Shown: positions 1 to 64,000 of the stretch, piece by piece
Numbering within the stretch: position 1 is the first letter of the stretch
How the letters are laid out: every line of letters begins with the position of its first letter
Source: a virus
Lineage: Duplodnaviria > Caudoviricetes
DNA: 64,000 nucleotides
IMG/VR virus record: IMGVR_UViG_3300029305_005484
Direction: 5' to 3' (one strand)
Made by a program: the position numbers and the translations under genes
Notes under the pieces: model-generated
Databases searched by the model: none
Told to the model about the DNA's origin: nothing
Seen by the model: only the letters and a program-made list of their open reading frames with translations

Positions 1-24
1 ACAGATATCATTTCCATTTTTATT

Positions 25-639
25 TTATCCTCCATAATATGATTTATGCCTAATATCACATTGTCTACTACGTATAAGGGCATCTATATTAAACACTTCT
101 CTTTTAATAAAATGATCTGATGTTTTCCTATTATCTATTAACATAGATTTACTTATATTATTAGATTCGTATGAATCATTTATTACTTGAATAGAAAAAT
201 TATCAGGGAGTGCAACTCTTGTATTATTTATAACATCAATTATTACCTGATATTCATATTTGTTTACATCATAATCAAACATCTCAAATTTATCTTTATC
301 TGAGCAGTCTTCAAATATACTTTCATCACCATCAGATATTCTATCTATGATATCAGCAATACTTCTTTGTAAACTATCTGGTACATACAAAAACATCATT
401 TCTAAAAGTATAGTAGCTTGATAAAAACCACCATTGAATATATCTGACACTATTGTATTATATAATTTATTTATTATTACTTCATCAGGTTTTATAAATT
501 TAGAGTTTTTCCCTTTAAATCTTCGTATTTCATTTATTTCCCCAGTTGTGCGATTGAATGAATTCTCTATCATTTCTTTCAAAAACCTTTCCATAATTTT
601 TAATTTCTTTTTTACAATAAAATTCTGATACTGTATCAT
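25..639 (-). CDS. hypothetical protein
   Basis: 204-aa ORF, last of three co-oriented ORFs; true start may be a downstream Met because it overlaps the next ORF. Confidence 0.65.
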   Translation of the reverse strand: MIQYQNFIVKKKLKIMERFLKEMIENSFNRTTGEINEIRRFKGKNSKFIKPDEVIINKLYNTIVSDIFNGGFYQATILLEMMFLYVPDSLQRSIADIIDRISDGDESIFEDCSDKDKFEMFDYDVNKYEYQVIIDVINNTRVALPDNFSIQVINDSYESNNISKSMLIDNRKTSDHFIKREVFNIDALIRSRQCDIRHKSYYGG

Positions 640-1051
640 AAATAATTAATACATCTTTCACAATTTGATTTATTGATATACCTCTTTCAGCACGTTCTAA
701 AATACTAGAATATGATATGTCTTGATATATTGATTTGTTTGGATATATACCATATATTGAATTAGATATATTGCGTATTTGATATTTTATATAGTTATTT
801 AAATATATAAAATATTCATTATGAATACAATCTGGGACAAGTAATTTTAATATATCAAACTGAATTTGTAGTATTTCATCTACATTAATTTTTCTACTTT
901 CTATAGTTATAAATCCTCTATCAATATCTAATTTTTCCAATAAATCTTTCTCACAATCTATATATACATATTCAGAAAAATCTGGTGAAATATACTCTGT
1001 ACAATTATAATCTTCATCAATATAAGAACACTTCGCTATCGATACATCCAT
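530..1051 (-). CDS. hypothetical protein
   Basis: 173-aa ORF with GAAGGAGA RBS upstream. Confidence 0.75.
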   Translation of the reverse strand: MDVSIAKCSYIDEDYNCTEYISPDFSEYVYIDCEKDLLEKLDIDRGFITIESRKINVDEILQIQFDILKLLVPDCIHNEYFIYLNNYIKYQIRNISNSIYGIYPNKSIYQDISYSSILERAERGISINQIVKDVLIIYDTVSEFYCKKEIKNYGKVFERNDREFIQSHNWGNK

Positions 1052-1589
1052 AAATATATCTCCTTCTGTCGTCTATTAATTTTTGAGATACTACATCATA
1101 GTAATTTCTTGATATAATTTTAAATGGTTTAAATGTAAATCCAATACCATCATCAATTCTTGTATTATGGAGTAAATCAATACTATCAATAGTTTCATCA
1201 TTTAATATTGAAATAATACTTTTATCACACATATACATATGTGATAGATATATATCATCTGCAGTACCTTTCCATGGATATCTTAATAAATTAATTAGTA
1301 ATTCAAAATCAATATATTCAATTTCAAAATCATCATAATCTAAAGCATTAAAATAATCCAGTATACTATGCATAAATGATTTTATAATTTCACCACTAAA
1401 TACTTCATAATATTCAGTTAATAAATACTCCAGAGTTTCATAATATTGAAAATTGATATCAGATTCAGAACCAATAGTTTTATTTTCTTTTCTTATAATA
1501 TCTATCCATTTTTCACTTATAGTTTCTTTATCAAAATCTTTTATCGATGTTGTAGGTAAATTTGGAAGTCCACCATAGTATTCCCTCAT
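1017..1589 (-). CDS. hypothetical protein (early)
   Basis: 190-aa ORF, GGGGTGA RBS, TATATTAT motif upstream. Confidence 0.75.
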   Translation of the reverse strand: MREYYGGLPNLPTTSIKDFDKETISEKWIDIIRKENKTIGSESDINFQYYETLEYLLTEYYEVFSGEIIKSFMHSILDYFNALDYDDFEIEYIDFELLINLLRYPWKGTADDIYLSHMYMCDKSIISILNDETIDSIDLLHNTRIDDGIGFTFKPFKIISRNYYDVVSQKLIDDRRRYIYGCIDSEVFLY

Positions 1590-1620
1590 TTAATCACCCC
1601 TTATAATAATACTCATAAAT

Positions 1621-1630
1621 ATAATATATT
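1621..1630 (-). promoter_or_regulatory. putative early promoter (AATATATTAT)
   Basis: Motif recurs shortly upstream of several non-structural genes; resembles phiKZ/AR9 early consensus. Confidence 0.6.
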
Positions 1631-1658
1631 AATATTTTTACCTGATTAATATGAAAAA

Positions 1659-1670
1659 AACATTATTCTA
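1659..1670 (+). promoter_or_regulatory. putative late promoter AACA-N6-TA
   Basis: AACATTATTCTA upstream of the 1109-aa gene; matches the AR9 nvRNAP late consensus. Confidence 0.6.
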
Positions 1671-1702
1671 ATACTGAAAGATTATAGAAAGTAGGTGTTA
1701 AT

Positions 1703-4700
1703 ATGACTCCAATTTCAAATTGGGAACCTATTATTGGTTTACCAGATACACTGGAGAAATTATTGAAAGAAACTGAAATTAATAACTCTTTTAGAGAAAC
1801 TGATGTTAATGATACATTAAAAGATACAATGGAATCTTCATATTCTTTTTTATATAGAATGCAGCAAGATTCCGTTAATTATTCACGTCATCATTTTCAG
1901 ACTAGAGAGTTTTTGTTAACTACAACTTACAGTGATATTCAAACTGGTCTAAAAACATATGGTGATATGTTGATGGAGTTAGAAAAATCTGAGAATCCAG
2001 ATGAAAATGAAATTTCTAAACTAAAAAGAATATTAGCCGAATTTGGTGAAGTTAGATTTGGTGATCTGTATTTAGATAACAAAAGAAGAGTATCTGTTAA
2101 TATAGATCATGATATTATTCCACCAGAAACAAAAGAAATTTTCAGAAGATCTAGTTTTTATAGAACTGATTTATCTATGGGAACTCTACTCAATAATAGC
2201 AAAATCTTTAGAGAGATTCCTATAGCAATTATTGATAATGAGGTTAGAATGGATATCAGTATTTATCCATTGGAACAAGGTACAAAGATTATCTTCAATC
2301 ATATGAATGCTAAAGATTTATATAATACAAAAGAATCACAAATCTTTCATGATGTATGTATACTCTTTATTCCAAATACAAATATTGAAGTATCTGTGTA
2401 TGATAAAGATATGATTTTATCGGGTATTATTCCTCTATCTAATTTAAAAATGGATAAAAAAGGTTCTTACTTTATGACAGTTAAAGGACAGGGTGAAAAA
2501 CATTCATCACATTTAATTCCTGTAACTAAAGTAGATGAAACCAATATGTTTATATTCGATACAGATAAACGATTGAAAGAATTGGTTAATTCGTCAAAAG
2601 TTAATATCTTTGAAGTTTCAATCATTTTCTTTCAAGATTTATATAGGTATGATTTTAAAGGTATTTCAAATGACAATACAGTCAGTACAAGAATGCGTGG
2701 TTATTATATAAATAATAACTATATTGAAAAACCAGAATCTGAATTTTTCATACCTAAAATAAATAATGAAATGTTATCAATGCCTATTCCTGAAGATAAT
2801 ATATTAGTCATGAAGGCTGTATACGTAGATAGTAAAGTTGATAGATATGAACCTTCTTATGGATGTTCTGTTAATTTACACTATCCAAATATATATCAAG
2901 TAAATGATATAGAACAGGAAAAAGGTGATAAATACCAAATTTATTTCTTTTATAAAGAAATGCCTGAAGTTGAATATACATCTATAACAGACTTCTATTG
3001 GGATTATTTGATGTTTAGATATAACAACAAATATTCATTAGAGGAAGTTATAAATAAAGTATATTTTAGAGATACTGATTACAATATAAATCAGTTCTTA
3101 AAGTTATCAGAAGATGAATTATCATCTTTAGATACAGAGAAAATGAAATTGGAAGGTGATTACCTGAATATATTCTATTCATTATTTGAAAAGATGTTAG
3201 AATATTCTGATTACAGATATAATTATGGGACACCAGATTTTATCGATAATTATAAAGGTGATGAAATACCACTTCAATATAAAATTAGCAAGATGATGGA
3301 ATTTATTCGTGCTGATTGGAAAGTTCTTCCAGAATATGTTAAGAAAGAAAGAAGAAAAGAAACTTTATTCCATTTCTTCACAAATACAATTAACTTATCT
3401 GGTAGATTTAGACGAAGTACTAGATTAGAAGATAGAGAGCATAACTCTATTTTATTTGCATCTGAGTGTATATTAACTGATGAAAGTAATCCGAATGCTT
3501 TATTAGTATCAGATTCCAAATCATATGATAAAGAAAATGAAGTATTTATCGATGATGTAAAAATTTTATTACCAAATGTAAAAGTTGGTGATTATGTTGA
3601 ACTAACAAATCTTACAAACAGATATGTCTTTGCATTCAGAAATCATGGAGAAGATATACTTAAGATGAAAGTATATATTGATGGTTTACTTTGCTCTGAT
3701 GTTGTAATAGTAAATAGTTTAGGTACTGATTACTTATACTTACCTACAAATGCTGTATCAGAGAATAGTTATATCATGATGGAATTAGAATGGTCTATGG
3801 ATGATGCATTTATTCAGACATTAGAATTCACTGATAATACTGAATGGAAAACTGTCCATATCGTAGAAAATGAGCATATAGAATATACCATGAATGATGT
3901 TCTTATTAAACTCAATGGTTCTACATTAAATAAAGATGATTACATATTACAACTTATAAGACATGAAATTCCATATTCAATGTATGATGAAAATCATAAT
4001 ATTGAAAATAAGTATGGAATTGTAACTGATATCAATATTCAATTAACAAATGTTGATATTAGTGAATCAGTCTCTGTTGATGTTATTGTAAATAAAACAT
4101 CATTCTTTGCATATGGAGTTGCAAAGAGAAATGGATATCCACGTTTTGATTTAACTAAAATTAAATTAAAACATGATGTATCTAGAGCAAGGTTGTATTA
4201 CAATGGTAGATTAGCACCAAGTAATACATTTAGAAGTATTAATTCTGAAGGGAGAGAATATATTCAATCAAGAATATTCTGCGAAACAGGTGATGAATAC
4301 TTATTTGAATATTCTCCATACACAAAAGAAATTATTTGTGAAATGGATGAATTCGATCCTAATGAAATAATAGACTTCTCAAAATATATTGATAAACCTT
4401 TAGACCCTGAATACTATGAAGTATTTGTAAATGGTAGAAGATTAGGACTTCCAAATATCTTTAAAATTGGACCTTATCATACTGCGTTTAGAGGTGTTAA
4501 AAGTAAATACTTACTTTCAATATTTGAAAAAGAAAGAGATTTTGAATACTTTGGATATTCTAAAGTATTAAAAGATGGAGAAGAATTTTTCTATACCATT
4601 AATGATTTATTTGAAGAGTCTTTCATTTCTGAAGGAGAAATTAAATTAATCGTTGATGCATATATAGAAAAAATTAAACATGAAGATGTAATTATTGAAC

Positions 4701-5032
4701 CTAATAATTTAATTGAATCTCCAATCACATATGATATTGAAAGTGGATTAATTGAAGAAATGAAAATTTTCTTCTTTGAAGAGTTGTTACCTTTAGGGCT
4801 TGGAAATCCAGACGAGGTACAATTTAATAAAGCTTACTTCTCGGAAGTATTCCCGAATTTTACAAAAGAATTTTTAGTAGAAGGTGAAGATGATAATCCT
4901 GATGTTATTTATTTAAACCCAGATGTTACTGCAAGAATATATGATGCAGAAACTAATGAGTATGAAATTATAGATACTAAGGATGCTGATCCAGAAAAAT
5001 CTTTTGTAATGCTTATGGGTGAAGCGGAATAA
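1703..5032 (+). CDS. large putative virion structural protein (baseplate/tail region)
   Basis: 1109-aa ORF, late promoter, repeated beta-rich V-Y/F-x-N/D-G-R/L motifs seen in jumbo phage baseplate proteins. Confidence 0.55.
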   Translation: MTPISNWEPIIGLPDTLEKLLKETEINNSFRETDVNDTLKDTMESSYSFLYRMQQDSVNYSRHHFQTREFLLTTTYSDIQTGLKTYGDMLMELEKSENPDENEISKLKRILAEFGEVRFGDLYLDNKRRVSVNIDHDIIPPETKEIFRRSSFYRTDLSMGTLLNNSKIFREIPIAIIDNEVRMDISIYPLEQGTKIIFNHMNAKDLYNTKESQIFHDVCILFIPNTNIEVSVYDKDMILSGIIPLSNLKMDKKGSYFMTVKGQGEKHSSHLIPVTKVDETNMFIFDTDKRLKELVNSSKVNIFEVSIIFFQDLYRYDFKGISNDNTVSTRMRGYYINNNYIEKPESEFFIPKINNEMLSMPIPEDNILVMKAVYVDSKVDRYEPSYGCSVNLHYPNIYQVNDIEQEKGDKYQIYFFYKEMPEVEYTSITDFYWDYLMFRYNNKYSLEEVINKVYFRDTDYNINQFLKLSEDELSSLDTEKMKLEGDYLNIFYSLFEKMLEYSDYRYNYGTPDFIDNYKGDEIPLQYKISKMMEFIRADWKVLPEYVKKERRKETLFHFFTNTINLSGRFRRSTRLEDREHNSILFASECILTDESNPNALLVSDSKSYDKENEVFIDDVKILLPNVKVGDYVELTNLTNRYVFAFRNHGEDILKMKVYIDGLLCSDVVIVNSLGTDYLYLPTNAVSENSYIMMELEWSMDDAFIQTLEFTDNTEWKTVHIVENEHIEYTMNDVLIKLNGSTLNKDDYILQLIRHEIPYSMYDENHNIENKYGIVTDINIQLTNVDISESVSVDVIVNKTSFFAYGVAKRNGYPRFDLTKIKLKHDVSRARLYYNGRLAPSNTFRSINSEGREYIQSRIFCETGDEYLFEYSPYTKEIICEMDEFDPNEIIDFSKYIDKPLDPEYYEVFVNGRRLGLPNIFKIGPYHTAFRGVKSKYLLSIFEKERDFEYFGYSKVLKDGEEFFYTINDLFEESFISEGEIKLIVDAYIEKIKHEDVIIEPNNLIESPITYDIESGLIEEMKIFFFEELLPLGLGNPDEVQFNKAYFSEVFPNFTKEFLVEGEDDNPDVIYLNPDVTARIYDAETNEYEIIDTKDADPEKSFVMLMGEAE

Positions 5033-5054
5033 TTAAGAAAGGAAGAGAAGGAAA

Positions 5055-6284
5055 ATGTCAAATAAAAAGACTTATGATTCTGACGTTAGATATGGTGCTT
5101 CCTTCTTGAGTATCGATAGAAATAAACAGAGTCAACCAGGAGAAATCATGAGTGATAAAACTACTGGTGAAGTTTATATAAAAAGACCTCAAGATGGAAA
5201 GATTATAAGTTTTCGTCATAAATCTCATACATTATATGAAGCTATTCAGGAATTTAATATTCAATTCCAATCATCAATAGGATTTGCATATCCTGATGAT
5301 CCTGGCTCATATTTGTTAGGCTCTAAATTTACAATTGATGAATTTTTAGAGGCTGAAGATAAAAAAGATATTTTAATGGATAACCATGAACTTAAATATA
5401 CATTTGATATTTCAAATAAAACAAATGGTATTTATATCAAACCTATTACTAGATTTGGTGATAAAACTATCTGTGGTTATCTTGCTGGTCAGTTCTCAGA
5501 ACATGAGTATATTAATTTTACTACTGTTCCTAGAACATTTGAAGAGTGGTTAGATTTATCTAATCTTTATGAATCTTCATATTTATATACTGAATGGAAA
5601 CATTTGGAAAATTGGGAAGGTTGTAATGGATTAGCAGATATCAGTATTAAAGTTACTGGTGCTGATGAAGATGGACTTATTATCGAAAGAGAGATATCAT
5701 TTACAACATGTATTAATCTTAATGAATATACATACGTTCGTTTTCCAGATGAATACAAAAAAGATATTGTAGATATCTATAGTATCAATGTAACTATCAA
5801 TAAGTTATATGATCCTAAACTTCAGTATGAAAGATACTTAGCGAGTTCAACTTTAACAACATCTGGAATTGACTCTGTCGTAGATAGATTGATGGATGTT
5901 GATAATGTTGTTAACCTACAATCACTGGATATTTTCTACTTTATATCTGGTGCATCACAACTACCAACTAATGAAAATGTATCAATTACACAATGTGTAG
6001 ATGTTGATTATCTTGAAAAAGCTTTAGTTTATTTATCAACAAGTAGTGGTGCTAGAGCAATTCAGTCATCAGAAACTGAACCTGAAGCATTCCCTGTTGA
6101 TACATTATGGGCTGAAGAAATTAGAGATATTCAGGGTACAGATGTTACTGAAACTCAAGCAATTGATACCTTTTATGATTTGGAAAAAGGATTATATCAT
6201 GACACAAGTGATACAGTAGAATTTACAGATGAAACGAATAATGCTGAAAATGTATTTATCGAAACTGTATCTGGTAGTGTGTAG
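5055..6284 (+). CDS. putative virion protein
   Basis: 409-aa acidic ORF in the late operon, AAGGA RBS. Confidence 0.55.
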   Translation: MSNKKTYDSDVRYGASFLSIDRNKQSQPGEIMSDKTTGEVYIKRPQDGKIISFRHKSHTLYEAIQEFNIQFQSSIGFAYPDDPGSYLLGSKFTIDEFLEAEDKKDILMDNHELKYTFDISNKTNGIYIKPITRFGDKTICGYLAGQFSEHEYINFTTVPRTFEEWLDLSNLYESSYLYTEWKHLENWEGCNGLADISIKVTGADEDGLIIEREISFTTCINLNEYTYVRFPDEYKKDIVDIYSINVTINKLYDPKLQYERYLASSTLTTSGIDSVVDRLMDVDNVVNLQSLDIFYFISGASQLPTNENVSITQCVDVDYLEKALVYLSTSSGARAIQSSETEPEAFPVDTLWAEEIRDIQGTDVTETQAIDTFYDLEKGLYHDTSDTVEFTDETNNAENVFIETVSGSV

Positions 6285-6298
6285 GAGGTGTATTATAA

Positions 6299-6511
6299 AT
6301 GGCAAAAATTTTAGAACCTACTAAAGAATACTTCATTGATAATTGTCCTATTTATCCAGTAGAAACTGCAAATAGTGACCCTAGTGTAAACTTAGGTGAT
6401 CACCCAGAATGTTATGCAATAGAAGTATTTGAAGATACGAGAATTGATGCTGATACTCCTAGTGAAAATAATCCTGTTCATATTAACCATACAGGAATTA
6501 TTAAAGAATAG
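6299..6511 (+). CDS. small hypothetical protein
   Basis: 70 aa, strong AGGAGGTG RBS. Confidence 0.75.
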   Translation: MAKILEPTKEYFIDNCPIYPVETANSDPSVNLGDHPECYAIEVFEDTRIDADTPSENNPVHINHTGIIKE

Positions 6512-6522
6512 GAGGTATTAAT

Positions 6523-6771
6523 ATGAGTATTTTACAAAAAGCAAAAGACGTTGTTCTTCATGCTAAAAATAAAGTTACTGGTGTTGGTACTGAGGTTAAA
6601 GTTATTTATCCAACAACTCGTTGGGAAAATATCCTTGGTGCACCAAGATTATTAACATCAGACACAATAGAAAAATCATTCCCATCAGAATATGCTTTAT
6701 ATTCATATGGTGATTTAACTATATCTGATGAAGAGTATGAAGCATGTTTTGGAAATGTTTTTGAAGAATAA
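6523..6771 (+). CDS. small hypothetical protein (possibly tail-associated)
   Basis: 82 aa, AGGAGGT RBS, IYPTT motif like the N-termini of fibre-associated proteins. Confidence 0.7.
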   Translation: MSILQKAKDVVLHAKNKVTGVGTEVKVIYPTTRWENILGAPRLLTSDTIEKSFPSEYALYSYGDLTISDEEYEACFGNVFEE

Positions 6772-6775
6772 ATTT

Positions 6776-6808
6776 TGTGGTATAGACTTTTGTCTATACC
6801 ACATTTTT
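6776..6808 (+). terminator. intrinsic terminator
   Basis: TGTGGTATAGAC-TTTT-GTCTATACCACA followed by T tract. Confidence 0.85.
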
Positions 6809-6813
6809 ATTGA

Positions 6814-6821
6814 TATATTAT
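6814..6821 (+). promoter_or_regulatory. putative early promoter TATATTAT
   Basis: Motif directly after the terminator and upstream of the ORF at 6857. Confidence 0.55.
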
Positions 6822-6856
6822 AATCATGAATGAAACAAATGAAGGGAGATTTAAAT

Positions 6857-7180
6857 ATGAATAGACAAAATATTATTGAACTTATGTTTTCACAAGCTGG
6901 TCAACAAGCATTAAGAAGTGCATTACATTTACCAAAAAATATGCTAGGTTCTATTAGTTCTGTAGCAATTCAAAAATTTAATAAGGATACTGTATCAGGA
7001 GAAGAAATTCAATCAGATAAGTCTAAAATTTTATCTGAGGATAGTAGATATAAATTAACTTCTTTTTCTGAACATGTATTCAAACTAAATGAAGATAGAA
7101 CTTCACAATTGACATCACCTTTACATGATGATGTAGGAAATCATGTTTATGGATTAATAGAAAGCGGTATAGAACGATGA
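6857..7180 (+). CDS. hypothetical protein
   Basis: ORF; ATG at 6857 chosen because AAGGGAGA precedes it. Confidence 0.7.
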   Translation: MNRQNIIELMFSQAGQQALRSALHLPKNMLGSISSVAIQKFNKDTVSGEEIQSDKSKILSEDSRYKLTSFSEHVFKLNEDRTSQLTSPLHDDVGNHVYGLIESGIER

Positions 7181-7767
7181 TGACAATTTATCTATTTTAT
7201 TTTAAAGATAATGATGACAATAGAGAGTTAGAACCTTATCTATATGCATATACTACAAGTAAATTATTAGCAAATAGATTTATGGATTTTAGAGATATGG
7301 ATAAATTCAAACTTGTTAAGAGAGAAATTAGTGATAAAAATTACAGTGATTTCTCAAGGCAATATCCAACTCAACAATTGACAACAACTAGATTTTTAAC
7401 AAAACCAGATAAAGATACAATAGGAAAATCGTATGTGGAAATTGTATGTACATGGGATGAAGAAAAGAATTCTATTATAAATAGTGATGATACAGTATTC
7501 ACTATGTTTAGAGATAAGATGTTTAATCCAAGATACTTGTCACTAGACTTAAAAATTGATTTATGTAAATTAGGATTCTTTACAATATACCAATATTTAT
7601 ATCAACAAATGTACATATATGAACCTCTATCAGATCCTGAATTTTCTGGTGTGTTTAATCCTGATATAATTGCAGGTGATACAATGAGACCACTTCCACA
7701 TAATCTCAAGACAGACCAGTTTGAGATGTTCATGTATTTGTATAATGGTACTATAAAAGAAAAATAA
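7177..7767 (+). CDS. hypothetical protein
   Basis: 196 aa, ATGA overlap with the previous gene. Confidence 0.75.
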   Translation: MMTIYLFYFKDNDDNRELEPYLYAYTTSKLLANRFMDFRDMDKFKLVKREISDKNYSDFSRQYPTQQLTTTRFLTKPDKDTIGKSYVEIVCTWDEEKNSIINSDDTVFTMFRDKMFNPRYLSLDLKIDLCKLGFFTIYQYLYQQMYIYEPLSDPEFSGVFNPDIIAGDTMRPLPHNLKTDQFEMFMYLYNGTIKEK

Positions 7768-7800
7768 AGAATGATGTTAATTCATCATTCTTTATTTTTT
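7761..7800. terminator. bidirectional terminator
   Basis: AAAATAAAGAATGATG...CATCATTCTTTATTTT between converging units. Confidence 0.8.
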
Positions 7801-7816
7801 ATATATTTAATAAAAG

Positions 7817-8203
7817 TTATTCAGTTCTTTCCCAGATATATACTGCTTTATATGGAGGCATATTATTATGTGGTTGATTTCCTCCTGTACCTGTTGAATA
7901 TTCGACATTATCAACTGCTTTATTTGAATTCGCTGTCCAAGAACCACCTGTTTCAGCTGATATCCAGTTCACACCCCAGTTCATTGTAAGAGCATGATTA
8001 TGAAGAGGCATTTCATTTACAGTTAATGTATGACTTGCTTCACCACCAATACTATTAACATCATAAGAGCCACCAGCACCAAGTAAAAATCTATCATCAA
8101 TTCTTATCCAAGTTATACCACCATATTCTTCAATAACCTTTTCCATAGTATCTAATGTTGTAGAGTGTATAACCATACCAACATGTGATCGGTTGCAGTT
8201 TTG
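7817..8203 (-). other. cassette 1: start-less T4 gp10 C-terminal-like tail/baseplate module
   Basis: Frame opens inside the repeat (TAA CAA AAC TGC AAC CGA TCA CAT GTT GGT ATG); HVGMVIHST..YGGITW..RFLLGAG..GGEASHTLTVNEMPLHNH..HNNMPPYKAVYIWERTE matches the YPVGSIY..GGTW..HNNLPPY..VY.W.R pattern; domain similarity begins before the Met at 8176, which has no RBS. Confidence 0.8.
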
Positions 8204-8274
8204 TTAAGTAAGTTTTCTGTAATCAAAGGAAATTACCGATAACTAGAGAAATTTAACTTAACAAAATTGGTTCC
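8191..8274 (-). repeat. 84-bp hairpin repeat, copy 1
   Basis: GGTTGCAGTTTTGTTAAGT...ACTTAACAAAATTGGTTCC; inverted arms TTTTGTTAAGT/ACTTAACAAAA. Confidence 0.97.
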
Positions 8275-8292
8275 CCAATAATTTTAATTATA

Positions 8293-8565
8293 TTAAGAAT
8301 CTATCTTTCCTTGTATTAGAATAAATTCTGCAGGATCATTAGAATTCCATACACTATCAAAATGTAAAACATATACTTCTTTTGTTTCATTAGTATGTTC
8401 TCTAGTTATACCTCTACATATCCAATGTGCATTAGAATAGCATATTGCAGCTAATAATGCATAACCATCTCTAATAGTTTGATATACATAATTTGCTCCA
8501 ATACCATCTAAAGTTACTTTATCTATATAAAATCTTTCTTGATTAGTTTGTTGGTTGCAGTTTTG
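8293..8565 (-). other. cassette 2: start-less coding module of about 90 aa
   Basis: Hand translation QNCNQQTNQERFYIDKVTLDGIGANYVYQTIRDGYALLAAICYSNAHWICRGITREHTNETKEVYVLHFDSVWNSNDPAEFILIQGKIDS*; no Met; same phase relative to the repeat as cassette 1. Confidence 0.75.
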
Positions 8566-8636
8566 TTAAGTAAGATTTCTGTAATCTTCGTAAATTACCG
8601 ATAACTAGAGAAAGTTAACTTAACAAAATTGGTTCC
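8553..8636 (-). repeat. 84-bp hairpin repeat, copy 2
   Basis: 78/84 identical to copy 1 by manual alignment, no indels. Confidence 0.97.
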
Positions 8637-8660
8637 TCTTTGTCCATTCACCAAGAAGAG

Positions 8661-8698
8661 AAATAAAGAGAAGTGATGCAGACACTTCTCTTTATTTT
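8661..8698. terminator. intrinsic terminator hairpin
   Basis: AAATAAAGAGAAGTG-N7-CACTTCTCTTTATTT. Confidence 0.8.
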
Positions 8699-8810
8699 CA
8701 CCATACATAAAAAATCTTTACTTTCAAAGGAGTCCAAATATGAAATCACAATCAAAACATGAATCCAAACTTGAAACGTTCTATTATATAAGATAATAGA
8801 TTAGTATTTT
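8661..8810 (-). ncRNA. candidate late small RNA
   Basis: AACA-TTGTAA-TA at 8821-8810 on the minus strand, terminator at 8698-8661, no convincing minus-strand ORF between. Confidence 0.35.
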
Positions 8811-8840
8811 ATTACAATGTTTATTACTAAAAATATTTAC

Positions 8841-8852
8841 GACAATATTTTA
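8841..8852 (+). promoter_or_regulatory. putative late promoter GACA-N6-TA
   Basis: GACAATATTTTA upstream of 8883. Confidence 0.55.
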
Positions 8853-8882
8853 ATTGAAACATGAAAGGTTGGTTATGTATAA

Positions 8883-9680
8883 ATGGCAACTAAAATGCGA
8901 AATAGAAGAAAAATACATTGCCAGTTTTGTGATACATATTTTTTAGATCCAGATGGATATGCTAAACACTTAGAAACAAAACATAAGGATTTTTTACCTG
9001 AAGGATTTTCAGGATGGAGATATTATTACTATCAAAAGACTGGTAAATTAAATGGAAAATGTGTCATTTGTGGACATGAAACTGAGTGGAATGAAACTAC
9101 TCATAAATATAATAGATTTTGTAACAATCCAAAATGTAAATGTAAATACAGAGAAGAATTCAAAAAAAGAATGATTGGAAAGTATGGTAAGGTTACATTA
9201 TTAAATGACCCAGAACAACAAAAGAAAATGCTTGCTAACAGAAGAATATCTGGAGAGCATATATGGAGTACAAATCCTAAAATTAAAATTCCATATACTG
9301 GAAGTTATGAAAGAGAATTCTTAGAATTTCTTGATTTGGATTTAAATTTCGACCCAGAAGATATTATTGCTCCATCACCTCATACATACTATTATGAATA
9401 CGAAGGTGCAAAACATTTTTATATTCCAGATTTCTTTATTCCATCTTTAGGTTTAGAAATAGAGATTAAAGATGGTGGTTCTAATCCTAATACGCATCAT
9501 AAAATTCAAGATGTTGATAAGGTCAAAGAACGATTAAAAGATGCAGTTATGAAATCAAATAAAAGTACATTTAGTTACTTAAAGATTGAAGATAAAAATC
9601 ATTTCAAATTTTTTCAATTTCTTTCTGTAGCTAAACAAAAATTTCAAAATGGTGAAGATACTAAAATCTTTATGCCATAG
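8883..9680 (+). CDS. Zn-finger plus PD-(D/E)XK (TnsA-like/head-completion-like) nuclease
   Basis: CxxC..HxxxxH, CxxC..CxxxxC, and YIPDFFIPSLGLEIEIK catalytic motif. Confidence 0.75.
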   Translation: MATKMRNRRKIHCQFCDTYFLDPDGYAKHLETKHKDFLPEGFSGWRYYYYQKTGKLNGKCVICGHETEWNETTHKYNRFCNNPKCKCKYREEFKKRMIGKYGKVTLLNDPEQQKKMLANRRISGEHIWSTNPKIKIPYTGSYEREFLEFLDLDLNFDPEDIIAPSPHTYYYEYEGAKHFYIPDFFIPSLGLEIEIKDGGSNPNTHHKIQDVDKVKERLKDAVMKSNKSTFSYLKIEDKNHFKFFQFLSVAKQKFQNGEDTKIFMP

Positions 9681-9692
9681 AAAGGAATAATA

Positions 9693-11009
9693 ATGGATCA
9701 AAGTATTTATACTGATTTAGTTAAAAAGATTAATTCATGTAATATAAATGATGAATCTAGAGCTAGATTACTTGGAAAATATTATGAATTATATGATACT
9801 CCAATTAGACATGCAATGTCTGTTGGATTATATGCTGATGGTCCTCAAGATGAATCAACACATCAAAAACTTAGAAATTTTTATGGAATTATTCCTAAGT
9901 TTAATGAAGCATATGAACTTGATACTAAGAAGACTATTCAGTACAAATGGTTTACAAATAGAGTTCTTAGATATGTTGATGGTGCTGTTGCTATAACACA
10001 TCCTCAATATTTCATATATGAATTTAAGAACTTCTTAAATTTTTTAACAATAAAGTCTGTATCTGATATTATAGAGACTTATAAAAGATCTTGCATTTTC
10101 TTAAAAGGATATGTTAATTATATCAAAAATACTCAAACAAATATCACTATTAATGAAGTAGCAAGATTTTTAATAAATGATGTTATTTATGAAGTTTTTG
10201 CTGCATGTACAGCATTATATAAGATTTGGAAAACAGAAGAAGAATTTGTGGTATATGATGATTTATTCCTTTTATTAGAAGGACTTGGAAAATGTATGTC
10301 ACAAAAAACAGATCCTTTTGATACATCTAAATCTTTTGCTAGAAATTTGTGTAATTTCTATAAAAACTATGGAATTCCTATGGATTTTATTTATGGAAAT
10401 AAAACTGGTATGGATCCATATTTCTGGCTTTATTTAAATTCAGGAAATGACATTTTAACTAAAGTTAGAGGATTTACATTTATACTTGCTACATATGTAA
10501 GTGGTGATATGGATGAAGCTGATACTATTATTCATTCATATACAGAAAGTGTATCACTAGAAAACTCCAATGTTACAGGTGAGGCACATAGAAATATTGC
10601 AGTATTTGGGAATAATTCTTTAGTAAATGAATTATCATCAAATGGTTTAAATTCATTTAAAATGGATTTAGAAAGATTTGATAAGGAGTTTATAAAAAAA
10701 TATATAGATAAACCAGAAACTGTAAAAATTAATTTCTTAATAGATGAGCAATTTAAAATGTATTTACAGGCTGAACTTGAATGTAAGATTGCTGTGGTAA
10801 ATCTTACAAAAGAAGATGAAATGATTATGTTTACAATTCTTCAATATGAAAATGATAACTTTGTATTATTTACAGTATCTGATGACCCTAATACATTATA
10901 TGGTTTGACACTTATTGAAGATTCTTCAACAAGAGAACGTAAACTCATTACAATTGATAGGGATGAGGATTTTTCATTTGAACTTAATGTAAATATCGAT
11001 AATGAATAA
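9693..11009 (+). CDS. hypothetical protein (late, possible head protein)
   Basis: 438-aa ORF, AAGGA RBS. Confidence 0.7.
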   Translation: MDQSIYTDLVKKINSCNINDESRARLLGKYYELYDTPIRHAMSVGLYADGPQDESTHQKLRNFYGIIPKFNEAYELDTKKTIQYKWFTNRVLRYVDGAVAITHPQYFIYEFKNFLNFLTIKSVSDIIETYKRSCIFLKGYVNYIKNTQTNITINEVARFLINDVIYEVFAACTALYKIWKTEEEFVVYDDLFLLLEGLGKCMSQKTDPFDTSKSFARNLCNFYKNYGIPMDFIYGNKTGMDPYFWLYLNSGNDILTKVRGFTFILATYVSGDMDEADTIIHSYTESVSLENSNVTGEAHRNIAVFGNNSLVNELSSNGLNSFKMDLERFDKEFIKKYIDKPETVKINFLIDEQFKMYLQAELECKIAVVNLTKEDEMIMFTILQYENDNFVLFTVSDDPNTLYGLTLIEDSSTRERKLITIDRDEDFSFELNVNIDNE

Positions 11010-11046
11010 AAAAGAAAGAGAAGTTTAGACTTCTCTTTCTTTTTTA
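11009..11046. terminator. bidirectional terminator
   Basis: AAAGAAAGAGAAGT-TTAG-ACTTCTCTTTCTTT. Confidence 0.8.
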
Positions 11047-11756
11047 ACTGTCACATGAATTATATCATCAACATATTTTATATCATCAGAATTATGTTTA
11101 AATTCGATAAATTCGTCAAATAATGTATTTAATTGATTACATATAACTTCGCAAACTTTAAATGTATTTGTGCTTAAGTCTTTATTAATTGATATTGCAA
11201 TATCAGCGCTAGACAAAGTTTTACGTCTTTTGTCATTAGATATGATTATATCGAATTCATGTATATCATTAAATATATTAATATATAAACTATTAAGGAT
11301 ATACTCTATAATATAATCTATATTTATAGTTCTATTATTTTTATTTTTTGATGGAAATAATAAAAATGTATTTATTCTATCAACAAGTAGCAATATTTGT
11401 TCTGACATTAAGATAGGATTTATTTTTATAAGAATAGAATCTTTCGTTCTATGTAAAGTTGACATTTCTAATCCTAACTCAAATAAAGAACCGTATACAT
11501 TTTCTATAATATTTGTACCATCACCTTCTTCACAATTACATACATGATAATCTAAATCTAATCCAGATCTATTACTACCATATTCTGATAAGAATCGATT
11601 ACACAGGTTTTTATTTTCCCATATTGTTACTGATATTATAAGTGGTGAACTTATATTAACAATATTTTTTGTAACTGCACTCGATATATGTATAGCATGT
11701 TTATACACATTTCCATCAAACTCTCTGATAATTAAATTTTCACTCATTTTATACAT
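11025..11756 (-). CDS. hypothetical protein
   Basis: 243-aa ORF, AAGGAG RBS. Confidence 0.75.
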   Translation of the reverse strand: MYKMSENLIIREFDGNVYKHAIHISSAVTKNIVNISSPLIISVTIWENKNLCNRFLSEYGSNRSGLDLDYHVCNCEEGDGTNIIENVYGSLFELGLEMSTLHRTKDSILIKINPILMSEQILLLVDRINTFLLFPSKNKNNRTINIDYIIEYILNSLYINIFNDIHEFDIIISNDKRRKTLSSADIAISINKDLSTNTFKVCEVICNQLNTLFDEFIEFKHNSDDIKYVDDIIHVTVKKEREV

Positions 11757-12510
11757 ATCTCCTTAAATCAATTTTATAAGTTTGAGAATCTAATTTTTCT
11801 TTATCAATCTCAAAATCAAATAATCTATATCTATTACATATAGTTTCTACAGCTGTTGTAAGATTATTTTCACTTGTATATACATGTATAGATTTTATCA
11901 TTAGTCCAAATTCTGTATGATCTGCAATTACCTTAGAAGAATCTGATGTAATTATTAAATTGGTCTGAAGTATACCATTTGATAAGTTTTTAAATATTTT
12001 CTTATTTATTTTCTGAAATACGCACTTATCAAATGATTCAGTTTGATCTGGAAATGCTAATGACATTTCAGAAAGTGATAATACATCAATATTTATAAGA
12101 TCACTTACGTTTAAGTCTGTATTTATAGGTATTGCAATTGATGATACATTAATTTTATCAGTATCAATCTCTTTTAAACTCATAGTTGTTATATTTGCTG
12201 ATGATGTATATTCATCAATCTTTTTAGTTATGTAATCAGAAATAGATTTTTGTTTTTCACCATCTCTACTAAAACCAATGACAAATATAGTACCGAATGA
12301 ATTTGGTTTTATTGTATCAATAATGAGTTCTTTATAATAATCTTCATCATAATCACAAGTTCCCAATTCATCTTTCAAACATACTATGTATATTTTTGGG
12401 TTATGAGTAAATGTCATTCTTACAGCAGTTTTAACACTGTAGTATATACTTTCATTTAATCTTTTTTCATTTTCTAAATCATGTTTACATGTAATCATTT
12501 CAAAATTCAT
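11749..12510 (-). CDS. hypothetical protein
   Basis: 253-aa ORF, AAGGAG RBS. Confidence 0.75.
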   Translation of the reverse strand: MNFEMITCKHDLENEKRLNESIYYSVKTAVRMTFTHNPKIYIVCLKDELGTCDYDEDYYKELIIDTIKPNSFGTIFVIGFSRDGEKQKSISDYITKKIDEYTSSANITTMSLKEIDTDKINVSSIAIPINTDLNVSDLINIDVLSLSEMSLAFPDQTESFDKCVFQKINKKIFKNLSNGILQTNLIITSDSSKVIADHTEFGLMIKSIHVYTSENNLTTAVETICNRYRLFDFEIDKEKLDSQTYKIDLRRYV

Positions 12511-12525
12511 ATTCTCATTCTCCTT

Positions 12526-13275
12526 TTATTCAACCACAATTTGTTTTCCAAGATATAATATACAATCTCTACCATCGATAATCCAATTAAATCCACTTAA
12601 GAATCCTAATAATTCATATCGTTTTCTTATTATATTTAACATATTTCTGACATTATCTGTAGAGATATATAATGCATTATGATTCCTTTCATAACTTTTA
12701 GCATCTATAATAGTTCTATTAGTTATCAATATACTAATTTCAGTAACTCCATCAGAACTACCTTTTACTAAAACTTTATCAATAGCATTCCATAATTTAA
12801 AATGATTATCGAATTCTTTTACTCTAATTATTGGAAAAGAATCTTTAAATAATCTATGAACATCTAATAATTTACTTTCTTTTATAATTATTGAACGAAA
12901 TTGATATTTCTTCATAAGTGTAACTTTTTCAACATCAAAATCAATATCAATACTTAATATATCTTTATATTCAGTAAATTCTTTTACAAAGTCATTATAT
13001 ATAGATACAATACCATCAAAATAATCATAATAATTTGGAATTATTATGATTTGATCTCCTATATGTATCGGTAGTGATTTATAAAATTCTTCAGTAATAT
13101 CTTCTTTTTTCAATGGATTATCCTTATCAATCATAAGAAAGAAATCTATTTTTACACTCCTTTTCTTTTCAGATGCTAAATAAATTAATGATTTAAATGT
13201 ATCAAAAATATATTTAGTTGGCTCCATTCTTGTTTCGGATGTCATTACATCAATATTAAGTTCTCGTTGTCCCAT
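12526..13275 (-). CDS. hypothetical protein (early)
   Basis: 249-aa ORF, GAGGAG RBS, AATATATTAT at 13311-13320. Confidence 0.75.
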   Translation of the reverse strand: MGQRELNIDVMTSETRMEPTKYIFDTFKSLIYLASEKKRSVKIDFFLMIDKDNPLKKEDITEEFYKSLPIHIGDQIIIIPNYYDYFDGIVSIYNDFVKEFTEYKDILSIDIDFDVEKVTLMKKYQFRSIIIKESKLLDVHRLFKDSFPIIRVKEFDNHFKLWNAIDKVLVKGSSDGVTEISILITNRTIIDAKSYERNHNALYISTDNVRNMLNIIRKRYELLGFLSGFNWIIDGRDCILYLGKQIVVE

Positions 13276-13390
13276 TATTTAGGTCTCCTCTCATATTTAT
13301 TCTCGTAAAAATAATATATTTTTTAAATATAGAATTAGTTATAATTTAAGGACATTTCTTTAAAAGACTTAAGAAAGGTTGGTAAATATT

Positions 13391-14641
13391 ATGAAAAAGA
13401 AACCTTTGAGTCATCCTGTAAAATATGTACAAATGATGCCATCAAGTGCACATATGTATGGTAATGCTGTAGCATTTATTCAAAAATGGTTAATAGATCA
13501 ATTTCCTAAAAAAGATAATGGAGATACTATTTTTAAGACTATAAATGTAAGTTCTAAAATTGCACATAGACAACTTAGAAGAACTAATAATGATATCAGT
13601 AAAAATAATAAACCTGCATTAATGATTCGACCAAGGGTTGATTTTAATGATGAAAGATTTTTACAGGGGACTCCTATTACAGATAGATTATTATATAATT
13701 CATATAATTATGGACCAGATGCTCTTCAACCATTCTTTTTTGATGATAGAAATCAGATTGCTATAAAGTATCAATTAAATAGAACTGTAATGTATGTCGA
13801 TGTAGTTTTAGTATTTTCATCATTGATGCAACAACTTAACTATGCTACATATTTAAAGAATAAAATACCTATGAATAGTCCGTTTGATTTGGATACTTGT
13901 TTTGAAAGTTTCTTATCAGTAGAAATGATGAATACAATTTCAGAATTATCTGGTGTTCCTATTGATACTAATGGTTCAGTGAAACCATTTTTAAATTATA
14001 TGAATCAACATAGTAATACTCCTGTAACATATAAGTTACAAGGAAGTACAAATAGTAATGAATTTTATAGATATCATCCGGTAAAAATCATTACAACCAT
14101 TCCTCAAATTGACATTGATGATGGTGAAAGAAATGGTCAAATAAATGATAATTATCAGATTAATTTCACAATAAGAATGGAATTTTATACAAATGGAATT
14201 TATTTCTTATTCTCTGATAAGATATTCAAAATTAAAAGACAACCGTTACCAGATGATTCTAGTATAATACCAGTATTTACAGATGTACTTTTAAGAGAAG
14301 ACTGGAATTTACAGACTGGTTGGATGCAATATAATAGAGCAACATGTCGTTTGACAAAAGAATATGATGATATTGAATTCTCTAAATTATTATCTCCTGC
14401 TATTATAACAGCAATAAAACATTATATAGAACGAGGTTATCTATTAAATGAAATTATTGATATTCGTATTAGAAGGCAAGGAGAATTAATCAGTTATGGA
14501 ATTGATTATGATGTAGATTTTGAAAATCTTACAATAAGATTTAAGAATAAAGATTTTGGATATTTTACTTATACAATAATGATTTGTATAAATCCAGAAG
14601 CAATTAATGAATTGATAAAACGAGAATTTAATTTGAAGTAA
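13391..14641 (+). CDS. putative virion structural protein
   Basis: About 416-aa ORF behind late promoter GACATTTCTTTA (13351-13362). Confidence 0.55.
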   Translation: MKKKPLSHPVKYVQMMPSSAHMYGNAVAFIQKWLIDQFPKKDNGDTIFKTINVSSKIAHRQLRRTNNDISKNNKPALMIRPRVDFNDERFLQGTPITDRLLYNSYNYGPDALQPFFFDDRNQIAIKYQLNRTVMYVDVVLVFSSLMQQLNYATYLKNKIPMNSPFDLDTCFESFLSVEMMNTISELSGVPIDTNGSVKPFLNYMNQHSNTPVTYKLQGSTNSNEFYRYHPVKIITTIPQIDIDDGERNGQINDNYQINFTIRMEFYTNGIYFLFSDKIFKIKRQPLPDDSSIIPVFTDVLLREDWNLQTGWMQYNRATCRLTKEYDDIEFSKLLSPAIITAIKHYIERGYLLNEIIDIRIRRQGELISYGIDYDVDFENLTIRFKNKDFGYFTYTIMICINPEAINELIKREFNLK

Positions 14642-14754
14642 ACAAGTATGTAAGCGTATCTGAGTGAAATTAGATATAGCTGCGTTAAAATACCAAATTA
14701 TTTAAAGGCATGATATTAAATATCAAAGTTTCTTAATAATTGTGTTCAATTCTT

Positions 14755-14794
14755 AAAATAGAAGGAGTTATCTGCAGATAACTCCTTCTATTTT
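14755..14794. terminator. perfect 40-bp palindrome, bidirectional terminator
   Basis: AAAATAGAAGGAGTTATCTG|CAGATAACTCCTTCTATTTT. Confidence 0.85.
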
Positions 14795-14800
14795 TGTCCC

Positions 14801-14980
14801 AATGATATGATTAATATATATCGTTATACGCTTATGAAATTAACACGATTAAGAGGTTCGATATAATGTCACAAATATCGAAAAAGTCTCAATGGAATTC
14901 ATTCAAAACAAAAAACATCCTATCACTCGCATGCCGAATATAAAAAACGACATTAGTATTTTAAGTTTAACCATATCATT
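14801..14980 (-). ncRNA. candidate structured ncRNA of about 180 nt
   Basis: Late promoter 14991-14980; 5' AAUGAUAUGGUUAA pairs with 3' UUAAUCAUAUCAUU; internal UUCGAUAU/AUAUCGAA hairpin; ends at the palindrome. Confidence 0.5.
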
Positions 14981-15052
14981 AAATTTTTGTTATATTGATA
15001 TTTATTTTAAATCCCACAATAATGTAATTAATTTGTAAAGGAGATTTAAAAT

Positions 15053-16390
15053 ATGAAATCTGTTAACACTCAAATCGAAGAAGTAGACAGAATGCTGTCT
15101 ATGTATAGAGAAGTAGTTGTAGGCGAAAGAGAAAAATTCACAAAAAATCTAGAAAATATTGGAATGAGTATTGAATTTGCAGAATCTCTTCTTTTTAATG
15201 AAGAACCAGATATTATTAAAATATGGAATATTGATGATATTTCTAGGTTATTCAAATCATTCGAATGTAATTTTGATATTATAAAAGAAGAGTATTATCA
15301 TTCAAATGATAAAACTATTTCATTCCATGAATTTGCTATTGATATCCTTCTCAAAGTGAGAGAAAAGATGTCTAATATTATTGATGCTGAAGAAAATATC
15401 AAAGTTTTAGAAGATGAAAGACTTGATATTTCTCGTTCATTTACAGCAGCATTAAAATCACCAGAATATCGTGAAGCAAGAATCGCTCAAATTCAAAAAC
15501 TTAGAGATCATCTTGATGAAGAAGAAGATCCTAAAAAGAGAAAAGAATTGAGTGATAAACTTGACCAAATTGAAATTAGTCAGAATTTCACTTTCTTAAA
15601 TGAAAGATTACATTCTGTTGGTAAAAAAGAAGTTCAATCTATCATTTCTGGATTCTTTGAAATGACTAAAGGAACTTATACAATGAAACGATATTATACA
15701 AATTTAAAGAGAATGGAAATTTCTCCTGATATTCATAGAATGTTTTTCAGCCTCGAAGAAAAATTCTTACCAGAATCGTATCATGTATACAATGATTTAT
15801 TCTTATATCATGTTATCAGATGGATAAGCTATATGGATGTTGATGATGCTAAAGATTATCTTTATATGTCATCAATCATTGGCGCATTGAAAGACTTAGT
15901 AACTGGGGATGCTACTGATGAAGAGAAACAAACATTACTTGGAGTAATTAAAGATTTCTATTCATTTATTGACAATGAAGAAAAACATAAATATTTCGAA
16001 GAAAGAAATATATCTTACAAAAATCATCCAGAAAGAATTTTAGCTGAAAAACGTGCTGAACAACAAAGAAAACTTAAAATTGAGAATACTCTTAGAGCTG
16101 AACTTGGACAACTCTATGATAAAACATATGTTATTCCACCATCAGATTTCGAAAAAGAATTAGCAAAAATTCAAGAAGAAAAAGTTCATATGATTGAACA
16201 ACTTGAAAAACTCAATGTTGGTTTAAATGGAAGAAAGAGATATGAAGATATCTTCAATTTATATGAAAGAACTATGGCTGCAGAAGCTCTTAAAGAGGAA
16301 GATTCAGAAGAACTTAATGACTCTGATGAAGAAGAATTAACTGAAGAAGTTCCTGTTATACAAACTACAGATGAAAGTAATGGGGTGTAA
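15053..16390 (+). CDS. hypothetical coiled-coil protein
   Basis: 445 aa, AAGGAG RBS, CACA-N6-TA at 15015-15026. Confidence 0.8.
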   Translation: MKSVNTQIEEVDRMLSMYREVVVGEREKFTKNLENIGMSIEFAESLLFNEEPDIIKIWNIDDISRLFKSFECNFDIIKEEYYHSNDKTISFHEFAIDILLKVREKMSNIIDAEENIKVLEDERLDISRSFTAALKSPEYREARIAQIQKLRDHLDEEEDPKKRKELSDKLDQIEISQNFTFLNERLHSVGKKEVQSIISGFFEMTKGTYTMKRYYTNLKRMEISPDIHRMFFSLEEKFLPESYHVYNDLFLYHVIRWISYMDVDDAKDYLYMSSIIGALKDLVTGDATDEEKQTLLGVIKDFYSFIDNEEKHKYFEERNISYKNHPERILAEKRAEQQRKLKIENTLRAELGQLYDKTYVIPPSDFEKELAKIQEEKVHMIEQLEKLNVGLNGRKRYEDIFNLYERTMAAEALKEEDSEELNDSDEEELTEEVPVIQTTDESNGV

Positions 16391-16393
16391 TAT

Positions 16394-16492
16394 ATGTCAG
16401 AAACAAAACAATTAAATATTACAATGCAAATGTCAATTACTTCAGAAGAAACAACTGAAGAAATTGATAAAGAAATAGTTGAAGAGGAGTAA
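16394..16492 (+). CDS. small acidic protein (32 aa)
   Basis: MSETKQLNITMQMSITSEETTEEIDKEIVEEE*, GGGGTG RBS; not in the ORF track. Confidence 0.5.
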   Translation: MSETKQLNITMQMSITSEETTEEIDKEIVEEE

Positions 16493-16495
16493 TTT

Positions 16496-16645
16496 ATGGA
16501 TAATAAAGAATTACATGAAACTATTAAAATTGATGTGGATAATATTGAAAATAGAGTTAATGGAAAAGTTATGGAAGTTGATTTTGCAGATATTTTTCCA
16601 TCAGATTCAGGTATCTCATTTGAAGTTGTTAGTGAAGAAAAATAA
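16496..16645 (+). CDS. small acidic protein (49 aa)
   Basis: MDNKELHETIKIDVD...SEEK*, GAGGAG RBS; not in the ORF track. Confidence 0.6.
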   Translation: MDNKELHETIKIDVDNIENRVNGKVMEVDFADIFPSDSGISFEVVSEEK

Positions 16646-16648
16646 AAA

Positions 16649-16684
16649 AATAAGACTAGTAGAAATTCTACTAGTCTTATTTTA
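16649..16684. terminator. bidirectional terminator
   Basis: AATAAGACTAGTAGAA-A-TTCTACTAGTCTTATT. Confidence 0.8.
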
Positions 16685-17419
16685 TTTTGTATGTATATTA
16701 AAATCATATAAGATGTGTTCTGGTAAATTATCAAAATCAACATCTTTTCTAGTTCTAACAAATTTTGTTATTTCTACGTTATCATGTGTTCTAGTTGAAT
16801 ATACTTTATTTAAAAAGTTTCTATCAACTAATGTGATATAATCAAATCCAATATATGCTTCTGGTATTTCATGTATAAATTCAATATCAAACTCATCAAT
16901 TGTATTTTCATTAGGTTCTTGTCTTGTAATTCCTTCTTGAAACAGCCAGTTAGGTGTCTTGCGTTCATATGGATTTGTAACATGAACTAGTGAAACTAAA
17001 TTTTTAGCAATATTTACATATCGATACGCTTTTCCATTTTTACATGAAATTATAAAATTACCAGGAATTAATTTTATAAATTCTCTTTTATCTCCAGCTA
17101 ATACTGGATATATAGTTTTCTTTGGTAATCTATAGAATGCAGTTGCAACTGTAGGGAATTTTTCTTTATCATAAATATCTCCATTCCTATATATAATAGG
17201 TGTAATCTCTCCAGTTTTCATACAATTAGATTTCTTTACAAATATTAAATCCCCGTCTCGTGGGATAAGATTAACATCTGTACTATAAATATCAGAATCA
17301 CACTTGATTCCATATGATTCTTTTCCAACAGTCATTACAGTTCCTGTATAAGGAATAGAGTTCCATAAAAATAGAACTCTTGAATATATTGGAAAATTTT
17401 GTCTTATTGTAAATGACAT
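16682..17419 (-). CDS. hypothetical protein
   Basis: 245-aa ORF, AAGGAG RBS. Confidence 0.75.
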   Translation of the reverse strand: MSFTIRQNFPIYSRVLFLWNSIPYTGTVMTVGKESYGIKCDSDIYSTDVNLIPRDGDLIFVKKSNCMKTGEITPIIYRNGDIYDKEKFPTVATAFYRLPKKTIYPVLAGDKREFIKLIPGNFIISCKNGKAYRYVNIAKNLVSLVHVTNPYERKTPNWLFQEGITRQEPNENTIDEFDIEFIHEIPEAYIGFDYITLVDRNFLNKVYSTRTHDNVEITKFVRTRKDVDFDNLPEHILYDFNIHTK

Positions 17420-17430
17420 AATATCTCTCC

Positions 17431-18489
17431 TTATAATTTATACTCTTTCAGAATAATCTGATCTTTTGGATATCCACAATCTTTGTTCTTTATATTATAG
17501 AAGACTTTTATCGATTTATATATGTACTTGAAATTAGAAAAAATCTTTCTATAAAATTCAATATTAGTATCTTTCATTTTGTTTTTAGGATTAAACATTG
17601 CATCATTATCTGCAAATATATTAAGTTGTACATTAGAACCAAATAATCCTAAACCTATTAGAAATCTAACTATCGGTTCATAATATTTACCTGTGACTGC
17701 AATAGTTATAGTATTCTCTGTATTGTATCCTAAGTTATGATATACAGATACAGCATCTAATACACCCTCACATAAATTAATAGTGATTAGTCCTTCGGTA
17801 AATGGATTAATTTGTGAAGATAATGAATAAAATATTCTATTCTCCGATGATTTTCTGGTAATAGGATATTTAATCCATGAAATATTTGATTTTTCAGTTA
17901 TATCTCGAAATAGAATATGTGAGTTTCCATATGATAGAAATCCTACATAATTAAGTTCAAGCATTCTTGCTACAGTTGGACTACATGTCAATTCTTTTAT
18001 ATTATTCTCTGTTAAAAATTGATAAAACGATGTAACCATTTTCATGTTTTTACAATCTTCCTCTGTGAATCGTTTCCCTAAACGATTTTCAACATATTGA
18101 ACTTTTGGTCCATATATAGGATTTGGAAGTTTGAAATCGAAGTTTATAAATTTCTCACCCATAATCTGTTTTTTATCATACTTATCACAAGTACTATTTA
18201 ATGTATCAATTCCAGATAATGTGTTTATATCATAAATTTCAAGACGTTCACAAACATCCTTTGTTACAACTCCATTAGCTGGACACTTGAAACAGTTGTA
18301 AACTATTGGACTATTATCTTCTTTATTCACCTTAATATATAAATGACCATGTGATGGGTCAGAACTATCTCCACAAAAACAACATCTTGTCACATACTGA
18401 ATGTCACTAACTTTTCGATACCATATATTTGGTCTAGATGTGAGTTTTGAAATAAATTCTTCTTTTATTTGTCTATTGTCCATAATCAT
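17431..18489 (-). CDS. DNA primase (T4 gp61/DnaG-type)
   Basis: N-terminal Zn finger RCCFCGDS..H..YNCFKC; TOPRIM motifs EGVLDA and ADND. Confidence 0.88.
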   Translation of the reverse strand: MIMDNRQIKEEFISKLTSRPNIWYRKVSDIQYVTRCCFCGDSSDPSHGHLYIKVNKEDNSPIVYNCFKCPANGVVTKDVCERLEIYDINTLSGIDTLNSTCDKYDKKQIMGEKFINFDFKLPNPIYGPKVQYVENRLGKRFTEEDCKNMKMVTSFYQFLTENNIKELTCSPTVARMLELNYVGFLSYGNSHILFRDITEKSNISWIKYPITRKSSENRIFYSLSSQINPFTEGLITINLCEGVLDAVSVYHNLGYNTENTITIAVTGKYYEPIVRFLIGLGLFGSNVQLNIFADNDAMFNPKNKMKDTNIEFYRKIFSNFKYIYKSIKVFYNIKNKDCGYPKDQIILKEYKL

Positions 18490-18541
18490 TCTCTCTTTAT
18501 TGTAATATTAAAAAATTGTCTTTTCTATCTTACAAAAAGAA

Positions 18542-18575
18542 TTAGAGTACAGAGATGTTTCTCTGTACTCTAAAA
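18542..18575 (-). terminator. intrinsic terminator
   Basis: TTAGAGTACAGAGA...TCTCTGTACTCTAA. Confidence 0.75.
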
Positions 18576-18576
18576 A

Positions 18577-19293
18577 TTAACCTTTTAAATATTTGTATGC
18601 TTCGTCAGGACCAACTACGCCTAAAATATTTCCAATCATGTCATACGCCACATATGAATTTTCGATATAATATGGATTTCTTTTTTCTGGAGGTAAATAA
18701 TCCATAACGCCTTCTCGAACATTTTCAAACATGATTGATTCATACGGATGGTAATATCTAAAAGTACCATCAGGTTTAGGTTTTCTCGCAACTATCCCGA
18801 CATTGTAAAATCCTTCCCATATTTTATTATGCCATATAGGATTTTTTAATGCTTTATCTGTTACATAACCATATTCTTTTAACACATTTAATGCGTTATA
18901 ATGTTTTTGACTAATCTCCATTGAATAATGAAGATTCCAATGGTCTATGTAAATAACACCAGCCAATTCAACATATATATCTCTCCAGTTAGAATCTCTT
19001 AGGAGACTAACTTGATATATATTGTAATCTTTTTTCTGGAATGCATCATAAAATGGTTTATCCATTAATTTAATAGCTAATTCTCCGACATTAAATGCAC
19101 TTGGATAATCATAAACCACTCTTATTTCATCATTTTTATTACCCATATACATATAGAATCCTGAAACATATGATTGATCGACTCTAAATGGATAATTGTA
19201 TTTTCTAGCAATCGATAACCATTCACTTAATGGCATCGATTTATATGCTATTTCATATAAGAAGTTTGAAATATTACTGTACATTACACACAC
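18577..19293 (-). CDS. hypothetical protein
   Basis: 238-aa ORF. Confidence 0.7.
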   Translation of the reverse strand: MCVMYSNISNFLYEIAYKSMPLSEWLSIARKYNYPFRVDQSYVSGFYMYMGNKNDEIRVVYDYPSAFNVGELAIKLMDKPFYDAFQKKDYNIYQVSLLRDSNWRDIYVELAGVIYIDHWNLHYSMEISQKHYNALNVLKEYGYVTDKALKNPIWHNKIWEGFYNVGIVARKPKPDGTFRYYHPYESIMFENVREGVMDYLPPEKRNPYYIENSYVAYDMIGNILGVVGPDEAYKYLKG

Positions 19294-19299
19294 TTCCTA

Positions 19300-20463
19300 T
19301 CATGATATTTTTTCTGGGTTTCTCTTATAAATTACAGGTGTAATAGAACATCCGTTACCATTAATAACTTCTGTATCATTACTTCTTTTAAATGAAATAC
19401 GAGATAATGTAAATTCATCTGGTAATGTATGAGATTTATTTATATCGCATTCATTATATTTTTTTATAACATGTATTCGTCTTGTATGATTGATAAGTTC
19501 TTTATCATTCATAAAACTAGAACTTATAGCCCAGATATTATGCTCATCATATTTACCATCTTTAATAATGAGTGTATATGCTAATGCTAATGCATCAATA
19601 GTATCTTTAACCTGAAATCTATTTATATCATTTATATTTTCTTGAGGGTCATAATCTGGAGCAACCACAATAATAGATTGATTGATATTCCTATATTCAA
19701 TATATTTATACGTTATAGGATCAACGATTAATACAGTACCTAAACATTTACTATCAAAGAATTTCTTATTAATGTAAAATCGTGATGAACAAATATGTTC
19801 ATTAGATATAAAATGTCTAGTTACTTGATCATATAGTAGTATTAAATCAACATCAATCAATGGATAAAATGCTTTATCATCTACTAAAATTTCTTTTATT
19901 GCAGGTCTTAATATATCTATACGTTTAGGTATAGTATAAAACGTAGTTATTCCTTCATAAATGAAAATATTTGCAAGTAAATATAAAAGTAATATAATAG
20001 TAGAGATATTATCATCAGCAGCAAATAATTCTAACATGACTGTACTAAGAGTTATTATAGTATAACTGATAACACTATGTTTATTTTTTTGATATAGAAT
20101 TGATGATGCTACACGCCACATTTCTGCAAGTGAAATATCTTTACTATTCGAATCGGTTCTATGATTTACACAATGTTTTTTAGCAGATTCCATTCTTAGC
20201 AAACTATCAAACTCAGCAACTAACCATGTAATTGATGTTAATGGTAAATATAAATCAAATATATGTATAGTCTCTCTAAGTTCAACAGGTATAAAGAAAT
20301 GAGCAAATAAAATATAGATTATCGATAATAATCCTGATATAAAAATCATTCTTTTTCTTTTATTTTTCCATTTCATATTACCATTATAGTATAAACTATC
20401 AAGAATTGCTTCACCATAGTTGTTATTATAATAGATATCAGTATAGTTTAAGTATAGTTTCAT
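19300..20463 (-). CDS. multi-pass membrane protein
   Basis: 387 aa, about four hydrophobic segments in the N-terminal half. Confidence 0.7.
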   Translation of the reverse strand: MKLYLNYTDIYYNNNYGEAILDSLYYNGNMKWKNKRKRMIFISGLLSIIYILFAHFFIPVELRETIHIFDLYLPLTSITWLVAEFDSLLRMESAKKHCVNHRTDSNSKDISLAEMWRVASSILYQKNKHSVISYTIITLSTVMLELFAADDNISTIILLLYLLANIFIYEGITTFYTIPKRIDILRPAIKEILVDDKAFYPLIDVDLILLYDQVTRHFISNEHICSSRFYINKKFFDSKCLGTVLIVDPITYKYIEYRNINQSIIVVAPDYDPQENINDINRFQVKDTIDALALAYTLIIKDGKYDEHNIWAISSSFMNDKELINHTRRIHVIKKYNECDINKSHTLPDEFTLSRISFKRSNDTEVINGNGCSITPVIYKRNPEKIS

Positions 20464-20493
20464 AATAACATACCACCTTTCTATAGTTTACTT

Positions 20494-20910
20494 TTATGTT
20501 CTTTTAGCCTTCCTATCTACGTTTAACTCCATTTTTGAAGGCACATAGAAAAGTTCTATAGTTGTAGTTTCCGAAACGAATACTCTCTCTTCTTTTTCGA
20601 TAACCTTGGTTTCTACATAATAAATTCCACAGTTATCTCTTTCTGCTAAGAGTCTTTTATACTCTCTTTTATAATTGATTTCAGAAAAGCATTCACAAAT
20701 ATCTTTAAAGTATGATGTAGAAGGTATCATATTAACAGCAAATATTTTCTTTTTATCAAAAGTTTTTGTACCTCTATTAAATATTAAATTAACAGAGCAT
20801 TTCTCTTTTCTATCATTTGCTACAACTAATAGATACCCTTTCTTTTCAAGTATATTTTCTTTCTTTTTAAATATTGGAAATTTATCTTGTAAGTAAGATG
20901 TAAATTTCAT
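20494..20910 (-). CDS. hypothetical protein
   Basis: 138 aa, AAGGGGA RBS. Confidence 0.7.
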   Translation of the reverse strand: MKFTSYLQDKFPIFKKKENILEKKGYLLVVANDRKEKCSVNLIFNRGTKTFDKKKIFAVNMIPSTSYFKDICECFSEINYKREYKRLLAERDNCGIYYVETKVIEKEERVFVSETTTIELFYVPSKMELNVDRKAKRT

Positions 20911-20978
20911 GTTTTAAATCCCCTTTCTTTTAATACCTCATGAAACACATTGTTACTGCATTTCATGAGGAATAATAG

Positions 20979-22661
20979 TTAAATAGTTCTTAAGAAAAAT
21001 CCAAGTTCGTCTGTAATTGAATTCTTTTCTACGTTAATTTCGGTTCCATAAATATCTGGATTTTCATAACAGCAATATGTAAATACAGTATTATTAATAG
21101 TGGATAAAATACTCATAATTGAGTCTTTATCAATCTCTTCCAAATATTTATACTTATTATGAAGTAAGTCATCGATAATGTAACTTTCTTCACAATCTTC
21201 TTTGAACTTCGCATTTCTGATTAAACGCGTATTAATTTTCTCTTTAATGTTTCCAGTTAAAATATACGGAAGTGCAACTCTATCAGTAAACACATTCGTA
21301 TTGTCAAAACCAGATTCACGTAAAATTCTTTTCTTAAGAATTAATGCAAGTCTAATAAAGTTGTCTCTAGAAATACCTAATGTATTTCTAAATGAACCTA
21401 AATTTCCTGCAAATAAAGATGTTATTAACATTTGATGAAGTGGTTGAATATTAAAGTGTTTCTTATAATAATCAAGTTCATCATCTGTAATTTCAAATCC
21501 ATATTCATTAATTAGTCTTTCAACTTCATCTGTTACAGATTCTTTTGCGATAATAATACTTCCCTCATCAAGTTTTTCAAGTTGCATTTCCATTTTATCA
21601 ACACCTGATAAACCGTCTGCATTTCTTGCATATGTGAGTTCTGTGAACCCTTTACTATGTTGCTCTTTAATGAAATACATGAGTTGATATTTTATTATTG
21701 TCTTGATAAACCCAGTGATATTCTCTTTGTATTTCTTTGCATTTTCATCCCAGTTCTCATTAAACTTGAATTTTACTAAATTTTCACTAATTAGTACAAC
21801 TCTAGTGAAACGATGAATTACTGAAAATTCATCAATACCAAGAATCTCTCTTTGAGCATACATCTTATCATTATTACTTTTATTCTCCATTACCTTCGCT
21901 TTTACATAGACAAACAACTTGTTATACATATTGCATGTATCACTAAATATGTCGAATAAACCTTTAAATGCATTGAATAGATGAGGAGTTGTTTTATTTA
22001 CAATAATTTTATTTTTTGCCAAATAATGGAAAATTACTGGACTCATCATCTTAATACCAAAACTAATCTTTAACAAAGTTTTGATATGTTCATTTGTAAA
22101 CTCTAAAGATTCTAAATGTTTCTTTTCTTTTGTGATGTATTTCTTAGAGCCTTCATCAGACTCAATATCATCAAGATAATTATCATCAACTAACTGATGG
22201 ATTTTTCTGATTATTGACGGTGTAAACATAACTTCATAGATATGGTCTATGAATTGTCCTAGTTGTGCTTCACCTGTAAAATAAATTTCTCCATCTTCAT
22301 TATCGGTAACAAACTTAAGATGAAGATAAGCTGTCAATAGTTCATGTTCTTTATCATATGCATGAATAAAGAAATTAACATATCTACAGATAACTGGTAG
22401 TTGATTCGAATATGAATCTTTTCTAATCGTAAATTCATGATATCCTGCCAAACTCTTAATACCAAAAATCTTATGAAATTCAATATAACATTTTTGTGGC
22501 TCATATGTTAAATATCGCTCTTCATCAGTTTCTACCCATTCATTAATAGGCGCCTTAAGAGTGGACCTGTCAATCACTGGTTTTGAAACAACTTGTTCAC
22601 CATCTTCAGTTGTTTCTAAAACTTCGGATTCTTCCATTTCAATTTTCTTTCTTCGTCCCAT
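20979..22661 (-). CDS. candidate nvRNAP promoter-specificity (sigma-like) subunit, AR9 gp226/phiKZ gp68-like
   Basis: 560-aa early gene (AATATATTAT at 22698-22707) two genes from the chaperonin, mirroring AR9 gp226-gp227-gp228; inferred from position only. Confidence 0.45.
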   Translation of the reverse strand: MGRRKKIEMEESEVLETTEDGEQVVSKPVIDRSTLKAPINEWVETDEERYLTYEPQKCYIEFHKIFGIKSLAGYHEFTIRKDSYSNQLPVICRYVNFFIHAYDKEHELLTAYLHLKFVTDNEDGEIYFTGEAQLGQFIDHIYEVMFTPSIIRKIHQLVDDNYLDDIESDEGSKKYITKEKKHLESLEFTNEHIKTLLKISFGIKMMSPVIFHYLAKNKIIVNKTTPHLFNAFKGLFDIFSDTCNMYNKLFVYVKAKVMENKSNNDKMYAQREILGIDEFSVIHRFTRVVLISENLVKFKFNENWDENAKKYKENITGFIKTIIKYQLMYFIKEQHSKGFTELTYARNADGLSGVDKMEMQLEKLDEGSIIIAKESVTDEVERLINEYGFEITDDELDYYKKHFNIQPLHQMLITSLFAGNLGSFRNTLGISRDNFIRLALILKKRILRESGFDNTNVFTDRVALPYILTGNIKEKINTRLIRNAKFKEDCEESYIIDDLLHNKYKYLEEIDKDSIMSILSTINNTVFTYCCYENPDIYGTEINVEKNSITDELGFFLRTI

Positions 22662-22733
22662 TTCAAATCTCCTTTATATATTTTTACCTCCAAACAAATA
22701 ATATATTCATATGATAAAAAACCAATAAAATAT

Positions 22734-23561
22734 TTATCTTTTAGTGGTACTTCTTTTAGCTACAACCTTTTTCTTTTTAGATATTCCAGTTGTTTTTGGT
22801 TTTACTGGATTATGATAATCTGATAATGTAGAACGTGTAGGAGATTTTATATTTGTTTTTGTTGGCATTCGTTTTTGTACATCACCTATAATCCTTTTAA
22901 CACTTTTTTCTACTAATGACCTATCAACTCTTCCTTCTTCTCTCGCTTTCTTTTCAACATCATAAGATGTTGATTTCATAGAATCCTCAGTAGTTAATAC
23001 TGAATCTACTAAATCTCTGAATTGTAATTTTCTTGTGTATCTAAGAGCTGATTTAGATAGATAAGTTAATCGGTTATCATATAAAAACTTTGTAGCAAAA
23101 TATATAGATTTGTCGTACATAAGTTCCATGTTTTTGTTAGCTTGCTCTGGGAGGGTATCTGCATATTCAGGATTTAACTTCTCTTGAAGAGCATCTATCA
23201 TGTAACCATGTAATTTGTATAATGCTGCATATTTATACACAAAACTAGGGCTATTTGAAAAGAATTGAATTACATAAAAATCTAATGTGTGTTCTTTAAC
23301 CATAGTATCAGTTTTTGGCATGAATTGTATTACAACATCATATGTTTTTCCTGGTTGTGATTCAGATGGAACTTTAACGTGAATATAATAAGATTCATCC
23401 AAAATGGAATATCCTACTACTTTAATAAGAGATTTAAACTTTTCATATTTTGGATTAAGTTTTTCTCCTACATCAGTAATAGATACTCCAAATGGATGAA
23501 CTAAAAAATCACTTAAAGTTTGATATACTGGATCTCCAACATGTAATAGGTTCTTATCCAT
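22734..23561 (-). CDS. hypothetical protein with basic C-terminus
   Basis: 275-aa ORF, GAGG RBS. Confidence 0.75.
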   Translation of the reverse strand: MDKNLLHVGDPVYQTLSDFLVHPFGVSITDVGEKLNPKYEKFKSLIKVVGYSILDESYYIHVKVPSESQPGKTYDVVIQFMPKTDTMVKEHTLDFYVIQFFSNSPSFVYKYAALYKLHGYMIDALQEKLNPEYADTLPEQANKNMELMYDKSIYFATKFLYDNRLTYLSKSALRYTRKLQFRDLVDSVLTTEDSMKSTSYDVEKKAREEGRVDRSLVEKSVKRIIGDVQKRMPTKTNIKSPTRSTLSDYHNPVKPKTTGISKKKKVVAKRSTTKR

Positions 23562-23585
23562 TTCTCAAACCTCACTTTATTTCAA

Positions 23586-25691
23586 TTAATAATTTCCTCT
23601 TGTAATCACTAATTGATTTCCTGTTGTTAATAAACTTACTAAGTCTGATGATGCAATTAAGATTTCTCTATCTGTAGCAGCACTATTAATTACTCTTCTA
23701 TTGAAAGCGATTGTAGGTACTGTACTTTCACTCATATCCAAATCAAGAGTTGTACCTGAATACAACTCAATCTCATTGATAAGTGTGAATAAATCAGTTT
23801 CTGGATTATCACGATATGTGACTTTCAGATAACTCATGAAATCATTAATATATGAAATGTCTTCTTGGAAAATTACTCGAACTCCAATGTTTTCGGAAAT
23901 ACATCCAAGAATATCACCCATTACATCTTCACTAGAAGTGTATAAATTTTCTTTAGCAATGATATTTGACAAGTCGATTTTCTTATTACTAAATCCGTTT
24001 TCAAGAACACAAAATCTCACATGTCTAAATGCTTTAAACATAACTTCCAGTAAGAATTTATCTGCATCTGATCTTTCAGGACAATCTATCTCATCCCTAA
24101 TAGCGTTTAATAAAGTGGTATGTCCACCATTGATAACACCATTTCTGTATGCAGACAAAGCTGCTTTTACAGCATCATCCATAGCATCAACTAAGAATTG
24201 CTGTTTGAAATCTGTTGATGCACCAACTTCGATTTGTCCCATTTTAAGTTTCAAACTTAGATATCTCTTTTGAGCATCATCTACTTCAAAGTTAAATGTA
24301 CCAAGTTTGCTGTACTTTTCGATAACAGCATCAAGTTCAACTTTAGCATCGTTTACATATTTCTCATACAATGATTCATCATAATCAAAATCTCTAAAGA
24401 TAGATTCTTTATCATAATGAAGCATAACTTCACCGGTATATCCGATTCTGAATGAGAATTCTTCATCAAGAGGAACAACTCCAATTTCACCAGCATCTGC
24501 ATTTTTTAATACATATGGAACTTGTGCATGGGAGTTAGAATTTTTAGCCATAATCATATTACCTTCAATTTTTCGGTTATCAAGATTGATATACTGAAGA
24601 AGGTTTGATACATCTGATTTAGTATCAACAAGGTCTTTCGTTCTCTTAATGATTTCATATTCAATAGACTGAGTTATAAGTTGTGTATTACAAAGCATTG
24701 CCAAGTCACTAACACGTTTCTTATCTGAATTACGAGAATTTCTATATCCCATAATTACAAGATTGATATCTTTTGTCTGTCTATATTCAGAATTTAAATC
24801 ATTAAGAATGTCACCTTGAAGTGTTACCTCATCATAATTAGGTGCAATACAAATAAGTTTTCTTCCTCTCATCTTGCATAAAACTGAAAGAGGTGCCAAA
24901 ATATATTTGTATGAATTAAGGCTAACTTTATGATCAAATATAACAACATCACATTTTTGTGCATGTAATGATTGGTTGTCATTATTTACATAGATTCTGT
25001 CCATAAGTTTTGCATGGAACATGAATCCGTCAACAACTCTTCCTTTTGTCACACCATCTGCAGCTTTAACTACACTAATTGCTGGATATCCAATTTGTCT
25101 GTATAAATCAACAATTATGTCTGTAAGTTCTTTATCTGCATTTGATGATACATATACTACTTGTCTTATATATTCACACATTTCTTCAAGAGGTAAACTC
25201 TTAATATCTGTGGCATATAAACTAAGACGTTTATTAACATCTTCAACAAGTTCTTTTGTTCGATTAAGAACGTTTCTAGGTAAGAAAAATAACTTATTAA
25301 TCTTATCTGAATTTTTCTTAAATTCTTGATACATTGCATTTGCAGAAACTACAGCACTAGTAGTTCCATCACCTACTGCAAAATTAAGTCTTCCACAGAT
25401 ATCTGCAATCATTCCGGAAATGACTTGGTCAACGTATCCATATTGTGAATTGTAACGAATATTTTTCATGATAGTAAAACCATCTTTCGTTACATGGTAA
25501 CCAGGTGGTTGTGAAATAATAGCATGTGCACCAACTGGTCCTAAAGATTTTTGTAATGTACTAGCTATCTGGTCAAACACAGATGAAATTCTAGAATCCA
25601 TTACATCCTTTGATATGACATTAATCTCTGGGTCAAATGCTACAATAGACTGAGCAAATGTCATATCTTTTTTCTTTTTACCTTTTGACAT
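23586..25691 (-). CDS. groEL: GroEL-like phage chaperonin
   Basis: SLGPVG, VTKDG, GDGTTSA, DDAVKAA..GVINGG motifs; late promoter at 25722-25733. Confidence 0.9.
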   Translation of the reverse strand: MSKGKKKKDMTFAQSIVAFDPEINVISKDVMDSRISSVFDQIASTLQKSLGPVGAHAIISQPPGYHVTKDGFTIMKNIRYNSQYGYVDQVISGMIADICGRLNFAVGDGTTSAVVSANAMYQEFKKNSDKINKLFFLPRNVLNRTKELVEDVNKRLSLYATDIKSLPLEEMCEYIRQVVYVSSNADKELTDIIVDLYRQIGYPAISVVKAADGVTKGRVVDGFMFHAKLMDRIYVNNDNQSLHAQKCDVVIFDHKVSLNSYKYILAPLSVLCKMRGRKLICIAPNYDEVTLQGDILNDLNSEYRQTKDINLVIMGYRNSRNSDKKRVSDLAMLCNTQLITQSIEYEIIKRTKDLVDTKSDVSNLLQYINLDNRKIEGNMIMAKNSNSHAQVPYVLKNADAGEIGVVPLDEEFSFRIGYTGEVMLHYDKESIFRDFDYDESLYEKYVNDAKVELDAVIEKYSKLGTFNFEVDDAQKRYLSLKLKMGQIEVGASTDFKQQFLVDAMDDAVKAALSAYRNGVINGGHTTLLNAIRDEIDCPERSDADKFLLEVMFKAFRHVRFCVLENGFSNKKIDLSNIIAKENLYTSSEDVMGDILGCISENIGVRVIFQEDISYINDFMSYLKVTYRDNPETDLFTLINEIELYSGTTLDLDMSESTVPTIAFNRRVINSAATDREILIASSDLVSLLTTGNQLVITRGNY

Positions 25692-25749
25692 ATTCTGTTC
25701 TCCTTATATCAAATTTTTATTTAAAGTGGTGTTTTTAAAGATATTAGAA

Positions 25750-26469
25750 TCAAGCGATTCTAAATGTTGCCCACTTAAATGTATGCTTAGTTGATAAATA
25801 TTTCATATCTATCAAAAAAGTATCTTTTTTATCATCAGTGAAATTATATCTATAATTCACTGGTAATAATACTGATGAAAAATCCAGTTTTCCTAATTCT
25901 TCTAATATTAGTACATTCATCACGTCTGAAAAGAAATAAGTTGTATCAGAAGGAATTGTTTTTAAAACATCTCTGATATCACCTGTTACTAATTTTACAG
26001 AATTTCCAAATTTTTTCTCAATATCATTTTTAACAAATTCATTTTCTTCAGGATAATAAATTACTACTTCTTTTACTAATGACATAGCAAGTAGATTATT
26101 TATAATAGGAACTACTAATGTATCAACATCTGAATTGAAAAATATTTCTTCAGAATTTACTAAGTTATTGAGTAAATTATCTAAAGTTTCAATTTCAATA
26201 GTTTCTTTATCCTTTAATAAATCAACCAATGGATTCCTATATTTTCTTTCTAAATAAAAATCAAAAAGTGATTGTGGTGATAAATATTTTATAACGTCAG
26301 TATTAAATAAATCATACACACTTTCATTATTTCTAAAAAAAGAAAGAAATGTAAACCATTGTAATTGAATAGTATCTGTATATTCAACAAATACACATGT
26401 TGAATTTTGAAATAATCTGCTAGATGATCTAAATCTGACATTATTATCAAATTTCATAGGTTCTTTCAT
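25750..26469 (-). CDS. hypothetical protein
   Basis: 239-aa ORF, GAGGTG RBS. Confidence 0.75.
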   Translation of the reverse strand: MKEPMKFDNNVRFRSSSRLFQNSTCVFVEYTDTIQLQWFTFLSFFRNNESVYDLFNTDVIKYLSPQSLFDFYLERKYRNPLVDLLKDKETIEIETLDNLLNNLVNSEEIFFNSDVDTLVVPIINNLLAMSLVKEVVIYYPEENEFVKNDIEKKFGNSVKLVTGDIRDVLKTIPSDTTYFFSDVMNVLILEELGKLDFSSVLLPVNYRYNFTDDKKDTFLIDMKYLSTKHTFKWATFRIA

Positions 26470-26491
26470 TTAATTCACCTCAAAAATAAAA

Positions 26492-26524
26492 GATGGGAAT
26501 AAGATTTAAATCTTATTCCCATTC
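26492..26524 (-). terminator. intrinsic terminator
   Basis: ATGGGAATAAGATTT/AAATCTTATTCCCAT palindrome. Confidence 0.75.
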
Positions 26525-26527
26525 ATT

Positions 26528-27352
26528 TTATGAAAATGGTAGTTCGTCATTTTGTCCTGGAGCTGGGAAATCAAAGAATCCACCTGTTGCTCCACTACCA
26601 CTACTGTAAGAATTTTGTGGTGCAGCGAAATTCATTCCTTGTGTTTGACCACCATATTGGTTGCCATTTGAGTTACTTTGGTATGAGTTTCCACTGTTAT
26701 TCTGAAATGATTTTCCTCTTTCAGAATGGAATTTTCTTACATGTTCTGAGTAAGGTAATAATAATTGATTGCTTGTAAGCATATTCAGGAATGAATTGAA
26801 GTCTGCATTCGCATGAATAGTTTTGTTAGATAATCCTGTATTAGGATTATAATCCAACATTACTACACGTTTATCAAACTTATGTTTGAATGTGCTTGCT
26901 GGAGAAGCAATATTATTACTATCTACCATACCATAATAAACGAAATAAAGATCTGGTGTTTCTCCACCATCTGATGCTGGTGTCATTTCGAAACCTACAA
27001 CATTTCGTTTAGGTTCACGACCTGTTTCGACTGTAACACTCAAAAGTTCTGGACAAGGTTCTCCATTAAGAACTACTCTGTCATAAACTGGTTTGATCAC
27101 TGTTCTGAATTGTTCTACTAAAGCTTCACAAGCTTCGATTGTTAATGCTGTTTTTCCTTGACGATTTTGGTCATATTGCATTACTCCATTTCCGTCCACT
27201 CCAATTGCTGGACTAATTGTAATGCTGTAACTTTGGTTCCATAATGATAGTGCCATAGATGAAACATCTGAATTGAATGTTTTAAATCTAGTATTTACAC
27301 TAACACCATTGTTTTGTTGTGTGTTCATTCTATTTGAGTTATTTCCCCACAT
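26528..27352 (-). CDS. putative single-stranded DNA-binding protein
   Basis: G/N/Q/S-rich linker ending in the SSB-like tip NDELPFS; early promoter at 27392-27399. Confidence 0.6.
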   Translation of the reverse strand: MWGNNSNRMNTQQNNGVSVNTRFKTFNSDVSSMALSLWNQSYSITISPAIGVDGNGVMQYDQNRQGKTALTIEACEALVEQFRTVIKPVYDRVVLNGEPCPELLSVTVETGREPKRNVVGFEMTPASDGGETPDLYFVYYGMVDSNNIASPASTFKHKFDKRVVMLDYNPNTGLSNKTIHANADFNSFLNMLTSNQLLLPYSEHVRKFHSERGKSFQNNSGNSYQSNSNGNQYGGQTQGMNFAAPQNSYSSGSGATGGFFDFPAPGQNDELPFS

Positions 27353-27412
27353 ATGGTTTTACCAATCCTTTCTAAGTATATATTCATATTTATAATATAT
27401 CAAATAAATTAA

Positions 27413-28168
27413 TTATTCGATAATTTCACGGGGTAACAGAGGATTTTCCTCTCGGTACTTCTTTAAAATTCGATTTCTTATTTCTCCTTCGATTTTGATT
27501 CTCATAGGAATGCGAATCATATTACAATATTTTTCGGTAAAATTACCAGTTAAAATAAAATCTTCATAATATTCTGCGACCAATGTCAATTCAGTTAACG
27601 GTTCATCGCCTTCACATAATCGTAAGAAATCATCAACATCTAACTTTACATCATGGACTATATAATTCATAATGTCTGATAAGTTAGCTAAAATAGTAGC
27701 ATCGTCTTCATCAATTTCTTTTTTAAAAGCTTGAGTTGTTATGTCTTTTCTTCGAGTTGCATTTTCGATAAAGAACTCTTTATTTTCGTTAATGTAATTA
27801 TAGAATAGATTGAAGAAGTTATTCTTCATATTAATAATAAAGAAACGATATGTGAAATGAATCAAATCTTGTTGTTCTTCTCTACTCATTTCTTTTAAAT
27901 TATTAATACCTATTCCCAATCGATTCATAAGTGTCTCTTCCATGAAATCAATAAAATTATCATGATAGGACAGTAACGTATCGTTCTCATCATCATCTTC
28001 AACTAATTCTTTAGAATAATTATATTGATTTATGAATGATGAGATGTAATCCATTCTAAAGTTATCTGGATTACCAAATTGCATTAATATGTTTTGCTCT
28101 AATAAACCCACAGGAACTTGTGATAAGAAAGTACTATCTTCATTATTAAAAACATTTGTAATACTCAA
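27413..28168 (-). CDS. hypothetical protein
   Basis: 251 aa, TTG start, GAGG RBS. Confidence 0.7.
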   Translation of the reverse strand: MSITNVFNNEDSTFLSQVPVGLLEQNILMQFGNPDNFRMDYISSFINQYNYSKELVEDDDENDTLLSYHDNFIDFMEETLMNRLGIGINNLKEMSREEQQDLIHFTYRFFIINMKNNFFNLFYNYINENKEFFIENATRRKDITTQAFKKEIDEDDATILANLSDIMNYIVHDVKLDVDDFLRLCEGDEPLTELTLVAEYYEDFILTGNFTEKYCNMIRIPMRIKIEGEIRNRILKKYREENPLLPREIIE

Positions 28169-28241
28169 AATTTTTCAACCTCTCTTTTTTATTTATTTTG
28201 GTTTTTGAAATATTTCCGAGTATTTTTGACCTTCATTCTTA

Positions 28242-28586
28242 TTAGGTATTTTTATTATCTTTCCTTAATGCATCGTTCATAGCAATTTCGTTATGAGGAT
28301 TAATTTTAGGATCGATATGATTTAATTCGTGGAAATTTTTTACAAAATTCTCTGAATCTTCAATTGTGATTAAATTCCTATTTCCAGATATTAAGTGTGT
28401 TAACACTCTTGCAGAATGCGCAAAAATTTCAACATGTCCACATTGGTTACATGCTACAACTTTAATAGCTTCTTCAAGTTTTGTATCTGTAGAACTTTTT
28501 GGAATAAATCCAGATGATATATTTTTATCTTTTGATCCACAGAATTTGCATTTCCATCTATGTAATCTTTCAGCTGATACTAACAT
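28242..28586 (-). CDS. Zn-ribbon protein
   Basis: CKFCGS...CNQCGH. Confidence 0.7.
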   Translation of the reverse strand: MLVSAERLHRWKCKFCGSKDKNISSGFIPKSSTDTKLEEAIKVVACNQCGHVEIFAHSARVLTHLISGNRNLITIEDSENFVKNFHELNHIDPKINPHNEIAMNDALRKDNKNT

Positions 28587-28681
28587 ATAGTATACCTCAC
28601 TTTCTAATCATCAATTTTCCTATGATTTAATGAAGTGTAGTTTTTTAAATTATAAATAATATGAGCAGAGTAGATAAAAAT

Positions 28682-29326
28682 CTACTCTGCTAAATTTGTT
28701 CGTTTTAAAACTTCTAAACGATATTTTTGATTTACATTAGGATATTTATCTCTATCAACAAGTTCAAAAAACATTGATTGTGGTCTTGCAAATGTTTCAA
28801 ATGGATAATATAATGCTTGATATATTATAAGCATCTCTCCAGTTTCTGTGTGTTTAGCAATATCTGTAACTCTATATAGATATTTATTTTGTAAAACTTC
28901 ATCATCCTTTATCAGTTCTTGTTTAAAATGCTTTATAATATCACCAATTTGAATTCTCGGTTGATCGTATTTCATAGTATCTATATTTTTATCACTAATA
29001 ATAATACCATTTCCATTAATATTATTAAGACCATATGACATATGACCTATATTATCGTATTGATTTTTATATAGGTTAAAAAATAAATCACTATAATCCA
29101 AATCTGGAAAGTTATATTTTATTATAGATACTGATTCTTTAATAGTATCTTCATTAACATCTTTCTTTTTTGTAGTTTTTTCCAAAACCTTTTTCCAATC
29201 AATACTATTTAATATAACTTTAGGACATGCGGTATAATCACATTCTAAATCTTTTAATATACTTTCCCAATCAATTTCTTGATGTTGTGATTGTACAATT
29301 TGTTCCATAATCATTCTCCTTATCAA
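28682..29326 (-). CDS. DUF1653-domain protein
   Basis: IKHFK..YRV..IAKHTETGEMLIIYQALY..FARPQSMF. Confidence 0.8.
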   Translation of the reverse strand: MIRRMIMEQIVQSQHQEIDWESILKDLECDYTACPKVILNSIDWKKVLEKTTKKKDVNEDTIKESVSIIKYNFPDLDYSDLFFNLYKNQYDNIGHMSYGLNNINGNGIIISDKNIDTMKYDQPRIQIGDIIKHFKQELIKDDEVLQNKYLYRVTDIAKHTETGEMLIIYQALYYPFETFARPQSMFFELVDRDKYPNVNQKYRLEVLKRTNLAE

Positions 29327-29361
29327 TAAATTTTATTAATAAGTTAAATTATATATAAAAA

Positions 29362-29736
29362 CTAACTATTTGAAATATATGTACAGTCATATGTAAATAA
29401 TACATACTTCTCCCCTATGTCAAGACCCAAAGATATAATATTATATGTTCTATCATAAGATACATGTGTAGGGTATACATCTCCTGTAGTTGTATCACAA
29501 ACAAGAAGTGTTCCAAATTGACTAGATAAATGAGTGTTAATTGGATGCCATGGTAATGCTAGAATAGATGTTCCTTTAGCTCTAGCTGATAACCAACCTC
29601 TAACTTTTACAGTACAAACTCTTCCATATTTATAGCAAACACTTTCCCCTATAGTACAATTCCATGCTGTACAATTTCCACTAACAACTTCTAAGTTTGG
29701 AATTTTTCCTTCTAATTCTTCTTGATTGCAGTTTTG
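29362..29736 (-). other. cassette 3: start-less tail-fibre tip-like module of about 124 aa
   Basis: Hand translation QNCNQEELEGKIPNLEVVSGNCTAWNCTIGESVCYKYGRVCTVKVRGWLSARAKGTSILALPWHPINTHLSSQFGTLLVCDTTTGDVYPTHVSYDRTYNIISLGLDIGEKYVLFTYDCTYISNS*; no Met; YKYGRVCTV and LPWHP resemble the Y-K-x-G-x-V-x-V...LP..RP pattern of fibre C-terminal heads. Confidence 0.78.
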
Positions 29737-29807
29737 TTAAGTAAGATTTCTGTAATCAAAGGAAATTATCGATAGATAGAGAAAGTTAACTTAACAAAAT
29801 TGGTTCA
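29724..29807 (-). repeat. 84-bp hairpin repeat, copy 3
   Basis: 77/84 identical to copy 1 by manual alignment, about 21 kb from copies 1 and 2. Confidence 0.97.
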
Positions 29808-29856
29808 CCTACCACTAATATGACATTATTTTAATAAAAAAAGAATAGAGGTATTT

Positions 29857-30534
29857 ATGATGTCTAATTACAATACACTTCAAAAATCTATATCAAATTA
29901 TTTATTTGAACAGGTTGAACTATATGTACAAGAATCTGGAAATTTATCAGATATGAATAAATTATTTAAAGATGCTAAGAATACATTTAATGAATATTCT
30001 GATAAAATCAATAATGCTCTTAAAAATAAAGATTATAAAACTGCAAGTGCTGAATGTGAAAATGTTAAAAAACTTCTTAAAGATATTGAATCACATATTA
30101 ATGCATTAGATGATTCGATTTTATCTGCAGTAGGAAATGGTTTTTATCAGTCATTACTTGTTTTATTGAAAGCTATTCTTTTAGGTTTACCTACATTTGG
30201 AGTTGGCGCAATTTCTACTATTTTAGAAGAATCTTTAAATGGTATTATAGGGCTTGCTAAACAATGGAAGGAAGAAAAAACTTTTAAACCTGAAATGATT
30301 AATGGACGAAGAAATAAAATAAAAGGTGTATTTTATCAAATGTATGGATCTATAGATAAATATAAGAGAATAATTTCTAGTAGAGTTGAAGATGAAAATA
30401 GGAAGAATAAATTACAACCTATAGTTAAAGAAACTATAAAAAATAATGATTTAAAACTTGCAGTCAATGAATCATGTGCTAATGGAAACATTACAATTGA
30501 AGAGAGAAATTTTATTATTTCAGTATTAAATTAA
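29857..30534 (+). CDS. putative internal head protein
   Basis: 225 aa, late promoter GACATTATTTTA (29822-29833), VQES/VNES motifs. Confidence 0.55.
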   Translation: MMSNYNTLQKSISNYLFEQVELYVQESGNLSDMNKLFKDAKNTFNEYSDKINNALKNKDYKTASAECENVKKLLKDIESHINALDDSILSAVGNGFYQSLLVLLKAILLGLPTFGVGAISTILEESLNGIIGLAKQWKEEKTFKPEMINGRRNKIKGVFYQMYGSIDKYKRIISSRVEDENRKNKLQPIVKETIKNNDLKLAVNESCANGNITIEERNFIISVLN

Positions 30535-30573
30535 ATAAAGAAGAACGTATATTTTACGTTCTTCTTTTATTTT
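30533..30573. terminator. bidirectional terminator
   Basis: AAAGAAGAACGTA...TACGTTCTTCTTT. Confidence 0.8.
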
Positions 30574-30724
30574 TACATATTTTAATTTTTTACAAATATT
30601 CGAGGCATCATGAACATTTTCCAATAATTAAAATACTAAATGAATAATACGCTACTTATTCATTTTATATTTTTGTTACCTGTAAAATTACCCAGAAAAC
30701 AATTTTGTAACTAGATAGAAAGAG

Positions 30725-33700
30725 GTGAAGAATATGATTTACCCTATCGATGTTCCTGAATTATCATTATTTTCAAGAAAGGTTTATCTTCCAAAAGGTG
30801 ATAAAACGGGACATGGTAACTTAGTATTTTTATTTACTAGGTCAGTATCAGATACTATATCTGAAATCAATAGTGGTATAAATTACTATCCTATCAGTAA
30901 TTATACTCATTATTATTATAACGCAACATATTCAGGTAGATTAAAGAATAAGAAATTCTTTATCAGAGATATGAAAGAAAAACGTTCTATATATGATAAA
31001 GTTAAAAAAGAAACTTCATTAACCACTGCACCTGGAATAACGTTAAATGGTTTTGATAGAAACTGTTATTTTGAACTTTCTAGATACCTTCAAATCTATC
31101 ATGAATTATTAGATAAATATGACCCAATGTCAAGAATGATTAATTTTTGGGCATATTTTAAAAGTATCGTAGATGATCCACAGACATCGGAATATCAAAA
31201 TAAATATATCATAATAAATGCAGAAAGATATTCAAATGCATTTGTGGGTAATTTAAGAGATAAATTAAATAACCCATTATTTATGATTTATTACACATTA
31301 TACAAAAATATTGATATTTGTAAATCATTTGATCATGATATCTTTATTTTTTATAAGAATCGCTCAATCAAAATAAATCCAGCGCATGCAGAAAAATCCA
31401 AGACTGCTAATGAATTCAAAGTATTATTAACACGTCTTATTCCTTCTAAAGCTTCAACAATTGAATCTTCTATGAATGATGAGTTGTTGAAAAAAGAAGA
31501 AACTGCTGAAAATGTAAAATCTACTCTTAATAAAGAATTTAATTTTACAGGTGATAATCAGGATGAAAAAACTTTGAATGAAAAGGATATCAAATCTATT
31601 ATTGAACCTGAGAAAAAAGAAAAAGAAACTCCTAAAGTAGTAGATGCTGTTTCGGAAAAGATAGATAAAGTTGTTTCTACTGATAATGAATCTGAAGCTG
31701 AAAAAGTAGTTAAAGATGAAATTGAAAATGATAAAAAACTTTTAGATGAAATCTATAAAAACTTAGTTGGAGATTCAAAACCAGTATCATCTGCTAGTAG
31801 TGCTAGAGATAAGAAAATTAGAGAAGAACAAGGAAAAATTGCAGTAGGTAATATGACAATTGATAAACTAAAATCTATCAAAAGTACTCATATGCCTATT
31901 CCAAAAACTGATGTCTCTAAAGCATTAAAATCTACTAATGATAATATTAGAAATGTTGGATTTGCAAACTTTGACAAGACTTATACTAATGAAGTATTCA
32001 AAAAAGATATGGTTAATGTCTTTACTTCACTTAATGATAAGTCTATACCACTTACAGTTATAAAGTTTGATGTTAAAGATACATCAGATGAACTTAACTA
32101 CAAAGACACATATACTGTTACATTAGAGGATGTCAATAGACAACGTCATACTATAACAGTTGATGTACCTAAATTTATAGATGATAAGTTTTTATATATT
32201 GGTGGAGGTAAAAAACTTATCTTGTATCAAAACTTTTTATATCCAGTTGTAAAATCTGGACCAGATGAAGTACAGATTGTAACAAATTACAACAAAATGT
32301 TTATTGAAAGATTTGGTACTAAATCTATTACATCACTTGAAAGACTTAAAAAATTAATCTCTTCAGAATCTGATTTAGAATCATATTTTGAAGTTGGTTA
32401 TGCATATAAGTTAAATGGTGATTATATCACCACAATAGAGTATGATGAACTTAGTAAGCAATTTATTAAGTTTAACTCTGATAATTGTACGATATACTTC
32501 AATCAACAAGAAGCACTCAGTGTTGCTGATTCTGAAGGTGTTCAAATTGGTGAGAATGAGATGTTTATTGGTTTTAAAGATAAAAAACCAATTCTTATTG
32601 ATTATGATACACAGAAAACTGATTCTGATTTATCTATCTCAGAAGTTATCTTAAATTCTTTACCTGAAGAATTTAAAGAAAAATACGAATCAATTAAAAC
32701 TCCTAAACGACTTATGTATTCAGCTGCAACAACGATGCATCAAAAAGTTTCATTAGGTCTTTTATTAGCATTCTGGGAAGGATTTGGAAGTGTTCTTAAA
32801 GCACTTAATTTGGAATACAGATTAGAAAAATCTATTCCTAAGAAGTTAGCATCAAATGAATCAGTACTTCAATTTCATGATTGTGTATTAGTATATAAAG
32901 AAAACGTTTCACAGTCTTTAATTATGAATGGTTTTAGACTTATTGAAACTAAAGAGTATAATATAGGTGATATGGAAACTAAAGAACCATATATGGATTA
33001 TTTAGTTAAAGTATATGGAAAACGTAGTATAGCAAATGCTATTATGAACACATATGAATTTAACATTGACCCTATTACTAAAGAAATATTAGAAGATTTA
33101 AATCTTCCAACAACTATTGTACCTTTATGTGTTTATGCAAACTCATTGCTTTCTGATTCACAATATACTCCTGATTATAATCAGAAATTATGTAGAATCC
33201 GTAGAGGTGAAATTTTACCAGCTATTCTTTATGATGCTATTGCTAAGCAATATGTAATTTATAAGAATTCAAATGGTAAAAAGAAATTATCTCTTCAAAG
33301 AGATATAGTAATGAAAAAATTACTCGCTCTACCAACAGTAGAAGAATATTCTACATTATCTCCATTACTTGAAATGGAAAGAACTCATACAACCATGTAT
33401 AAAGGTTGGAGAGGTATCAACGAAGACAGAACTTATACACAGGATAAACGTGTTTATGACCAATCAATGATTGGAATTATGGGTCTTGCAACATCACCAG
33501 ATGGTTCTGTTGGTGTTCAAAAAACTCTTACTATGGAACCTAATGTAGTATCTGCTAGAGGTTATCTTAAACCTTATTCAAAAGATAATAATCTTAAAGA
33601 TGTAAATCTTTTATCTCCTGCAGAAATGGCTACACCATTAGCACCTGAACAAGATGACCCTACACGAACAGGACATAGTATAAAACAGTCAAAACATATT

Positions 33701-35581
33701 ATTCCTGTTAAAAAATCATCACCAGTATTAATTACAAATGGTGCTGAAGAAATTATGAGATTTCATTTATCTTCAGATTTCGTAATTAATGCTAAAGAAG
33801 ATGGTGAAGTTGTAGAAGTAAATGATGACTTAGGTCTCATTATTTGTAAATACAAGAGTGGAAAATGCCAAGCTATTAATACTAAATCTAAAATTGAGAA
33901 AAATGGTGGTGGAGGTTTCTATATCGCTAATACACTTGTGACAAATCTTAAATTAGGTGATAAATTTAAAAAGCATGATTTATTAGCATGGCATAAAGAC
34001 TTCTTTAGGTCTAATCAATATACCGGTAATAAAATGAATTTTGGTACACTTGCTAAAGTAGCTATTTTATCTACTTATAATACATATCAAGATTCAACAG
34101 TTATTACAGAAAAATTATCACATGATATGGCAACAGAAATGGTATTCAATAAACAAGTTGTTATTGGTAAAAATGCTACTGTTGATTATATTGCTAAAGT
34201 TGGTGATAAAATTGATGTTGGGTCTTCTTTAATTCAGTTTGATACTTCATTTGAAGATAATGAACTTAATAAGTTACTTGAAACTTTGAGTGACACCTTA
34301 AAAGAGGGCGTAATTGAAAATAGTAGAAATAATATTCAGTCTAAGATTGCAGGTACAATCGAAGATATTAAGATGTACTCTACAGTCGATCTTGCTGAAC
34401 TTAGTCCTTCATTACAAAAAATATTTGGAAAATATTATCGTAAAATTAATGAAAAGAAAAAACTATTATCACAATATGACCCTGATAGTTCTATTGTGAA
34501 ATGTGGAATACTCTTTAATGAAACTACAGGTAAAGTTTCTCCAAATAAATATGGTGTATTAAAAGGACAAAAAATTGAAGATGGTGTTTTAATTGAATTC
34601 TATATTAAACATGAAGAATATCTCGAAGTTGGTTCTAAGACCGCATATTACGCAGGATTAAAAACAACTATTGGTGAGGTTATTCCTGCTGGATATGAAC
34701 CATATTCAGAATTTAGAAAAGATGAAGAAGTAAGCTCATTTATTGCTTCAAACTCTATTCTTAAACGTATGACACCATCAATTCTTTTAGTATCACTTGG
34801 TAATAAATGTATTATTGAGCTTAAACGTTCACTAAAAGAATTATATGATAAAAATATAGATGCTGAAACTTGTAAAGAAGAAATGACATATCTTATTTAT
34901 AAATTCTTTTCAGCATTTGATAAATCACAGAATAATACCAATAAGTATAAAAATCTTTTTGATCCTATGACACCACCGACATTCAAAAAGTGGTTTAAAG
35001 GATTTTTTGAAGATGAGGATGCTTATTTAACATTAGATATTGTTTATAATGAAAGAAGTATTACGTTTGATGATATTGAACGTGCTGCTAAAGTTATAAA
35101 AGTTCCATTATTTGAATATGTGTATTTACCACATATTTCAATGGATAAGAATAAAGTTATCAGAACCAGAGTTGAGGTTCCTGTTGGATATATACATATC
35201 AAACGAACACAACAAACCGTCGCAAAGAAGAATGGTATTTCAACATCAAGTGATATCCGATCTCCATTAACTGGACAGGTTACTGGTGCTGATAAAAATG
35301 GTCGTGAATCAGACCTTGAAAATATTATGATGGTTTCTTTAGGAATGACAAATTGTCTTAAAGAATTAAATGGACCTAGAGCAGATGATATGGTTGCTAA
35401 AAGAGAAATGTTATCAGATATTTCTAAGCAAGGGTATGTTAAATTTGATGATTTGACATATGATGTAAATAATAAGGCTGCATTAAATACAGTAGATACT
35501 TATTTCTTAGGAATGGGAATAAAAACTGACTTAGTAACAAAAGGTCATATGCTCAAATCAACACTTAAAAAAGAATTATAA
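30725..35581 (+). CDS. virion RNA polymerase beta subunit (apparently unsplit)
   Basis: Beta motifs ATSPDGSVG, EQDDPTR, YQDS, GSK..AGLKTTIG, KRM, VPVGYIHIKR, GRESDLE, LKELNGPRADD; late promoter at 30698-30709. Confidence 0.88.
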   Translation: MKNMIYPIDVPELSLFSRKVYLPKGDKTGHGNLVFLFTRSVSDTISEINSGINYYPISNYTHYYYNATYSGRLKNKKFFIRDMKEKRSIYDKVKKETSLTTAPGITLNGFDRNCYFELSRYLQIYHELLDKYDPMSRMINFWAYFKSIVDDPQTSEYQNKYIIINAERYSNAFVGNLRDKLNNPLFMIYYTLYKNIDICKSFDHDIFIFYKNRSIKINPAHAEKSKTANEFKVLLTRLIPSKASTIESSMNDELLKKEETAENVKSTLNKEFNFTGDNQDEKTLNEKDIKSIIEPEKKEKETPKVVDAVSEKIDKVVSTDNESEAEKVVKDEIENDKKLLDEIYKNLVGDSKPVSSASSARDKKIREEQGKIAVGNMTIDKLKSIKSTHMPIPKTDVSKALKSTNDNIRNVGFANFDKTYTNEVFKKDMVNVFTSLNDKSIPLTVIKFDVKDTSDELNYKDTYTVTLEDVNRQRHTITVDVPKFIDDKFLYIGGGKKLILYQNFLYPVVKSGPDEVQIVTNYNKMFIERFGTKSITSLERLKKLISSESDLESYFEVGYAYKLNGDYITTIEYDELSKQFIKFNSDNCTIYFNQQEALSVADSEGVQIGENEMFIGFKDKKPILIDYDTQKTDSDLSISEVILNSLPEEFKEKYESIKTPKRLMYSAATTMHQKVSLGLLLAFWEGFGSVLKALNLEYRLEKSIPKKLASNESVLQFHDCVLVYKENVSQSLIMNGFRLIETKEYNIGDMETKEPYMDYLVKVYGKRSIANAIMNTYEFNIDPITKEILEDLNLPTTIVPLCVYANSLLSDSQYTPDYNQKLCRIRRGEILPAILYDAIAKQYVIYKNSNGKKKLSLQRDIVMKKLLALPTVEEYSTLSPLLEMERTHTTMYKGWRGINEDRTYTQDKRVYDQSMIGIMGLATSPDGSVGVQKTLTMEPNVVSARGYLKPYSKDNNLKDVNLLSPAEMATPLAPEQDDPTRTGHSIKQSKHIIPVKKSSPVLITNGAEEIMRFHLSSDFVINAKEDGEVVEVNDDLGLIICKYKSGKCQAINTKSKIEKNGGGGFYIANTLVTNLKLGDKFKKHDLLAWHKDFFRSNQYTGNKMNFGTLAKVAILSTYNTYQDSTVITEKLSHDMATEMVFNKQVVIGKNATVDYIAKVGDKIDVGSSLIQFDTSFEDNELNKLLETLSDTLKEGVIENSRNNIQSKIAGTIEDIKMYSTVDLAELSPSLQKIFGKYYRKINEKKKLLSQYDPDSSIVKCGILFNETTGKVSPNKYGVLKGQKIEDGVLIEFYIKHEEYLEVGSKTAYYAGLKTTIGEVIPAGYEPYSEFRKDEEVSSFIASNSILKRMTPSILLVSLGNKCIIELKRSLKELYDKNIDAETCKEEMTYLIYKFFSAFDKSQNNTNKYKNLFDPMTPPTFKKWFKGFFEDEDAYLTLDIVYNERSITFDDIERAAKVIKVPLFEYVYLPHISMDKNKVIRTRVEVPVGYIHIKRTQQTVAKKNGISTSSDIRSPLTGQVTGADKNGRESDLENIMMVSLGMTNCLKELNGPRADDMVAKREMLSDISKQGYVKFDDLTYDVNNKAALNTVDTYFLGMGIKTDLVTKGHMLKSTLKKEL

Positions 35582-35584
35582 AAA

Positions 35585-35620
35585 AATAAACCAGTACGTT
35601 AATTCGTACTGGTTTATTTT
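35585..35620. terminator. bidirectional terminator
   Basis: AATAAACCAGTACG...CGTACTGGTTTATT. Confidence 0.85.
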
Positions 35621-35744
35621 AAACTAACCCCTGAAGTTCTTCTAATAATTCTTTATGGAGTTTACTAGATTCTTCTAAACTAATTTCTGCATTTTCAACA
35701 GTTTCTAAATCCTTTTCTAATTTTTTAATTTCGTATTCTCCCAT
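35619..35744 (-). CDS. 41-aa protein resembling exonuclease VII small subunit
   Basis: MGEYEIKKLEKDLETVENAEISLEESSKLHKELLEELQGLV*, AAAGGAGA RBS; not in the ORF track. Confidence 0.5.
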   Translation of the reverse strand: MGEYEIKKLEKDLETVENAEISLEESSKLHKELLEELQGLV

Positions 35745-35880
35745 AATATAATCTCCTTTATTTAGTTTATATTCAAAATAATATTATATATTTAAAAAAT
35801 ATAACTATTCTCTATATCCCGAGAATTCTCGAAACATAAACAATTATGTAAACTTAAAAAGAAAGGCTGTGTAACAACTT

Positions 35881-36459
35881 ATGGGAGAAGAGCAACTCAC
35901 AGAAAGTGCCTGGGAAGTAGCTGTGAAGTACCTGTCTCAATCTAAAGCAGGTATTGTCATACTTACTATCGTAGTCATTATTGCAACAACCTTTCCTTTT
36001 TGGAAATGGTTATATGGTATTATAAAAGAAAAATATGAAATATATAAAAAGAAAAAGGAAGAAGAAGAGAAAGAGCAAAAAATATTCAAAGAGAATATAA
36101 AAAATATAGCTTCTAAAATAGAACAACTTCCAGAAATTACAAATCAAATAAAGTTATTAAATGATGATGTAGCTTCTATCAAAAAAGTAAATGAAGAAGT
36201 TAAACAATCAATCGATAAAGTTAATAACGATATGGGTATTCTATTTGATAATGATAATGATGAATTTAGAATATATCTTACTCAGTTACAATATGATCAT
36301 ATTAAATGTGGAAAGCCTATGACACGTGAAATAAGACAAACTCTTAGAGTTAGATTTGATAATTATTCTAAACGTGGTGGAAATGGATGGGCTCAAGATG
36401 TTGTTACTGAATTATTATCAATTCCAGTAGAACCATTTTTGAATTTTGAAGATGAATAA
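35881..36459 (+). CDS. membrane-anchored coiled-coil protein, holin-like
   Basis: N-terminal hydrophobic helix, coiled coil, C-terminal Y..RGGNG; late promoter at 35839-35850. Confidence 0.55.
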   Translation: MGEEQLTESAWEVAVKYLSQSKAGIVILTIVVIIATTFPFWKWLYGIIKEKYEIYKKKKEEEEKEQKIFKENIKNIASKIEQLPEITNQIKLLNDDVASIKKVNEEVKQSIDKVNNDMGILFDNDNDEFRIYLTQLQYDHIKCGKPMTREIRQTLRVRFDNYSKRGGNGWAQDVVTELLSIPVEPFLNFEDE

Positions 36460-36498
36460 ATCTAGTAACGAAATCAATATTCGTTACTAGATTTATTT
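36456..36498. terminator. bidirectional terminator
   Basis: ATAAATCTAGTAACGAA...TTCGTTACTAGATTTAT. Confidence 0.8.
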
Positions 36499-36640
36499 AC
36501 ATTACAAGGATACATGATTAATGAAAAAGTTATTTACCAAGCTATATGGCATGGACTTTACATATCATCAAAAACTTAATATACGAAGATATAGTTAATT
36601 ATACAAATTAACTATGGTATTTTAAAAATATGTTTTATAA

Positions 36641-36925
36641 TTATTTTTTAAAATACTTTTTTCGTATTTTTTTCATTTTCTTTAAAAATAATCTTAATTC
36701 TTTATAGTTTAATTTAACAGAATTATTCAGCTTATCAGAATTAATCCCTCTTTGATATGAATTAATAAAGTTATCTGTTATATCAACTACATGATAGTAA
36801 AATTTTTGATGCTTATATTTACCAACTTCTCTACGTTCATAACTTGTACAAACACCATTTTCAAATTGTTTAATATATCCAAGATCTTCTAATTTTTCAT
36901 CAATCGTTTTGAATATTAATGCCAT
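36641..36925 (-). CDS. hypothetical protein
   Basis: 94 aa, GGAGGT RBS. Confidence 0.7.
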   Translation of the reverse strand: MALIFKTIDEKLEDLGYIKQFENGVCTSYERREVGKYKHQKFYYHVVDITDNFINSYQRGINSDKLNNSVKLNYKELRLFLKKMKKIRKKYFKK

Positions 36926-37403
36926 CTCGTACCTCCACAGAAGCTTTTACAAGTTCTACCGTATTTTCAAATGCTTTGATCAAAACTTCAGGATCAAGTG
37001 TTATATCAAATATCTCACCACTTCTTGTAAGTCCTGCACAAACACAATCTGAAATATATTCCATCACATCTATTAAATTAACGTCTTTTGGAACATGTGA
37101 TTGTAAATGATGTCTTTCAGTTTTTACATGCATCTTATGAAATTCACTTTGTCTAAAATCATCACCATTAACTTTTGTTCTGAGAAAATCTCTAAAGAAC
37201 ATTCGTTCTTGAGAAATTTTTGTATGATCATGATTTTGTCCTGCTTGATTACATAATCTTCCAAGTAATGACATTACATTATAAACATCTGCAATATGCA
37301 TTCTATTTGCCCCTTTGAATTGAAGAAATGAAACATCATCTGGTGCAGAACGTGTATCACCATTTGGATTTTTAACAATTACTACTTTATCCATCATTAT
37401 CAC
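36900..37403 (-). CDS. HD-like (DUF5662-type) protein
   Basis: H..HDHTK..H....RHH..D..E...D pattern. Confidence 0.55.
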   Translation of the reverse strand: MIMMDKVVIVKNPNGDTRSAPDDVSFLQFKGANRMHIADVYNVMSLLGRLCNQAGQNHDHTKISQERMFFRDFLRTKVNGDDFRQSEFHKMHVKTERHHLQSHVPKDVNLIDVMEYISDCVCAGLTRSGEIFDITLDPEVLIKAFENTVELVKASVEVRDGINIQND

Positions 37404-37720
37404 TCCTTTTCAATATGAAGAATTTCTTTAATAGAATCTAACTGTCTTTTAGACATGACCATAGAATTATATTCATTTCTATCAATAAGGTACAACTTCT
37501 TATTTGATAACTCTTCATCTAATTCATCAAGGGTTTTACCACAAGTGTCAAGACTAGTATATCTCATTCTTCTTAAAATTCTAAGTTCTCTTTCTGCGGT
37601 AGCTAGTAAGAATTTATCTGTTTCATCAAGATTTTCTTTATTTGATAACTCATCGATTTTTGCAATCAATAATCTTTCCGAAAGCATTTCAGCTCTTGTT
37701 CCTGTATCAATTCCTGACAT
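37400..37720 (-). CDS. hypothetical protein
   Basis: 106 aa, GGGAGGA RBS. Confidence 0.7.
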   Translation of the reverse strand: MSGIDTGTRAEMLSERLLIAKIDELSNKENLDETDKFLLATAERELRILRRMRYTSLDTCGKTLDELDEELSNKKLYLIDRNEYNSMVMSKRQLDSIKEILHIEKE

Positions 37721-37734
37721 AATTTTATCCTCCC

Positions 37735-39183
37735 TTAAATATATACTTCATTCATTTCTTTTGCAAATTTAGCTAACTCTTTTAAATGATATCCTTTTAT
37801 ATTATCCATAAATGGAATATTTGAATCTAAAATATCATAAAAATATGTGTCTGAACCTTTAAATCTATCTAAACGACCTTTCAATTGATGTGTCATAAGT
37901 CTAGATGAATGCGGTTCTGCACATATAATAGTTTGCAAATTTGGTGGGTTAAATCCCGTACCACATGATTTTATCGTTGAACATATGATATCACAGTTCT
38001 GGTTCTGTAAGTTAACTTCTTCACTATTATTTGAAAATATAGTTCCTAATGTCCTAGAATTTCCTACCATTTTCGATACAAAATCAGCCATAAACTCTAC
38101 AGATTCCTTTTTGGGTGTTATCAATAATATCTGTCCATCATGTTCTAATGCTTCACTCAAAGCATATCTTATTGCATGTAATATTTTTCGTTCACTATCA
38201 TGTTTAATAGCAGCATCAATAAATTTATATGCTGAAAAGCCATGTGCTCCTTTCATACCTGTAACATATTTCATAGGAATATTGCTTTTATAATTTACAA
38301 CTATATAGTGAATCTTTTTATCTCTTTCCATTAATTTATCATCAAACTTACAAGATGATGATAACATCAAATGAAATACTTTGTTTTCTTGTCTATTACT
38401 TCTACCAAATGTAGCAGTAAGATAAAATGTTTTCTTTACATTTGTGAAGCAGTCAATTAGAAATATCGATGAAATAAATTCATGAGCTTCATCATAAATT
38501 TTAACTCCTATTCCAGCAATTCGCATAAATTCATCTATTTCTCTCCAACCATTTGTTCTTGCATATGTTTGAATAGTTTGATGCATCATTATATACACAT
38601 CACCTTCTAACTCTGCTTCAAGTATTTTTGGTATTGTAGTACTATCAACTTGTATAATTCTATCTTCTGGTATATTAGTAAAGTGCATAACTTCAGATTT
38701 CCAATGAGATGATAAATATTCTCTATTAACTATAACTAAAGTTTTTACACCTATTTTAGTAAAACTATTTATAGCACAATAAGTTTTACCACCAGAAGTT
38801 TCTAAATTCAATGTATATTGACAGAATGGTGCTGTACCTCTAAATTCTTCAGATGAAGTTAAAAACTTAACTGATTCTTCTTGAGTATCATCTTTCGGTG
38901 GTACTAAAACATCATATCTTGTCTGCATTCTTTGTTCTTTAATACCAAAGTTATAATTGATAGTTGCTTTACAACCAAATTTATTTTCAAGAATTTCAAT
39001 GTTAATTCCTTTTGGTAAATATAATATTTCATCTTTGATGAAATAAGCAACTGGTTCATATTTACCAAATTTCTTTGTTTTTTGTTCCCATCTAGATAGT
39101 GCTTTTTCCAATTCAAAATATTCACCTTTTGTATATGGTGAAACCTCTATATGGGTATGAAATACATCAATTCTTTTTTCCAT
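37735..39183 (-). CDS. SF2 DNA helicase (UvsW-like)
   Basis: GGKT, DEAH, LTAT, QLKGRLDR motifs. Confidence 0.88.
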   Translation of the reverse strand: MEKRIDVFHTHIEVSPYTKGEYFELEKALSRWEQKTKKFGKYEPVAYFIKDEILYLPKGINIEILENKFGCKATINYNFGIKEQRMQTRYDVLVPPKDDTQEESVKFLTSSEEFRGTAPFCQYTLNLETSGGKTYCAINSFTKIGVKTLVIVNREYLSSHWKSEVMHFTNIPEDRIIQVDSTTIPKILEAELEGDVYIMMHQTIQTYARTNGWREIDEFMRIAGIGVKIYDEAHEFISSIFLIDCFTNVKKTFYLTATFGRSNRQENKVFHLMLSSSCKFDDKLMERDKKIHYIVVNYKSNIPMKYVTGMKGAHGFSAYKFIDAAIKHDSERKILHAIRYALSEALEHDGQILLITPKKESVEFMADFVSKMVGNSRTLGTIFSNNSEEVNLQNQNCDIICSTIKSCGTGFNPPNLQTIICAEPHSSRLMTHQLKGRLDRFKGSDTYFYDILDSNIPFMDNIKGYHLKELAKFAKEMNEVYI

Positions 39184-39250
39184 ATTTAAACCTACTCTTT
39201 TCAAAAAAGAACAGACAACCTTTAATAAGGAGTCTGTTCTTTTAATTTAA

Positions 39251-39397
39251 TTAATTTGATTTAAAGGATCTGTTATTCCTATTGGAATTTGAAAATCCTG
39301 TTGTATTTGCACCTCTCCATGGTTTTCCAAATTGTTTTTGTGCTGGTGCTGGACCAACCTTTTTTGAACCACGTTTTGCAAACTTATTTTTATTCAT
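39251..39397 (-). CDS. small basic protein (48 aa)
   Basis: MNKNKFAKRGSKKVGPAPAQKQFGKPWRG...KSN*, GAGGTG RBS; not in the ORF track. Confidence 0.6.
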   Translation of the reverse strand: MNKNKFAKRGSKKVGPAPAQKQFGKPWRGANTTGFSNSNRNNRSFKSN

Positions 39398-39408
39398 AAT
39401 ATCACCTC

Positions 39409-39627
39409 TTAAATCATAGCAACAAATGCATATTTCATGATAACATATTTATCTGAATCTGAAAATCCTTTAAGAAGTTTATCAATGATATCAAGAGTTT
39501 CATTCATGTTTGTTGATGTTGATAACATTCTAGCCATCTCTTTTCCTGCTTTTTGTAATTGAGCATCTTTAACCTCTCGAATATCATCAAATGTTGCTTT
39601 CATTTGAACGAATGATTTTCCTGCCAT
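39409..39627 (-). CDS. hypothetical protein
   Basis: 72 aa, AAGGAG RBS. Confidence 0.7.
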   Translation of the reverse strand: MAGKSFVQMKATFDDIREVKDAQLQKAGKEMARMLSTSTNMNETLDIIDKLLKGFSDSDKYVIMKYAFVAMI

Positions 39628-39677
39628 AATTTCAATCTCCTTTTTTAAATTATTAAATTATCGTTTTACAGATAATT

Positions 39678-40577
39678 CTATTTAATTCCAGCAATTTTCT
39701 TTGTAACTGCATCTTGAGTTGTATATGACTCTGTATGGAATGAATAGTAATCTTTCTTGAAGATGTCTTTCTTCTCAAGAACATTATCAAACAATGCTTT
39801 CTTCTTACAATCTTTTACACAAAGTTCAAGTGCAAGTGGGCATTTTTCAATTGATCTTTCAATAACAGCTTTTGCAACTTCAAAGAGAGAATTATCCATT
39901 ACATCTTTATCACTTGAAATAATCTTAGTGATATCAACATCATACCAATCGGTATTATAGATTGATGGTAGGTCTCCTGCATGAGCATAACCTTCAACCT
40001 CGACCTCAGTACTAACTTGTACTACAAACCAATCAATTGGGTAAGAATCGTTGTGTGCAGTAATATCATATACCGGAATATCATATTTGAGATTGATAAT
40101 GAATCCGAATGGAATCTGTTCAGAATACTTTCTGAGATCATGTTCCACATTTGTACATGAAACAATTTTTGCTGACATAACTCCTGATCGATTTACTGTT
40201 TTAATACACTCTTTCATAGAGTTATGTAGTTTATATCTAACACATTTACATCCCAATCTTACACCGGTTAATTGAGGGAATTTTTCATTAATAATTTTCT
40301 TAAAGTTGTTCACTGCAACATATGGTATCAGCTCATCGCTGAAATCCTCTCCAAGAGTAATTTTGTTTTTAGGTTTTCCATATGCTTTAACTGCATCTTG
40401 AAGTCTTCCTTCAAATGATTTTGTTACTTCTATATTTTTCATTTCACTTTCTCCCCCATTTTCTAAATCTAATGTGATAAATACAATATCATCATTTTTA
40501 TTTTCTTCTTGTTTTTGTTTTCGATTACCGTATTTAGCTTTATTTAATAAAGCTTTAATAACTTCACTAAGTTTCAT
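39678..40577 (-). CDS. hypothetical protein
   Basis: 299-aa ORF. Confidence 0.7.
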   Translation of the reverse strand: MKLSEVIKALLNKAKYGNRKQKQEENKNDDIVFITLDLENGGESEMKNIEVTKSFEGRLQDAVKAYGKPKNKITLGEDFSDELIPYVAVNNFKKIINEKFPQLTGVRLGCKCVRYKLHNSMKECIKTVNRSGVMSAKIVSCTNVEHDLRKYSEQIPFGFIINLKYDIPVYDITAHNDSYPIDWFVVQVSTEVEVEGYAHAGDLPSIYNTDWYDVDITKIISSDKDVMDNSLFEVAKAVIERSIEKCPLALELCVKDCKKKALFDNVLEKKDIFKKDYYSFHTESYTTQDAVTKKIAGIK

Positions 40578-40602
40578 TTTTCATGTTTCCTTTCTTGGTA
40601 TT

Positions 40603-41316
40603 TTATAAATTTTCAGATAAGAAATCATTAATCTTATCTTTTTCAATCACTTCAATAGTGTCATTTCTACTCTTATAGACAACATAGTCATTGATTGGAC
40701 TTTCTTTATCTCCACCATTGTCCTTAAGGATTAAAATACAATCTAACCCTAATAACTCAATCCATGTTTGCCAGTTAACAGTAGACATTTTTGTTTTACC
40801 ATTAAGTGATTGATATAGGTTACTGAATGAATAACCTTTAGTAAATTTTCTCTTGTAACCACTTGTAGCAACCTGTTTAATTAAGAATATCTTCTTAATT
40901 AATTTCTTTAAGAAATCATCATCTTCCCTAATTTCGGGAACATAGATTGCTGTAGATGAAGCAGATTGAACTGGTAATAAATCTTTTGTATAGTTAACAC
41001 CTTCTTCACTCTTTTCGACAACCATACAAAGAGTTTTATTAATAATTGCATCTAATGTAATTACATCCCTGTCAATTGCTCCTCTAGTTACAATTTCATC
41101 TCCTACAAAACTAATTATAGGATAATTTGTTAATGTGGATGGTACGGTTTCGTAATATTTCCACAAGCAGTCATTATAGATATAGACAACCCCATCTACC
41201 AAATCCTCTCTGTTGAAATTTTTCAACTCTCCAGCAACAGTAACCCTCTGTCCTGTATAATAAGAATGAATAGGGAATTCTATCTTATCTATTATTTCTC
41301 TTTCTTCTGTCGTCAT
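40603..41316 (-). CDS. hypothetical protein (early)
   Basis: 237 aa, AGGGAG RBS, TATATTAT at 41340-41347. Confidence 0.75.
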   Translation of the reverse strand: MTTEEREIIDKIEFPIHSYYTGQRVTVAGELKNFNREDLVDGVVYIYNDCLWKYYETVPSTLTNYPIISFVGDEIVTRGAIDRDVITLDAIINKTLCMVVEKSEEGVNYTKDLLPVQSASSTAIYVPEIREDDDFLKKLIKKIFLIKQVATSGYKRKFTKGYSFSNLYQSLNGKTKMSTVNWQTWIELLGLDCILILKDNGGDKESPINDYVVYKSRNDTIEVIEKDKINDFLSENL

Positions 41317-41356
41317 TAGTTTATCTCCCTTCTATTAAAATAATATATGAATGAAA

Positions 41357-42106
41357 TTATACCAAAATCAGCTGTTGTCTTGGAATAAATAACTCATTTA
41401 ATTCTCTGGAATCCAACTTTAGTAAATTTAATCCAAGAGTAGTTGCTGATACGATTAGTTGCCCTATATTAATAGAGTCTAATATATCGATAAGTCCATC
41501 CAATTCATCAACTGTAAGTTCAGCTATAGTTCTAACTGCAGGATTTAATATTCTTATTCCCTCATATGAACTATATTCATTATTTCCTGCCATTTCACGA
41601 ATTATACAATACTGAAATTCTAACATAACCCCACGTATTGGAAGAAATTGTCTAGAATTTTGAGCAATTTCTTCATTTATATGAAGTTGATTATTCATAA
41701 AGAAAAACAAATCTCTCATATGAATTCCTTGAAGCATACTACGAAGAGTTTGCTTTAAAGAATTTATATGTAAATGAGATAAGTACATTGTAGTTTTAGA
41801 ATCAAACTTCCCATCCATATTTTTCATATTAAATGGAAAATCTATAGTAGGAGAACTACTCAAATATAAATTATTACCATCTACAGTTTGAACATACATT
41901 CTTGATGGACTAAGCATAGTTCTACCATACTTTTGATTACGGAGTATTGTATCTTGTGAATGTGTAAATCTTATCCTAAGTTTCAATGTTACATTTTTTG
42001 GCATCATTGGAAAATCAATTAGTACTTTCTCCACTTTCCTCTGGAACGGGTTCTTCAGCACGTTCTCCATCTGCCCAGTCTGGTTCTGCATATTGTTCAT
42101 TTCCAT
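41357..42106 (-). CDS. hypothetical protein
   Basis: 249-aa ORF. Confidence 0.7.
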   Translation of the reverse strand: MEMNNMQNQTGQMENVLKNPFQRKVEKVLIDFPMMPKNVTLKLRIRFTHSQDTILRNQKYGRTMLSPSRMYVQTVDGNNLYLSSSPTIDFPFNMKNMDGKFDSKTTMYLSHLHINSLKQTLRSMLQGIHMRDLFFFMNNQLHINEEIAQNSRQFLPIRGVMLEFQYCIIREMAGNNEYSSYEGIRILNPAVRTIAELTVDELDGLIDILDSINIGQLIVSATTLGLNLLKLDSRELNELFIPRQQLILV

Positions 42107-42419
42107 AATATTCCCCGTTATCTAATATAAATAATGCTCTAGCACATTCTTTCATAGTTTCATTTGCAAGTTGAATTTGTTTCATTTTCCTACAATCATA
42201 AGTTTGTAACTTATAGTCATTAAGAATTTTCAACTTAATCTTGTACTTTCTTTTATTAGCATTATCATTAATCTTATTTCTTATTAGTGTCATCACTAAA
42301 ACGATTAATGTAAATACAAGGAATAATAAAATGCATATACCTAACCACATAAGTAAAATGAATGACCATTGTTTACTCACAGGTTGTTCCTCTACTAATT
42401 CAATTATGAATTTCATCAT
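42015..42419 (-). CDS. membrane protein
   Basis: 134 aa, one hydrophobic helix, GGAGG RBS. Confidence 0.65.
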   Translation of the reverse strand: MMKFIIELVEEQPVSKQWSFILLMWLGICILLFLVFTLIVLVMTLIRNKINDNANKRKYKIKLKILNDYKLQTYDCRKMKQIQLANETMKECARALFILDNGEYYGNEQYAEPDWADGERAEEPVPEESGESTN

Positions 42420-42473
42420 ATGTTTATACCTCCTCTCTTTGGATATAATAAAGAGATGAAATTAATCATCTCT

Positions 42474-42799
42474 TTATTCATCTTTTTCTTCAACTATTTC
42501 TGTTGTTATTTCGCCAATTTCATGTTCAGCAATCATATCAGGTTCTCTTTCAAAGATTACTGATGGTTTGTCTCTAAAAGTACCAAATACTCTAATGTCA
42601 TCATCTAGAAATCTTTCTACATAATTCATTACTTCGTAATAATCTTCTTTAGTATCAAACTCAATTTCAAGTAAATCTTTTCCTTCTTCTTTAATGATAT
42701 GATTAATATCTTTAATGAAGTTTACCAAGAATGAATCTGGTTCACCCTCAGTATTAAAATATAACCCGTCAATTTTACTGAATGGCGAAAGAATACCAG
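42474..42799 (-). CDS. non-virion RNAP beta N-half, exon 2
   Basis: Spliced junction T|CT restores DPGTSGILSPFSK; 326 nt plus 1402 nt of exon 1 = 1728 nt (575 aa). Confidence 0.85.
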
Positions 42800-43904
42800 C
42801 AAATTCTCATAAATACTTTATGTCTCCATAAAGGTTAGACTATATCTTCATAATATATTCTGTTACCAAATATATTATGCCACCCTTTTCCATATATTTC
42901 TATATGTACTCTACTCACTTCTTCACTTAAGTCTTTCTCTTAAGCTATGCTTTCGATAGTCGTTGAACGTTCTTCTATCATATTTTTATATTTTCGATTC
43001 CATTGTTTAATATTACTATATGGAACATCTAATATTTTACTAATATCACGTAATCTTAAATCAGGTCGTGTAGTTCTAAGATTTATAAATTTAATTTTCA
43101 ATTCATCAGAATATTCTCTACGTCTAAATTTATTATATCCAGATATGTCATATTTATTTCTTATATAATCCCATGAATTATCTCTAAATCGTAAATGTTG
43201 GAATACTGAATATGTTATACCTGCAATTTTACAAATTTCATCAGGATACAATTCATTTTCTTCCATTAATTTAAGAGCAGTTTCTATTTGTTCATCTGAA
43301 TATATAGACGATGGATTTTCAGAACCACGTTTTCCTTTATATTGATTAAGTTCTTTTGTTAGTATATCATGTTCCTCTTTAGTAACCCATGCTAAGTTTT
43401 TATAATCATTATTTATACCATCACCATCTTTATGGTGAATATATGGTTTATTATCAGGATTTGGAACAAATGCTTCTGCAACTAATACATGAACATATTT
43501 TTTTATAGCCTTATCTTCACAATCTAATTTAATACCAGTTCTTAAATGTCCATCTTTTGTTAAATGAGACTTAATAATTTTTATTTCACCAGTATCTTTA
43601 ACTTTATATACCATACCATTAGATGATATAAGATATCTCGTTTTTATTCCATTTATAATTATCCATGCAAGTTTAAAATTTTCTTCCTGATTTTTCATTA
43701 AATCAAATACACGTTTTAGATTTTCTTGTGTACGATAATCTATTCCTCTAACACCCAATTATATCACCGCCTTTTATTTTATTTGATTGATAGAAGCTTC
43801 GCTGCTGATTGTCTCTATTCATTAGATTATTACACTTTGGTACCAATGACTTAATAAGATGTTCCAGCAATTAAAGTGGTTTTTGACGGGACACCTGGAT
43901 TTTA
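42800..43904 (-). mobile_element. group I intron with homing endonuclease
   Basis: P1 GGGACAU/GUGUCCC with U-G splice pair; P AAUUGCUGGAA; Q AAUCAGCAG; R UUCAACGACUA; S AAGAUAUAGUCUA; terminal G at 42800; P10 CCAG/CUGG. Confidence 0.92.
42940..43758 (-). CDS. intron-encoded HNH homing endonuclease
   Basis: VHVLVAEAFVPNPDNKPYIHHKDGDGINNDYKNLAWVT, C-terminal HTH-like segments; 3' end overlaps intron element R. Confidence 0.9.
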   Translation of the reverse strand: MGVRGIDYRTQENLKRVFDLMKNQEENFKLAWIIINGIKTRYLISSNGMVYKVKDTGEIKIIKSHLTKDGHLRTGIKLDCEDKAIKKYVHVLVAEAFVPNPDNKPYIHHKDGDGINNDYKNLAWVTKEEHDILTKELNQYKGKRGSENPSSIYSDEQIETALKLMEENELYPDEICKIAGITYSVFQHLRFRDNSWDYIRNKYDISGYNKFRRREYSDELKIKFINLRTTRPDLRLRDISKILDVPYSNIKQWNRKYKNMIEERSTTIESIA

Positions 43905-45306
43905 ATGTCCCAGGATCGCTGTTTCCACAAGTTAATAAGTCGAATTGACCTAAAAAGCTTGGATGGACACCGCGGTATCTGGCTGCGATATTATTACTAT
44001 TTTTCCGCCCCAATGAATGTGGTCCTTTTGACGTCCATTTGAAGCGGTTGAAAAATGACATATCGTTAATACACTCATAGAATCTTAATACACCTGATAC
44101 GTGCATTTTCTGTATTAAAATTGTCCCAGGGAATTTAAAGATATCAACTATATTTTCAAGTGTTACTTTATTTCCCATATTAATGATTCTATTAAGTCGT
44201 GTACTAAATTCTTGTGTTAGAAGTGATGCAATATATTCATTACATCTAAGTCTCTTATTTTCAAGAGACATATTATCTTTCATACGGAGTTGATTAAACT
44301 CCATTATAGCCCATCTAATGATAGCATAAACATCTTTCTTATGATAATCATCTATTTTAAGAATCTTTCTTGTAGTTTCATCAAGCATACGATTAAATGA
44401 TGTTAATGTATCCATACCTTTTTCTAAAGTATTAGATGGTGTTAATTTCTTAATAAATTGCTCAGTATTATCAATTTGAGATAGATCAAATCTATTTGTT
44501 AAAATAGATAAAAGACCTGCTACCATTGCTTGTACATATTGCCACTTATCAAACATTTCTTTATTTACTTCTAAATAACAAGTTTTTGATATTTGGAAAT
44601 ATAAGCAATTATCTTTTCTTTCATTAAGATTTGGTATTAAATGAATAATACTATCTACTTTCATATAAATAAGACCATATTCTATACCAAAATTTGATGC
44701 TACGAATAGCATAATATCAGTTTCCCTATGGAATACGAAAGTTCTAAATAATGGCATCATATAACTATTACCATCAACATCTTCATGTACTACAGGAACA
44801 CGTTTAATTACTATAGGCATTAAAGATTTAATAACGGTTGATGCTAATGTTGTATATGTAGATTTCTCTAGAAGTTGATAAATCAGATAGTATGGTTTAC
44901 CATTTATATAAAGATACCCTCTTTCATCTATCAATGGAATTAGCATATCTTTATTGATAATCTTTTCTCTGACTCTCTCTTGTCCTGTTTTAGGATCTTT
45001 TTCATTAATACTAATTTTAAGATGAACTGTAAGAAGTCCTACCCTATCATCATTGATTAGTTTGTAATCATATTGATATTTCTTAGGGACATTTTTATTT
45101 CTTTTGAAAATATGTCTATTAATATCAATAGTACTTTCTCTGGTATTAAAATCATACCCTAAAAACTTAATATACTTAACAACTTCTAGTGATTTCCATG
45201 AATCAACTACATAATCAACAATATTTCCATCTGCGGATTTAGTCATTAAATCTACATTAAGTTTTTCTTCATAATCAGATACATAATCTGATAAATACTC
45301 TAGCAT
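43905..45306 (-). CDS. non-virion RNAP beta N-half, exon 1
   Basis: IPLIDERGYLYINGK, KRLRCNEY, KGPHSLG, RYRGVHPSFLGQFDL..GNSDPG motifs. Confidence 0.85.
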
Positions 45307-45404
45307 ATTTTGAACCCCTTTCTCTGTTTATTCTATATAAATAATAAATAATTATAATTGAATTCTTCAAAAAATAAAAAGGAATTTCAATTATTTTTTA
45401 TTTA

Positions 45405-45440
45405 AGATGGATTACTTGATATTTCACAAGTAATCCATCT
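45405..45440 (-). terminator. intrinsic terminator
   Basis: AGATGGATTACTTG...CAAGTAATCCATCT. Confidence 0.7.
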
Positions 45441-45450
45441 CGCTTACATA

Positions 45451-46167
45451 TTATTCATACTTCGCTGTTGCATCTCCATCTTCTTTAAAGAATCCTTTTG
45501 AATATACACAAGGTTTATAAGAGATTTCAACTCCATCCTCTAATAATCTTGCATAAATATCATAGCATCCTGCCATATTGATAGTTGCTTCAAAAACGTC
45601 ATCTTTTGCTCTAAGAAGTTTCATGTAATCAACAATTGAATCATGAATTGTACAGAAAAGAGGCATAATAATTTCAGGATTTGGACCCTGAATTGATAAC
45701 TCTGATTGGAGTTTTTCAGATGCCATCTTTGTAATTTCTTTGATGTCTGAAACTGAAGTTGTAATATTTTCTTCATTCCACTGAGTACAACGAACAACAG
45801 ATTTCGGTTCTGAATCATCAACTTCTGTTAATTTATTATTCTCAATGTGTTTCATATAAAACATGAAGTTACCTAATTTTTCAAGGTCTTCATTTTCTTC
45901 AACATCAAAACTTGTTGTAAATCCAATTTCAAGTCTGTTTGCAATAATAATGCAATGACTGTCTTTTGTTTTTTGCAGATTCTTCAAATATCTTGAAATA
46001 CAATCGAAGATTACTGCATAACATGAGATAGGCACATACGGATATTTCAATTTAATTTTGAAATTTTTATAGATGATTGGAATTGCCATCTCACCAATTG
46101 TATTCACATCATCCAGATTTTCAATAACTACTTTTTCAAAATACTCTTGTGCTTTAGACATTGCCAT
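45451..46167 (-). CDS. hypothetical protein
   Basis: 238 aa, GGAGGT RBS. Confidence 0.75.
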   Translation of the reverse strand: MAMSKAQEYFEKVVIENLDDVNTIGEMAIPIIYKNFKIKLKYPYVPISCYAVIFDCISRYLKNLQKTKDSHCIIIANRLEIGFTTSFDVEENEDLEKLGNFMFYMKHIENNKLTEVDDSEPKSVVRCTQWNEENITTSVSDIKEITKMASEKLQSELSIQGPNPEIIMPLFCTIHDSIVDYMKLLRAKDDVFEATINMAGCYDIYARLLEDGVEISYKPCVYSKGFFKEDGDATAKYE

Positions 46168-46769
46168 TATTTACTACCTCCAGTTTTGTTATTTGACCAT
46201 TCAGGTTTCTTCGTAGTAATACGATTTGAACCGTGGTGTTGTTTTTCAACATTTCCATTCTTAGGATATTTAGAACCTTTATGGTTGTTTTTCTTATATC
46301 CACCTTTATTCTTGGAAGAATTTTTGTATTTTTGATTTCTGTTTGGAGAACCCTTTCTTCTCTTTTCAAACTTCTTCTTTGCTGATTCTTCTTTTTGTTT
46401 TTTAAGAGTCTCTTCAAGTTCACGTGCGAACTTAACTTCATTAAGAAGGATTTCTTTCAGATATGTCAATGCAATATCTGGAGAATTAATAGTTGAGTTT
46501 TCAAACAACAACTGAAGAGTTCTTCCATTAATGATAAACGTTGTAATTGATTTATGAGCTTCGAAAATATACATAGCAACCTTATATTCTCTAGGTTGTC
46601 CTTTTGCATCTGCTTTCTTGATTGTAAATACAATACCAAGCTTCCCACCTGATTCCTCTTTAGAATCATCGATTTTAAAATTGACTAAAAAGTCTTTTGT
46701 ATCATTTTTGAACTCATTTACTACTTCTTTCAATGAGTCTGAATATGTGGCTTTGTTCATAAGTTTCAT
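46167..46769 (-). CDS. hypothetical protein with K/N/G-rich tail
   Basis: 200-aa ORF. Confidence 0.75.
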   Translation of the reverse strand: MKLMNKATYSDSLKEVVNEFKNDTKDFLVNFKIDDSKEESGGKLGIVFTIKKADAKGQPREYKVAMYIFEAHKSITTFIINGRTLQLLFENSTINSPDIALTYLKEILLNEVKFARELEETLKKQKEESAKKKFEKRRKGSPNRNQKYKNSSKNKGGYKKNNHKGSKYPKNGNVEKQHHGSNRITTKKPEWSNNKTGGSK

Positions 46770-46802
46770 ATTCGGTATTTCCTTTCTATTTTTAATTTTA
46801 TC

Positions 46803-47351
46803 TTATTTTAGAATACTAATTTGTTTTAGGAGTTTTGCCATATCTATATTATAGATTCCTTCTATAACTCCTGCTTGTTTAAGTTTATCGGCTGCTAATT
46901 GAATGTCGATATCACTAAGATTTTCATTCTCACTTGCCATATATCTTGCCACTACCTCTTCAACAGGTCCGGCAGTTTCTGTACATGAAACCTTTCCATC
47001 TGATGAAATGAATACCGGTAATAATCCACGTTTATTTTCATCAAGTAAAATTTCTACTACGAATAATCCACGTGCATTCTCACTCAATTCATCAAAAGTT
47101 GTAATTCCTGTATCTTCGATTTTATTAAACATAATAAGTTCTGATAAATCAGATTCACCGATAGTATTACTGATAATATTATCAATTTTCGGTCCTTTAT
47201 GTTTTTTCTTTTTCTTCTTTTTCTTCTTACTCATATCATTCATGAATATGTCATAGTTTTTCTTTCTTCTCTTTTTACTAATGTCGTATCCATGATTTGA
47301 TGATCCAGAAAAAGTCTTTTCAAAATAACTTTTCTTACATTTTTTACTCAT
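46803..47351 (-). CDS. Lys-rich hypothetical protein
   Basis: 182 aa, poly-Lys tract. Confidence 0.75.
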   Translation of the reverse strand: MSKKCKKSYFEKTFSGSSNHGYDISKKRRKKNYDIFMNDMSKKKKKKKKKHKGPKIDNIISNTIGESDLSELIMFNKIEDTGITTFDELSENARGLFVVEILLDENKRGLLPVFISSDGKVSCTETAGPVEEVVARYMASENENLSDIDIQLAADKLKQAGVIEGIYNIDMAKLLKQISILK

Positions 47352-47412
47352 AAATCATAATCCTTTCTTATTAATAAAAACTTTAAAGAATTGTGAAATA
47401 TAACTTTATAAA

Positions 47413-47889
47413 TTATTCATCATCTTCTTCATCTTTTTCAAATGTTTTTGCAATAACATCTGCAATGAAGCTTTGACAAAGTCCTGTTATTTTCTCAACT
47501 CTGGAATTATACATGATTTTATTTGCAGTTTCATTTAAACCATGTTTTTCGATCTCTTTTCGAATCCAATCTTTATAGGTTAATCCATCTTCAGTAAGTG
47601 CAACCATTGGATATTTGAAGTGGTCTGATACTTTTACAATAACACATTCCAATGTTTTACCATCGGATGTTTTGCATCTTGCTAAGTATAAACCATTTTT
47701 ACCTTCTTTTAAAAAGTCTGAATAAGGCATATCCTTTTTAACAGGTTGGAATACTTTTTCAGATTCATGTTTCTTATCTTTATTCTTTTTCCCCTCTTTC
47801 CCCTTCTTATCTTTCTTTTTCTTCTTTTTCTTTTTTGGTTCCTCATCTTTGAAACCGAATGCATTTCCTAACTCCCAGAAATCACTCAT
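47413..47889 (-). CDS. Lys-rich hypothetical protein
   Basis: 158 aa, poly-Lys tract, AGGAGG RBS. Confidence 0.75.
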   Translation of the reverse strand: MSDFWELGNAFGFKDEEPKKKKKKKKDKKGKEGKKNKDKKHESEKVFQPVKKDMPYSDFLKEGKNGLYLARCKTSDGKTLECVIVKVSDHFKYPMVALTEDGLTYKDWIRKEIEKHGLNETANKIMYNSRVEKITGLCQSFIADVIAKTFEKDEEDDE

Positions 47890-47919
47890 ACTTTTGTCCT
47901 CCTTTATTTTTGGTATTTA

Positions 47920-50043
47920 TTAAATTCCATACTCTCTATCAAGTACAGATTTTAACCTATCAATAACTACAATTTTAGTTCCATATTTATTTGCATTTTT
48001 AATCTTACTTGAATTTACATCTAAATTAGGAACTACTAAATATGTGGTATCTTTTGTAACAGAATTTACAACTTTTCCACCTAAAGATATAATATACTTC
48101 TCAAGTTCAATATCTCGAACTTTAGTGAAACATACTGTAAATTTAACATCTGATAATGATTCATGATAAATATCAAGTTCTTTTCTTAAGAATTTAATAA
48201 GAGGTTTTACTTCTTTAATTCCAGAAATAATCTTCTTAGCTTTCTTTTCACCAATTCCTTTAATATCAACTAATGAATCAATATCTTTATCATCAACGAT
48301 ATCAAGTAATTCATCAAGTGTATATTTATTTAGAATAAGTTCAAAATTCTTTTCTGCTATTCCAGAAATTCCTAAAGCACCTAATACTAAATAATCAGGA
48401 ACTCTTCTTTTATCATTAATTTGTCTAATCCAATTATCAAATGATACTTTACCGAATCCATCAGTATTTACAATTTCATCTTCATGTTGTTCAAGTTTAT
48501 ACAAATCTGCAATATTTTTCAAAATACCCATATCATATAAAACATCAACTATAGCATATGAAATATCCATAATTCGTAGTTTTGTAAGATAATTTAAAAT
48601 AAGACCCTTCTTTCTACAATCACAATCCATATTTGTGCATATTAAAAATGGTCCTACTCTATCAAGTTTTTCACCACAACTTGGACATTCTTCTTTAGGT
48701 CTTATTGGATTATTTCCACTTCTCTCATATTCGCATTCAACATCCATTGTAGCATATGGGATTATATCATAAAGAATTTTTACTTTATCTCCTTTTGCAA
48801 GTCTAAGTTCTTCCATTCTTTCTATATTACTAAGAGATGCAGAACTTATTGTATTACCTTTCATTTTTATAGGTTTAAATTTTACAACAGGTGTAATTCT
48901 TCCTAATAACCCAACTTGAAATTCAATATCTGTTACTATAGAATATGCACTTTCTTCAGTAAATTTATATGCGACTTCAAAATTATTTTTATCATTATCT
49001 CTACCAAGAATTTTTCTTACTTCTTTATCAATGATATAAATAACTGCTCCATCGCATCTAAGACCATCAGCATATCTATGGTCTTGTGCAAAATTTTCAA
49101 TGTCATCATAATTACCAAGTTTAGTTCTTATGAATGGATGGTCAAATACTTCAGGACATAATTCTTCAATATCAGAATTTTCCTCAATATATCGTAATTG
49201 TATTATAACAAGATATTTGTTTCTTTCATCAGGAACATCTGAATTTATAATACCACTTGCTATTGAACGTGATTGTTTATAGTCTTTAGAATAATGCTGA
49301 TTATATTCTTCAACAGTTGCTTCTTCAACCATAATTTCTGTTTTAAGACCATAAGCTATTTCTTTAGTTGGTCCACCATCTAAAGTTCTAAGATTTCTCT
49401 TAAGACCATTAAAATGATGAGAAATATCTTCTGCTGTATTAAATTTGGTATATCCTCTTGTAAGAGCTCTATTTAAGCTTCCATCTTTATTAAATTCAAA
49501 TATAGCAGATACACCATCCCATTTAGGAAACACATATATATCCAATGAACGTAAATCAATATGTTTTCCAGTTTTCTTATAATAAAGATTCTCTGTCTTT
49601 TCAATCCATGAATCTAAAGACCTTCTAGATTTATTTTCTTTCTTATCTGGTTGATTTAAGTAATGAATTTTACTTAAAGTACCTCTAAGTTGTGGATATG
49701 AATGATAAGCAGTTTCTTTATTTTTGGATATACTCGGTAAAGTTATAAATTCTTCTTTACCATTTAAAACTATAAGTTCATATAGTTTATCATAATCTGG
49801 GTCTGATATATGAGTTTGAAAATCTGAATATGTGTAGATATAAAATGCTATTTCCACAATACCAGTCAAACTTTCAAGATCAGTTTTATCAAGATTAGTA
49901 TCACCAGAATCAAATCTATTTAACATCTGATGAATAAATAATTGAATATTTATTTCTGATAAGAAATTTGATGCTTCTTCATAAGTGATTAATTGATTTA
50001 CTAATGCATCTTTCATATCACTAATTTCTATTAATCGTTTCAT
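47920..50043 (-). CDS. ligA: NAD-dependent DNA ligase
   Basis: ISDPDYDKL, KWDG, LTRG, DGAV, AYKF, QVG..GRITPV, Cys4 Zn finger, HhH repeats, C-terminal BRCT; early promoter at 50073-50080. Confidence 0.95.
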   Translation of the reverse strand: MKRLIEISDMKDALVNQLITYEEASNFLSEINIQLFIHQMLNRFDSGDTNLDKTDLESLTGIVEIAFYIYTYSDFQTHISDPDYDKLYELIVLNGKEEFITLPSISKNKETAYHSYPQLRGTLSKIHYLNQPDKKENKSRRSLDSWIEKTENLYYKKTGKHIDLRSLDIYVFPKWDGVSAIFEFNKDGSLNRALTRGYTKFNTAEDISHHFNGLKRNLRTLDGGPTKEIAYGLKTEIMVEEATVEEYNQHYSKDYKQSRSIASGIINSDVPDERNKYLVIIQLRYIEENSDIEELCPEVFDHPFIRTKLGNYDDIENFAQDHRYADGLRCDGAVIYIIDKEVRKILGRDNDKNNFEVAYKFTEESAYSIVTDIEFQVGLLGRITPVVKFKPIKMKGNTISSASLSNIERMEELRLAKGDKVKILYDIIPYATMDVECEYERSGNNPIRPKEECPSCGEKLDRVGPFLICTNMDCDCRKKGLILNYLTKLRIMDISYAIVDVLYDMGILKNIADLYKLEQHEDEIVNTDGFGKVSFDNWIRQINDKRRVPDYLVLGALGISGIAEKNFELILNKYTLDELLDIVDDKDIDSLVDIKGIGEKKAKKIISGIKEVKPLIKFLRKELDIYHESLSDVKFTVCFTKVRDIELEKYIISLGGKVVNSVTKDTTYLVVPNLDVNSSKIKNANKYGTKIVVIDRLKSVLDREYGI

Positions 50044-50093
50044 ATTTTAATCTCCTTTTCCATTATAAATAAATAATATATCAATCACATAAA

Positions 50094-50125
50094 ATATCAC
50101 TAACCTTTATAAAGGTTAGTGATAT
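50094..50125 (-). terminator. intrinsic terminator
   Basis: ATATCACTAACCTTTA/TAAAGGTTAGTGATAT palindrome. Confidence 0.75.
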
Positions 50126-50130
50126 CTCAA

Positions 50131-50517
50131 TTAACAATCTTCTTCGGTTTGGCTATTGCATAATAATACTGCAGAATCATTATTTTTACCGTCATCTAAT
50201 AAATCTTTGATTTCTTTAAACCATTCATCTACTATAACTTTAAACATATTTTTCGTGACGATAAATTGTAACCATTTTGGAACTAATGGATATGCTATAT
50301 CAACAACCCAATTAAGTCTCTCTGGTCCAGAACCAGATTCAACAATGGCACGTTCTGCTTTTAAGAATAATTCATAGCAATCTTTTCTAATATCATTTAA
50401 AGTCTTTCCTCTAAGATAAATTACTAAGAAAAGTGCTACTAATACAACGCCTACAATAACTACTACCCAAACTGGAATTTTAGTTCCAGCGATAGTTTGC
50501 AATAATGCATTTTTCAT
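50131..50517 (-). CDS. putative holin (LL-H-like)
   Basis: Single N-terminal hydrophobic helix, AE..SGPERL..V motif, AAGGAGGT RBS, late promoter at 50545-50556. Confidence 0.6.
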   Translation of the reverse strand: MKNALLQTIAGTKIPVWVVVIVGVVLVALFLVIYLRGKTLNDIRKDCYELFLKAERAIVESGSGPERLNWVVDIAYPLVPKWLQFIVTKNMFKVIVDEWFKEIKDLLDDGKNNDSAVLLCNSQTEEDC

Positions 50518-50692
50518 AATACATATTACCTCCTTCATTAATTTTATAATAATGTCCAGACAGTAAATTGGTAGATAAGTACTTTTAATACTTATCTACC
50601 GTCGTGTCAAAAAATAATGAAGGTTCTAAAAATACACAGGATATATCACTGCTAAATAATTGTTTTACAAATATTATAAATTATAATATAAA

Positions 50693-50722
50693 AACCGGTA
50701 TGGAAATTAATCCATACCGGTT
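50693..50722 (-). terminator. terminator of the capsid gene
   Basis: AACCGGTATGGA...TCCATACCGGTT followed by U tract on the minus strand. Confidence 0.85.
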
Positions 50723-50760
50723 GTATTTATTTTCATTTTAGGTTTATAACTTATTATTGA

Positions 50761-52512
50761 TTACGGTGCTACTGGAGCGAATGAAGAATCAACAAAATCA
50801 GCATTGCTGAATGTTACAAAACCTTGGATTCCCTGAACAGCTGCATCTGTGTAACGAGATACACCGAGTAAGTTCGTGTATGAACCACCTGGGTTGTCAG
50901 CAGCACGGTAAGCGCTGTCTTTAGCTGTAAGGATATGTGTATTGTATTTGAAGTGCTTGAATGTCATTTGAGCTGGATTCAAAGCGATCGGTACAATACG
51001 AAGACCTCTGTGAAGATCTTTCTTCTCATCAAATTTAAGTGCAGAAACAACCTGAACTTTTACGTTACCTGTTGTCATAACACCGTATGAGTAGTTATGT
51101 TTGATTCCACCAGTTGTGCTACCTTGGTTAAGTACCCAGTTTACATTCTTTCCAAGTAATGAAACATATTTAGGGTTACCATAGATAACGAATGTCAAAT
51201 CTTCCATCTTAGCAGTATTTGTTAAATCGATGATGAATCTGTCGATTTCCCATTTAAGCTGTTTCTCGATGAATTCGCTTGGTAATGCAACTGTTTGAAT
51301 TGTTGAATCACAGTTGAAATCTTTGTATTTAACAAAGCTGTTCCATTGTAATGGATCCAATTCAAGACCTGAGAAGTGTTCGAATTGTTCATCCAAGAAA
51401 TCGATAACTTTAGAGTCTTCCATCTGTGTCAGATATTCAGACAAGTTGTCGTATGTTTTCTTGTAAAGATCCATGTTAAGAAGAGCCTTATGGTCTTCAA
51501 GCTGCTCGATTGAATAAGGGATGTTCACTCTGTGTCCATCTTCAATCTTCCATTCTTTCTCTTCACGTGTGTAATCGAAAGAAACGGTTCTTTCATTCTT
51601 TTCGTTGCTTAAGTATCCACCAAATACAACTGATTTAATAGCTCCTGAAGCTGATGCTAATGTAACTGTGTTGTTTACGAAGTCAACCATACCTGTAAGT
51701 AAGTCAACAACTTCAACTTCACTTCCATCAGCAGTTTTAACAGTTGTGTTGATGTTTCCACCCATCCATTGACCTGTATGAAGGTTAACGAACATATTCA
51801 ACGGAATTTCAACATCGTCTGTTGTAACAGCTTTAACAACTTCTAATTTGTAAGATAATTTTTCTCTTTCAGCAACAACTGCATCTGTTAATTCACCGAT
51901 AATATCGAAATTGAATACTGGCAGTTCAACTGGAGTATCTTTAATTGGCAATCCTTTACCAGCTTCATAGATGTCTTTGTATTCATCATTGTAGAAGCAT
52001 TGTGGATATCTCCAACGATTCTTTGTCTGGTTGTCAACTAACCAAACTTGTTCCATTTGTTTCTTGATAACTGGAGACTTTGTAACTTCTGTTTGAAGAA
52101 TGTCTTTTGTTGCCAATGACAAATGTTGTTTAACAAGTACTGGATAATCGATAGCTTTGATAGGCATCAATTGTCCAACAGTTGTAGACTCGCGAACGAA
52201 GTCTGTTGTACAGTTATCCCAAAGTTGAGATACTTGGTTGTACATATTTGAGTATGAACCCCATCTGTCAACATCCATTCTCTGTGTAGCTTCATCTTGG
52301 ATTGAAGATAATGCTGACTCTTTGAATGCTGCCATAATTTCAGGGTTTTTGATCATTTGATGAATATCTAAGAAATAATTTAAATTCTTAGAGCTAAGTT
52401 CTTCAACTGCACTTTCGAATGCAGCGTCAAATCCGTTTTCATTATTCGCAAGACCGAAACTACCAATAGTTTCTGATCCAGCAGATTCAAGAAATGCTAA
52501 ATTGTTTGACAT
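50761..52512 (-). CDS. probable major capsid protein precursor
   Basis: 583 aa, visibly strong high-expression codon bias (TTC/AAC/ATC/TAC), own late promoter (52640-52651), AGGAGG RBS and terminator, N-terminal xES motifs. Confidence 0.7.
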   Translation of the reverse strand: MSNNLAFLESAGSETIGSFGLANNENGFDAAFESAVEELSSKNLNYFLDIHQMIKNPEIMAAFKESALSSIQDEATQRMDVDRWGSYSNMYNQVSQLWDNCTTDFVRESTTVGQLMPIKAIDYPVLVKQHLSLATKDILQTEVTKSPVIKKQMEQVWLVDNQTKNRWRYPQCFYNDEYKDIYEAGKGLPIKDTPVELPVFNFDIIGELTDAVVAEREKLSYKLEVVKAVTTDDVEIPLNMFVNLHTGQWMGGNINTTVKTADGSEVEVVDLLTGMVDFVNNTVTLASASGAIKSVVFGGYLSNEKNERTVSFDYTREEKEWKIEDGHRVNIPYSIEQLEDHKALLNMDLYKKTYDNLSEYLTQMEDSKVIDFLDEQFEHFSGLELDPLQWNSFVKYKDFNCDSTIQTVALPSEFIEKQLKWEIDRFIIDLTNTAKMEDLTFVIYGNPKYVSLLGKNVNWVLNQGSTTGGIKHNYSYGVMTTGNVKVQVVSALKFDEKKDLHRGLRIVPIALNPAQMTFKHFKYNTHILTAKDSAYRAADNPGGSYTNLLGVSRYTDAAVQGIQGFVTFSNADFVDSSFAPVAP

Positions 52513-52649
52513 TTTCTTGTCTCCTCCTTTAAATTATTAATTTTACAATTTTTAATTGTAATTGTTTTACATTGTTAAAACTTAACTGTATTAATTTGAA
52601 TTTTAATACTAGGCAATTAGTATTAAAAATAATACAATTTAAATTATTG

Positions 52650-53621
52650 TTATTTATCAGCATTTTTATTTTTATTTGAACTTATTAATTCAAAAATTAA
52701 TAAGCAACTTGCTTTTATCTTTTCAAAAAAGAATGAGTTCTGTAAATAACTATCCGTTTGATACTTTAGTAACATATAGTCACGTGTTAAATCTTCTAAT
52801 GATTTAAACTTATCTAATGAAACCTTAGCTATATATTCAAATCGTTCATCATCACTAACACCATTTTCAAGTTTATCAATAAAATACTGAATTGTTTTAT
52901 ATAGTTGCATGAATCGTTTATATAATTCATGTTTTCTAATATCATCTTTTGTGAATTGCTGTTCTGGTGCAGCATTAGGATCTTGACCATCTACTGGTGT
53001 TTGAGTTGGGTCTGAACCATCTTCTGGTACAGAATCAAGTTCAACATCACCACCTAAATCACCCTCTGCTTCAGGATCAGAACCTTCACCAGTTGTTGTG
53101 TCAATTACTTCATTACCTTCTGGTACAGGTTCTTCACTCGGGATTTCTCCATCAACAGGTTCTGTTACTTCTTCACCAGTTGTTTCAGCTTGATCCTGTG
53201 GGTCTTCTACTTGTGTTCCAGTTTCTACTGGTTCTTCAGTTGGAACTTCATCTTTTGTTGGTTCCGTTACTTCTTCACCAGTTTCTTGTGGTTCAACATT
53301 ACCTATCAAATCTTCACCTAATGCAGGTTCATTTTCAATATCATCATCTGTAATATCATCTGGTATATCATCAGAACCCATACTCTGCAATTCTTCATCT
53401 AGTGCTGATAAATCATCTAAACCAATATCATCATAATCTGAAAAATCATCAGATTCATCATCAATATCGATTTGTTCATTATCTATAAGTAATTCATCAT
53501 AGTAATCCTTTTTAATAGGGCTTACTGAAATTACTCTTGGTTTTCTTTTCTTTTTAGGAGCCTCTGTGAAAAGTCCTAGGGATTCAAACAGAGGTATATC
53601 TCGAGTATGTTTTATAACCAC
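52650..53621 (-). CDS. acidic scaffold/prohead core-like protein
   Basis: D/E/P-rich centre, directly upstream of the capsid gene. Confidence 0.5.
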   Translation of the reverse strand: MVIKHTRDIPLFESLGLFTEAPKKKRKPRVISVSPIKKDYYDELLIDNEQIDIDDESDDFSDYDDIGLDDLSALDEELQSMGSDDIPDDITDDDIENEPALGEDLIGNVEPQETGEEVTEPTKDEVPTEEPVETGTQVEDPQDQAETTGEEVTEPVDGEIPSEEPVPEGNEVIDTTTGEGSDPEAEGDLGGDVELDSVPEDGSDPTQTPVDGQDPNAAPEQQFTKDDIRKHELYKRFMQLYKTIQYFIDKLENGVSDDERFEYIAKVSLDKFKSLEDLTRDYMLLKYQTDSYLQNSFFFEKIKASCLLIFELISSNKNKNADK

Positions 53622-53633
53622 TTTAAATACCTC

Positions 53634-55586
53634 CTAAATATATTTAGAATTTGTAACAACACGTTCTTTTTGTCTAACTAATGCTTCACGAATTCTAATA
53701 AGTTGATATCTTTGTTTCTGATCACCTGCAGCCATAGCATCTTCAATTTTAGCTTCACAAACTTTAATTTCAGCATCAAGTTCATAAGCAAATTCATTAC
53801 GAATTCGTTTATTTTTCTCTTTTGAAAGTTTATTAGCAAACCAAACTACAGGAACTAATGCTAATTTAATATGACCTGCTAAACCATAAGTTATCAAAAT
53901 TCTAATATTCTTAAATACTTTCTTTCTATAACCTGGTTTAAGCATATATTCCTTTCTTCTATTATCATCCATTCTGTCAAAATCAGAAATCATTTTTTGA
54001 ATTCCTTCTAGTAATCCTTTAGGAATTTTCAGTACTGCTTTACCTGCATTCTTAATAGCAGTTCCAACCTTTCTAAGTTTAGAAGATTTTTCTCTACTAT
54101 TTTTATGAGCATCTAATGCTTTATTTTGAATTTTTGTAAGAGCACCACTTTTTGGTTTTTCTGGTTTTTTATTGCTAGAATTTGGATTAGCAGAATCAGG
54201 TAAGTCTTTACTACCTAGCTTAGTTGACTCAGGAAGTTCACTATCTTCCTCCTCATCAAGTTCTTCAATGTCATCGTCATCAAGATCTTCAATTTCATCA
54301 TCCTTAGTAGAAGAAACTTTCTTAAAAGTTTCAAATTTCTTTTTCTTCTTAGGAGTTTCAATTTCACGATACATGACGTTATTACGTTGAATTACTTCGT
54401 TTGCAGTCCCATCTCCTGCTTCCTTAAAAAAAGAATAACCATTAGCCTCAACTTCTGATGTAGCCTCATTCATTAATTTGAATGCATCACCTACAGTGAT
54501 ATCACCTTCATATCCCATTGATTCTTTTATCAATGTGAATAATTCAGTTTCAGGAATAATATCAGTTTCTTCCATAAGAACATAGTAGTTTTGAACAGTA
54601 GAACGTACTGATTCATAAACTTCACGTTTTAATGAAAGCATTCCACTTTTTGTTAAAGATCTTTCTTCTTTATATAATTCATCATAAACAGATTCAGTCA
54701 TAATAGCATTAACTGCAGACTTTGTATCGGTATATAATGGATTTACAGTATCTTCAACTGCTTCTGAAAAAGCAGAAATAACTTCACCTGCAATATCAGT
54801 TTTCATAAAACCATTCATAATAGTTTTAAGATTCATATTTGTAAATTGATTTACTGATTCCATGAATCTATCTGATTTTGCTAATGTTTGAAACATCTCA
54901 CTTACAACGAGATTATTTGTCTTTGCTTCAAATCCGTTAGTGCTTTCTAATAATGAAGAAACTGCTTCACATAACTCAGATTCAATACAAAGTTCTTTAG
55001 CATATGGAGTTGTTGCTAAAATAGTATTGATAGCTGGTGTAGTTTTGATAGCATCAGAGAAGTTAATTTTTGAACATGGTGGATTAATACCGTCGAAAAA
55101 TTTAACTGTATCTACATCATTATTTGCAATACGTTTCTTACAAAGTTCTGAATAAATCATATCATATAATTCATCTTTATTATCACCGACAAATTTATTC
55201 ATTTCAACTGCAGCTTCAGGATATCTACACTTGATCATTCCATCAAGTTTATCCATTGCTTCAGAATACTGATTGGCTAATTCAGATGTCATTCTTGAAC
55301 CATTTTCAGCAAAGTATTCTTTAATAGCTTCATATACAGAAACTAATTGCTGATGATGTACAGGGAATGACGTCATAGTCCACATAACAAAAGGAAGTCC
55401 GAATTGTGGTTCCGGAATAATACATCTTACACCTTTTATTATAAATGAAAGTGGAAATCCTACATAGCCCTTTCGAAAGTCTCTTGCCAATTCATCGGAA
55501 TAATTAGCTTTTAAGATTTCATACCCATGGTTAAGTTTTTTAATATCTGTACCATAAAGTATTTTCTCTGTATCTAAAATCGGCAT
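53634..55586 (-). CDS. putative internal head protein
   Basis: 650 aa, late promoter at 55617-55628, many xES/xEA motifs. Confidence 0.55.
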   Translation of the reverse strand: MPILDTEKILYGTDIKKLNHGYEILKANYSDELARDFRKGYVGFPLSFIIKGVRCIIPEPQFGLPFVMWTMTSFPVHHQQLVSVYEAIKEYFAENGSRMTSELANQYSEAMDKLDGMIKCRYPEAAVEMNKFVGDNKDELYDMIYSELCKKRIANNDVDTVKFFDGINPPCSKINFSDAIKTTPAINTILATTPYAKELCIESELCEAVSSLLESTNGFEAKTNNLVVSEMFQTLAKSDRFMESVNQFTNMNLKTIMNGFMKTDIAGEVISAFSEAVEDTVNPLYTDTKSAVNAIMTESVYDELYKEERSLTKSGMLSLKREVYESVRSTVQNYYVLMEETDIIPETELFTLIKESMGYEGDITVGDAFKLMNEATSEVEANGYSFFKEAGDGTANEVIQRNNVMYREIETPKKKKKFETFKKVSSTKDDEIEDLDDDDIEELDEEEDSELPESTKLGSKDLPDSANPNSSNKKPEKPKSGALTKIQNKALDAHKNSREKSSKLRKVGTAIKNAGKAVLKIPKGLLEGIQKMISDFDRMDDNRRKEYMLKPGYRKKVFKNIRILITYGLAGHIKLALVPVVWFANKLSKEKNKRIRNEFAYELDAEIKVCEAKIEDAMAAGDQKQRYQLIRIREALVRQKERVVTNSKYI

Positions 55587-55733
55587 AAAAATACCTTCCT
55601 TTCATTTATTTTTCGTTACATATTTGTTGATTTTAACAATTTCTAATGAGGTTGAATTATCCCATATATTGAAAACATTGAAATAACGTAATTTATAAAA
55701 AAATTAAAATGAAAGGATAGGTATATTAAAATT

Positions 55734-58700
55734 ATGAGTGCTGTAACAACAAGTGCTGATGTTGCTGTTCTTTTATCGCAAAAGACATCAACAGGTGGAA
55801 CTATATATTTATATCCTATTGTACGAGACATTGATATTTTGCTTAGTGACGATAATTTAGGTGTAGATAACTTACAAGAGTTACTTGAAAAAGGTGTCAA
55901 ACCTAATTTTGCAACGATTCAAGCAATGTTCATTAATGGTGACGATATCGAATTCTCATATAATGAAGAAAATGGTACTGTGCAAGCAACGCACAAGAAT
56001 ATAATTTCTGCTGGAACTGTTAAAGGAACAGAAGGCTCTGTTTCACATAATAGTGAAATTGAAATTCCAACGTTCAATGTTGATAAGCATGGACATATTA
56101 CATCTACAGGTACATCGAAAATTACGTTACCTGCAGAATATGTACTTCCTAAAGCAACAACTACATCATTAGGTGGAGTTATTGCAGGAACATACATTAA
56201 TATCGATAATGCTACTGGAACTATTTCGGTACAAGAAGCATCCACAACACAAAAAGGTGTTGTAAGTTTGAGTCATGCGACAGACTCTACTTCTACAACA
56301 GAAGCTGCTACACCTAAAGCTGTTAAAGATGCTTTAGATTTAGCGTTAGAAGAACTTAATGATGCTATTACTGAATTAGAAACGAACGGTGTTAAACCTG
56401 ATTTCACAAGTCTTTCAGCATATTTCTCGAGTTCTAGTGATATTACCATTACTATAGGTAATAATAAGATCTCTATGACTCATGCAAATAATGTAACGGA
56501 AGGGTCTACAAAAGCTAATGAAAATAAAACATTAACTTTTGGCGGTGACTTTTATATTCCAGAATTGACATATGATTCTCATGGACATCTTACAGAAGTT
56601 ACATTTAAGACATTGAAATTACCTGCAAATCCGGATACTAATACAGAATATGAATTAGAAGTTACGGATGGAACTGAACAAACAACAACAGGTAATTCAT
56701 ATAACACAGTAGCAAAAACATCAACTATCAAACTTACAGATAGTGATGGAAATCCTGTTTCAGGAAATATTACAACGAAATATCTTGTATATAAAGATTT
56801 CTCAGGTGCTTATGCAGGACTTGTTCCTGTTGCTGGTTCAGCAAATGCTGCAAAATATCTCCGTGGTGATGGAACATGGGGAACACCAGATAATGATAAT
56901 ACAACATACACTGCTGATGATGGTATTACATTAGATGGTACAGTATTTAAGCATGTTAATTCTATTACTGGTGGTTCATTCACTCCTGGTAGTGCTTCAG
57001 TATTAGACTTTGGTGATGTTATCAAAGTACCTATGTTTACATATGATAATCAAGGTCACTTATCATCAGTATCATCAGTTGAATTTACACTTCCAAGTAA
57101 TCCTAATATTACTTACGCTTTATCAAAAGAAGGCAATAATATTATTCTTACGGATTCATTAGGTAATAAGACAAGTGTAGTTGATTCTGATACTAATACT
57201 ACTTATACATTAGCTAGTTTTGGAATTACAGTAACTGCTGATGAAATCAATATGCTTTCAGGTGTTACATCTAATATTCAAGATCAGTTAGATGGAAAAT
57301 CTCCAAGTGGACATACCCACAATTATGCTGGTTCATCTTCAGCAGGTGGAGCAGCAACAAATGCAATTAGTGATTCAAAAAATCAAAATATTGCATCTAC
57401 TTATGTTAAAAGCGTAACTGTTAGTGGTACAACGTTAACTATCACATATGGTGATGGAACCACAAAGACTATTAACACTCAGGATACAAATACAACTTAC
57501 AACCCTATGGTTGGAGCATCTGCTAGTGCTAATGGATCTCAAGGTTTAGTTCCTGCACCAACAGCTGGAAAACAAGGATATTTCCTTAGAGGTGATGGAA
57601 CATGGGCTGTACCTACAGATACAAATGTCACATACACTTTAACTAAATCTGGTAATAATATTACACTTACTGGATCAGATGGAAGTACAAATACAGTTGA
57701 AGATTCTAATACTACTTATACATTATCTAGTTTTGGAATTACTGTAACTGCAGCTGAACTTAATTATGTTGATGGTGTTACATCTAATATTCAGACTCAA
57801 TTGAATAATAAAGCTGCAAGCAGTCATACACATGGTAATGCTGATATTACATCAATCGATGCAAGTAAAGTTAATACTGGTACATTACCTATTTCGGTAA
57901 TACCTAAAGCTGCACTTGAAAGATTGGTTAGTGTAACCAATGATACTGCTAGATATGCTTTAACAACTGAAGATGTTCAGTTAGGTGATACTGTAAAGGT
58001 TGTATCTTCTGGAGCATTATACTTAGTTAAAGATACAAGTAATCTTGGAAATGAAAATGGTTATGAGCCATATTCAACAGGATTAGCAGCATCAGTTCCT
58101 TGGACTGGTGTAACTGGTACTCCAAACACATTAGCAGGTTATGGAATTACAGATGCTGCAACAAGTGGACATACACACAATTATGCTGGTTCATCTTCAG
58201 CAGGTGGGGCAGCAACAAATGCAATTAGTGACTCTAAGAGTCAAAATATTGCATCTACCTACATTAAGAGTATTACATCAAGTGGTACAACGTTAACTAT
58301 CACATATGGTGATGGTACAACAAAATCAATTACCACTCAAGATACAAACACAACGTATTCTGTTATGTCTGGTGCATCTTCAAGCTCAGCAGGATCTCAA
58401 GGTTTAGTTCCTGCACCAACAGCTGGAAAACAAGGATATTTCCTTAGAGGTGATGGAACATGGGCTGTACCTACAGATACGAATACAAAATATAAATTGA
58501 CAAAATCTAATGGTAAGATTGTATTAACATCAACAGATGGAGTAGAATCATATGAAGTTGAAGATTCTAATACTACTTATACATTAGCTAGTTTTGGAAT
58601 TAATGTAACTGCAGCTGAAATTAACTATCTCGATGGTGTTACATCTAATATTCAAGATCAATTAGATGATAAAGCTGCAAGTGGACATACACACAATTAT

Positions 58701-59759
58701 GCTGGTTCATCTTCAGCAGGTGGATCTGCAACAAATGCAATTAGTGATTCAAAAAATCAAAATATTGCATCTACCTACATTAAGAGTATTACATCAAGTG
58801 GTACAACGTTAACTATCACATATGGTGATGAAACAACAAAGACTATTACAACTCAAGATACAAACACGACATATTCTGTTATGTCTGGAGCATCTGCTAG
58901 TGCTAATGGATCTCAAGGTTTAGTTCCTGCACCAACAGCTGGAAAACAAGGATATTTCCTTAGAGGTGATGGAACATGGGCTGTACCTACAAATACAAAT
59001 ACAACTTACACATTAAGTAAGTCTGGAAGCACAGTTACACTTACTGGATCAGATGGAAGTACATCAACATTTGAAGATGCTAATACTACCTACACGTTAG
59101 ATAGCTTTGGAATTACTGTAACTGCAGCTGAACTTAATTATGTTGATGGTGTTACATCTAATATTCAGACTCAATTGAATAACAAGGCTGCAAGTAATCA
59201 TACACATAAATATGTATCTGGACTTAGTGTATCTGGAACAACTGTTACTATCACATATGGTGATGGAACGACTGGAACAATCACAACTCAAGATACAAAT
59301 AATACTTACACATTAGCTAGTTTTGGAATAGATGTAAGTTCAGATGAAATTAACTATCTCGATGGTGTTACATCTAATATTCAGACTCAGTTAAATAATA
59401 AAGCTGCAAGTAATCACACCCACAAATATGTATCTGGACTTAGTGTATCTGGAACAACTGTTACTATCACATATGGTGATGGAACGACTGGAACAATCAC
59501 AACTCAAGATACAAATAATACTTACACATTAGCTAGTTTTGGAATAGATGTAAGTTCAGATGAAATTAACTATCTCGATGGTGTTACATCTAATATCCAA
59601 ACTCAATTGAATAATAAGGCTGCAAGTAATCATACTCATACACAATCAGAAATCGCTAAATTAGGTTTTGATATTGCATCTGTTATTAGTGCTACACAAC
59701 CATCAAATCCTTCTACAGGATATGTAATGTGGTATAATGTATTATCAACTGAAGCATAA
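55734..59759 (+). CDS. long tail fibre protein
   Basis: ATTTSLGGV and ASTTQKGVV..AATPKAVK fibre repeats, GLVPAP..FLRGDGTW repeats, HTH (HxH) motifs; late promoter at 55674-55685. Confidence 0.9.
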   Translation: MSAVTTSADVAVLLSQKTSTGGTIYLYPIVRDIDILLSDDNLGVDNLQELLEKGVKPNFATIQAMFINGDDIEFSYNEENGTVQATHKNIISAGTVKGTEGSVSHNSEIEIPTFNVDKHGHITSTGTSKITLPAEYVLPKATTTSLGGVIAGTYINIDNATGTISVQEASTTQKGVVSLSHATDSTSTTEAATPKAVKDALDLALEELNDAITELETNGVKPDFTSLSAYFSSSSDITITIGNNKISMTHANNVTEGSTKANENKTLTFGGDFYIPELTYDSHGHLTEVTFKTLKLPANPDTNTEYELEVTDGTEQTTTGNSYNTVAKTSTIKLTDSDGNPVSGNITTKYLVYKDFSGAYAGLVPVAGSANAAKYLRGDGTWGTPDNDNTTYTADDGITLDGTVFKHVNSITGGSFTPGSASVLDFGDVIKVPMFTYDNQGHLSSVSSVEFTLPSNPNITYALSKEGNNIILTDSLGNKTSVVDSDTNTTYTLASFGITVTADEINMLSGVTSNIQDQLDGKSPSGHTHNYAGSSSAGGAATNAISDSKNQNIASTYVKSVTVSGTTLTITYGDGTTKTINTQDTNTTYNPMVGASASANGSQGLVPAPTAGKQGYFLRGDGTWAVPTDTNVTYTLTKSGNNITLTGSDGSTNTVEDSNTTYTLSSFGITVTAAELNYVDGVTSNIQTQLNNKAASSHTHGNADITSIDASKVNTGTLPISVIPKAALERLVSVTNDTARYALTTEDVQLGDTVKVVSSGALYLVKDTSNLGNENGYEPYSTGLAASVPWTGVTGTPNTLAGYGITDAATSGHTHNYAGSSSAGGAATNAISDSKSQNIASTYIKSITSSGTTLTITYGDGTTKSITTQDTNTTYSVMSGASSSSAGSQGLVPAPTAGKQGYFLRGDGTWAVPTDTNTKYKLTKSNGKIVLTSTDGVESYEVEDSNTTYTLASFGINVTAAEINYLDGVTSNIQDQLDDKAASGHTHNYAGSSSAGGSATNAISDSKNQNIASTYIKSITSSGTTLTITYGDETTKTITTQDTNTTYSVMSGASASANGSQGLVPAPTAGKQGYFLRGDGTWAVPTNTNTTYTLSKSGSTVTLTGSDGSTSTFEDANTTYTLDSFGITVTAAELNYVDGVTSNIQTQLNNKAASNHTHKYVSGLSVSGTTVTITYGDGTTGTITTQDTNNTYTLASFGIDVSSDEINYLDGVTSNIQTQLNNKAASNHTHKYVSGLSVSGTTVTITYGDGTTGTITTQDTNNTYTLASFGIDVSSDEINYLDGVTSNIQTQLNNKAASNHTHTQSEIAKLGFDIASVISATQPSNPSTGYVMWYNVLSTEA
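57190..59200 (+). repeat. three near-identical internal fibre modules
   Basis: Blocks GHTHNYAGSSSAGG..QDTNTTY..GLVPAPTAGKQGYFLRGDGTWAVPT starting near 57305, 58165 and 58680. Confidence 0.9.
59208..59639 (+). repeat. 216-bp tandem duplication in the fibre gene
   Basis: AAATATGTATCTGGACTTAG at 59208 and 59424; two copies of a 72-aa unit. Confidence 0.92.
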
Positions 59760-59817
59760 TTACAAAGTAATAAAGAAAAAACAAATTTGTAATTTATGAT
59801 AAGGAGGTTTCGTAATA

Positions 59818-60036
59818 ATGAGTAATGAAAACCAAAGTGTAACAAATGAAGTTGAAACAGAAAATACTGCATCTGTATCTGAACCATATATTATGTATCC
59901 AGAATCAGTTATTGCGAATATTGTAACGCAATTAAATGCAGTAAATGTTACGGGGCTTGATAATATTCTCAAAATCAGTAATGTATATCAAGCATTATCA
60001 ACAGCAGGACAAAAAATTCCTGTAAATGTAAAATAA
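59818..60036 (+). CDS. small protein, possible fibre chaperone
   Basis: 72 aa, AAGGAGG RBS, follows the fibre gene. Confidence 0.6.
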   Translation: MSNENQSVTNEVETENTASVSEPYIMYPESVIANIVTQLNAVNVTGLDNILKISNVYQALSTAGQKIPVNVK

Positions 60037-60044
60037 TAAAAAAT

Positions 60045-60078
60045 AAAAGAGAATAGCGAAATTCGCTATTCTCTTTTA
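60045..60078. terminator. bidirectional terminator
   Basis: TAAAAGAGAATAGCGAA-A-TTCGCTATTCTCTTTTA. Confidence 0.85.
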
Positions 60079-60080
60079 TA

Positions 60081-61280
60081 TTATTCCCATGAAGGAATAA
60101 AATCAGAAGTTTTTCTTCTTTTTGCTTTTGGTAACTTATTTCCCACAAAGATTAAATCTTCTGGTACTGTAATAAATGATTTGTAATCTACATTTATATC
60201 TGTTTTTAGTGAATTTAAAATTATCTTAGGTAAAGCACTAACAAATCTATCTTTCAAATACATATCAATAGTTGTAGGATAATCTGAGAATTTATGTGTT
60301 ATGAATTGATCTATTAACATTTCAATTTTTTGATTATCAATGCGATTACTTAACATATTAGCTATAGTAGAAGAAATTTTAAACATGTTACGTGTTACTG
60401 TATTAAATTTATAATTAAATTCAGTAAGTGACATGTTACGAGTTTTCTTATCATCAACTAATTCTTTTAAAATATGAAAGTTTTCTTTTAATGAATTAGA
60501 TTCAAATTTGATTTTTCCAAAATATACATCATTCACAACATTCTCCATTTCTTTATGATATATATCAGTTATATATGTCAATAATTCAGACATTAATGAA
60601 TGTATATTAGATACATACTTCATATCATTAAAAGTGAATCTGTTACTACTACAACTAAACATTAAATTTCTACCATGATCTTGGAATTTGTGAACTACCA
60701 TTGGGTCAAAAATTCCAGAGTTCAAAGTAGTAGTTCGTGTTCGTCCAGATAAAATATCAACATGTTGCTCTAATCGTATTAAGAATTTAGGATTAATACT
60801 CTTAGACAACTCTTCAATTATGTTATCTATATATTTGATAACATTTTGATTTGTTAAAGGTGATGTTTTCCAATAATCTATATTATCATCACTATCAACT
60901 GAATAATCAATAGGTATTGAATATAGACATTTTTCTTCACGTCTTTCTTTAAGTTGTTCAAGTACACCAACATTAAGTTCTCCCACATTAACATCATCTA
61001 TATCAATAGTATTAGATTCAAAATCTGACAAACCATCAAATACATTTCCAGCATGTGAGTAAAATGGTAAAAATTTTCTTTTAGGTTGACCGGAACCTAC
61101 TACAAAATTATCATGTCTAAAATGAAATCTATCAGACACACTTTCCAATACATCATACAATGGTTCAGCTTCTGGTTCACCCCATTGTTCACCGTATCTA
61201 CCAATAGCATCATCAAGTTCACTCATTTTAACTGAATAAGCTGAATTTTTAGTACTGAAATTTTTATTCATATTTATCAC
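60081..61280 (-). CDS. hypothetical protein
   Basis: 399-aa ORF; likely ATG start a few codons in, after AGGAGGTG. Confidence 0.75.
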   Translation of the reverse strand: MINMNKNFSTKNSAYSVKMSELDDAIGRYGEQWGEPEAEPLYDVLESVSDRFHFRHDNFVVGSGQPKRKFLPFYSHAGNVFDGLSDFESNTIDIDDVNVGELNVGVLEQLKERREEKCLYSIPIDYSVDSDDNIDYWKTSPLTNQNVIKYIDNIIEELSKSINPKFLIRLEQHVDILSGRTRTTTLNSGIFDPMVVHKFQDHGRNLMFSCSSNRFTFNDMKYVSNIHSLMSELLTYITDIYHKEMENVVNDVYFGKIKFESNSLKENFHILKELVDDKKTRNMSLTEFNYKFNTVTRNMFKISSTIANMLSNRIDNQKIEMLIDQFITHKFSDYPTTIDMYLKDRFVSALPKIILNSLKTDINVDYKSFITVPEDLIFVGNKLPKAKRRKTSDFIPSWE

Positions 61281-61293
61281 CTCCTATTAAATA

Positions 61294-61321
61294 ATAGAGT
61301 AAGACAAATGTCTTACTCTAT
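61294..61321 (-). terminator. intrinsic terminator
   Basis: ATAGAGTAAGACA-AA-TGTCTTACTCTAT. Confidence 0.75.
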
Positions 61322-61325
61322 ATTT

Positions 61326-63794
61326 TTATTTTATAATCATTGATAAGATTACATCTCCCTTAGGAGTCTTAAGCATTTTATCTGCTTTTGCTGCTCTTGT
61401 TTTAACAGGTATATCTGCTACTTTAAGAGTTTCTTGTTCAGATTTCTTCTTAAAGAATGTAAGTTTCTCATTTCCAATTACAGATTTTACAGAAACTAAA
61501 TATTCATTAGGGTCTAAATTAACAAGACATAATGGTTCATCTTTCTTCTTCATTGGAGGGAAATAAACCAAATCTGTTCTTTTAACTTTACCACTTGATG
61601 TTACATATACAAGATATTTATCTTTAGGATTAATAATGTTTGCACCGAGAATATTCTCATTACCTTTAAGATTTACAATCTTAGTTCCTTTACTTCCTGG
61701 GGATTGTAATGGTATTTCGCTAATTGGTAATCTCATTCCATCACCATAATCAGTAAAGATTATGATATCATGACTATCTGTATCTGTACAAATAACAACT
61801 TCAAGTTCATCATTATCATTTAAGATGATTGCTTTTGAATTTGTTATAGCGTCCTTAGACTTAATGAGTGATGTACTCGATACTCTCTTTGCAATACCTT
61901 TCTTTGTAATCATTGTATAGAAGAATTCTGGTAATTGTGCAATATTACGAGGAATAACACTAACAGATACAATTCTATCAGACTTAGTGAATCCATCAAT
62001 AAACTTACCAATCTCAAGACCATTATTCTTTTCTTTAAGAAGTGGTAATGCTGAAACATGTATAAGATGTTTTCTACCTTTATTATCAAATAAAAGTAAA
62101 CTATCACTATCCATTGCTGGAAGAACCATCATCATACTCTTATTATCTTTTGAAACTGAACCTATTGCAGAATCTGATTTAAGAATTTTTTTGATAAATC
62201 CATCTTCAGTAATTCCGACAATACAACTATTGTCAATAGAGGCTGCTGTTTCATCATTGATAACTCTTGATAATCTTTCTCTTCCGTATTTCTTAATTCC
62301 TTCTTCCATTTCAGAAATAATAACTTCATCCACTTTAGAGTCTGATTCAATTATCTTTGAAATCTCTTTAATTTCTTTTTCTAATTCTTCAGAATCTTTA
62401 ATGAAATTCTTTCTTGAATCTTCATTAAATGATGATGTAGGCATTCCTGAAATAATCCTTGCTTGTAAACTAGTGATATTAAATTTCTTCATGAGGTTTT
62501 CACGATATTCATCGATATTTTTTGATTTCTTTGCAATATCGATAATTAAATCACTATTTTTATCTTTACATAAGAAAATCTTAATATCATTGATATGTTG
62601 ATTCTCTAATAAGTTTGCAAGTTTGTTATTAAGACTAGCTCTAACGATATCTCGACGATAGTCAATCCATTCTAATAAGAATCTTCTAATCGAATAATCA
62701 TAAGAAACAAATTCATCAATAAGTGTAATCATACAAGCATTGTGTTTCTTAAGACCTGTTTTATTCTTATAAAGTTTCTCAAGAACTTTATCTGGATTAA
62801 CTGGATTATCACCAACTTTATCTTTCAAAACGATTTCTAATAATAATCCAATTTTATCAGTCGTATAGTCGTTAATTTCTTGAATTTCATCAAAACTACC
62901 AGCCATTCTTAATGTATTAATTTGACTGATAATTTGTGTTGTGCTTGTTTGCATAGGTATTGATGTAAATGTGATTGTGTTTTGTACATAATCAATATGA
63001 GGTGTAGCTCTCATCTTAATTTTTACATCATGCTCTGCTTTTTCAAAAATCTCTTTTGCTTCTTTCTTTGTCATGATAATATCAGCACCACTAGGTAAAT
63101 CTGGATATAATACCATTTTAGCACTTGGATCTTTGATTAATTTAATTATAGCTTCACATACTTCTGTGAAATTAAACGGCGGTACGTTGCTAGAAAAAGC
63201 ATAACCTATACTTGAAAATCCACCGTTAATAATTGCTACTGGATACTTAGATGGTAGTACAACTGGTTCATAACTCTCTCCAGTATATGCAAGTCTCATG
63301 TCAACACTTGAATTCTTGAAATCACTAAAGTAGCAATCATATGCAAAATCACTAATAGATATATCAAGATAACGAGGTGCTGCAGGAGCATCGCCTTTAA
63401 TAGAACCATTGTTTCCATCTGTTGCAATAAGAGGTACATTATTCACCCATTGTTGTGACATACCAATACCAACATCTGATATACTTGCATCACCATGAGG
63501 ATGAAACTCTACTGTATTTGCACCTGCTCTTGCAAGTTTTAATTCTTTACCATGATATCTTTTATCGATATATAAAGAATATAAGAATCTTCTCTCTACA
63601 GGTTTTAATCCATCTACAAATGATGGAAAATATCTATAGAGGTTTTTATTTGCTCCGTAAATCTTTTGCCATTCTTCAGACTGCTTAGCAATGTTTACAG
63701 GAATAATTTGTTCATTAAATGAACTAGGATCAACATGCTTTTCTGAAAGCAAATCCTTTGAAGATTTAATTTTTCCCATCTTCTTTTCCTCCAT
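61326..63794 (-). CDS. gyrA: type IIA topoisomerase subunit A (GyrA/ParC-like)
   Basis: DGLKPVERR, FHPHGDASI, GNNGS, AAPRY catalytic Tyr, C-terminal beta-pinwheel repeats. Confidence 0.92.
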   Translation of the reverse strand: MEEKKMGKIKSSKDLLSEKHVDPSSFNEQIIPVNIAKQSEEWQKIYGANKNLYRYFPSFVDGLKPVERRFLYSLYIDKRYHGKELKLARAGANTVEFHPHGDASISDVGIGMSQQWVNNVPLIATDGNNGSIKGDAPAAPRYLDISISDFAYDCYFSDFKNSSVDMRLAYTGESYEPVVLPSKYPVAIINGGFSSIGYAFSSNVPPFNFTEVCEAIIKLIKDPSAKMVLYPDLPSGADIIMTKKEAKEIFEKAEHDVKIKMRATPHIDYVQNTITFTSIPMQTSTTQIISQINTLRMAGSFDEIQEINDYTTDKIGLLLEIVLKDKVGDNPVNPDKVLEKLYKNKTGLKKHNACMITLIDEFVSYDYSIRRFLLEWIDYRRDIVRASLNNKLANLLENQHINDIKIFLCKDKNSDLIIDIAKKSKNIDEYRENLMKKFNITSLQARIISGMPTSSFNEDSRKNFIKDSEELEKEIKEISKIIESDSKVDEVIISEMEEGIKKYGRERLSRVINDETAASIDNSCIVGITEDGFIKKILKSDSAIGSVSKDNKSMMMVLPAMDSDSLLLFDNKGRKHLIHVSALPLLKEKNNGLEIGKFIDGFTKSDRIVSVSVIPRNIAQLPEFFYTMITKKGIAKRVSSTSLIKSKDAITNSKAIILNDNDELEVVICTDTDSHDIIIFTDYGDGMRLPISEIPLQSPGSKGTKIVNLKGNENILGANIINPKDKYLVYVTSSGKVKRTDLVYFPPMKKKDEPLCLVNLDPNEYLVSVKSVIGNEKLTFFKKKSEQETLKVADIPVKTRAAKADKMLKTPKGDVILSMIIK

Positions 63795-63796
63795 AA

Positions 63797-64000
63797 CTAG
63801 TTATCTAAATCATCTGCATTAATTCTGAATTCCTGCATCATTTTCTTTCTTGCAATTTTATCCTTCTTACTTGTACCATGAAGTTTATCAAATACTTTAA
63901 GGTCTTTCTTAAGATCATCAATTGTAAGTTGAAGTAATACTCTTCCATTAGGATCAAGAGTCGTTTCATATAAATCTTGTGGACTCATTTCACCAAGTCC
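63797..64000 (-). CDS. gyrB: type IIA topoisomerase subunit B, C-terminal part (truncated by window edge)
   Basis: GLGEMSPQDLYETTLDP..R.LLQL. Confidence 0.88.
   Translation of the reverse strand, partial: GLGEMSPQDLYETTLDPNGRVLLQLTIDDLKKDLKVFDKLHGTSKKDKIARKKMMQEFRINADDLDN

Follow-up and report, generated by a model that had tools for sequence, protein, structure and literature searches.

How can a viral genome make use of reading frames that lack a start codon? The window analysed here, a stretch of 64,000 nucleotides from a member of the Caudoviricetes, carries three such frames, each opening in the same phase behind a copy of one palindromic element. A sequence-only reading had taken them for interchangeable C-terminal modules that a junction within CAAAACTGCAAYC links to one constant N-terminal gene. 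This central idea is borne out by an acceptor gene, by the five different tips found on it, and by a contig in which one of the window's own modules is fused to it. With a probability of about three in four, the three units are silent donors of DNA-level tip switching, serving a single tail-fibre gene in a jumbo phage of the AR9/PBS1 type from the ruminant gut.

The repeated element and the frames behind it

A repeat search of the window returns three copies of the element (family D5), all on the minus strand, and a pattern search finds three matches where 100 shuffles give an expectation of 0. Measured from CTGCAA to AACCAA, the copies lie at 8193-8272, 8555-8634 and 29726-29805 in plus-strand coordinates, and a G-rich tract is situated directly upstream of each. 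The palindromic element is thus about 80-87 bp long, the full copies occupying 8193..8279, 8555..8641 and 29726..29812 (all minus strand). Copy 1 is made up of the G-rich tract, AACCAA, a left arm, a variable centre of fixed length and a right arm; in the alignment, the arms TTTTGTTAAGT and ACTTAACAAAA are invariant with 46 nt between them, while the centre varies. Copy 2 heads a tandem element-cassette-element-cassette array and diverges from an endonuclease gene at 8883, and copy 3 diverges from a gene at 29857. A computed hairpin fold has z-scores of -4.9, -4.2 and -2.3 for the three copies. Covariation was found for 0 of 20 pairs, but since the arms are invariant this speaks neither for nor against the hairpin.

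Each copy has a core motif, the putative crossover site: AAACTGCAAC at 8192..8201 (copy 1) and 8554..8563 (copy 2), and AAACTGCAAT at 29725..29734 (copy 3), all on the minus strand. Behind every copy the phase is the same, TAA|CAA AAC TGC AAY, and a start-less frame follows: cassette 1 at 7817..8203, cassette 2 at 8293..8565 and cassette 3 at 29361..29736 (minus strand; 128, 90 and 124 codons, each plus a stop). Repeat, pattern and translation analyses therefore confirm the three copies and the frame lengths that had been read from the letters. The stop that had been seen within the element is also real, and stops are in fact present in all three sense frames. As had been claimed, cassettes 2 and 3 are free of Met, and the internal Met of cassette 1, at codon 10, has no Shine-Dalgarno (SD) sequence. 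No conserved motif was found 3' of the cassettes.

Cassette 1 appears to be a C-terminal tail or baseplate domain of the Gp10_C type (Pfam PF21939, 7.2e-9), and it matches PHROG tail proteins only at the C-termini of these long proteins. The earlier suggestion that cassettes 1 and 3 resemble tail or baseplate domains thus holds for the first; for cassette 3, searches of Pfam, PHROG and the ESM Atlas detected no resemblance to a tail domain. Feature searches of the ESM Atlas assigned cassettes 2 and 3 to no family, and the AlphaFold2 models of these two, all-beta with a mean pLDDT of 53, are unusable. Nonetheless, comparison with relatives supports the suspicion that selection maintains the frames: dN/dS values of the cassettes range from 0.18 to 0.41, which indicates purifying selection, with 0.32 for cassette 1 (74% amino acid identity to its orthologue, L009) and 0.41 for cassette 3 (47-48% identity to L005). 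That start-less, phase-locked cassettes are under purifying selection implies that they are regularly used.

It could be imagined that the cassettes are independent small genes with an unconventional start and control by a structured leader, the fused forms described below being by-products. Copies 2 and 3 indeed head minus-strand units, and the left arm has an invariant TTG, preceded at a distance of 8 nt by the G-rich tract, which resembles an SD sequence. However, this TTG opens a frame of 3 codons in another phase, and no near-cognate start exists in the phase of the cassettes. Furthermore, protein conservation (NQEEL, NQQEM) begins exactly at the junction, where it continues the acceptor's own sequence, and cassette 1 resembles nothing but the ends of long proteins. 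We regard independent expression as very improbable.

One fibre gene with exchangeable tips

An acceptor gene with AAACTGCAAC in frame, which the sequence-only reading had named as the thing to look for, is found in a relative. It is a 499-aa tail-fibre gene (L010:65-1564, minus strand) with its own RBS and ATG, in which the core makes up codons 382-384 (...QIDEL-NCN-QQEML...) and is not accompanied by a hairpin. Near-identical fibre genes, sharing 96-99.4% of nucleotides upstream of the motif, bear five different tips; in four strains, the 1,300 nt that precede the core are 96.2-99.4% identical, and identity falls to about 30% downstream of it. Four of the five expressed tips correspond to silent cassettes in other genomes: that of P0007 is 91% identical to L006, that of P0006 99% to L013, that of P0005 83% to L004, and that of L030 100% to window cassette 2.

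In contig L030, nucleotides 1-1360 equal the fibre locus of L013 at 100% and nucleotides 1350-9409 equal window positions 8563-504 at 100%, with 0 mismatches in 8,060 nt. At the motif, the two parental parts have 11 nt in common, reported as AAACTGCAACC, and the product joins the constant fibre to cassette 2 (...QIDELNCNQQTNQERFYIDK...GKIDS*). On this comparison, the exchange behind L030 is placed within the core of copy 2, at 8554..8563. The left flank has been retained while 8 kb of the right flank has changed; likewise, downstream synteny moves together with the cassette, and its breakpoints coincide with elements.

Assembly chimeras are ruled out as a source of the fusions. Acceptor and donor share just 11 nt, which is far below the k-mers of assemblers, and the fused forms come from independent assemblies, that of P0007 being present in 13 contigs. 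A different set of apparent short joints, from 8276 to 8548 in the mapping of unitigs, was rejected as cross-mapping between repeats, as their sides measure at most 33 nt. Cassette 2 is fused in 1 of 23 contigs carrying cassette 1, so that switches may be infrequent. As contigs L036 and L038 end inside element 2, the reciprocal product of the exchange behind L030 was not recovered. No fused form of cassette 1 was seen; for cassette 3, a search for longer homologues gave none, and 22 of 22 contigs around the neighbouring gene have the arrangement of the window.

These fusions bear directly on joining at the level of RNA or translation, in which the element would act as the 3' part of a ribozyme or trans-splicing intron, or as a signal for bypassing as in gene 60, with the DNA left unrearranged. 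A conserved hairpin immediately precedes each frame, and a possible take-off (TGT-TAA) and landing codon (TGC) lie 66 nt apart in the same frame, downstream of the SD-like G tract. Against this, independent assemblies contain the fused genes in their DNA, an Rfam scan of the entire window at gathering thresholds gave 0 matches, and k-mer and TTGGTTCC searches of the window for a complementary RNA partner or a second acceptor-like site returned chance matches only. In addition, one variant copy without the CTG has kept its frame. A bypass or mini-ORF was discarded because upstream in-frame starts or frames are inconsistent, many copies having none at all. As judged from these sequences, such joining is contradicted as the main route, and we give it hardly any weight.

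The constant part of the fibre gene may itself be a mobile unit. On either side of one segment, L044 and L049 are 99.9-100% identical to L013; within it, they contain a plain 51-bp element interior and L013 contains the promoter and N-terminal module. The boundaries of this segment are the left arm and the core. Since a plain element takes the place of the module in otherwise identical genomes, the left arm appears to be a crossover point too. In this form B, the 'empty' acceptor site lies between two cassettes and carries the interior allele that is also found in element copy 3.

On the basis of these comparisons between genomes, the following switching mechanism can be proposed. The fibre gene is situated outside the window, with a constant module consisting of promoter, RBS and about 380 N-terminal codons, and ending in the in-frame AAACTGCAAY. 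A donor is a start-less frame that opens with the same core behind the palindromic element of about 80 bp, whose stops would block any translation arriving from upstream. Conservative recombination in the core, a step that the comparison of genomes shows, attaches a new tip to the constant module and leaves the old one behind an element. As the module is bounded by the left arm of the element and by the core, paired exchanges at the two arms could place it before any cassette with no net rearrangement of the genome. The expected result would be a phage population in which the fibres bear one or another of about 30 receptor-binding tips that differ greatly.

A dispersed library and its candidate recombinase

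The number of available tips can be estimated in two ways. In the relative with the 499-aa acceptor gene, a jumbo phage (contigs JAEIGA01), 26 copies of the element with exact arms and 2 variants are present, and an in-phase frame lies behind every one, in agreement with what the sequence-only reading had led one to expect of further copies. These cassettes are scattered across three contigs, about 270 kb in all, and point in either direction. The co-orientation that had been considered a trait of the system is therefore local to the window. In the phage of the window itself, the element unitig has a depth of about 305 over a baseline of about 9.4, which suggests about 30 copies per genome; three is the correct count for the window, not for the genome. 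The exact element pattern had 0 matches in public collections of viral contigs and genome contigs, and the phage collection that was searched holds neither a close relative of this phage nor a similar element.

The cassettes observed fall into 23 families whose sequences are unrelated to each other. Every copy, like the acceptors, has the core AAACTGCAAY in phase, and the synonymous positions of the core are conserved across more than 40 cassettes. In a diverged lineage this architecture recurs, but the arms and the core (TAAATAGTA, junction TLNSN) have other sequences, which fits a co-evolution of site and enzyme.

A tyrosine recombinase of the XerA type, conserved and syntenic in the related genomes at 15-30 kb from the acceptor, is the candidate enzyme that probably catalyses the exchange. 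It matches Phage_integrase (2.5e-37) and Phage_int_SAM_4 in Pfam, and its best NCBIfam model is NF040815, 'tyrosine recombinase/integron integrase' (242.6 bits, cut-off 220); NF011946 gives 52.8 bits against a cut-off of 435. The family is common in chromosomes of Clostridia, and the protein could have another role. No serine recombinase was detected by a motif scan of 180 ORFs in the examined sequence or by Pfam on the window ORFs. The binding sites of this enzyme might be the arms of the element (ACTTAACAAAA beside a 7-nt central region).

A mosaic could also arise without a dedicated enzyme, through rare general or microhomology recombination in co-infecting strains followed by host-range selection, with the repeats as hot-spots. 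Every alternative arrangement does come from a different sample, and recombination within one single sample was not seen (unitigs from Logan stop at the elements). In L014 versus L004, one cassette has also taken the place of another between conserved flanks, as in ordinary homologous recombination, and elements of 80 bp are long enough for such events between donors. Yet acceptor and donor have only 11 nt in common, and five independent fusions are exact and in frame. The constancy of the core at synonymous positions, the regular use that purifying selection implies, the architecture retained by the diverged lineage with other site sequences, and the existence of a conserved tyrosine recombinase all argue in the same direction. 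An enzyme-free mosaic therefore seems rather improbable.

If a dedicated enzyme acts, its chemistry might be integron-like, the element being a single-stranded, attC-like hairpin that recombines with an attI-like core devoid of a hairpin, and the units moving as circles rather than by inversion. Palindromes occur at the donor sites but not at the acceptor, the cassettes have neither promoter nor start codon, tandem element-cassette arrays occur, and one genome differs from another by an element plus cassette located after tip K. The acceptor has a cassette immediately upstream of it, in direct orientation, as after the integration of a circle, and the name of the best NCBIfam model points the same way. 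On the other hand, the integron-integrase model TIGR02249 scores 92.9 bits, below its cut-off of 265, and the element is placed 5' of the cassette, not 3', and is conserved in sequence, not in structure alone, with no covariation. L030, with its left flank kept and 8 kb of its right flank swapped, looks more like a single crossover between distant loci. This chemistry is, in our view, unlikely, though less so than the enzyme-free mosaic.

Beyond tip switching as such, a more specific version may be put forward tentatively, and we hold it at somewhat less than even odds. The exchange would be programmed, genome-wide and of a new design, with about 30 dispersed two-site donors whose left and right arms have different central regions, and with the promoter and N-terminal module moved by paired crossovers; an attI/attC-like logic would then be combined with an enzyme of the Xer type. 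In this way a jumbo phage of the lytic type could try out about 30 unrelated receptor-binding tips while the order of its genome stays intact.

Relation to known switching systems

Overall, this is a shufflon-like system in an unusual, dispersed form. As in a shufflon, a constant N-terminal part is combined in the DNA with alternative C-terminal segments (five tips; L030), and a short in-phase site, AAACTGCAAY, is found at every junction (the 11-nt overlap of L030). The segments are dispersed, not gathered in one invertible locus beside the recombinase. Gin, Cin, Min, Rin and the diversity-generating retroelements all consist of a single compact locus with a handful of alternatives or point variants. 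If the present reading is true, a phage of the virulent jumbo type silently stores about 30 sequence-unrelated tips all over its genome for one fibre gene and one 11-base site. Frequent exchange would explain how it copes with diverse or changing hosts in the rumen or gut, and why close strains have a scrambled genome order at the elements; it would also provide a natural scaffold of modular build, with a short site, a single recombinase and an in-frame junction, on which host range could be studied and retargeted in laboratory systems of phage and bacterium. For annotation, a caution follows: dozens of real coding modules lack a start codon here, and gene callers miss or truncate them.

As with Gin, Cin and Min (Mu, P1, p15B), DNA rearrangement leads to alternative tail-fibre C-termini and host ranges. 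Those systems rely on serine invertases with an enhancer, and a single locus holds their two to six segments, whereas the scanned and window ORFs here hold no serine recombinase. The claim that this is no diversity-generating retroelement stands: the window has no template/variable repeat pair, no reverse transcriptase is among the scanned ORFs, and the cassettes are unrelated families, not mutated copies. With integrons (IntI, attI x attC), the system shares a hairpin donor and a simple acceptor, promoterless tandem cassettes and a candidate recombinase related to the Xer/IntI group. It differs in this recombinase, which stays below the cut-off of the IntI-specific model, in the 5' position and sequence conservation of the element, in its in-frame intragenic fusions and in the dispersal of its cassettes.

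The logic of a single expression site is that of the Mycoplasma vsa/HvsR and vpma/Xer1 systems, where one site with a promoter and 5' coding end faces many silent genes without 5' ends, and a Xer-like tyrosine recombinase joins them in a fixed phase at short sites. These systems concern bacterial surface lipoproteins, with fewer genes in a single locus and sites of 21-34 bp that lack a two-armed element. In the R64 shufflon (Rci, PilV tips), a single constant N-terminal gene takes up one or another of several C-terminal segments, and its sfx site, composed of one conserved arm, a 7-bp core and a non-conserved other arm, resembles the arm-plus-CTGCAAY layout seen here. R64 has four segments of a pilus adhesin in a clustered 2-kb locus beside rci, with 19-bp sites, inversion only and no long palindrome.

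The sequence-only reading had placed the system outside the shufflons, and here it must be corrected, since phage shufflons of receptor-binding proteins (RBP) with a tyrosine recombinase are already on record and the related genomes encode a XerA-type enzyme. In the Rin shufflon of Bifidobacterium prophages, a constant RBP gene (Rc) is combined with dissimilar C-terminal genes (Rv), with an 11-bp asymmetric rix repeat at each junction and a predicted tyrosine recombinase; its variants were likewise found through genome comparison (Mavrich et al. 2018, PMC6109161). The whole of Rin occupies a single compact locus of a temperate siphophage, with 3-5 Rv genes flanked by rin (PMC6109161). Both systems are phage-encoded, with constant N-terminal and alternative C-terminal parts, a short junction site and a candidate tyrosine recombinase. 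Unlike Rin, however, the present system belongs to an AR9-like jumbo phage, its roughly 30 cassettes are distributed in either orientation along more than 100 kb, and the candidate recombinase is encoded 15-30 kb from the acceptor. Its donors bear a two-armed palindrome of about 80 bp that is absent from the acceptor, and the constant module itself appears to be mobile.

Elements and start-less cassettes

The window contains a three-copy repeat family, at 8193, 8555 and 29726, and a 32-nt element pattern has exactly three matches there (expected: 0.00), all of them on the minus strand. On this strand, each palindromic element is built up of a G-rich tract, AACCAA, a left arm, a 46-nt stretch, a right arm and CTGCAAY. 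Alignment of the three copies gives TTTTGTTAAGT as left arm and ACTTAACAAAA as right arm; AACCAA is invariant, and the inter-arm stretch is fixed in length, with invariant edges and a variable middle. Folding predicts a long minus-strand hairpin for copies 1 to 3 (z of -4.9, -4.2 and -2.3, respectively). The element has stop codons in all three frames, and copies 2 and 3 are placed in divergent intergenic regions, so that no 5' ORF is able to read into them. The ORFs that follow (cassettes 1, 2 and 3, of 128, 90 and 124 codons) are all opened by one phase, TAA CAA AAC TGC AAY, and two of the three lack Met. The sequence-only reading had thus correctly described three elements with internal stops and phase-locked, start-less ORFs. 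Cassette 1 is a Gp10_C-like C-terminal tail domain. The tail-domain likeness also claimed for cassette 3 finds no such backing, as neither cassette 2 nor cassette 3 matched any family in Pfam, PHROG and ESM Atlas feature searches.

The family is much larger outside the window. Three JAEIGA01 contigs (88, 145 and 36 kb) of one assembly, standing for a related phage, contain 26 exact-arm copies according to a two-arm scan of metagenome contigs; two variants and one left-arm remnant were picked up in addition by a profile search. Each complete copy is followed by an in-phase ORF, mostly of 98 to 145 codons (the exceptions are one of 59 codons, one of 218 codons and a frameshifted pseudogene), which in DNA so AT-rich is not due to chance. 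For the window's own phage, unitig depth (about 305 for the element versus about 9.4 for its flanks) suggests roughly 30 copies. The 43 distinct cassettes seen fall into 23 families (BLASTP), with dN/dS values of 0.18 to 0.41 between orthologues. Many open with N-Q-E/Q-E/D-L/M while varying synonymously, indicating that the protein is under constraint from the junction onward. A decayed copy is found at L012:1420-1907 (-), where the in-frame junction motif AAACTGCAAY, the core, is mutated to AAAAGTGCAA and the cassette is frameshifted; the variant copy at L001:4420-4806 (-) has the tail AAAATTCTATC and its 105-codon ORF is still open.

The acceptor gene and tip exchange at the core

The acceptor was identified by searching long ORFs for the junction peptide in all six frames; it is a tail-fibre gene of 499 aa (L010:65-1564 (-)) with AGGAGG and ATG. 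Its junction reads ...LLQNQIDEL-NCN-QQEML... (GAG CTA AAC TGC AAC CAA), and the hairpin is missing before the core. Proteins homologous to the N-terminal part of this fibre have Phage_fiber_2, Gp53-like_C, Phage_fiber_rpt and H_lectin among their tail-fibre Pfam domains, and in one arrangement the fibre gene adjoins a tail-tube gene. In L010, a left-arm remnant precedes the ATG by about 130 nt, and such a remnant was found before every acceptor gene examined (L010:1690-1749 (-), L013:3611-3680 (+), L043:~1010-1050 (+)), consisting of a G tract, AACCAATTTTGTTAAGT, then AAAATAAACAAAAAC and a second TTTTTTGTTAAGT. The AACA-N6-TT motif in the remnant resembles the AR9 late-promoter consensus.

Close fibre homologues are 91-98% identical over the first ~380 residues and diverge completely thereafter. 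At the nucleotide level, four strains share 96.2-99.4% identity over 1,300 nt up to CTAAACTGCAAC and about 30% beyond. Four expressed tips (the C-terminal modules after the core) have a counterpart among the silent cassettes: that of P0007 in L006 (91% aa identity) and that of P0005 in L004 (83%), both of the JAEIGA phage, that of P0006 in L013, just 5' of the acceptor in the P0007 strain (99%), and that of contig L030 in window cassette 2 (100%). A fifth, the JAEIGA acceptor's own, had no match among the silent cassettes of the sequences searched, and cassettes 1 and 3 were not found in fused form in the contigs searched. Synteny 3' of the P0007 tip tracks the former flank of that cassette, and between-strain synteny breaks are located at elements.

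The decisive fusion is L030, a k141 assembly from a different sample of the same study as the window. Over nt 1-1360 it matches the P0007-type acceptor locus at 100%, over nt 1350-9409 it matches window 8563-504, likewise at 100% (0 mismatches in 8,060 nt), and it encodes a 464-aa fibre with cassette 2 at its end. The overlap between the two parental parts is 11 nt long (reported as AAACTGCAACC); because it is this short, assembler chimerism is implausible, and the remaining fusions were assembled independently (JGI, ENA, NCBI and Logan). These DNA fusions at the core, L030 among them, support the earlier proposal of a constant N-terminal gene with interchangeable C-terminal modules. The cassette 2 fusion is present in one of the 23 contigs carrying cassette 1, and within-sample heterogeneity of arrangement was not seen in assembled contigs and in Logan unitigs, the latter of which break at elements. 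The reciprocal product was not recovered, contigs L036 and L038 stopping inside element copy 2. In these two contigs, from two other samples, two positions in the centre of the copy differ from the window (L036:1-60 and L038:1-60 versus window 8570-8630), a difference that may have been left by exchange or conversion among elements.

A probable second crossover point, a candidate enzyme and known systems

One tip, K, is silent in 14 contigs (look-up with a 53-aa ORF internal to K). In two contigs, L044 (10.3 kb at 100%) and L049, both sides match the acceptor-bearing form at 99.9-100%, and a plain element replaces a 1,279-nt module comprising the remnant, promoter and N-terminal codons. This replacement is bounded by the left arm GGGGAACCAATTTTGTTAAGT and by the core, and a homology switch at the left arm also occurs in two further comparisons. 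On the opposite strand, the sequence of the left arm is ACTTAACAAAA-TTGGTTC, and the right arm is ACTTAACAAAA-CTGCAAC; one 11-nt arm sequence is therefore found beside two different 7-nt central regions. We infer from these sequences that each element may hold two heterospecific sites. Paired crossovers at both could relocate the constant module with no net rearrangement, and L030 would represent the single-crossover state.

The same layout recurs in a more distant lineage, with acceptor P0010 in L043:1222-2961 (+) and a silent cassette in L039:2640-3160 (-): a left-arm remnant 5' of the fibre gene, the core in frame and a palindrome before the donors. The arms (TTAGTTAGCTAAAT) and the core (TAAATAGTA, junction TLNSN) are different, and the element has a perfect 12-bp inner hairpin. 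That the architecture is kept while the sequences differ points to site and enzyme forming a dedicated system.

Among 180 ORFs scanned for motifs there was one tyrosine recombinase, at L011:6150-7175 (-), with Phage_integrase (2.5e-37) and Phage_int_SAM_4 domains. It passes the XerA-type NCBIfam model NF040815 (242.6 bits versus a cut-off of 220) and none of the NCBIfam integron-integrase models, and its best relatives of solved structure are XerC-like, XerD and XerA proteins. Five contigs (one of them 205 kb long) encode the identical protein; the closest relatives (68-78% identity) are encoded by contigs no longer than about 82 kb, and the 78% homologue has a syntenic neighbourhood in a related phage. 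No recombinase was detected in the window itself by ORF motif scan and Pfam searches. This XerA-type enzyme is the putative catalyst of tip exchange.

Functionally, the tip-cassette system is a shufflon, although it had initially been set apart from that concept. Its closest known relative is the Rin shufflon of Bifidobacterium prophages, whose predicted enzyme is a tyrosine recombinase and which combines a constant Rc gene with variable Rv genes at 11-bp rix sites (PMC6109161), and there is a likeness to the Rci/sfx shufflon and to Mycoplasma Xer-type expression-site switches. In comparison with these systems, the scale is larger (about 30 cassettes), the cassettes are dispersed across the genome, donors have a two-armed element that the acceptor lacks, the constant module is apparently mobile, and the host phage is of a different type. 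Full-text searches found no literature linking jumbo phages and shufflons, nor any on silent receptor-binding cassettes of such kind.

The phage and its surroundings

The window's phage is a low-GC jumbo phage (about 28% GC), whose DNA is present in faecal and bovine/sheep gut metagenomes. The window encodes an AR9/PBS1-type endonuclease (8883-9680 (+)), divergent from element copy 2 and with ~70% nt identity to genes of AR9 and PBS1 (Bacillus) and Staphylococcus jumbo phages, annotated as 'endonuclease fused to N-terminal Zn finger'. Also encoded are a large multisubunit RNA polymerase beta-like protein (1618 aa, GTG start; 30725-35581 (+)), a Cpn60/TCP1-like protein of 701 aa (23586-25691 (-)) and, directly 3' of cassette 3, a DUF1653 protein (28682-29326 (-)). 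The 1341-aa ORF at 55734-59759 (+), with tandem 216-nt (72-aa) repeats and a recurring GDGTW motif, probably specifies a repetitive virion or surface protein. Finally, the ORF at 42940-43758 (-) is homing endonuclease-like (HNH_3, NUMOD4 and HTH_Tnp_1), and 86 bp at its 3' end (42907-42992) are 84% identical to a 'promoter'-annotated region of the Yersinia jumbo phage phiR1-37.

Follow-up and report, generated by a model that had tools for sequence, protein, structure and literature searches.

A repeated 84-bp element marks silent tail-fibre tips across a jumbo phage genome: a candidate double dif-like site for module exchange

Phages are known to diversify their receptor-binding tips by small local inversion switches, which give two to six variants, or by mutagenic retroelements. 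The invertases Gin, Cin and Min, from Mu, P1 and p15B respectively, are serine recombinases that act on 26-bp sites with an enhancer and invert one or a few adjacent segments. In integrons, the attC sites, whose canonical core order is RYYYAAC ... GTTRRRY, follow complete genes having their own start codons, and they form one array beside attI. The attachment site of the CTX phage is used by XerCD and, like attC, is recombined in a folded form through a single strand exchange. The R64 shufflon relies on the tyrosine invertase Rci and on asymmetric sfx sites composed of a conserved arm, a conserved spacer and a variable arm (PMC11852207). For the Rin shufflon from Bifidobacterium prophages, an XerD-like, armless tyrosine recombinase was predicted (PMC6109161), and a tail-fibre shufflon of the BV01-like type is also described (PMC13596623). 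The dif modules of Acinetobacter plasmids (pdif sites, XerC/XerD) are proposed to undergo two Xer events at sites with identical spacers, a scheme that was partly shown by PCR (PMC13141974). Full-text literature searches returned no account of a phage with silent fibre tips dispersed as a library, or with double sites such as those presented here.

The window, i.e., the whole stretch of 64,000 nucleotides analysed, is AT-rich (29% G+C) and encodes several RNA polymerase beta-type subunits, a GroEL-like chaperonin, a topoisomerase II/gyrase, an NAD ligase and a major head protein. Judged by this gene content, it is part of a jumbo phage; the source is a roughly 275-kb animal-gut phage. A tRNA search found no tRNA, and a blastn search with positions 7700-8900 gave no match in the GenBank phage collection.

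Three copies of an 84-bp element are found on the minus strand of the window, at 8191-8274 (copy 1), 8553-8636 (copy 2) and 29724-29807 (copy 3). As stated in an earlier note on this DNA, copies 1 and 2 are direct repeats, 362 nt apart, that flank a cassette (cassette 2, see below); they are 93% identical over their 84 nt, and copy 3 lies 21 kb from them. The earlier note also described invariant arms around a variable interior, with differences in the loop and bulges and, outside these, at the Y position in CAAYC and at the outermost base in copy 3. The alignment of the three copies gives exactly this distribution, and the arm count and the folding scores support the description of the element as a whole. 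The 14-mer arm, searched with at most two mismatches, occurs eight times where 1.66 occurrences are expected, a number reached in none of 100 shuffles, and the six true arms are either exact or differ solely at one A/C position. Compared with shuffled sequences, the folding of copies 1, 2 and 3 reaches z-scores of -4.4, -5.0 and -2.0 on the minus strand and of -4.4, -4.2 and -3.0 on the plus strand.

Read on the minus strand, which is the informative one, the element is made of GGAACCAA, TTTTGTTAAGT, 46 nt, ACTTAACAAAA and CTGCAAYC. The left site comprises an outer G-run, the spacer AACCAA and the arm TTTTGTTAAGT; after a 46-nt filler, the right site comprises the arm ACTTAACAAAA and the spacer CTGCAA, followed by AAY C... 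In copy 1, the left half-site covers 8256-8274 (minus strand), with an 11-bp XerD-like arm at 8256-8266 and the spacer within 8267-8274. The right half-site of this copy covers 8191-8209 on the same strand, with its arm at 8199-8209 and its spacer at 8193-8198, and reads ..N C N in the frame of the cassette; it would be the crossover point with the fibre gene.

Related DNA was found by scanning metagenome contigs for the two arms. Strain A corresponds to three contigs from one assembly (about 270 kb together), which are 92-94% identical to the window and carry 28 further copies of the element. Arms and spacers are invariant, the interior drifts and the sequence outside the spacers varies. The left spacer AACCAA is found in 30 of 30 distinct copies and also upstream of the block that carries the fibre gene; the right spacer is CTGCAA in 28 of these 30, as it is at the junction of the strain A fibre. 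Since the outer arms differ from one copy to another, being a loose G-run to the left and codons of the tip to the right, the copies are not canonical two-arm Xer sites. The interiors of the copies look homogenised within each genome, as with gene conversion, the copies being about 92% alike. In a run from bovine gut, the element is covered 22-34 times as deeply as its flanks, in keeping with about 30 copies per genome.

Public assemblies repeatedly stop inside the element (window 8553-8636; ends of contigs L049 and L050), which indicates that these repeats fragment the phage genome in metagenome assemblies. Joints across 8266-8551 in the assembled contigs of public runs were considered as evidence for excision or switching and rejected, their sides being short and derived from other copies. 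In IMG/VR, the exact two-arm pattern had no match and a looser one retrieved a single palindrome, which is unrelated. Palindromes from the metagenome scan that share merely the 11-nt arms with the element were likewise unrelated and were set aside. Among the palindromes seen, a G+C-rich one of 63 nt with the arms TTTTGTTAAGT ... ACTTAACAAAA, unrelated to the element, is conserved on eight contigs (L001, L002, L005, L010, L013, L019, L025 and L028), one of which is a viral contig from IMG/VR; this palindrome might be an Xer-type site as well.

The arm TTTTGTTAAGT agrees at 9 of 11 positions with the consensus of the XerD arm of dif, TTATGTTAAAT (PMC2731167), a level reached by 0.1% of the 11-mers of the window. 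Furthermore, an arm of 11 bp next to a spacer of 6 bp reproduces the layout of a dif site (arm 11, spacer 6, arm 11). Of the features of Xer/dif sites, the element therefore has the XerD-type arm and the uniform 6-bp spacer and lacks the conserved outer arm. Considering the sequence, it is rather probable that the element is a DNA recombination site, in which two back-to-back dif-like half-sites tag silent tips, and not an RNA signal.

The earlier note proposed to look for recombinases in the genome. The family scan of the window ORFs found none in the window, and the search succeeded in its relatives. Strain A encodes one tyrosine recombinase (L030:6153-7175; PF00589 at 2.5e-37), and a 78% identical homologue is encoded by a diverged lineage, E2, 7 kb from its own element. 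The strain A protein, of 341 aa, scores 242.6 bits with the XerA model, for a cut-off of 220, and the XerC and XerD models come next. Its best solved relative is a XerA-type protein, and its closest cellular relatives are Xer proteins from Clostridia (about 55% identity). It remains far below the cut-offs of the integron-integrase models (92.9 bits vs 265 for TIGR02249; 52.8 vs 435 for NF011946) and of the NCBIfam models of tyrosine-type DNA invertases (45.6 and 41.9 bits vs 222 and 221), and no Rci-specific model is found among its matches.

No serine recombinase is present in the families listed for the ORFs scanned from the window and the related strains. The complete list of 20 families (E up to 1e-3) obtained for the window ORFs scanned does not include the reverse transcriptase family RVT_1, nor do the first 25 of the 46 families obtained for the ORFs of related strains; the association that defines a diversity-generating retroelement, a reverse transcriptase with a pair of template and variable repeats, was not found. 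A distant relative from another diverged lineage, E3, carries an RVT_1 reverse-transcriptase gene (L037:9266-10414, plus strand) about 2 kb downstream of its fibre gene, which may belong to a diversity-generating retroelement working beside the cassette system. Other genes of the window are worth mentioning. One ORF matches HTH_Tnp_1, a transposase-type helix-turn-helix (8e-8), and at least one matches HNH_3 and NUMOD4, of the homing-endonuclease type. Beside copies 1 and 2 and their cassettes, which form a mini-array, a 265-aa endonuclease is encoded at 8883-9680 (plus strand); it matches phrog_15137 at 1e-59 and, weakly, DUF7487 and a Holliday-junction-resolvase PHROG. It was considered as the nuclease of the element and rejected, as it is single-copy and adjoins no other copy of the element in the sequences examined.

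The frames located behind the three copies share one phase on the minus strand, TAA CAA AAC TGC AAY Cnn, and extend over 125, 87 and 121 further codons. Cassette 1 (7817-8194, minus strand) is a tail-fibre tip of the Gp10_C-like type, open from the AAC of the element to a stop codon at 7817-7819, whose first ATG is internal, at 8176, 18 nt into the frame. It matches Gp10_C at 6e-9 as well as several tail-fibre PHROGs, and it is 74% identical to the tip found at the same place in a related strain. Cassette 2 (8293-8556, minus strand; 87 codons) and cassette 3 (29362-29727, minus strand; 121 codons) contain no ATG, GTG or TTG start. Cassette 2 has no family match, and a look-alike search gave nothing to go on; strain A is devoid of exactly this cassette and one copy of the element, a precise 362-bp difference. 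Cassette 3 resembles viral hypothetical proteins only. Its protein is 46% identical to that of the allele found at the same place in strain A (window 29362-29727 vs L017:145-525), between flanks that are 94% identical at the DNA level; this divergence would result from an allele replacement or from a strong diversifying pressure on the tip. The downstream end of the replaced segment is located in ordinary flanking DNA, where there is no site.

A terminator-like hairpin just upstream of copy 2 (8661-8697, minus strand) would shield the mini-array from read-through, and a two-way terminator-like hairpin follows cassette 1 (7759-7800). A scan for sigma-70-type promoter-like sites, the phage's own promoter types being outside its scope, revealed no excess of them. 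Elsewhere, a strain A copy (L006:4719-4801, minus strand) has TTCTAT as right spacer instead of CTGCAA and is followed by a 105-codon frame still in phase, then directly by a 337-aa gene of unknown function. Another strain A copy (L031:1816-1898, minus strand), with the spacer GTGCAA and a frame of 17 codons only, looks like a decayed cassette with a mutated spacer; the equivalent place in strain C (L040:1749-2120) holds an intact frame of 124 codons.

An element that is short, has inverted ends and is present in about 30 copies per genome could be a miniature transposable element (MITE), lying beside tips by chance or through a target preference. The earlier note mentioned this alternative, with target-site duplications and no relation to the reading frame. 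However, in 44 of 44 copies from the window and the related sequences examined, the frame behind is open in one and the same phase, and the element itself supplies its first codons. Furthermore, no duplication flanks the copies, which have a G-run upstream and tip codons downstream, and the right end tracks the fibre junction across lineages, as described below. A MITE is thus highly improbable, and a recombination site made of two half-sites accounts better for the data.

The fibre gene of strain A has 499 codons, a ribosome-binding site and an ATG. Its conserved part ends with ..QIDELNCN, and its DNA at the junction has 11 nt, AAACTGCAACC, in common with the right end of the element. The constant part belongs to no annotated PHROG family; it is called fibre because of its tips, of homologues that carry fibre repeats and of the neighbouring tail-tube gene. 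Comparison of the fibre alleles P0003-P0006 (P0004, P0005 and P0006 coming from the database) reveals 86-98% identity up to LNCN and unrelated sequences beyond. Three expressed tips match silent, element-linked cassettes of other strains, with 83%, 99% and 91% identity, and the fused fibre-tip genes are contiguous in DNA contigs from several samples. Since tips expressed in some strains occur as silent cassettes in others, their joining to the fibre is an event that affects DNA, and tips have been exchanged between strains at this level.

The earlier note had envisaged either a recombinase site or an RNA acceptor. The in-frame tip fusions in genomic DNA, the three tips silent elsewhere and the presence or absence of the 362-bp segment all speak for the former. 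If the element were an RNA acceptor, cassette RNA would be attached to a fibre transcript at a 3' splice or trans-splice site, whose end would be either a terminal G of the group-I kind or an AY of the group-II kind; start-less frames in a fixed phase and a stable RNA fold agree with this. However, trans-splicing is unnecessary because the fused gene already exists as DNA. Rfam at gathering thresholds reveals no ribozyme, intron or other RNA family in all 64 kb, in accordance with the remark of the earlier note that the element contains no ribozyme core. In 18 aligned copies from the window's own lineage (E1), G-U pairs show no bias towards the strand that would be transcribed (24 sense-strand-only vs 56 antisense-strand-only). 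Moreover, the mini-array is flanked by terminator-like hairpins and displays no excess of promoter-like sites of the sigma-70 type. An RNA acceptor is therefore barely credible, and the DNA recombination site is retained in what follows.

Homologues of the element were identified in lineages E2 (on L046 and L044, the latter being the helicase homologue examined for a reciprocal swap at the place that the fibre block occupies in strain A) and E3 (three times in tandem on L036). Overall, the constant part of their fibres shares about 54-55% identity with its strain A counterpart. The five E2 and E3 elements are all exactly 83 nt long and align without gap; they form near-perfect inverted repeats of 32 nt, in whose interior changes are compensated. 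Their right end follows the junction of their own fibre (TAAATAGTAA, encoding L/I-N-S-N/K), so that arm and junction vary together. Start-less frames lie behind all five, with a stop codon just before the junction codons in both E2 copies. In E2, the left site is also present upstream of the fibre gene, and a silent tip is homologous to an expressed one from the exact junction onward (60% over 64 residues).

Across lineages, three arm pairs have changed on both sides. The covariation score is 0.112 vs 0.072 in shuffles, a value reached by 0 of 500 and higher than that of every slid control, and it rests on few independent events since there are only three lineages. The covariation that the earlier note proposed to test appears once E2 and E3 are added, whereas none was found for the hairpin within E1 alone and no strand-specific support came from G-U pairs. 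The symmetry of the inverted repeat is selected, yet a folded RNA is not implied because G-U pairs favour neither strand. As this symmetry is kept, covariation does not separate a folded strand from two symmetric arms bound by a protein.

This leads to consider the palindrome as a site that recombines as a hairpin, a cruciform or a folded single-stranded DNA, with a single strand exchange as for attC or CTX. The good folding of both strands, the near-perfect 32-nt inverted repeats with compensated changes in E2 and E3 and the Xer-family enzyme of a related strain are in line with this view. However, much of the pairing has disappeared from the interior of E1 elements while the copies persist, and no compensation is seen. 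If folded, the arms would pair with each other, leaving no second arm beside either spacer, and the fibre block, whose left arm is 1.3 kb from its right spacer, could not fold in this way. The likeness to integrons seen in the earlier note does not go deep: the core is reversed, as the note itself had remarked (both strands read GTTAAGT...ACTTAAC), start-less frames lie 3' of the element, the cassettes do not sit together and the recombinase does not reach the integron-integrase cut-off. A folded site is thus quite improbable, and two half-sites recombined as double-stranded DNA are preferred.

The fibre block, of 1313 bp, begins with the left arm GGAACCAATTTTGTTAAGT, continues through the upstream region and the constant coding part and ends at the right spacer. 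Three strains have it with 96-98% identity, at three genome places with different surroundings, and in all three the homology starts exactly at the left arm and stops exactly at the right spacer. Bounded in this way, the block looks like an element whose 46-bp interior has been replaced by a promoter and a gene. The sequence it has in common with the element is limited to 19 nt at the left end and 11 nt at the right one, and the right arm of the fibre gene matches that of the element at 6 of 11 positions. The block holds a match to the AR9-type late promoter, AACA-N6-TA (PMC5449584). This match and a hairpin after it are conserved upstream of fibre genes across lineages (L029:1600-1742, minus strand; L042; L036). 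Together with the Clostridia-like Xer gene, it hints at a Bacillota host and an AR9-like phage. Large rearrangements between strains have elements at their ends. No clean reciprocal swap, in which flanks that enclose an element in one strain would enclose the fibre block in another, was found among the strains compared.

General homologous recombination on repeats is a serious rival, although we regard it as unlikely. The elements would then be portable homology, and homologous recombination or repair of breaks at the palindrome would shuffle the tips without any dedicated recombinase. The 84-bp copies, about 92% alike and with interiors that look homogenised within each genome, would be suitable substrates. 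Large inter-strain rearrangements end at elements, the cassette-3 replacement ends downstream in ordinary flank without a site, and the window encodes no recombinase. In contrast, the fibre block has just 19 and 11 nt in common with the element, yet homology breaks exactly there in three strains. Furthermore, the interior drifts while arms and spacers stay invariant, the arms co-vary across lineages within a length fixed at 83 nt, and the arm resembles an Xer binding arm.

The exchange at dif-like half-sites, which we prefer, would proceed as follows. In each half-site, an invariant 11-bp XerD-type arm (TTTTGTTAAGT) would face inward, with a 6-bp spacer and then a variable arm on its outer side. 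As the right spacer lies inside the N-C-N codons that end the constant part of the only tail-fibre gene of the phage, a crossover there would join a start-less tip in frame. Before the exchange, the in-frame TAA of the arm and the flanking terminators would keep the tip silent. The fibre block, promoter plus constant part, would be a loaded module, since it is bounded by a left site and a right spacer, and the 46-bp interior of the element would be an empty one. Swapping these modules would take two successive exchanges, one between left sites and one between right sites, and would bring the fibre block in front of another tip, at any distance and in any orientation. This two-exchange model assigns no role to the 46 bp that separate the arms, nor to the conservation of the total length. 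The likely enzyme would be the phage's own Xer-family tyrosine recombinase, whose gene is seen in strain A and E2 and not in the window. The anatomy of the sites, the exchange of tips between strains at the DNA level, the breakpoints at both half-sites and the co-variation of arms and fibre junction across lineages are observed, whereas we infer the site-specificity of the exchange, the Xer-like catalysis and the order of events. More tentatively, a jumbo phage could have turned the Xer/dif machinery of chromosome resolution into a genome-wide docking system, in which about 30 empty 46-bp modules, bounded by heterospecific dif-like sites, mark the silent tips, and a loaded module of late promoter and constant part hops from one dock to another by paired exchanges; the gene would thus move to the cassette and not the reverse, each hop creating a new in-frame fibre within a 6-bp spacer.

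If this is true, about 30 unrelated tips would be addressed via one compact double site across the whole genome of a jumbo phage, and the potential host range of these gut phages could be predicted directly from sequence. If the mechanism holds, Xer/dif module exchange would reach beyond Acinetobacter plasmids, to the engineering of a protein within its reading frame, and would provide a natural two-site tool for cassette exchange with a defined 6-bp in-frame joint. It would also help to account for the breakage of such phage genomes at these repeats during assembly.

Like attC sites and their integrase IntI, the system combines an imperfect palindrome, variable inside and conserved at its ends, with promoter-less cassettes, site-cassette-site arrays and a recombinase related to Xer. 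It differs from integrons by the reversed core order, by the position of the element, 5' of start-less frames to which it supplies the first codons, by the dispersion of the cassettes and by the recombinase score (92.9 vs 265 bits). As with Gin, Cin and Min, the C-termini of tail fibres would be switched by site-specific DNA recombination, whereas no serine recombinase is seen among the families listed for the ORFs scanned.

The R64 shufflon is closer, with a constant gene, many alternative C-terminal segments, asymmetric sites and a tyrosine recombinase. The constant 5' part and the start-less 3' parts behind repeats that define shufflons are both found here, and clustered segments with inversion are not. 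Indeed, R64 has a compact cluster beside its invertase and uses inversion only, whereas about 30 cassettes are distributed here in both orientations over about 270 kb. Moreover, the sites are paired back to back, the constant block changes place and the enzyme scores as Xer-type and not as a known invertase. In the same way, the Rin and BV01-like shufflons are phage-encoded, vary the C-terminus of a receptor-binding protein and have a short repeat upstream of each variable segment. However, they gather 3-5 segments with single 10-11-bp sites at one locus next to the recombinase, in temperate phages, unlike the genome-wide library, with 84-bp double sites, of a jumbo phage that encodes RNA polymerase subunits.

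The dif modules of Acinetobacter plasmids share with the present elements the 11-bp arm and 6-bp spacer, a XerD-type arm of the TTATGTTAAAT kind, bounding sites in inverse orientation, partner sites with common spacers, a proposed replacement by two exchanges and the existence of empty modules. They rely on the XerC and XerD of the host, where the phage has a single Xer-like gene of its own, and their outer, XerC-side arm is conserved, which is not the case here. In addition, the empty module is fixed here at 46 bp. The cargo of dif modules consists of resistance or toxin-antitoxin genes, whereas that of the phage is a promoter with the constant part of a fibre, and one of the two crossovers would take place inside a reading frame and thereby build a protein.
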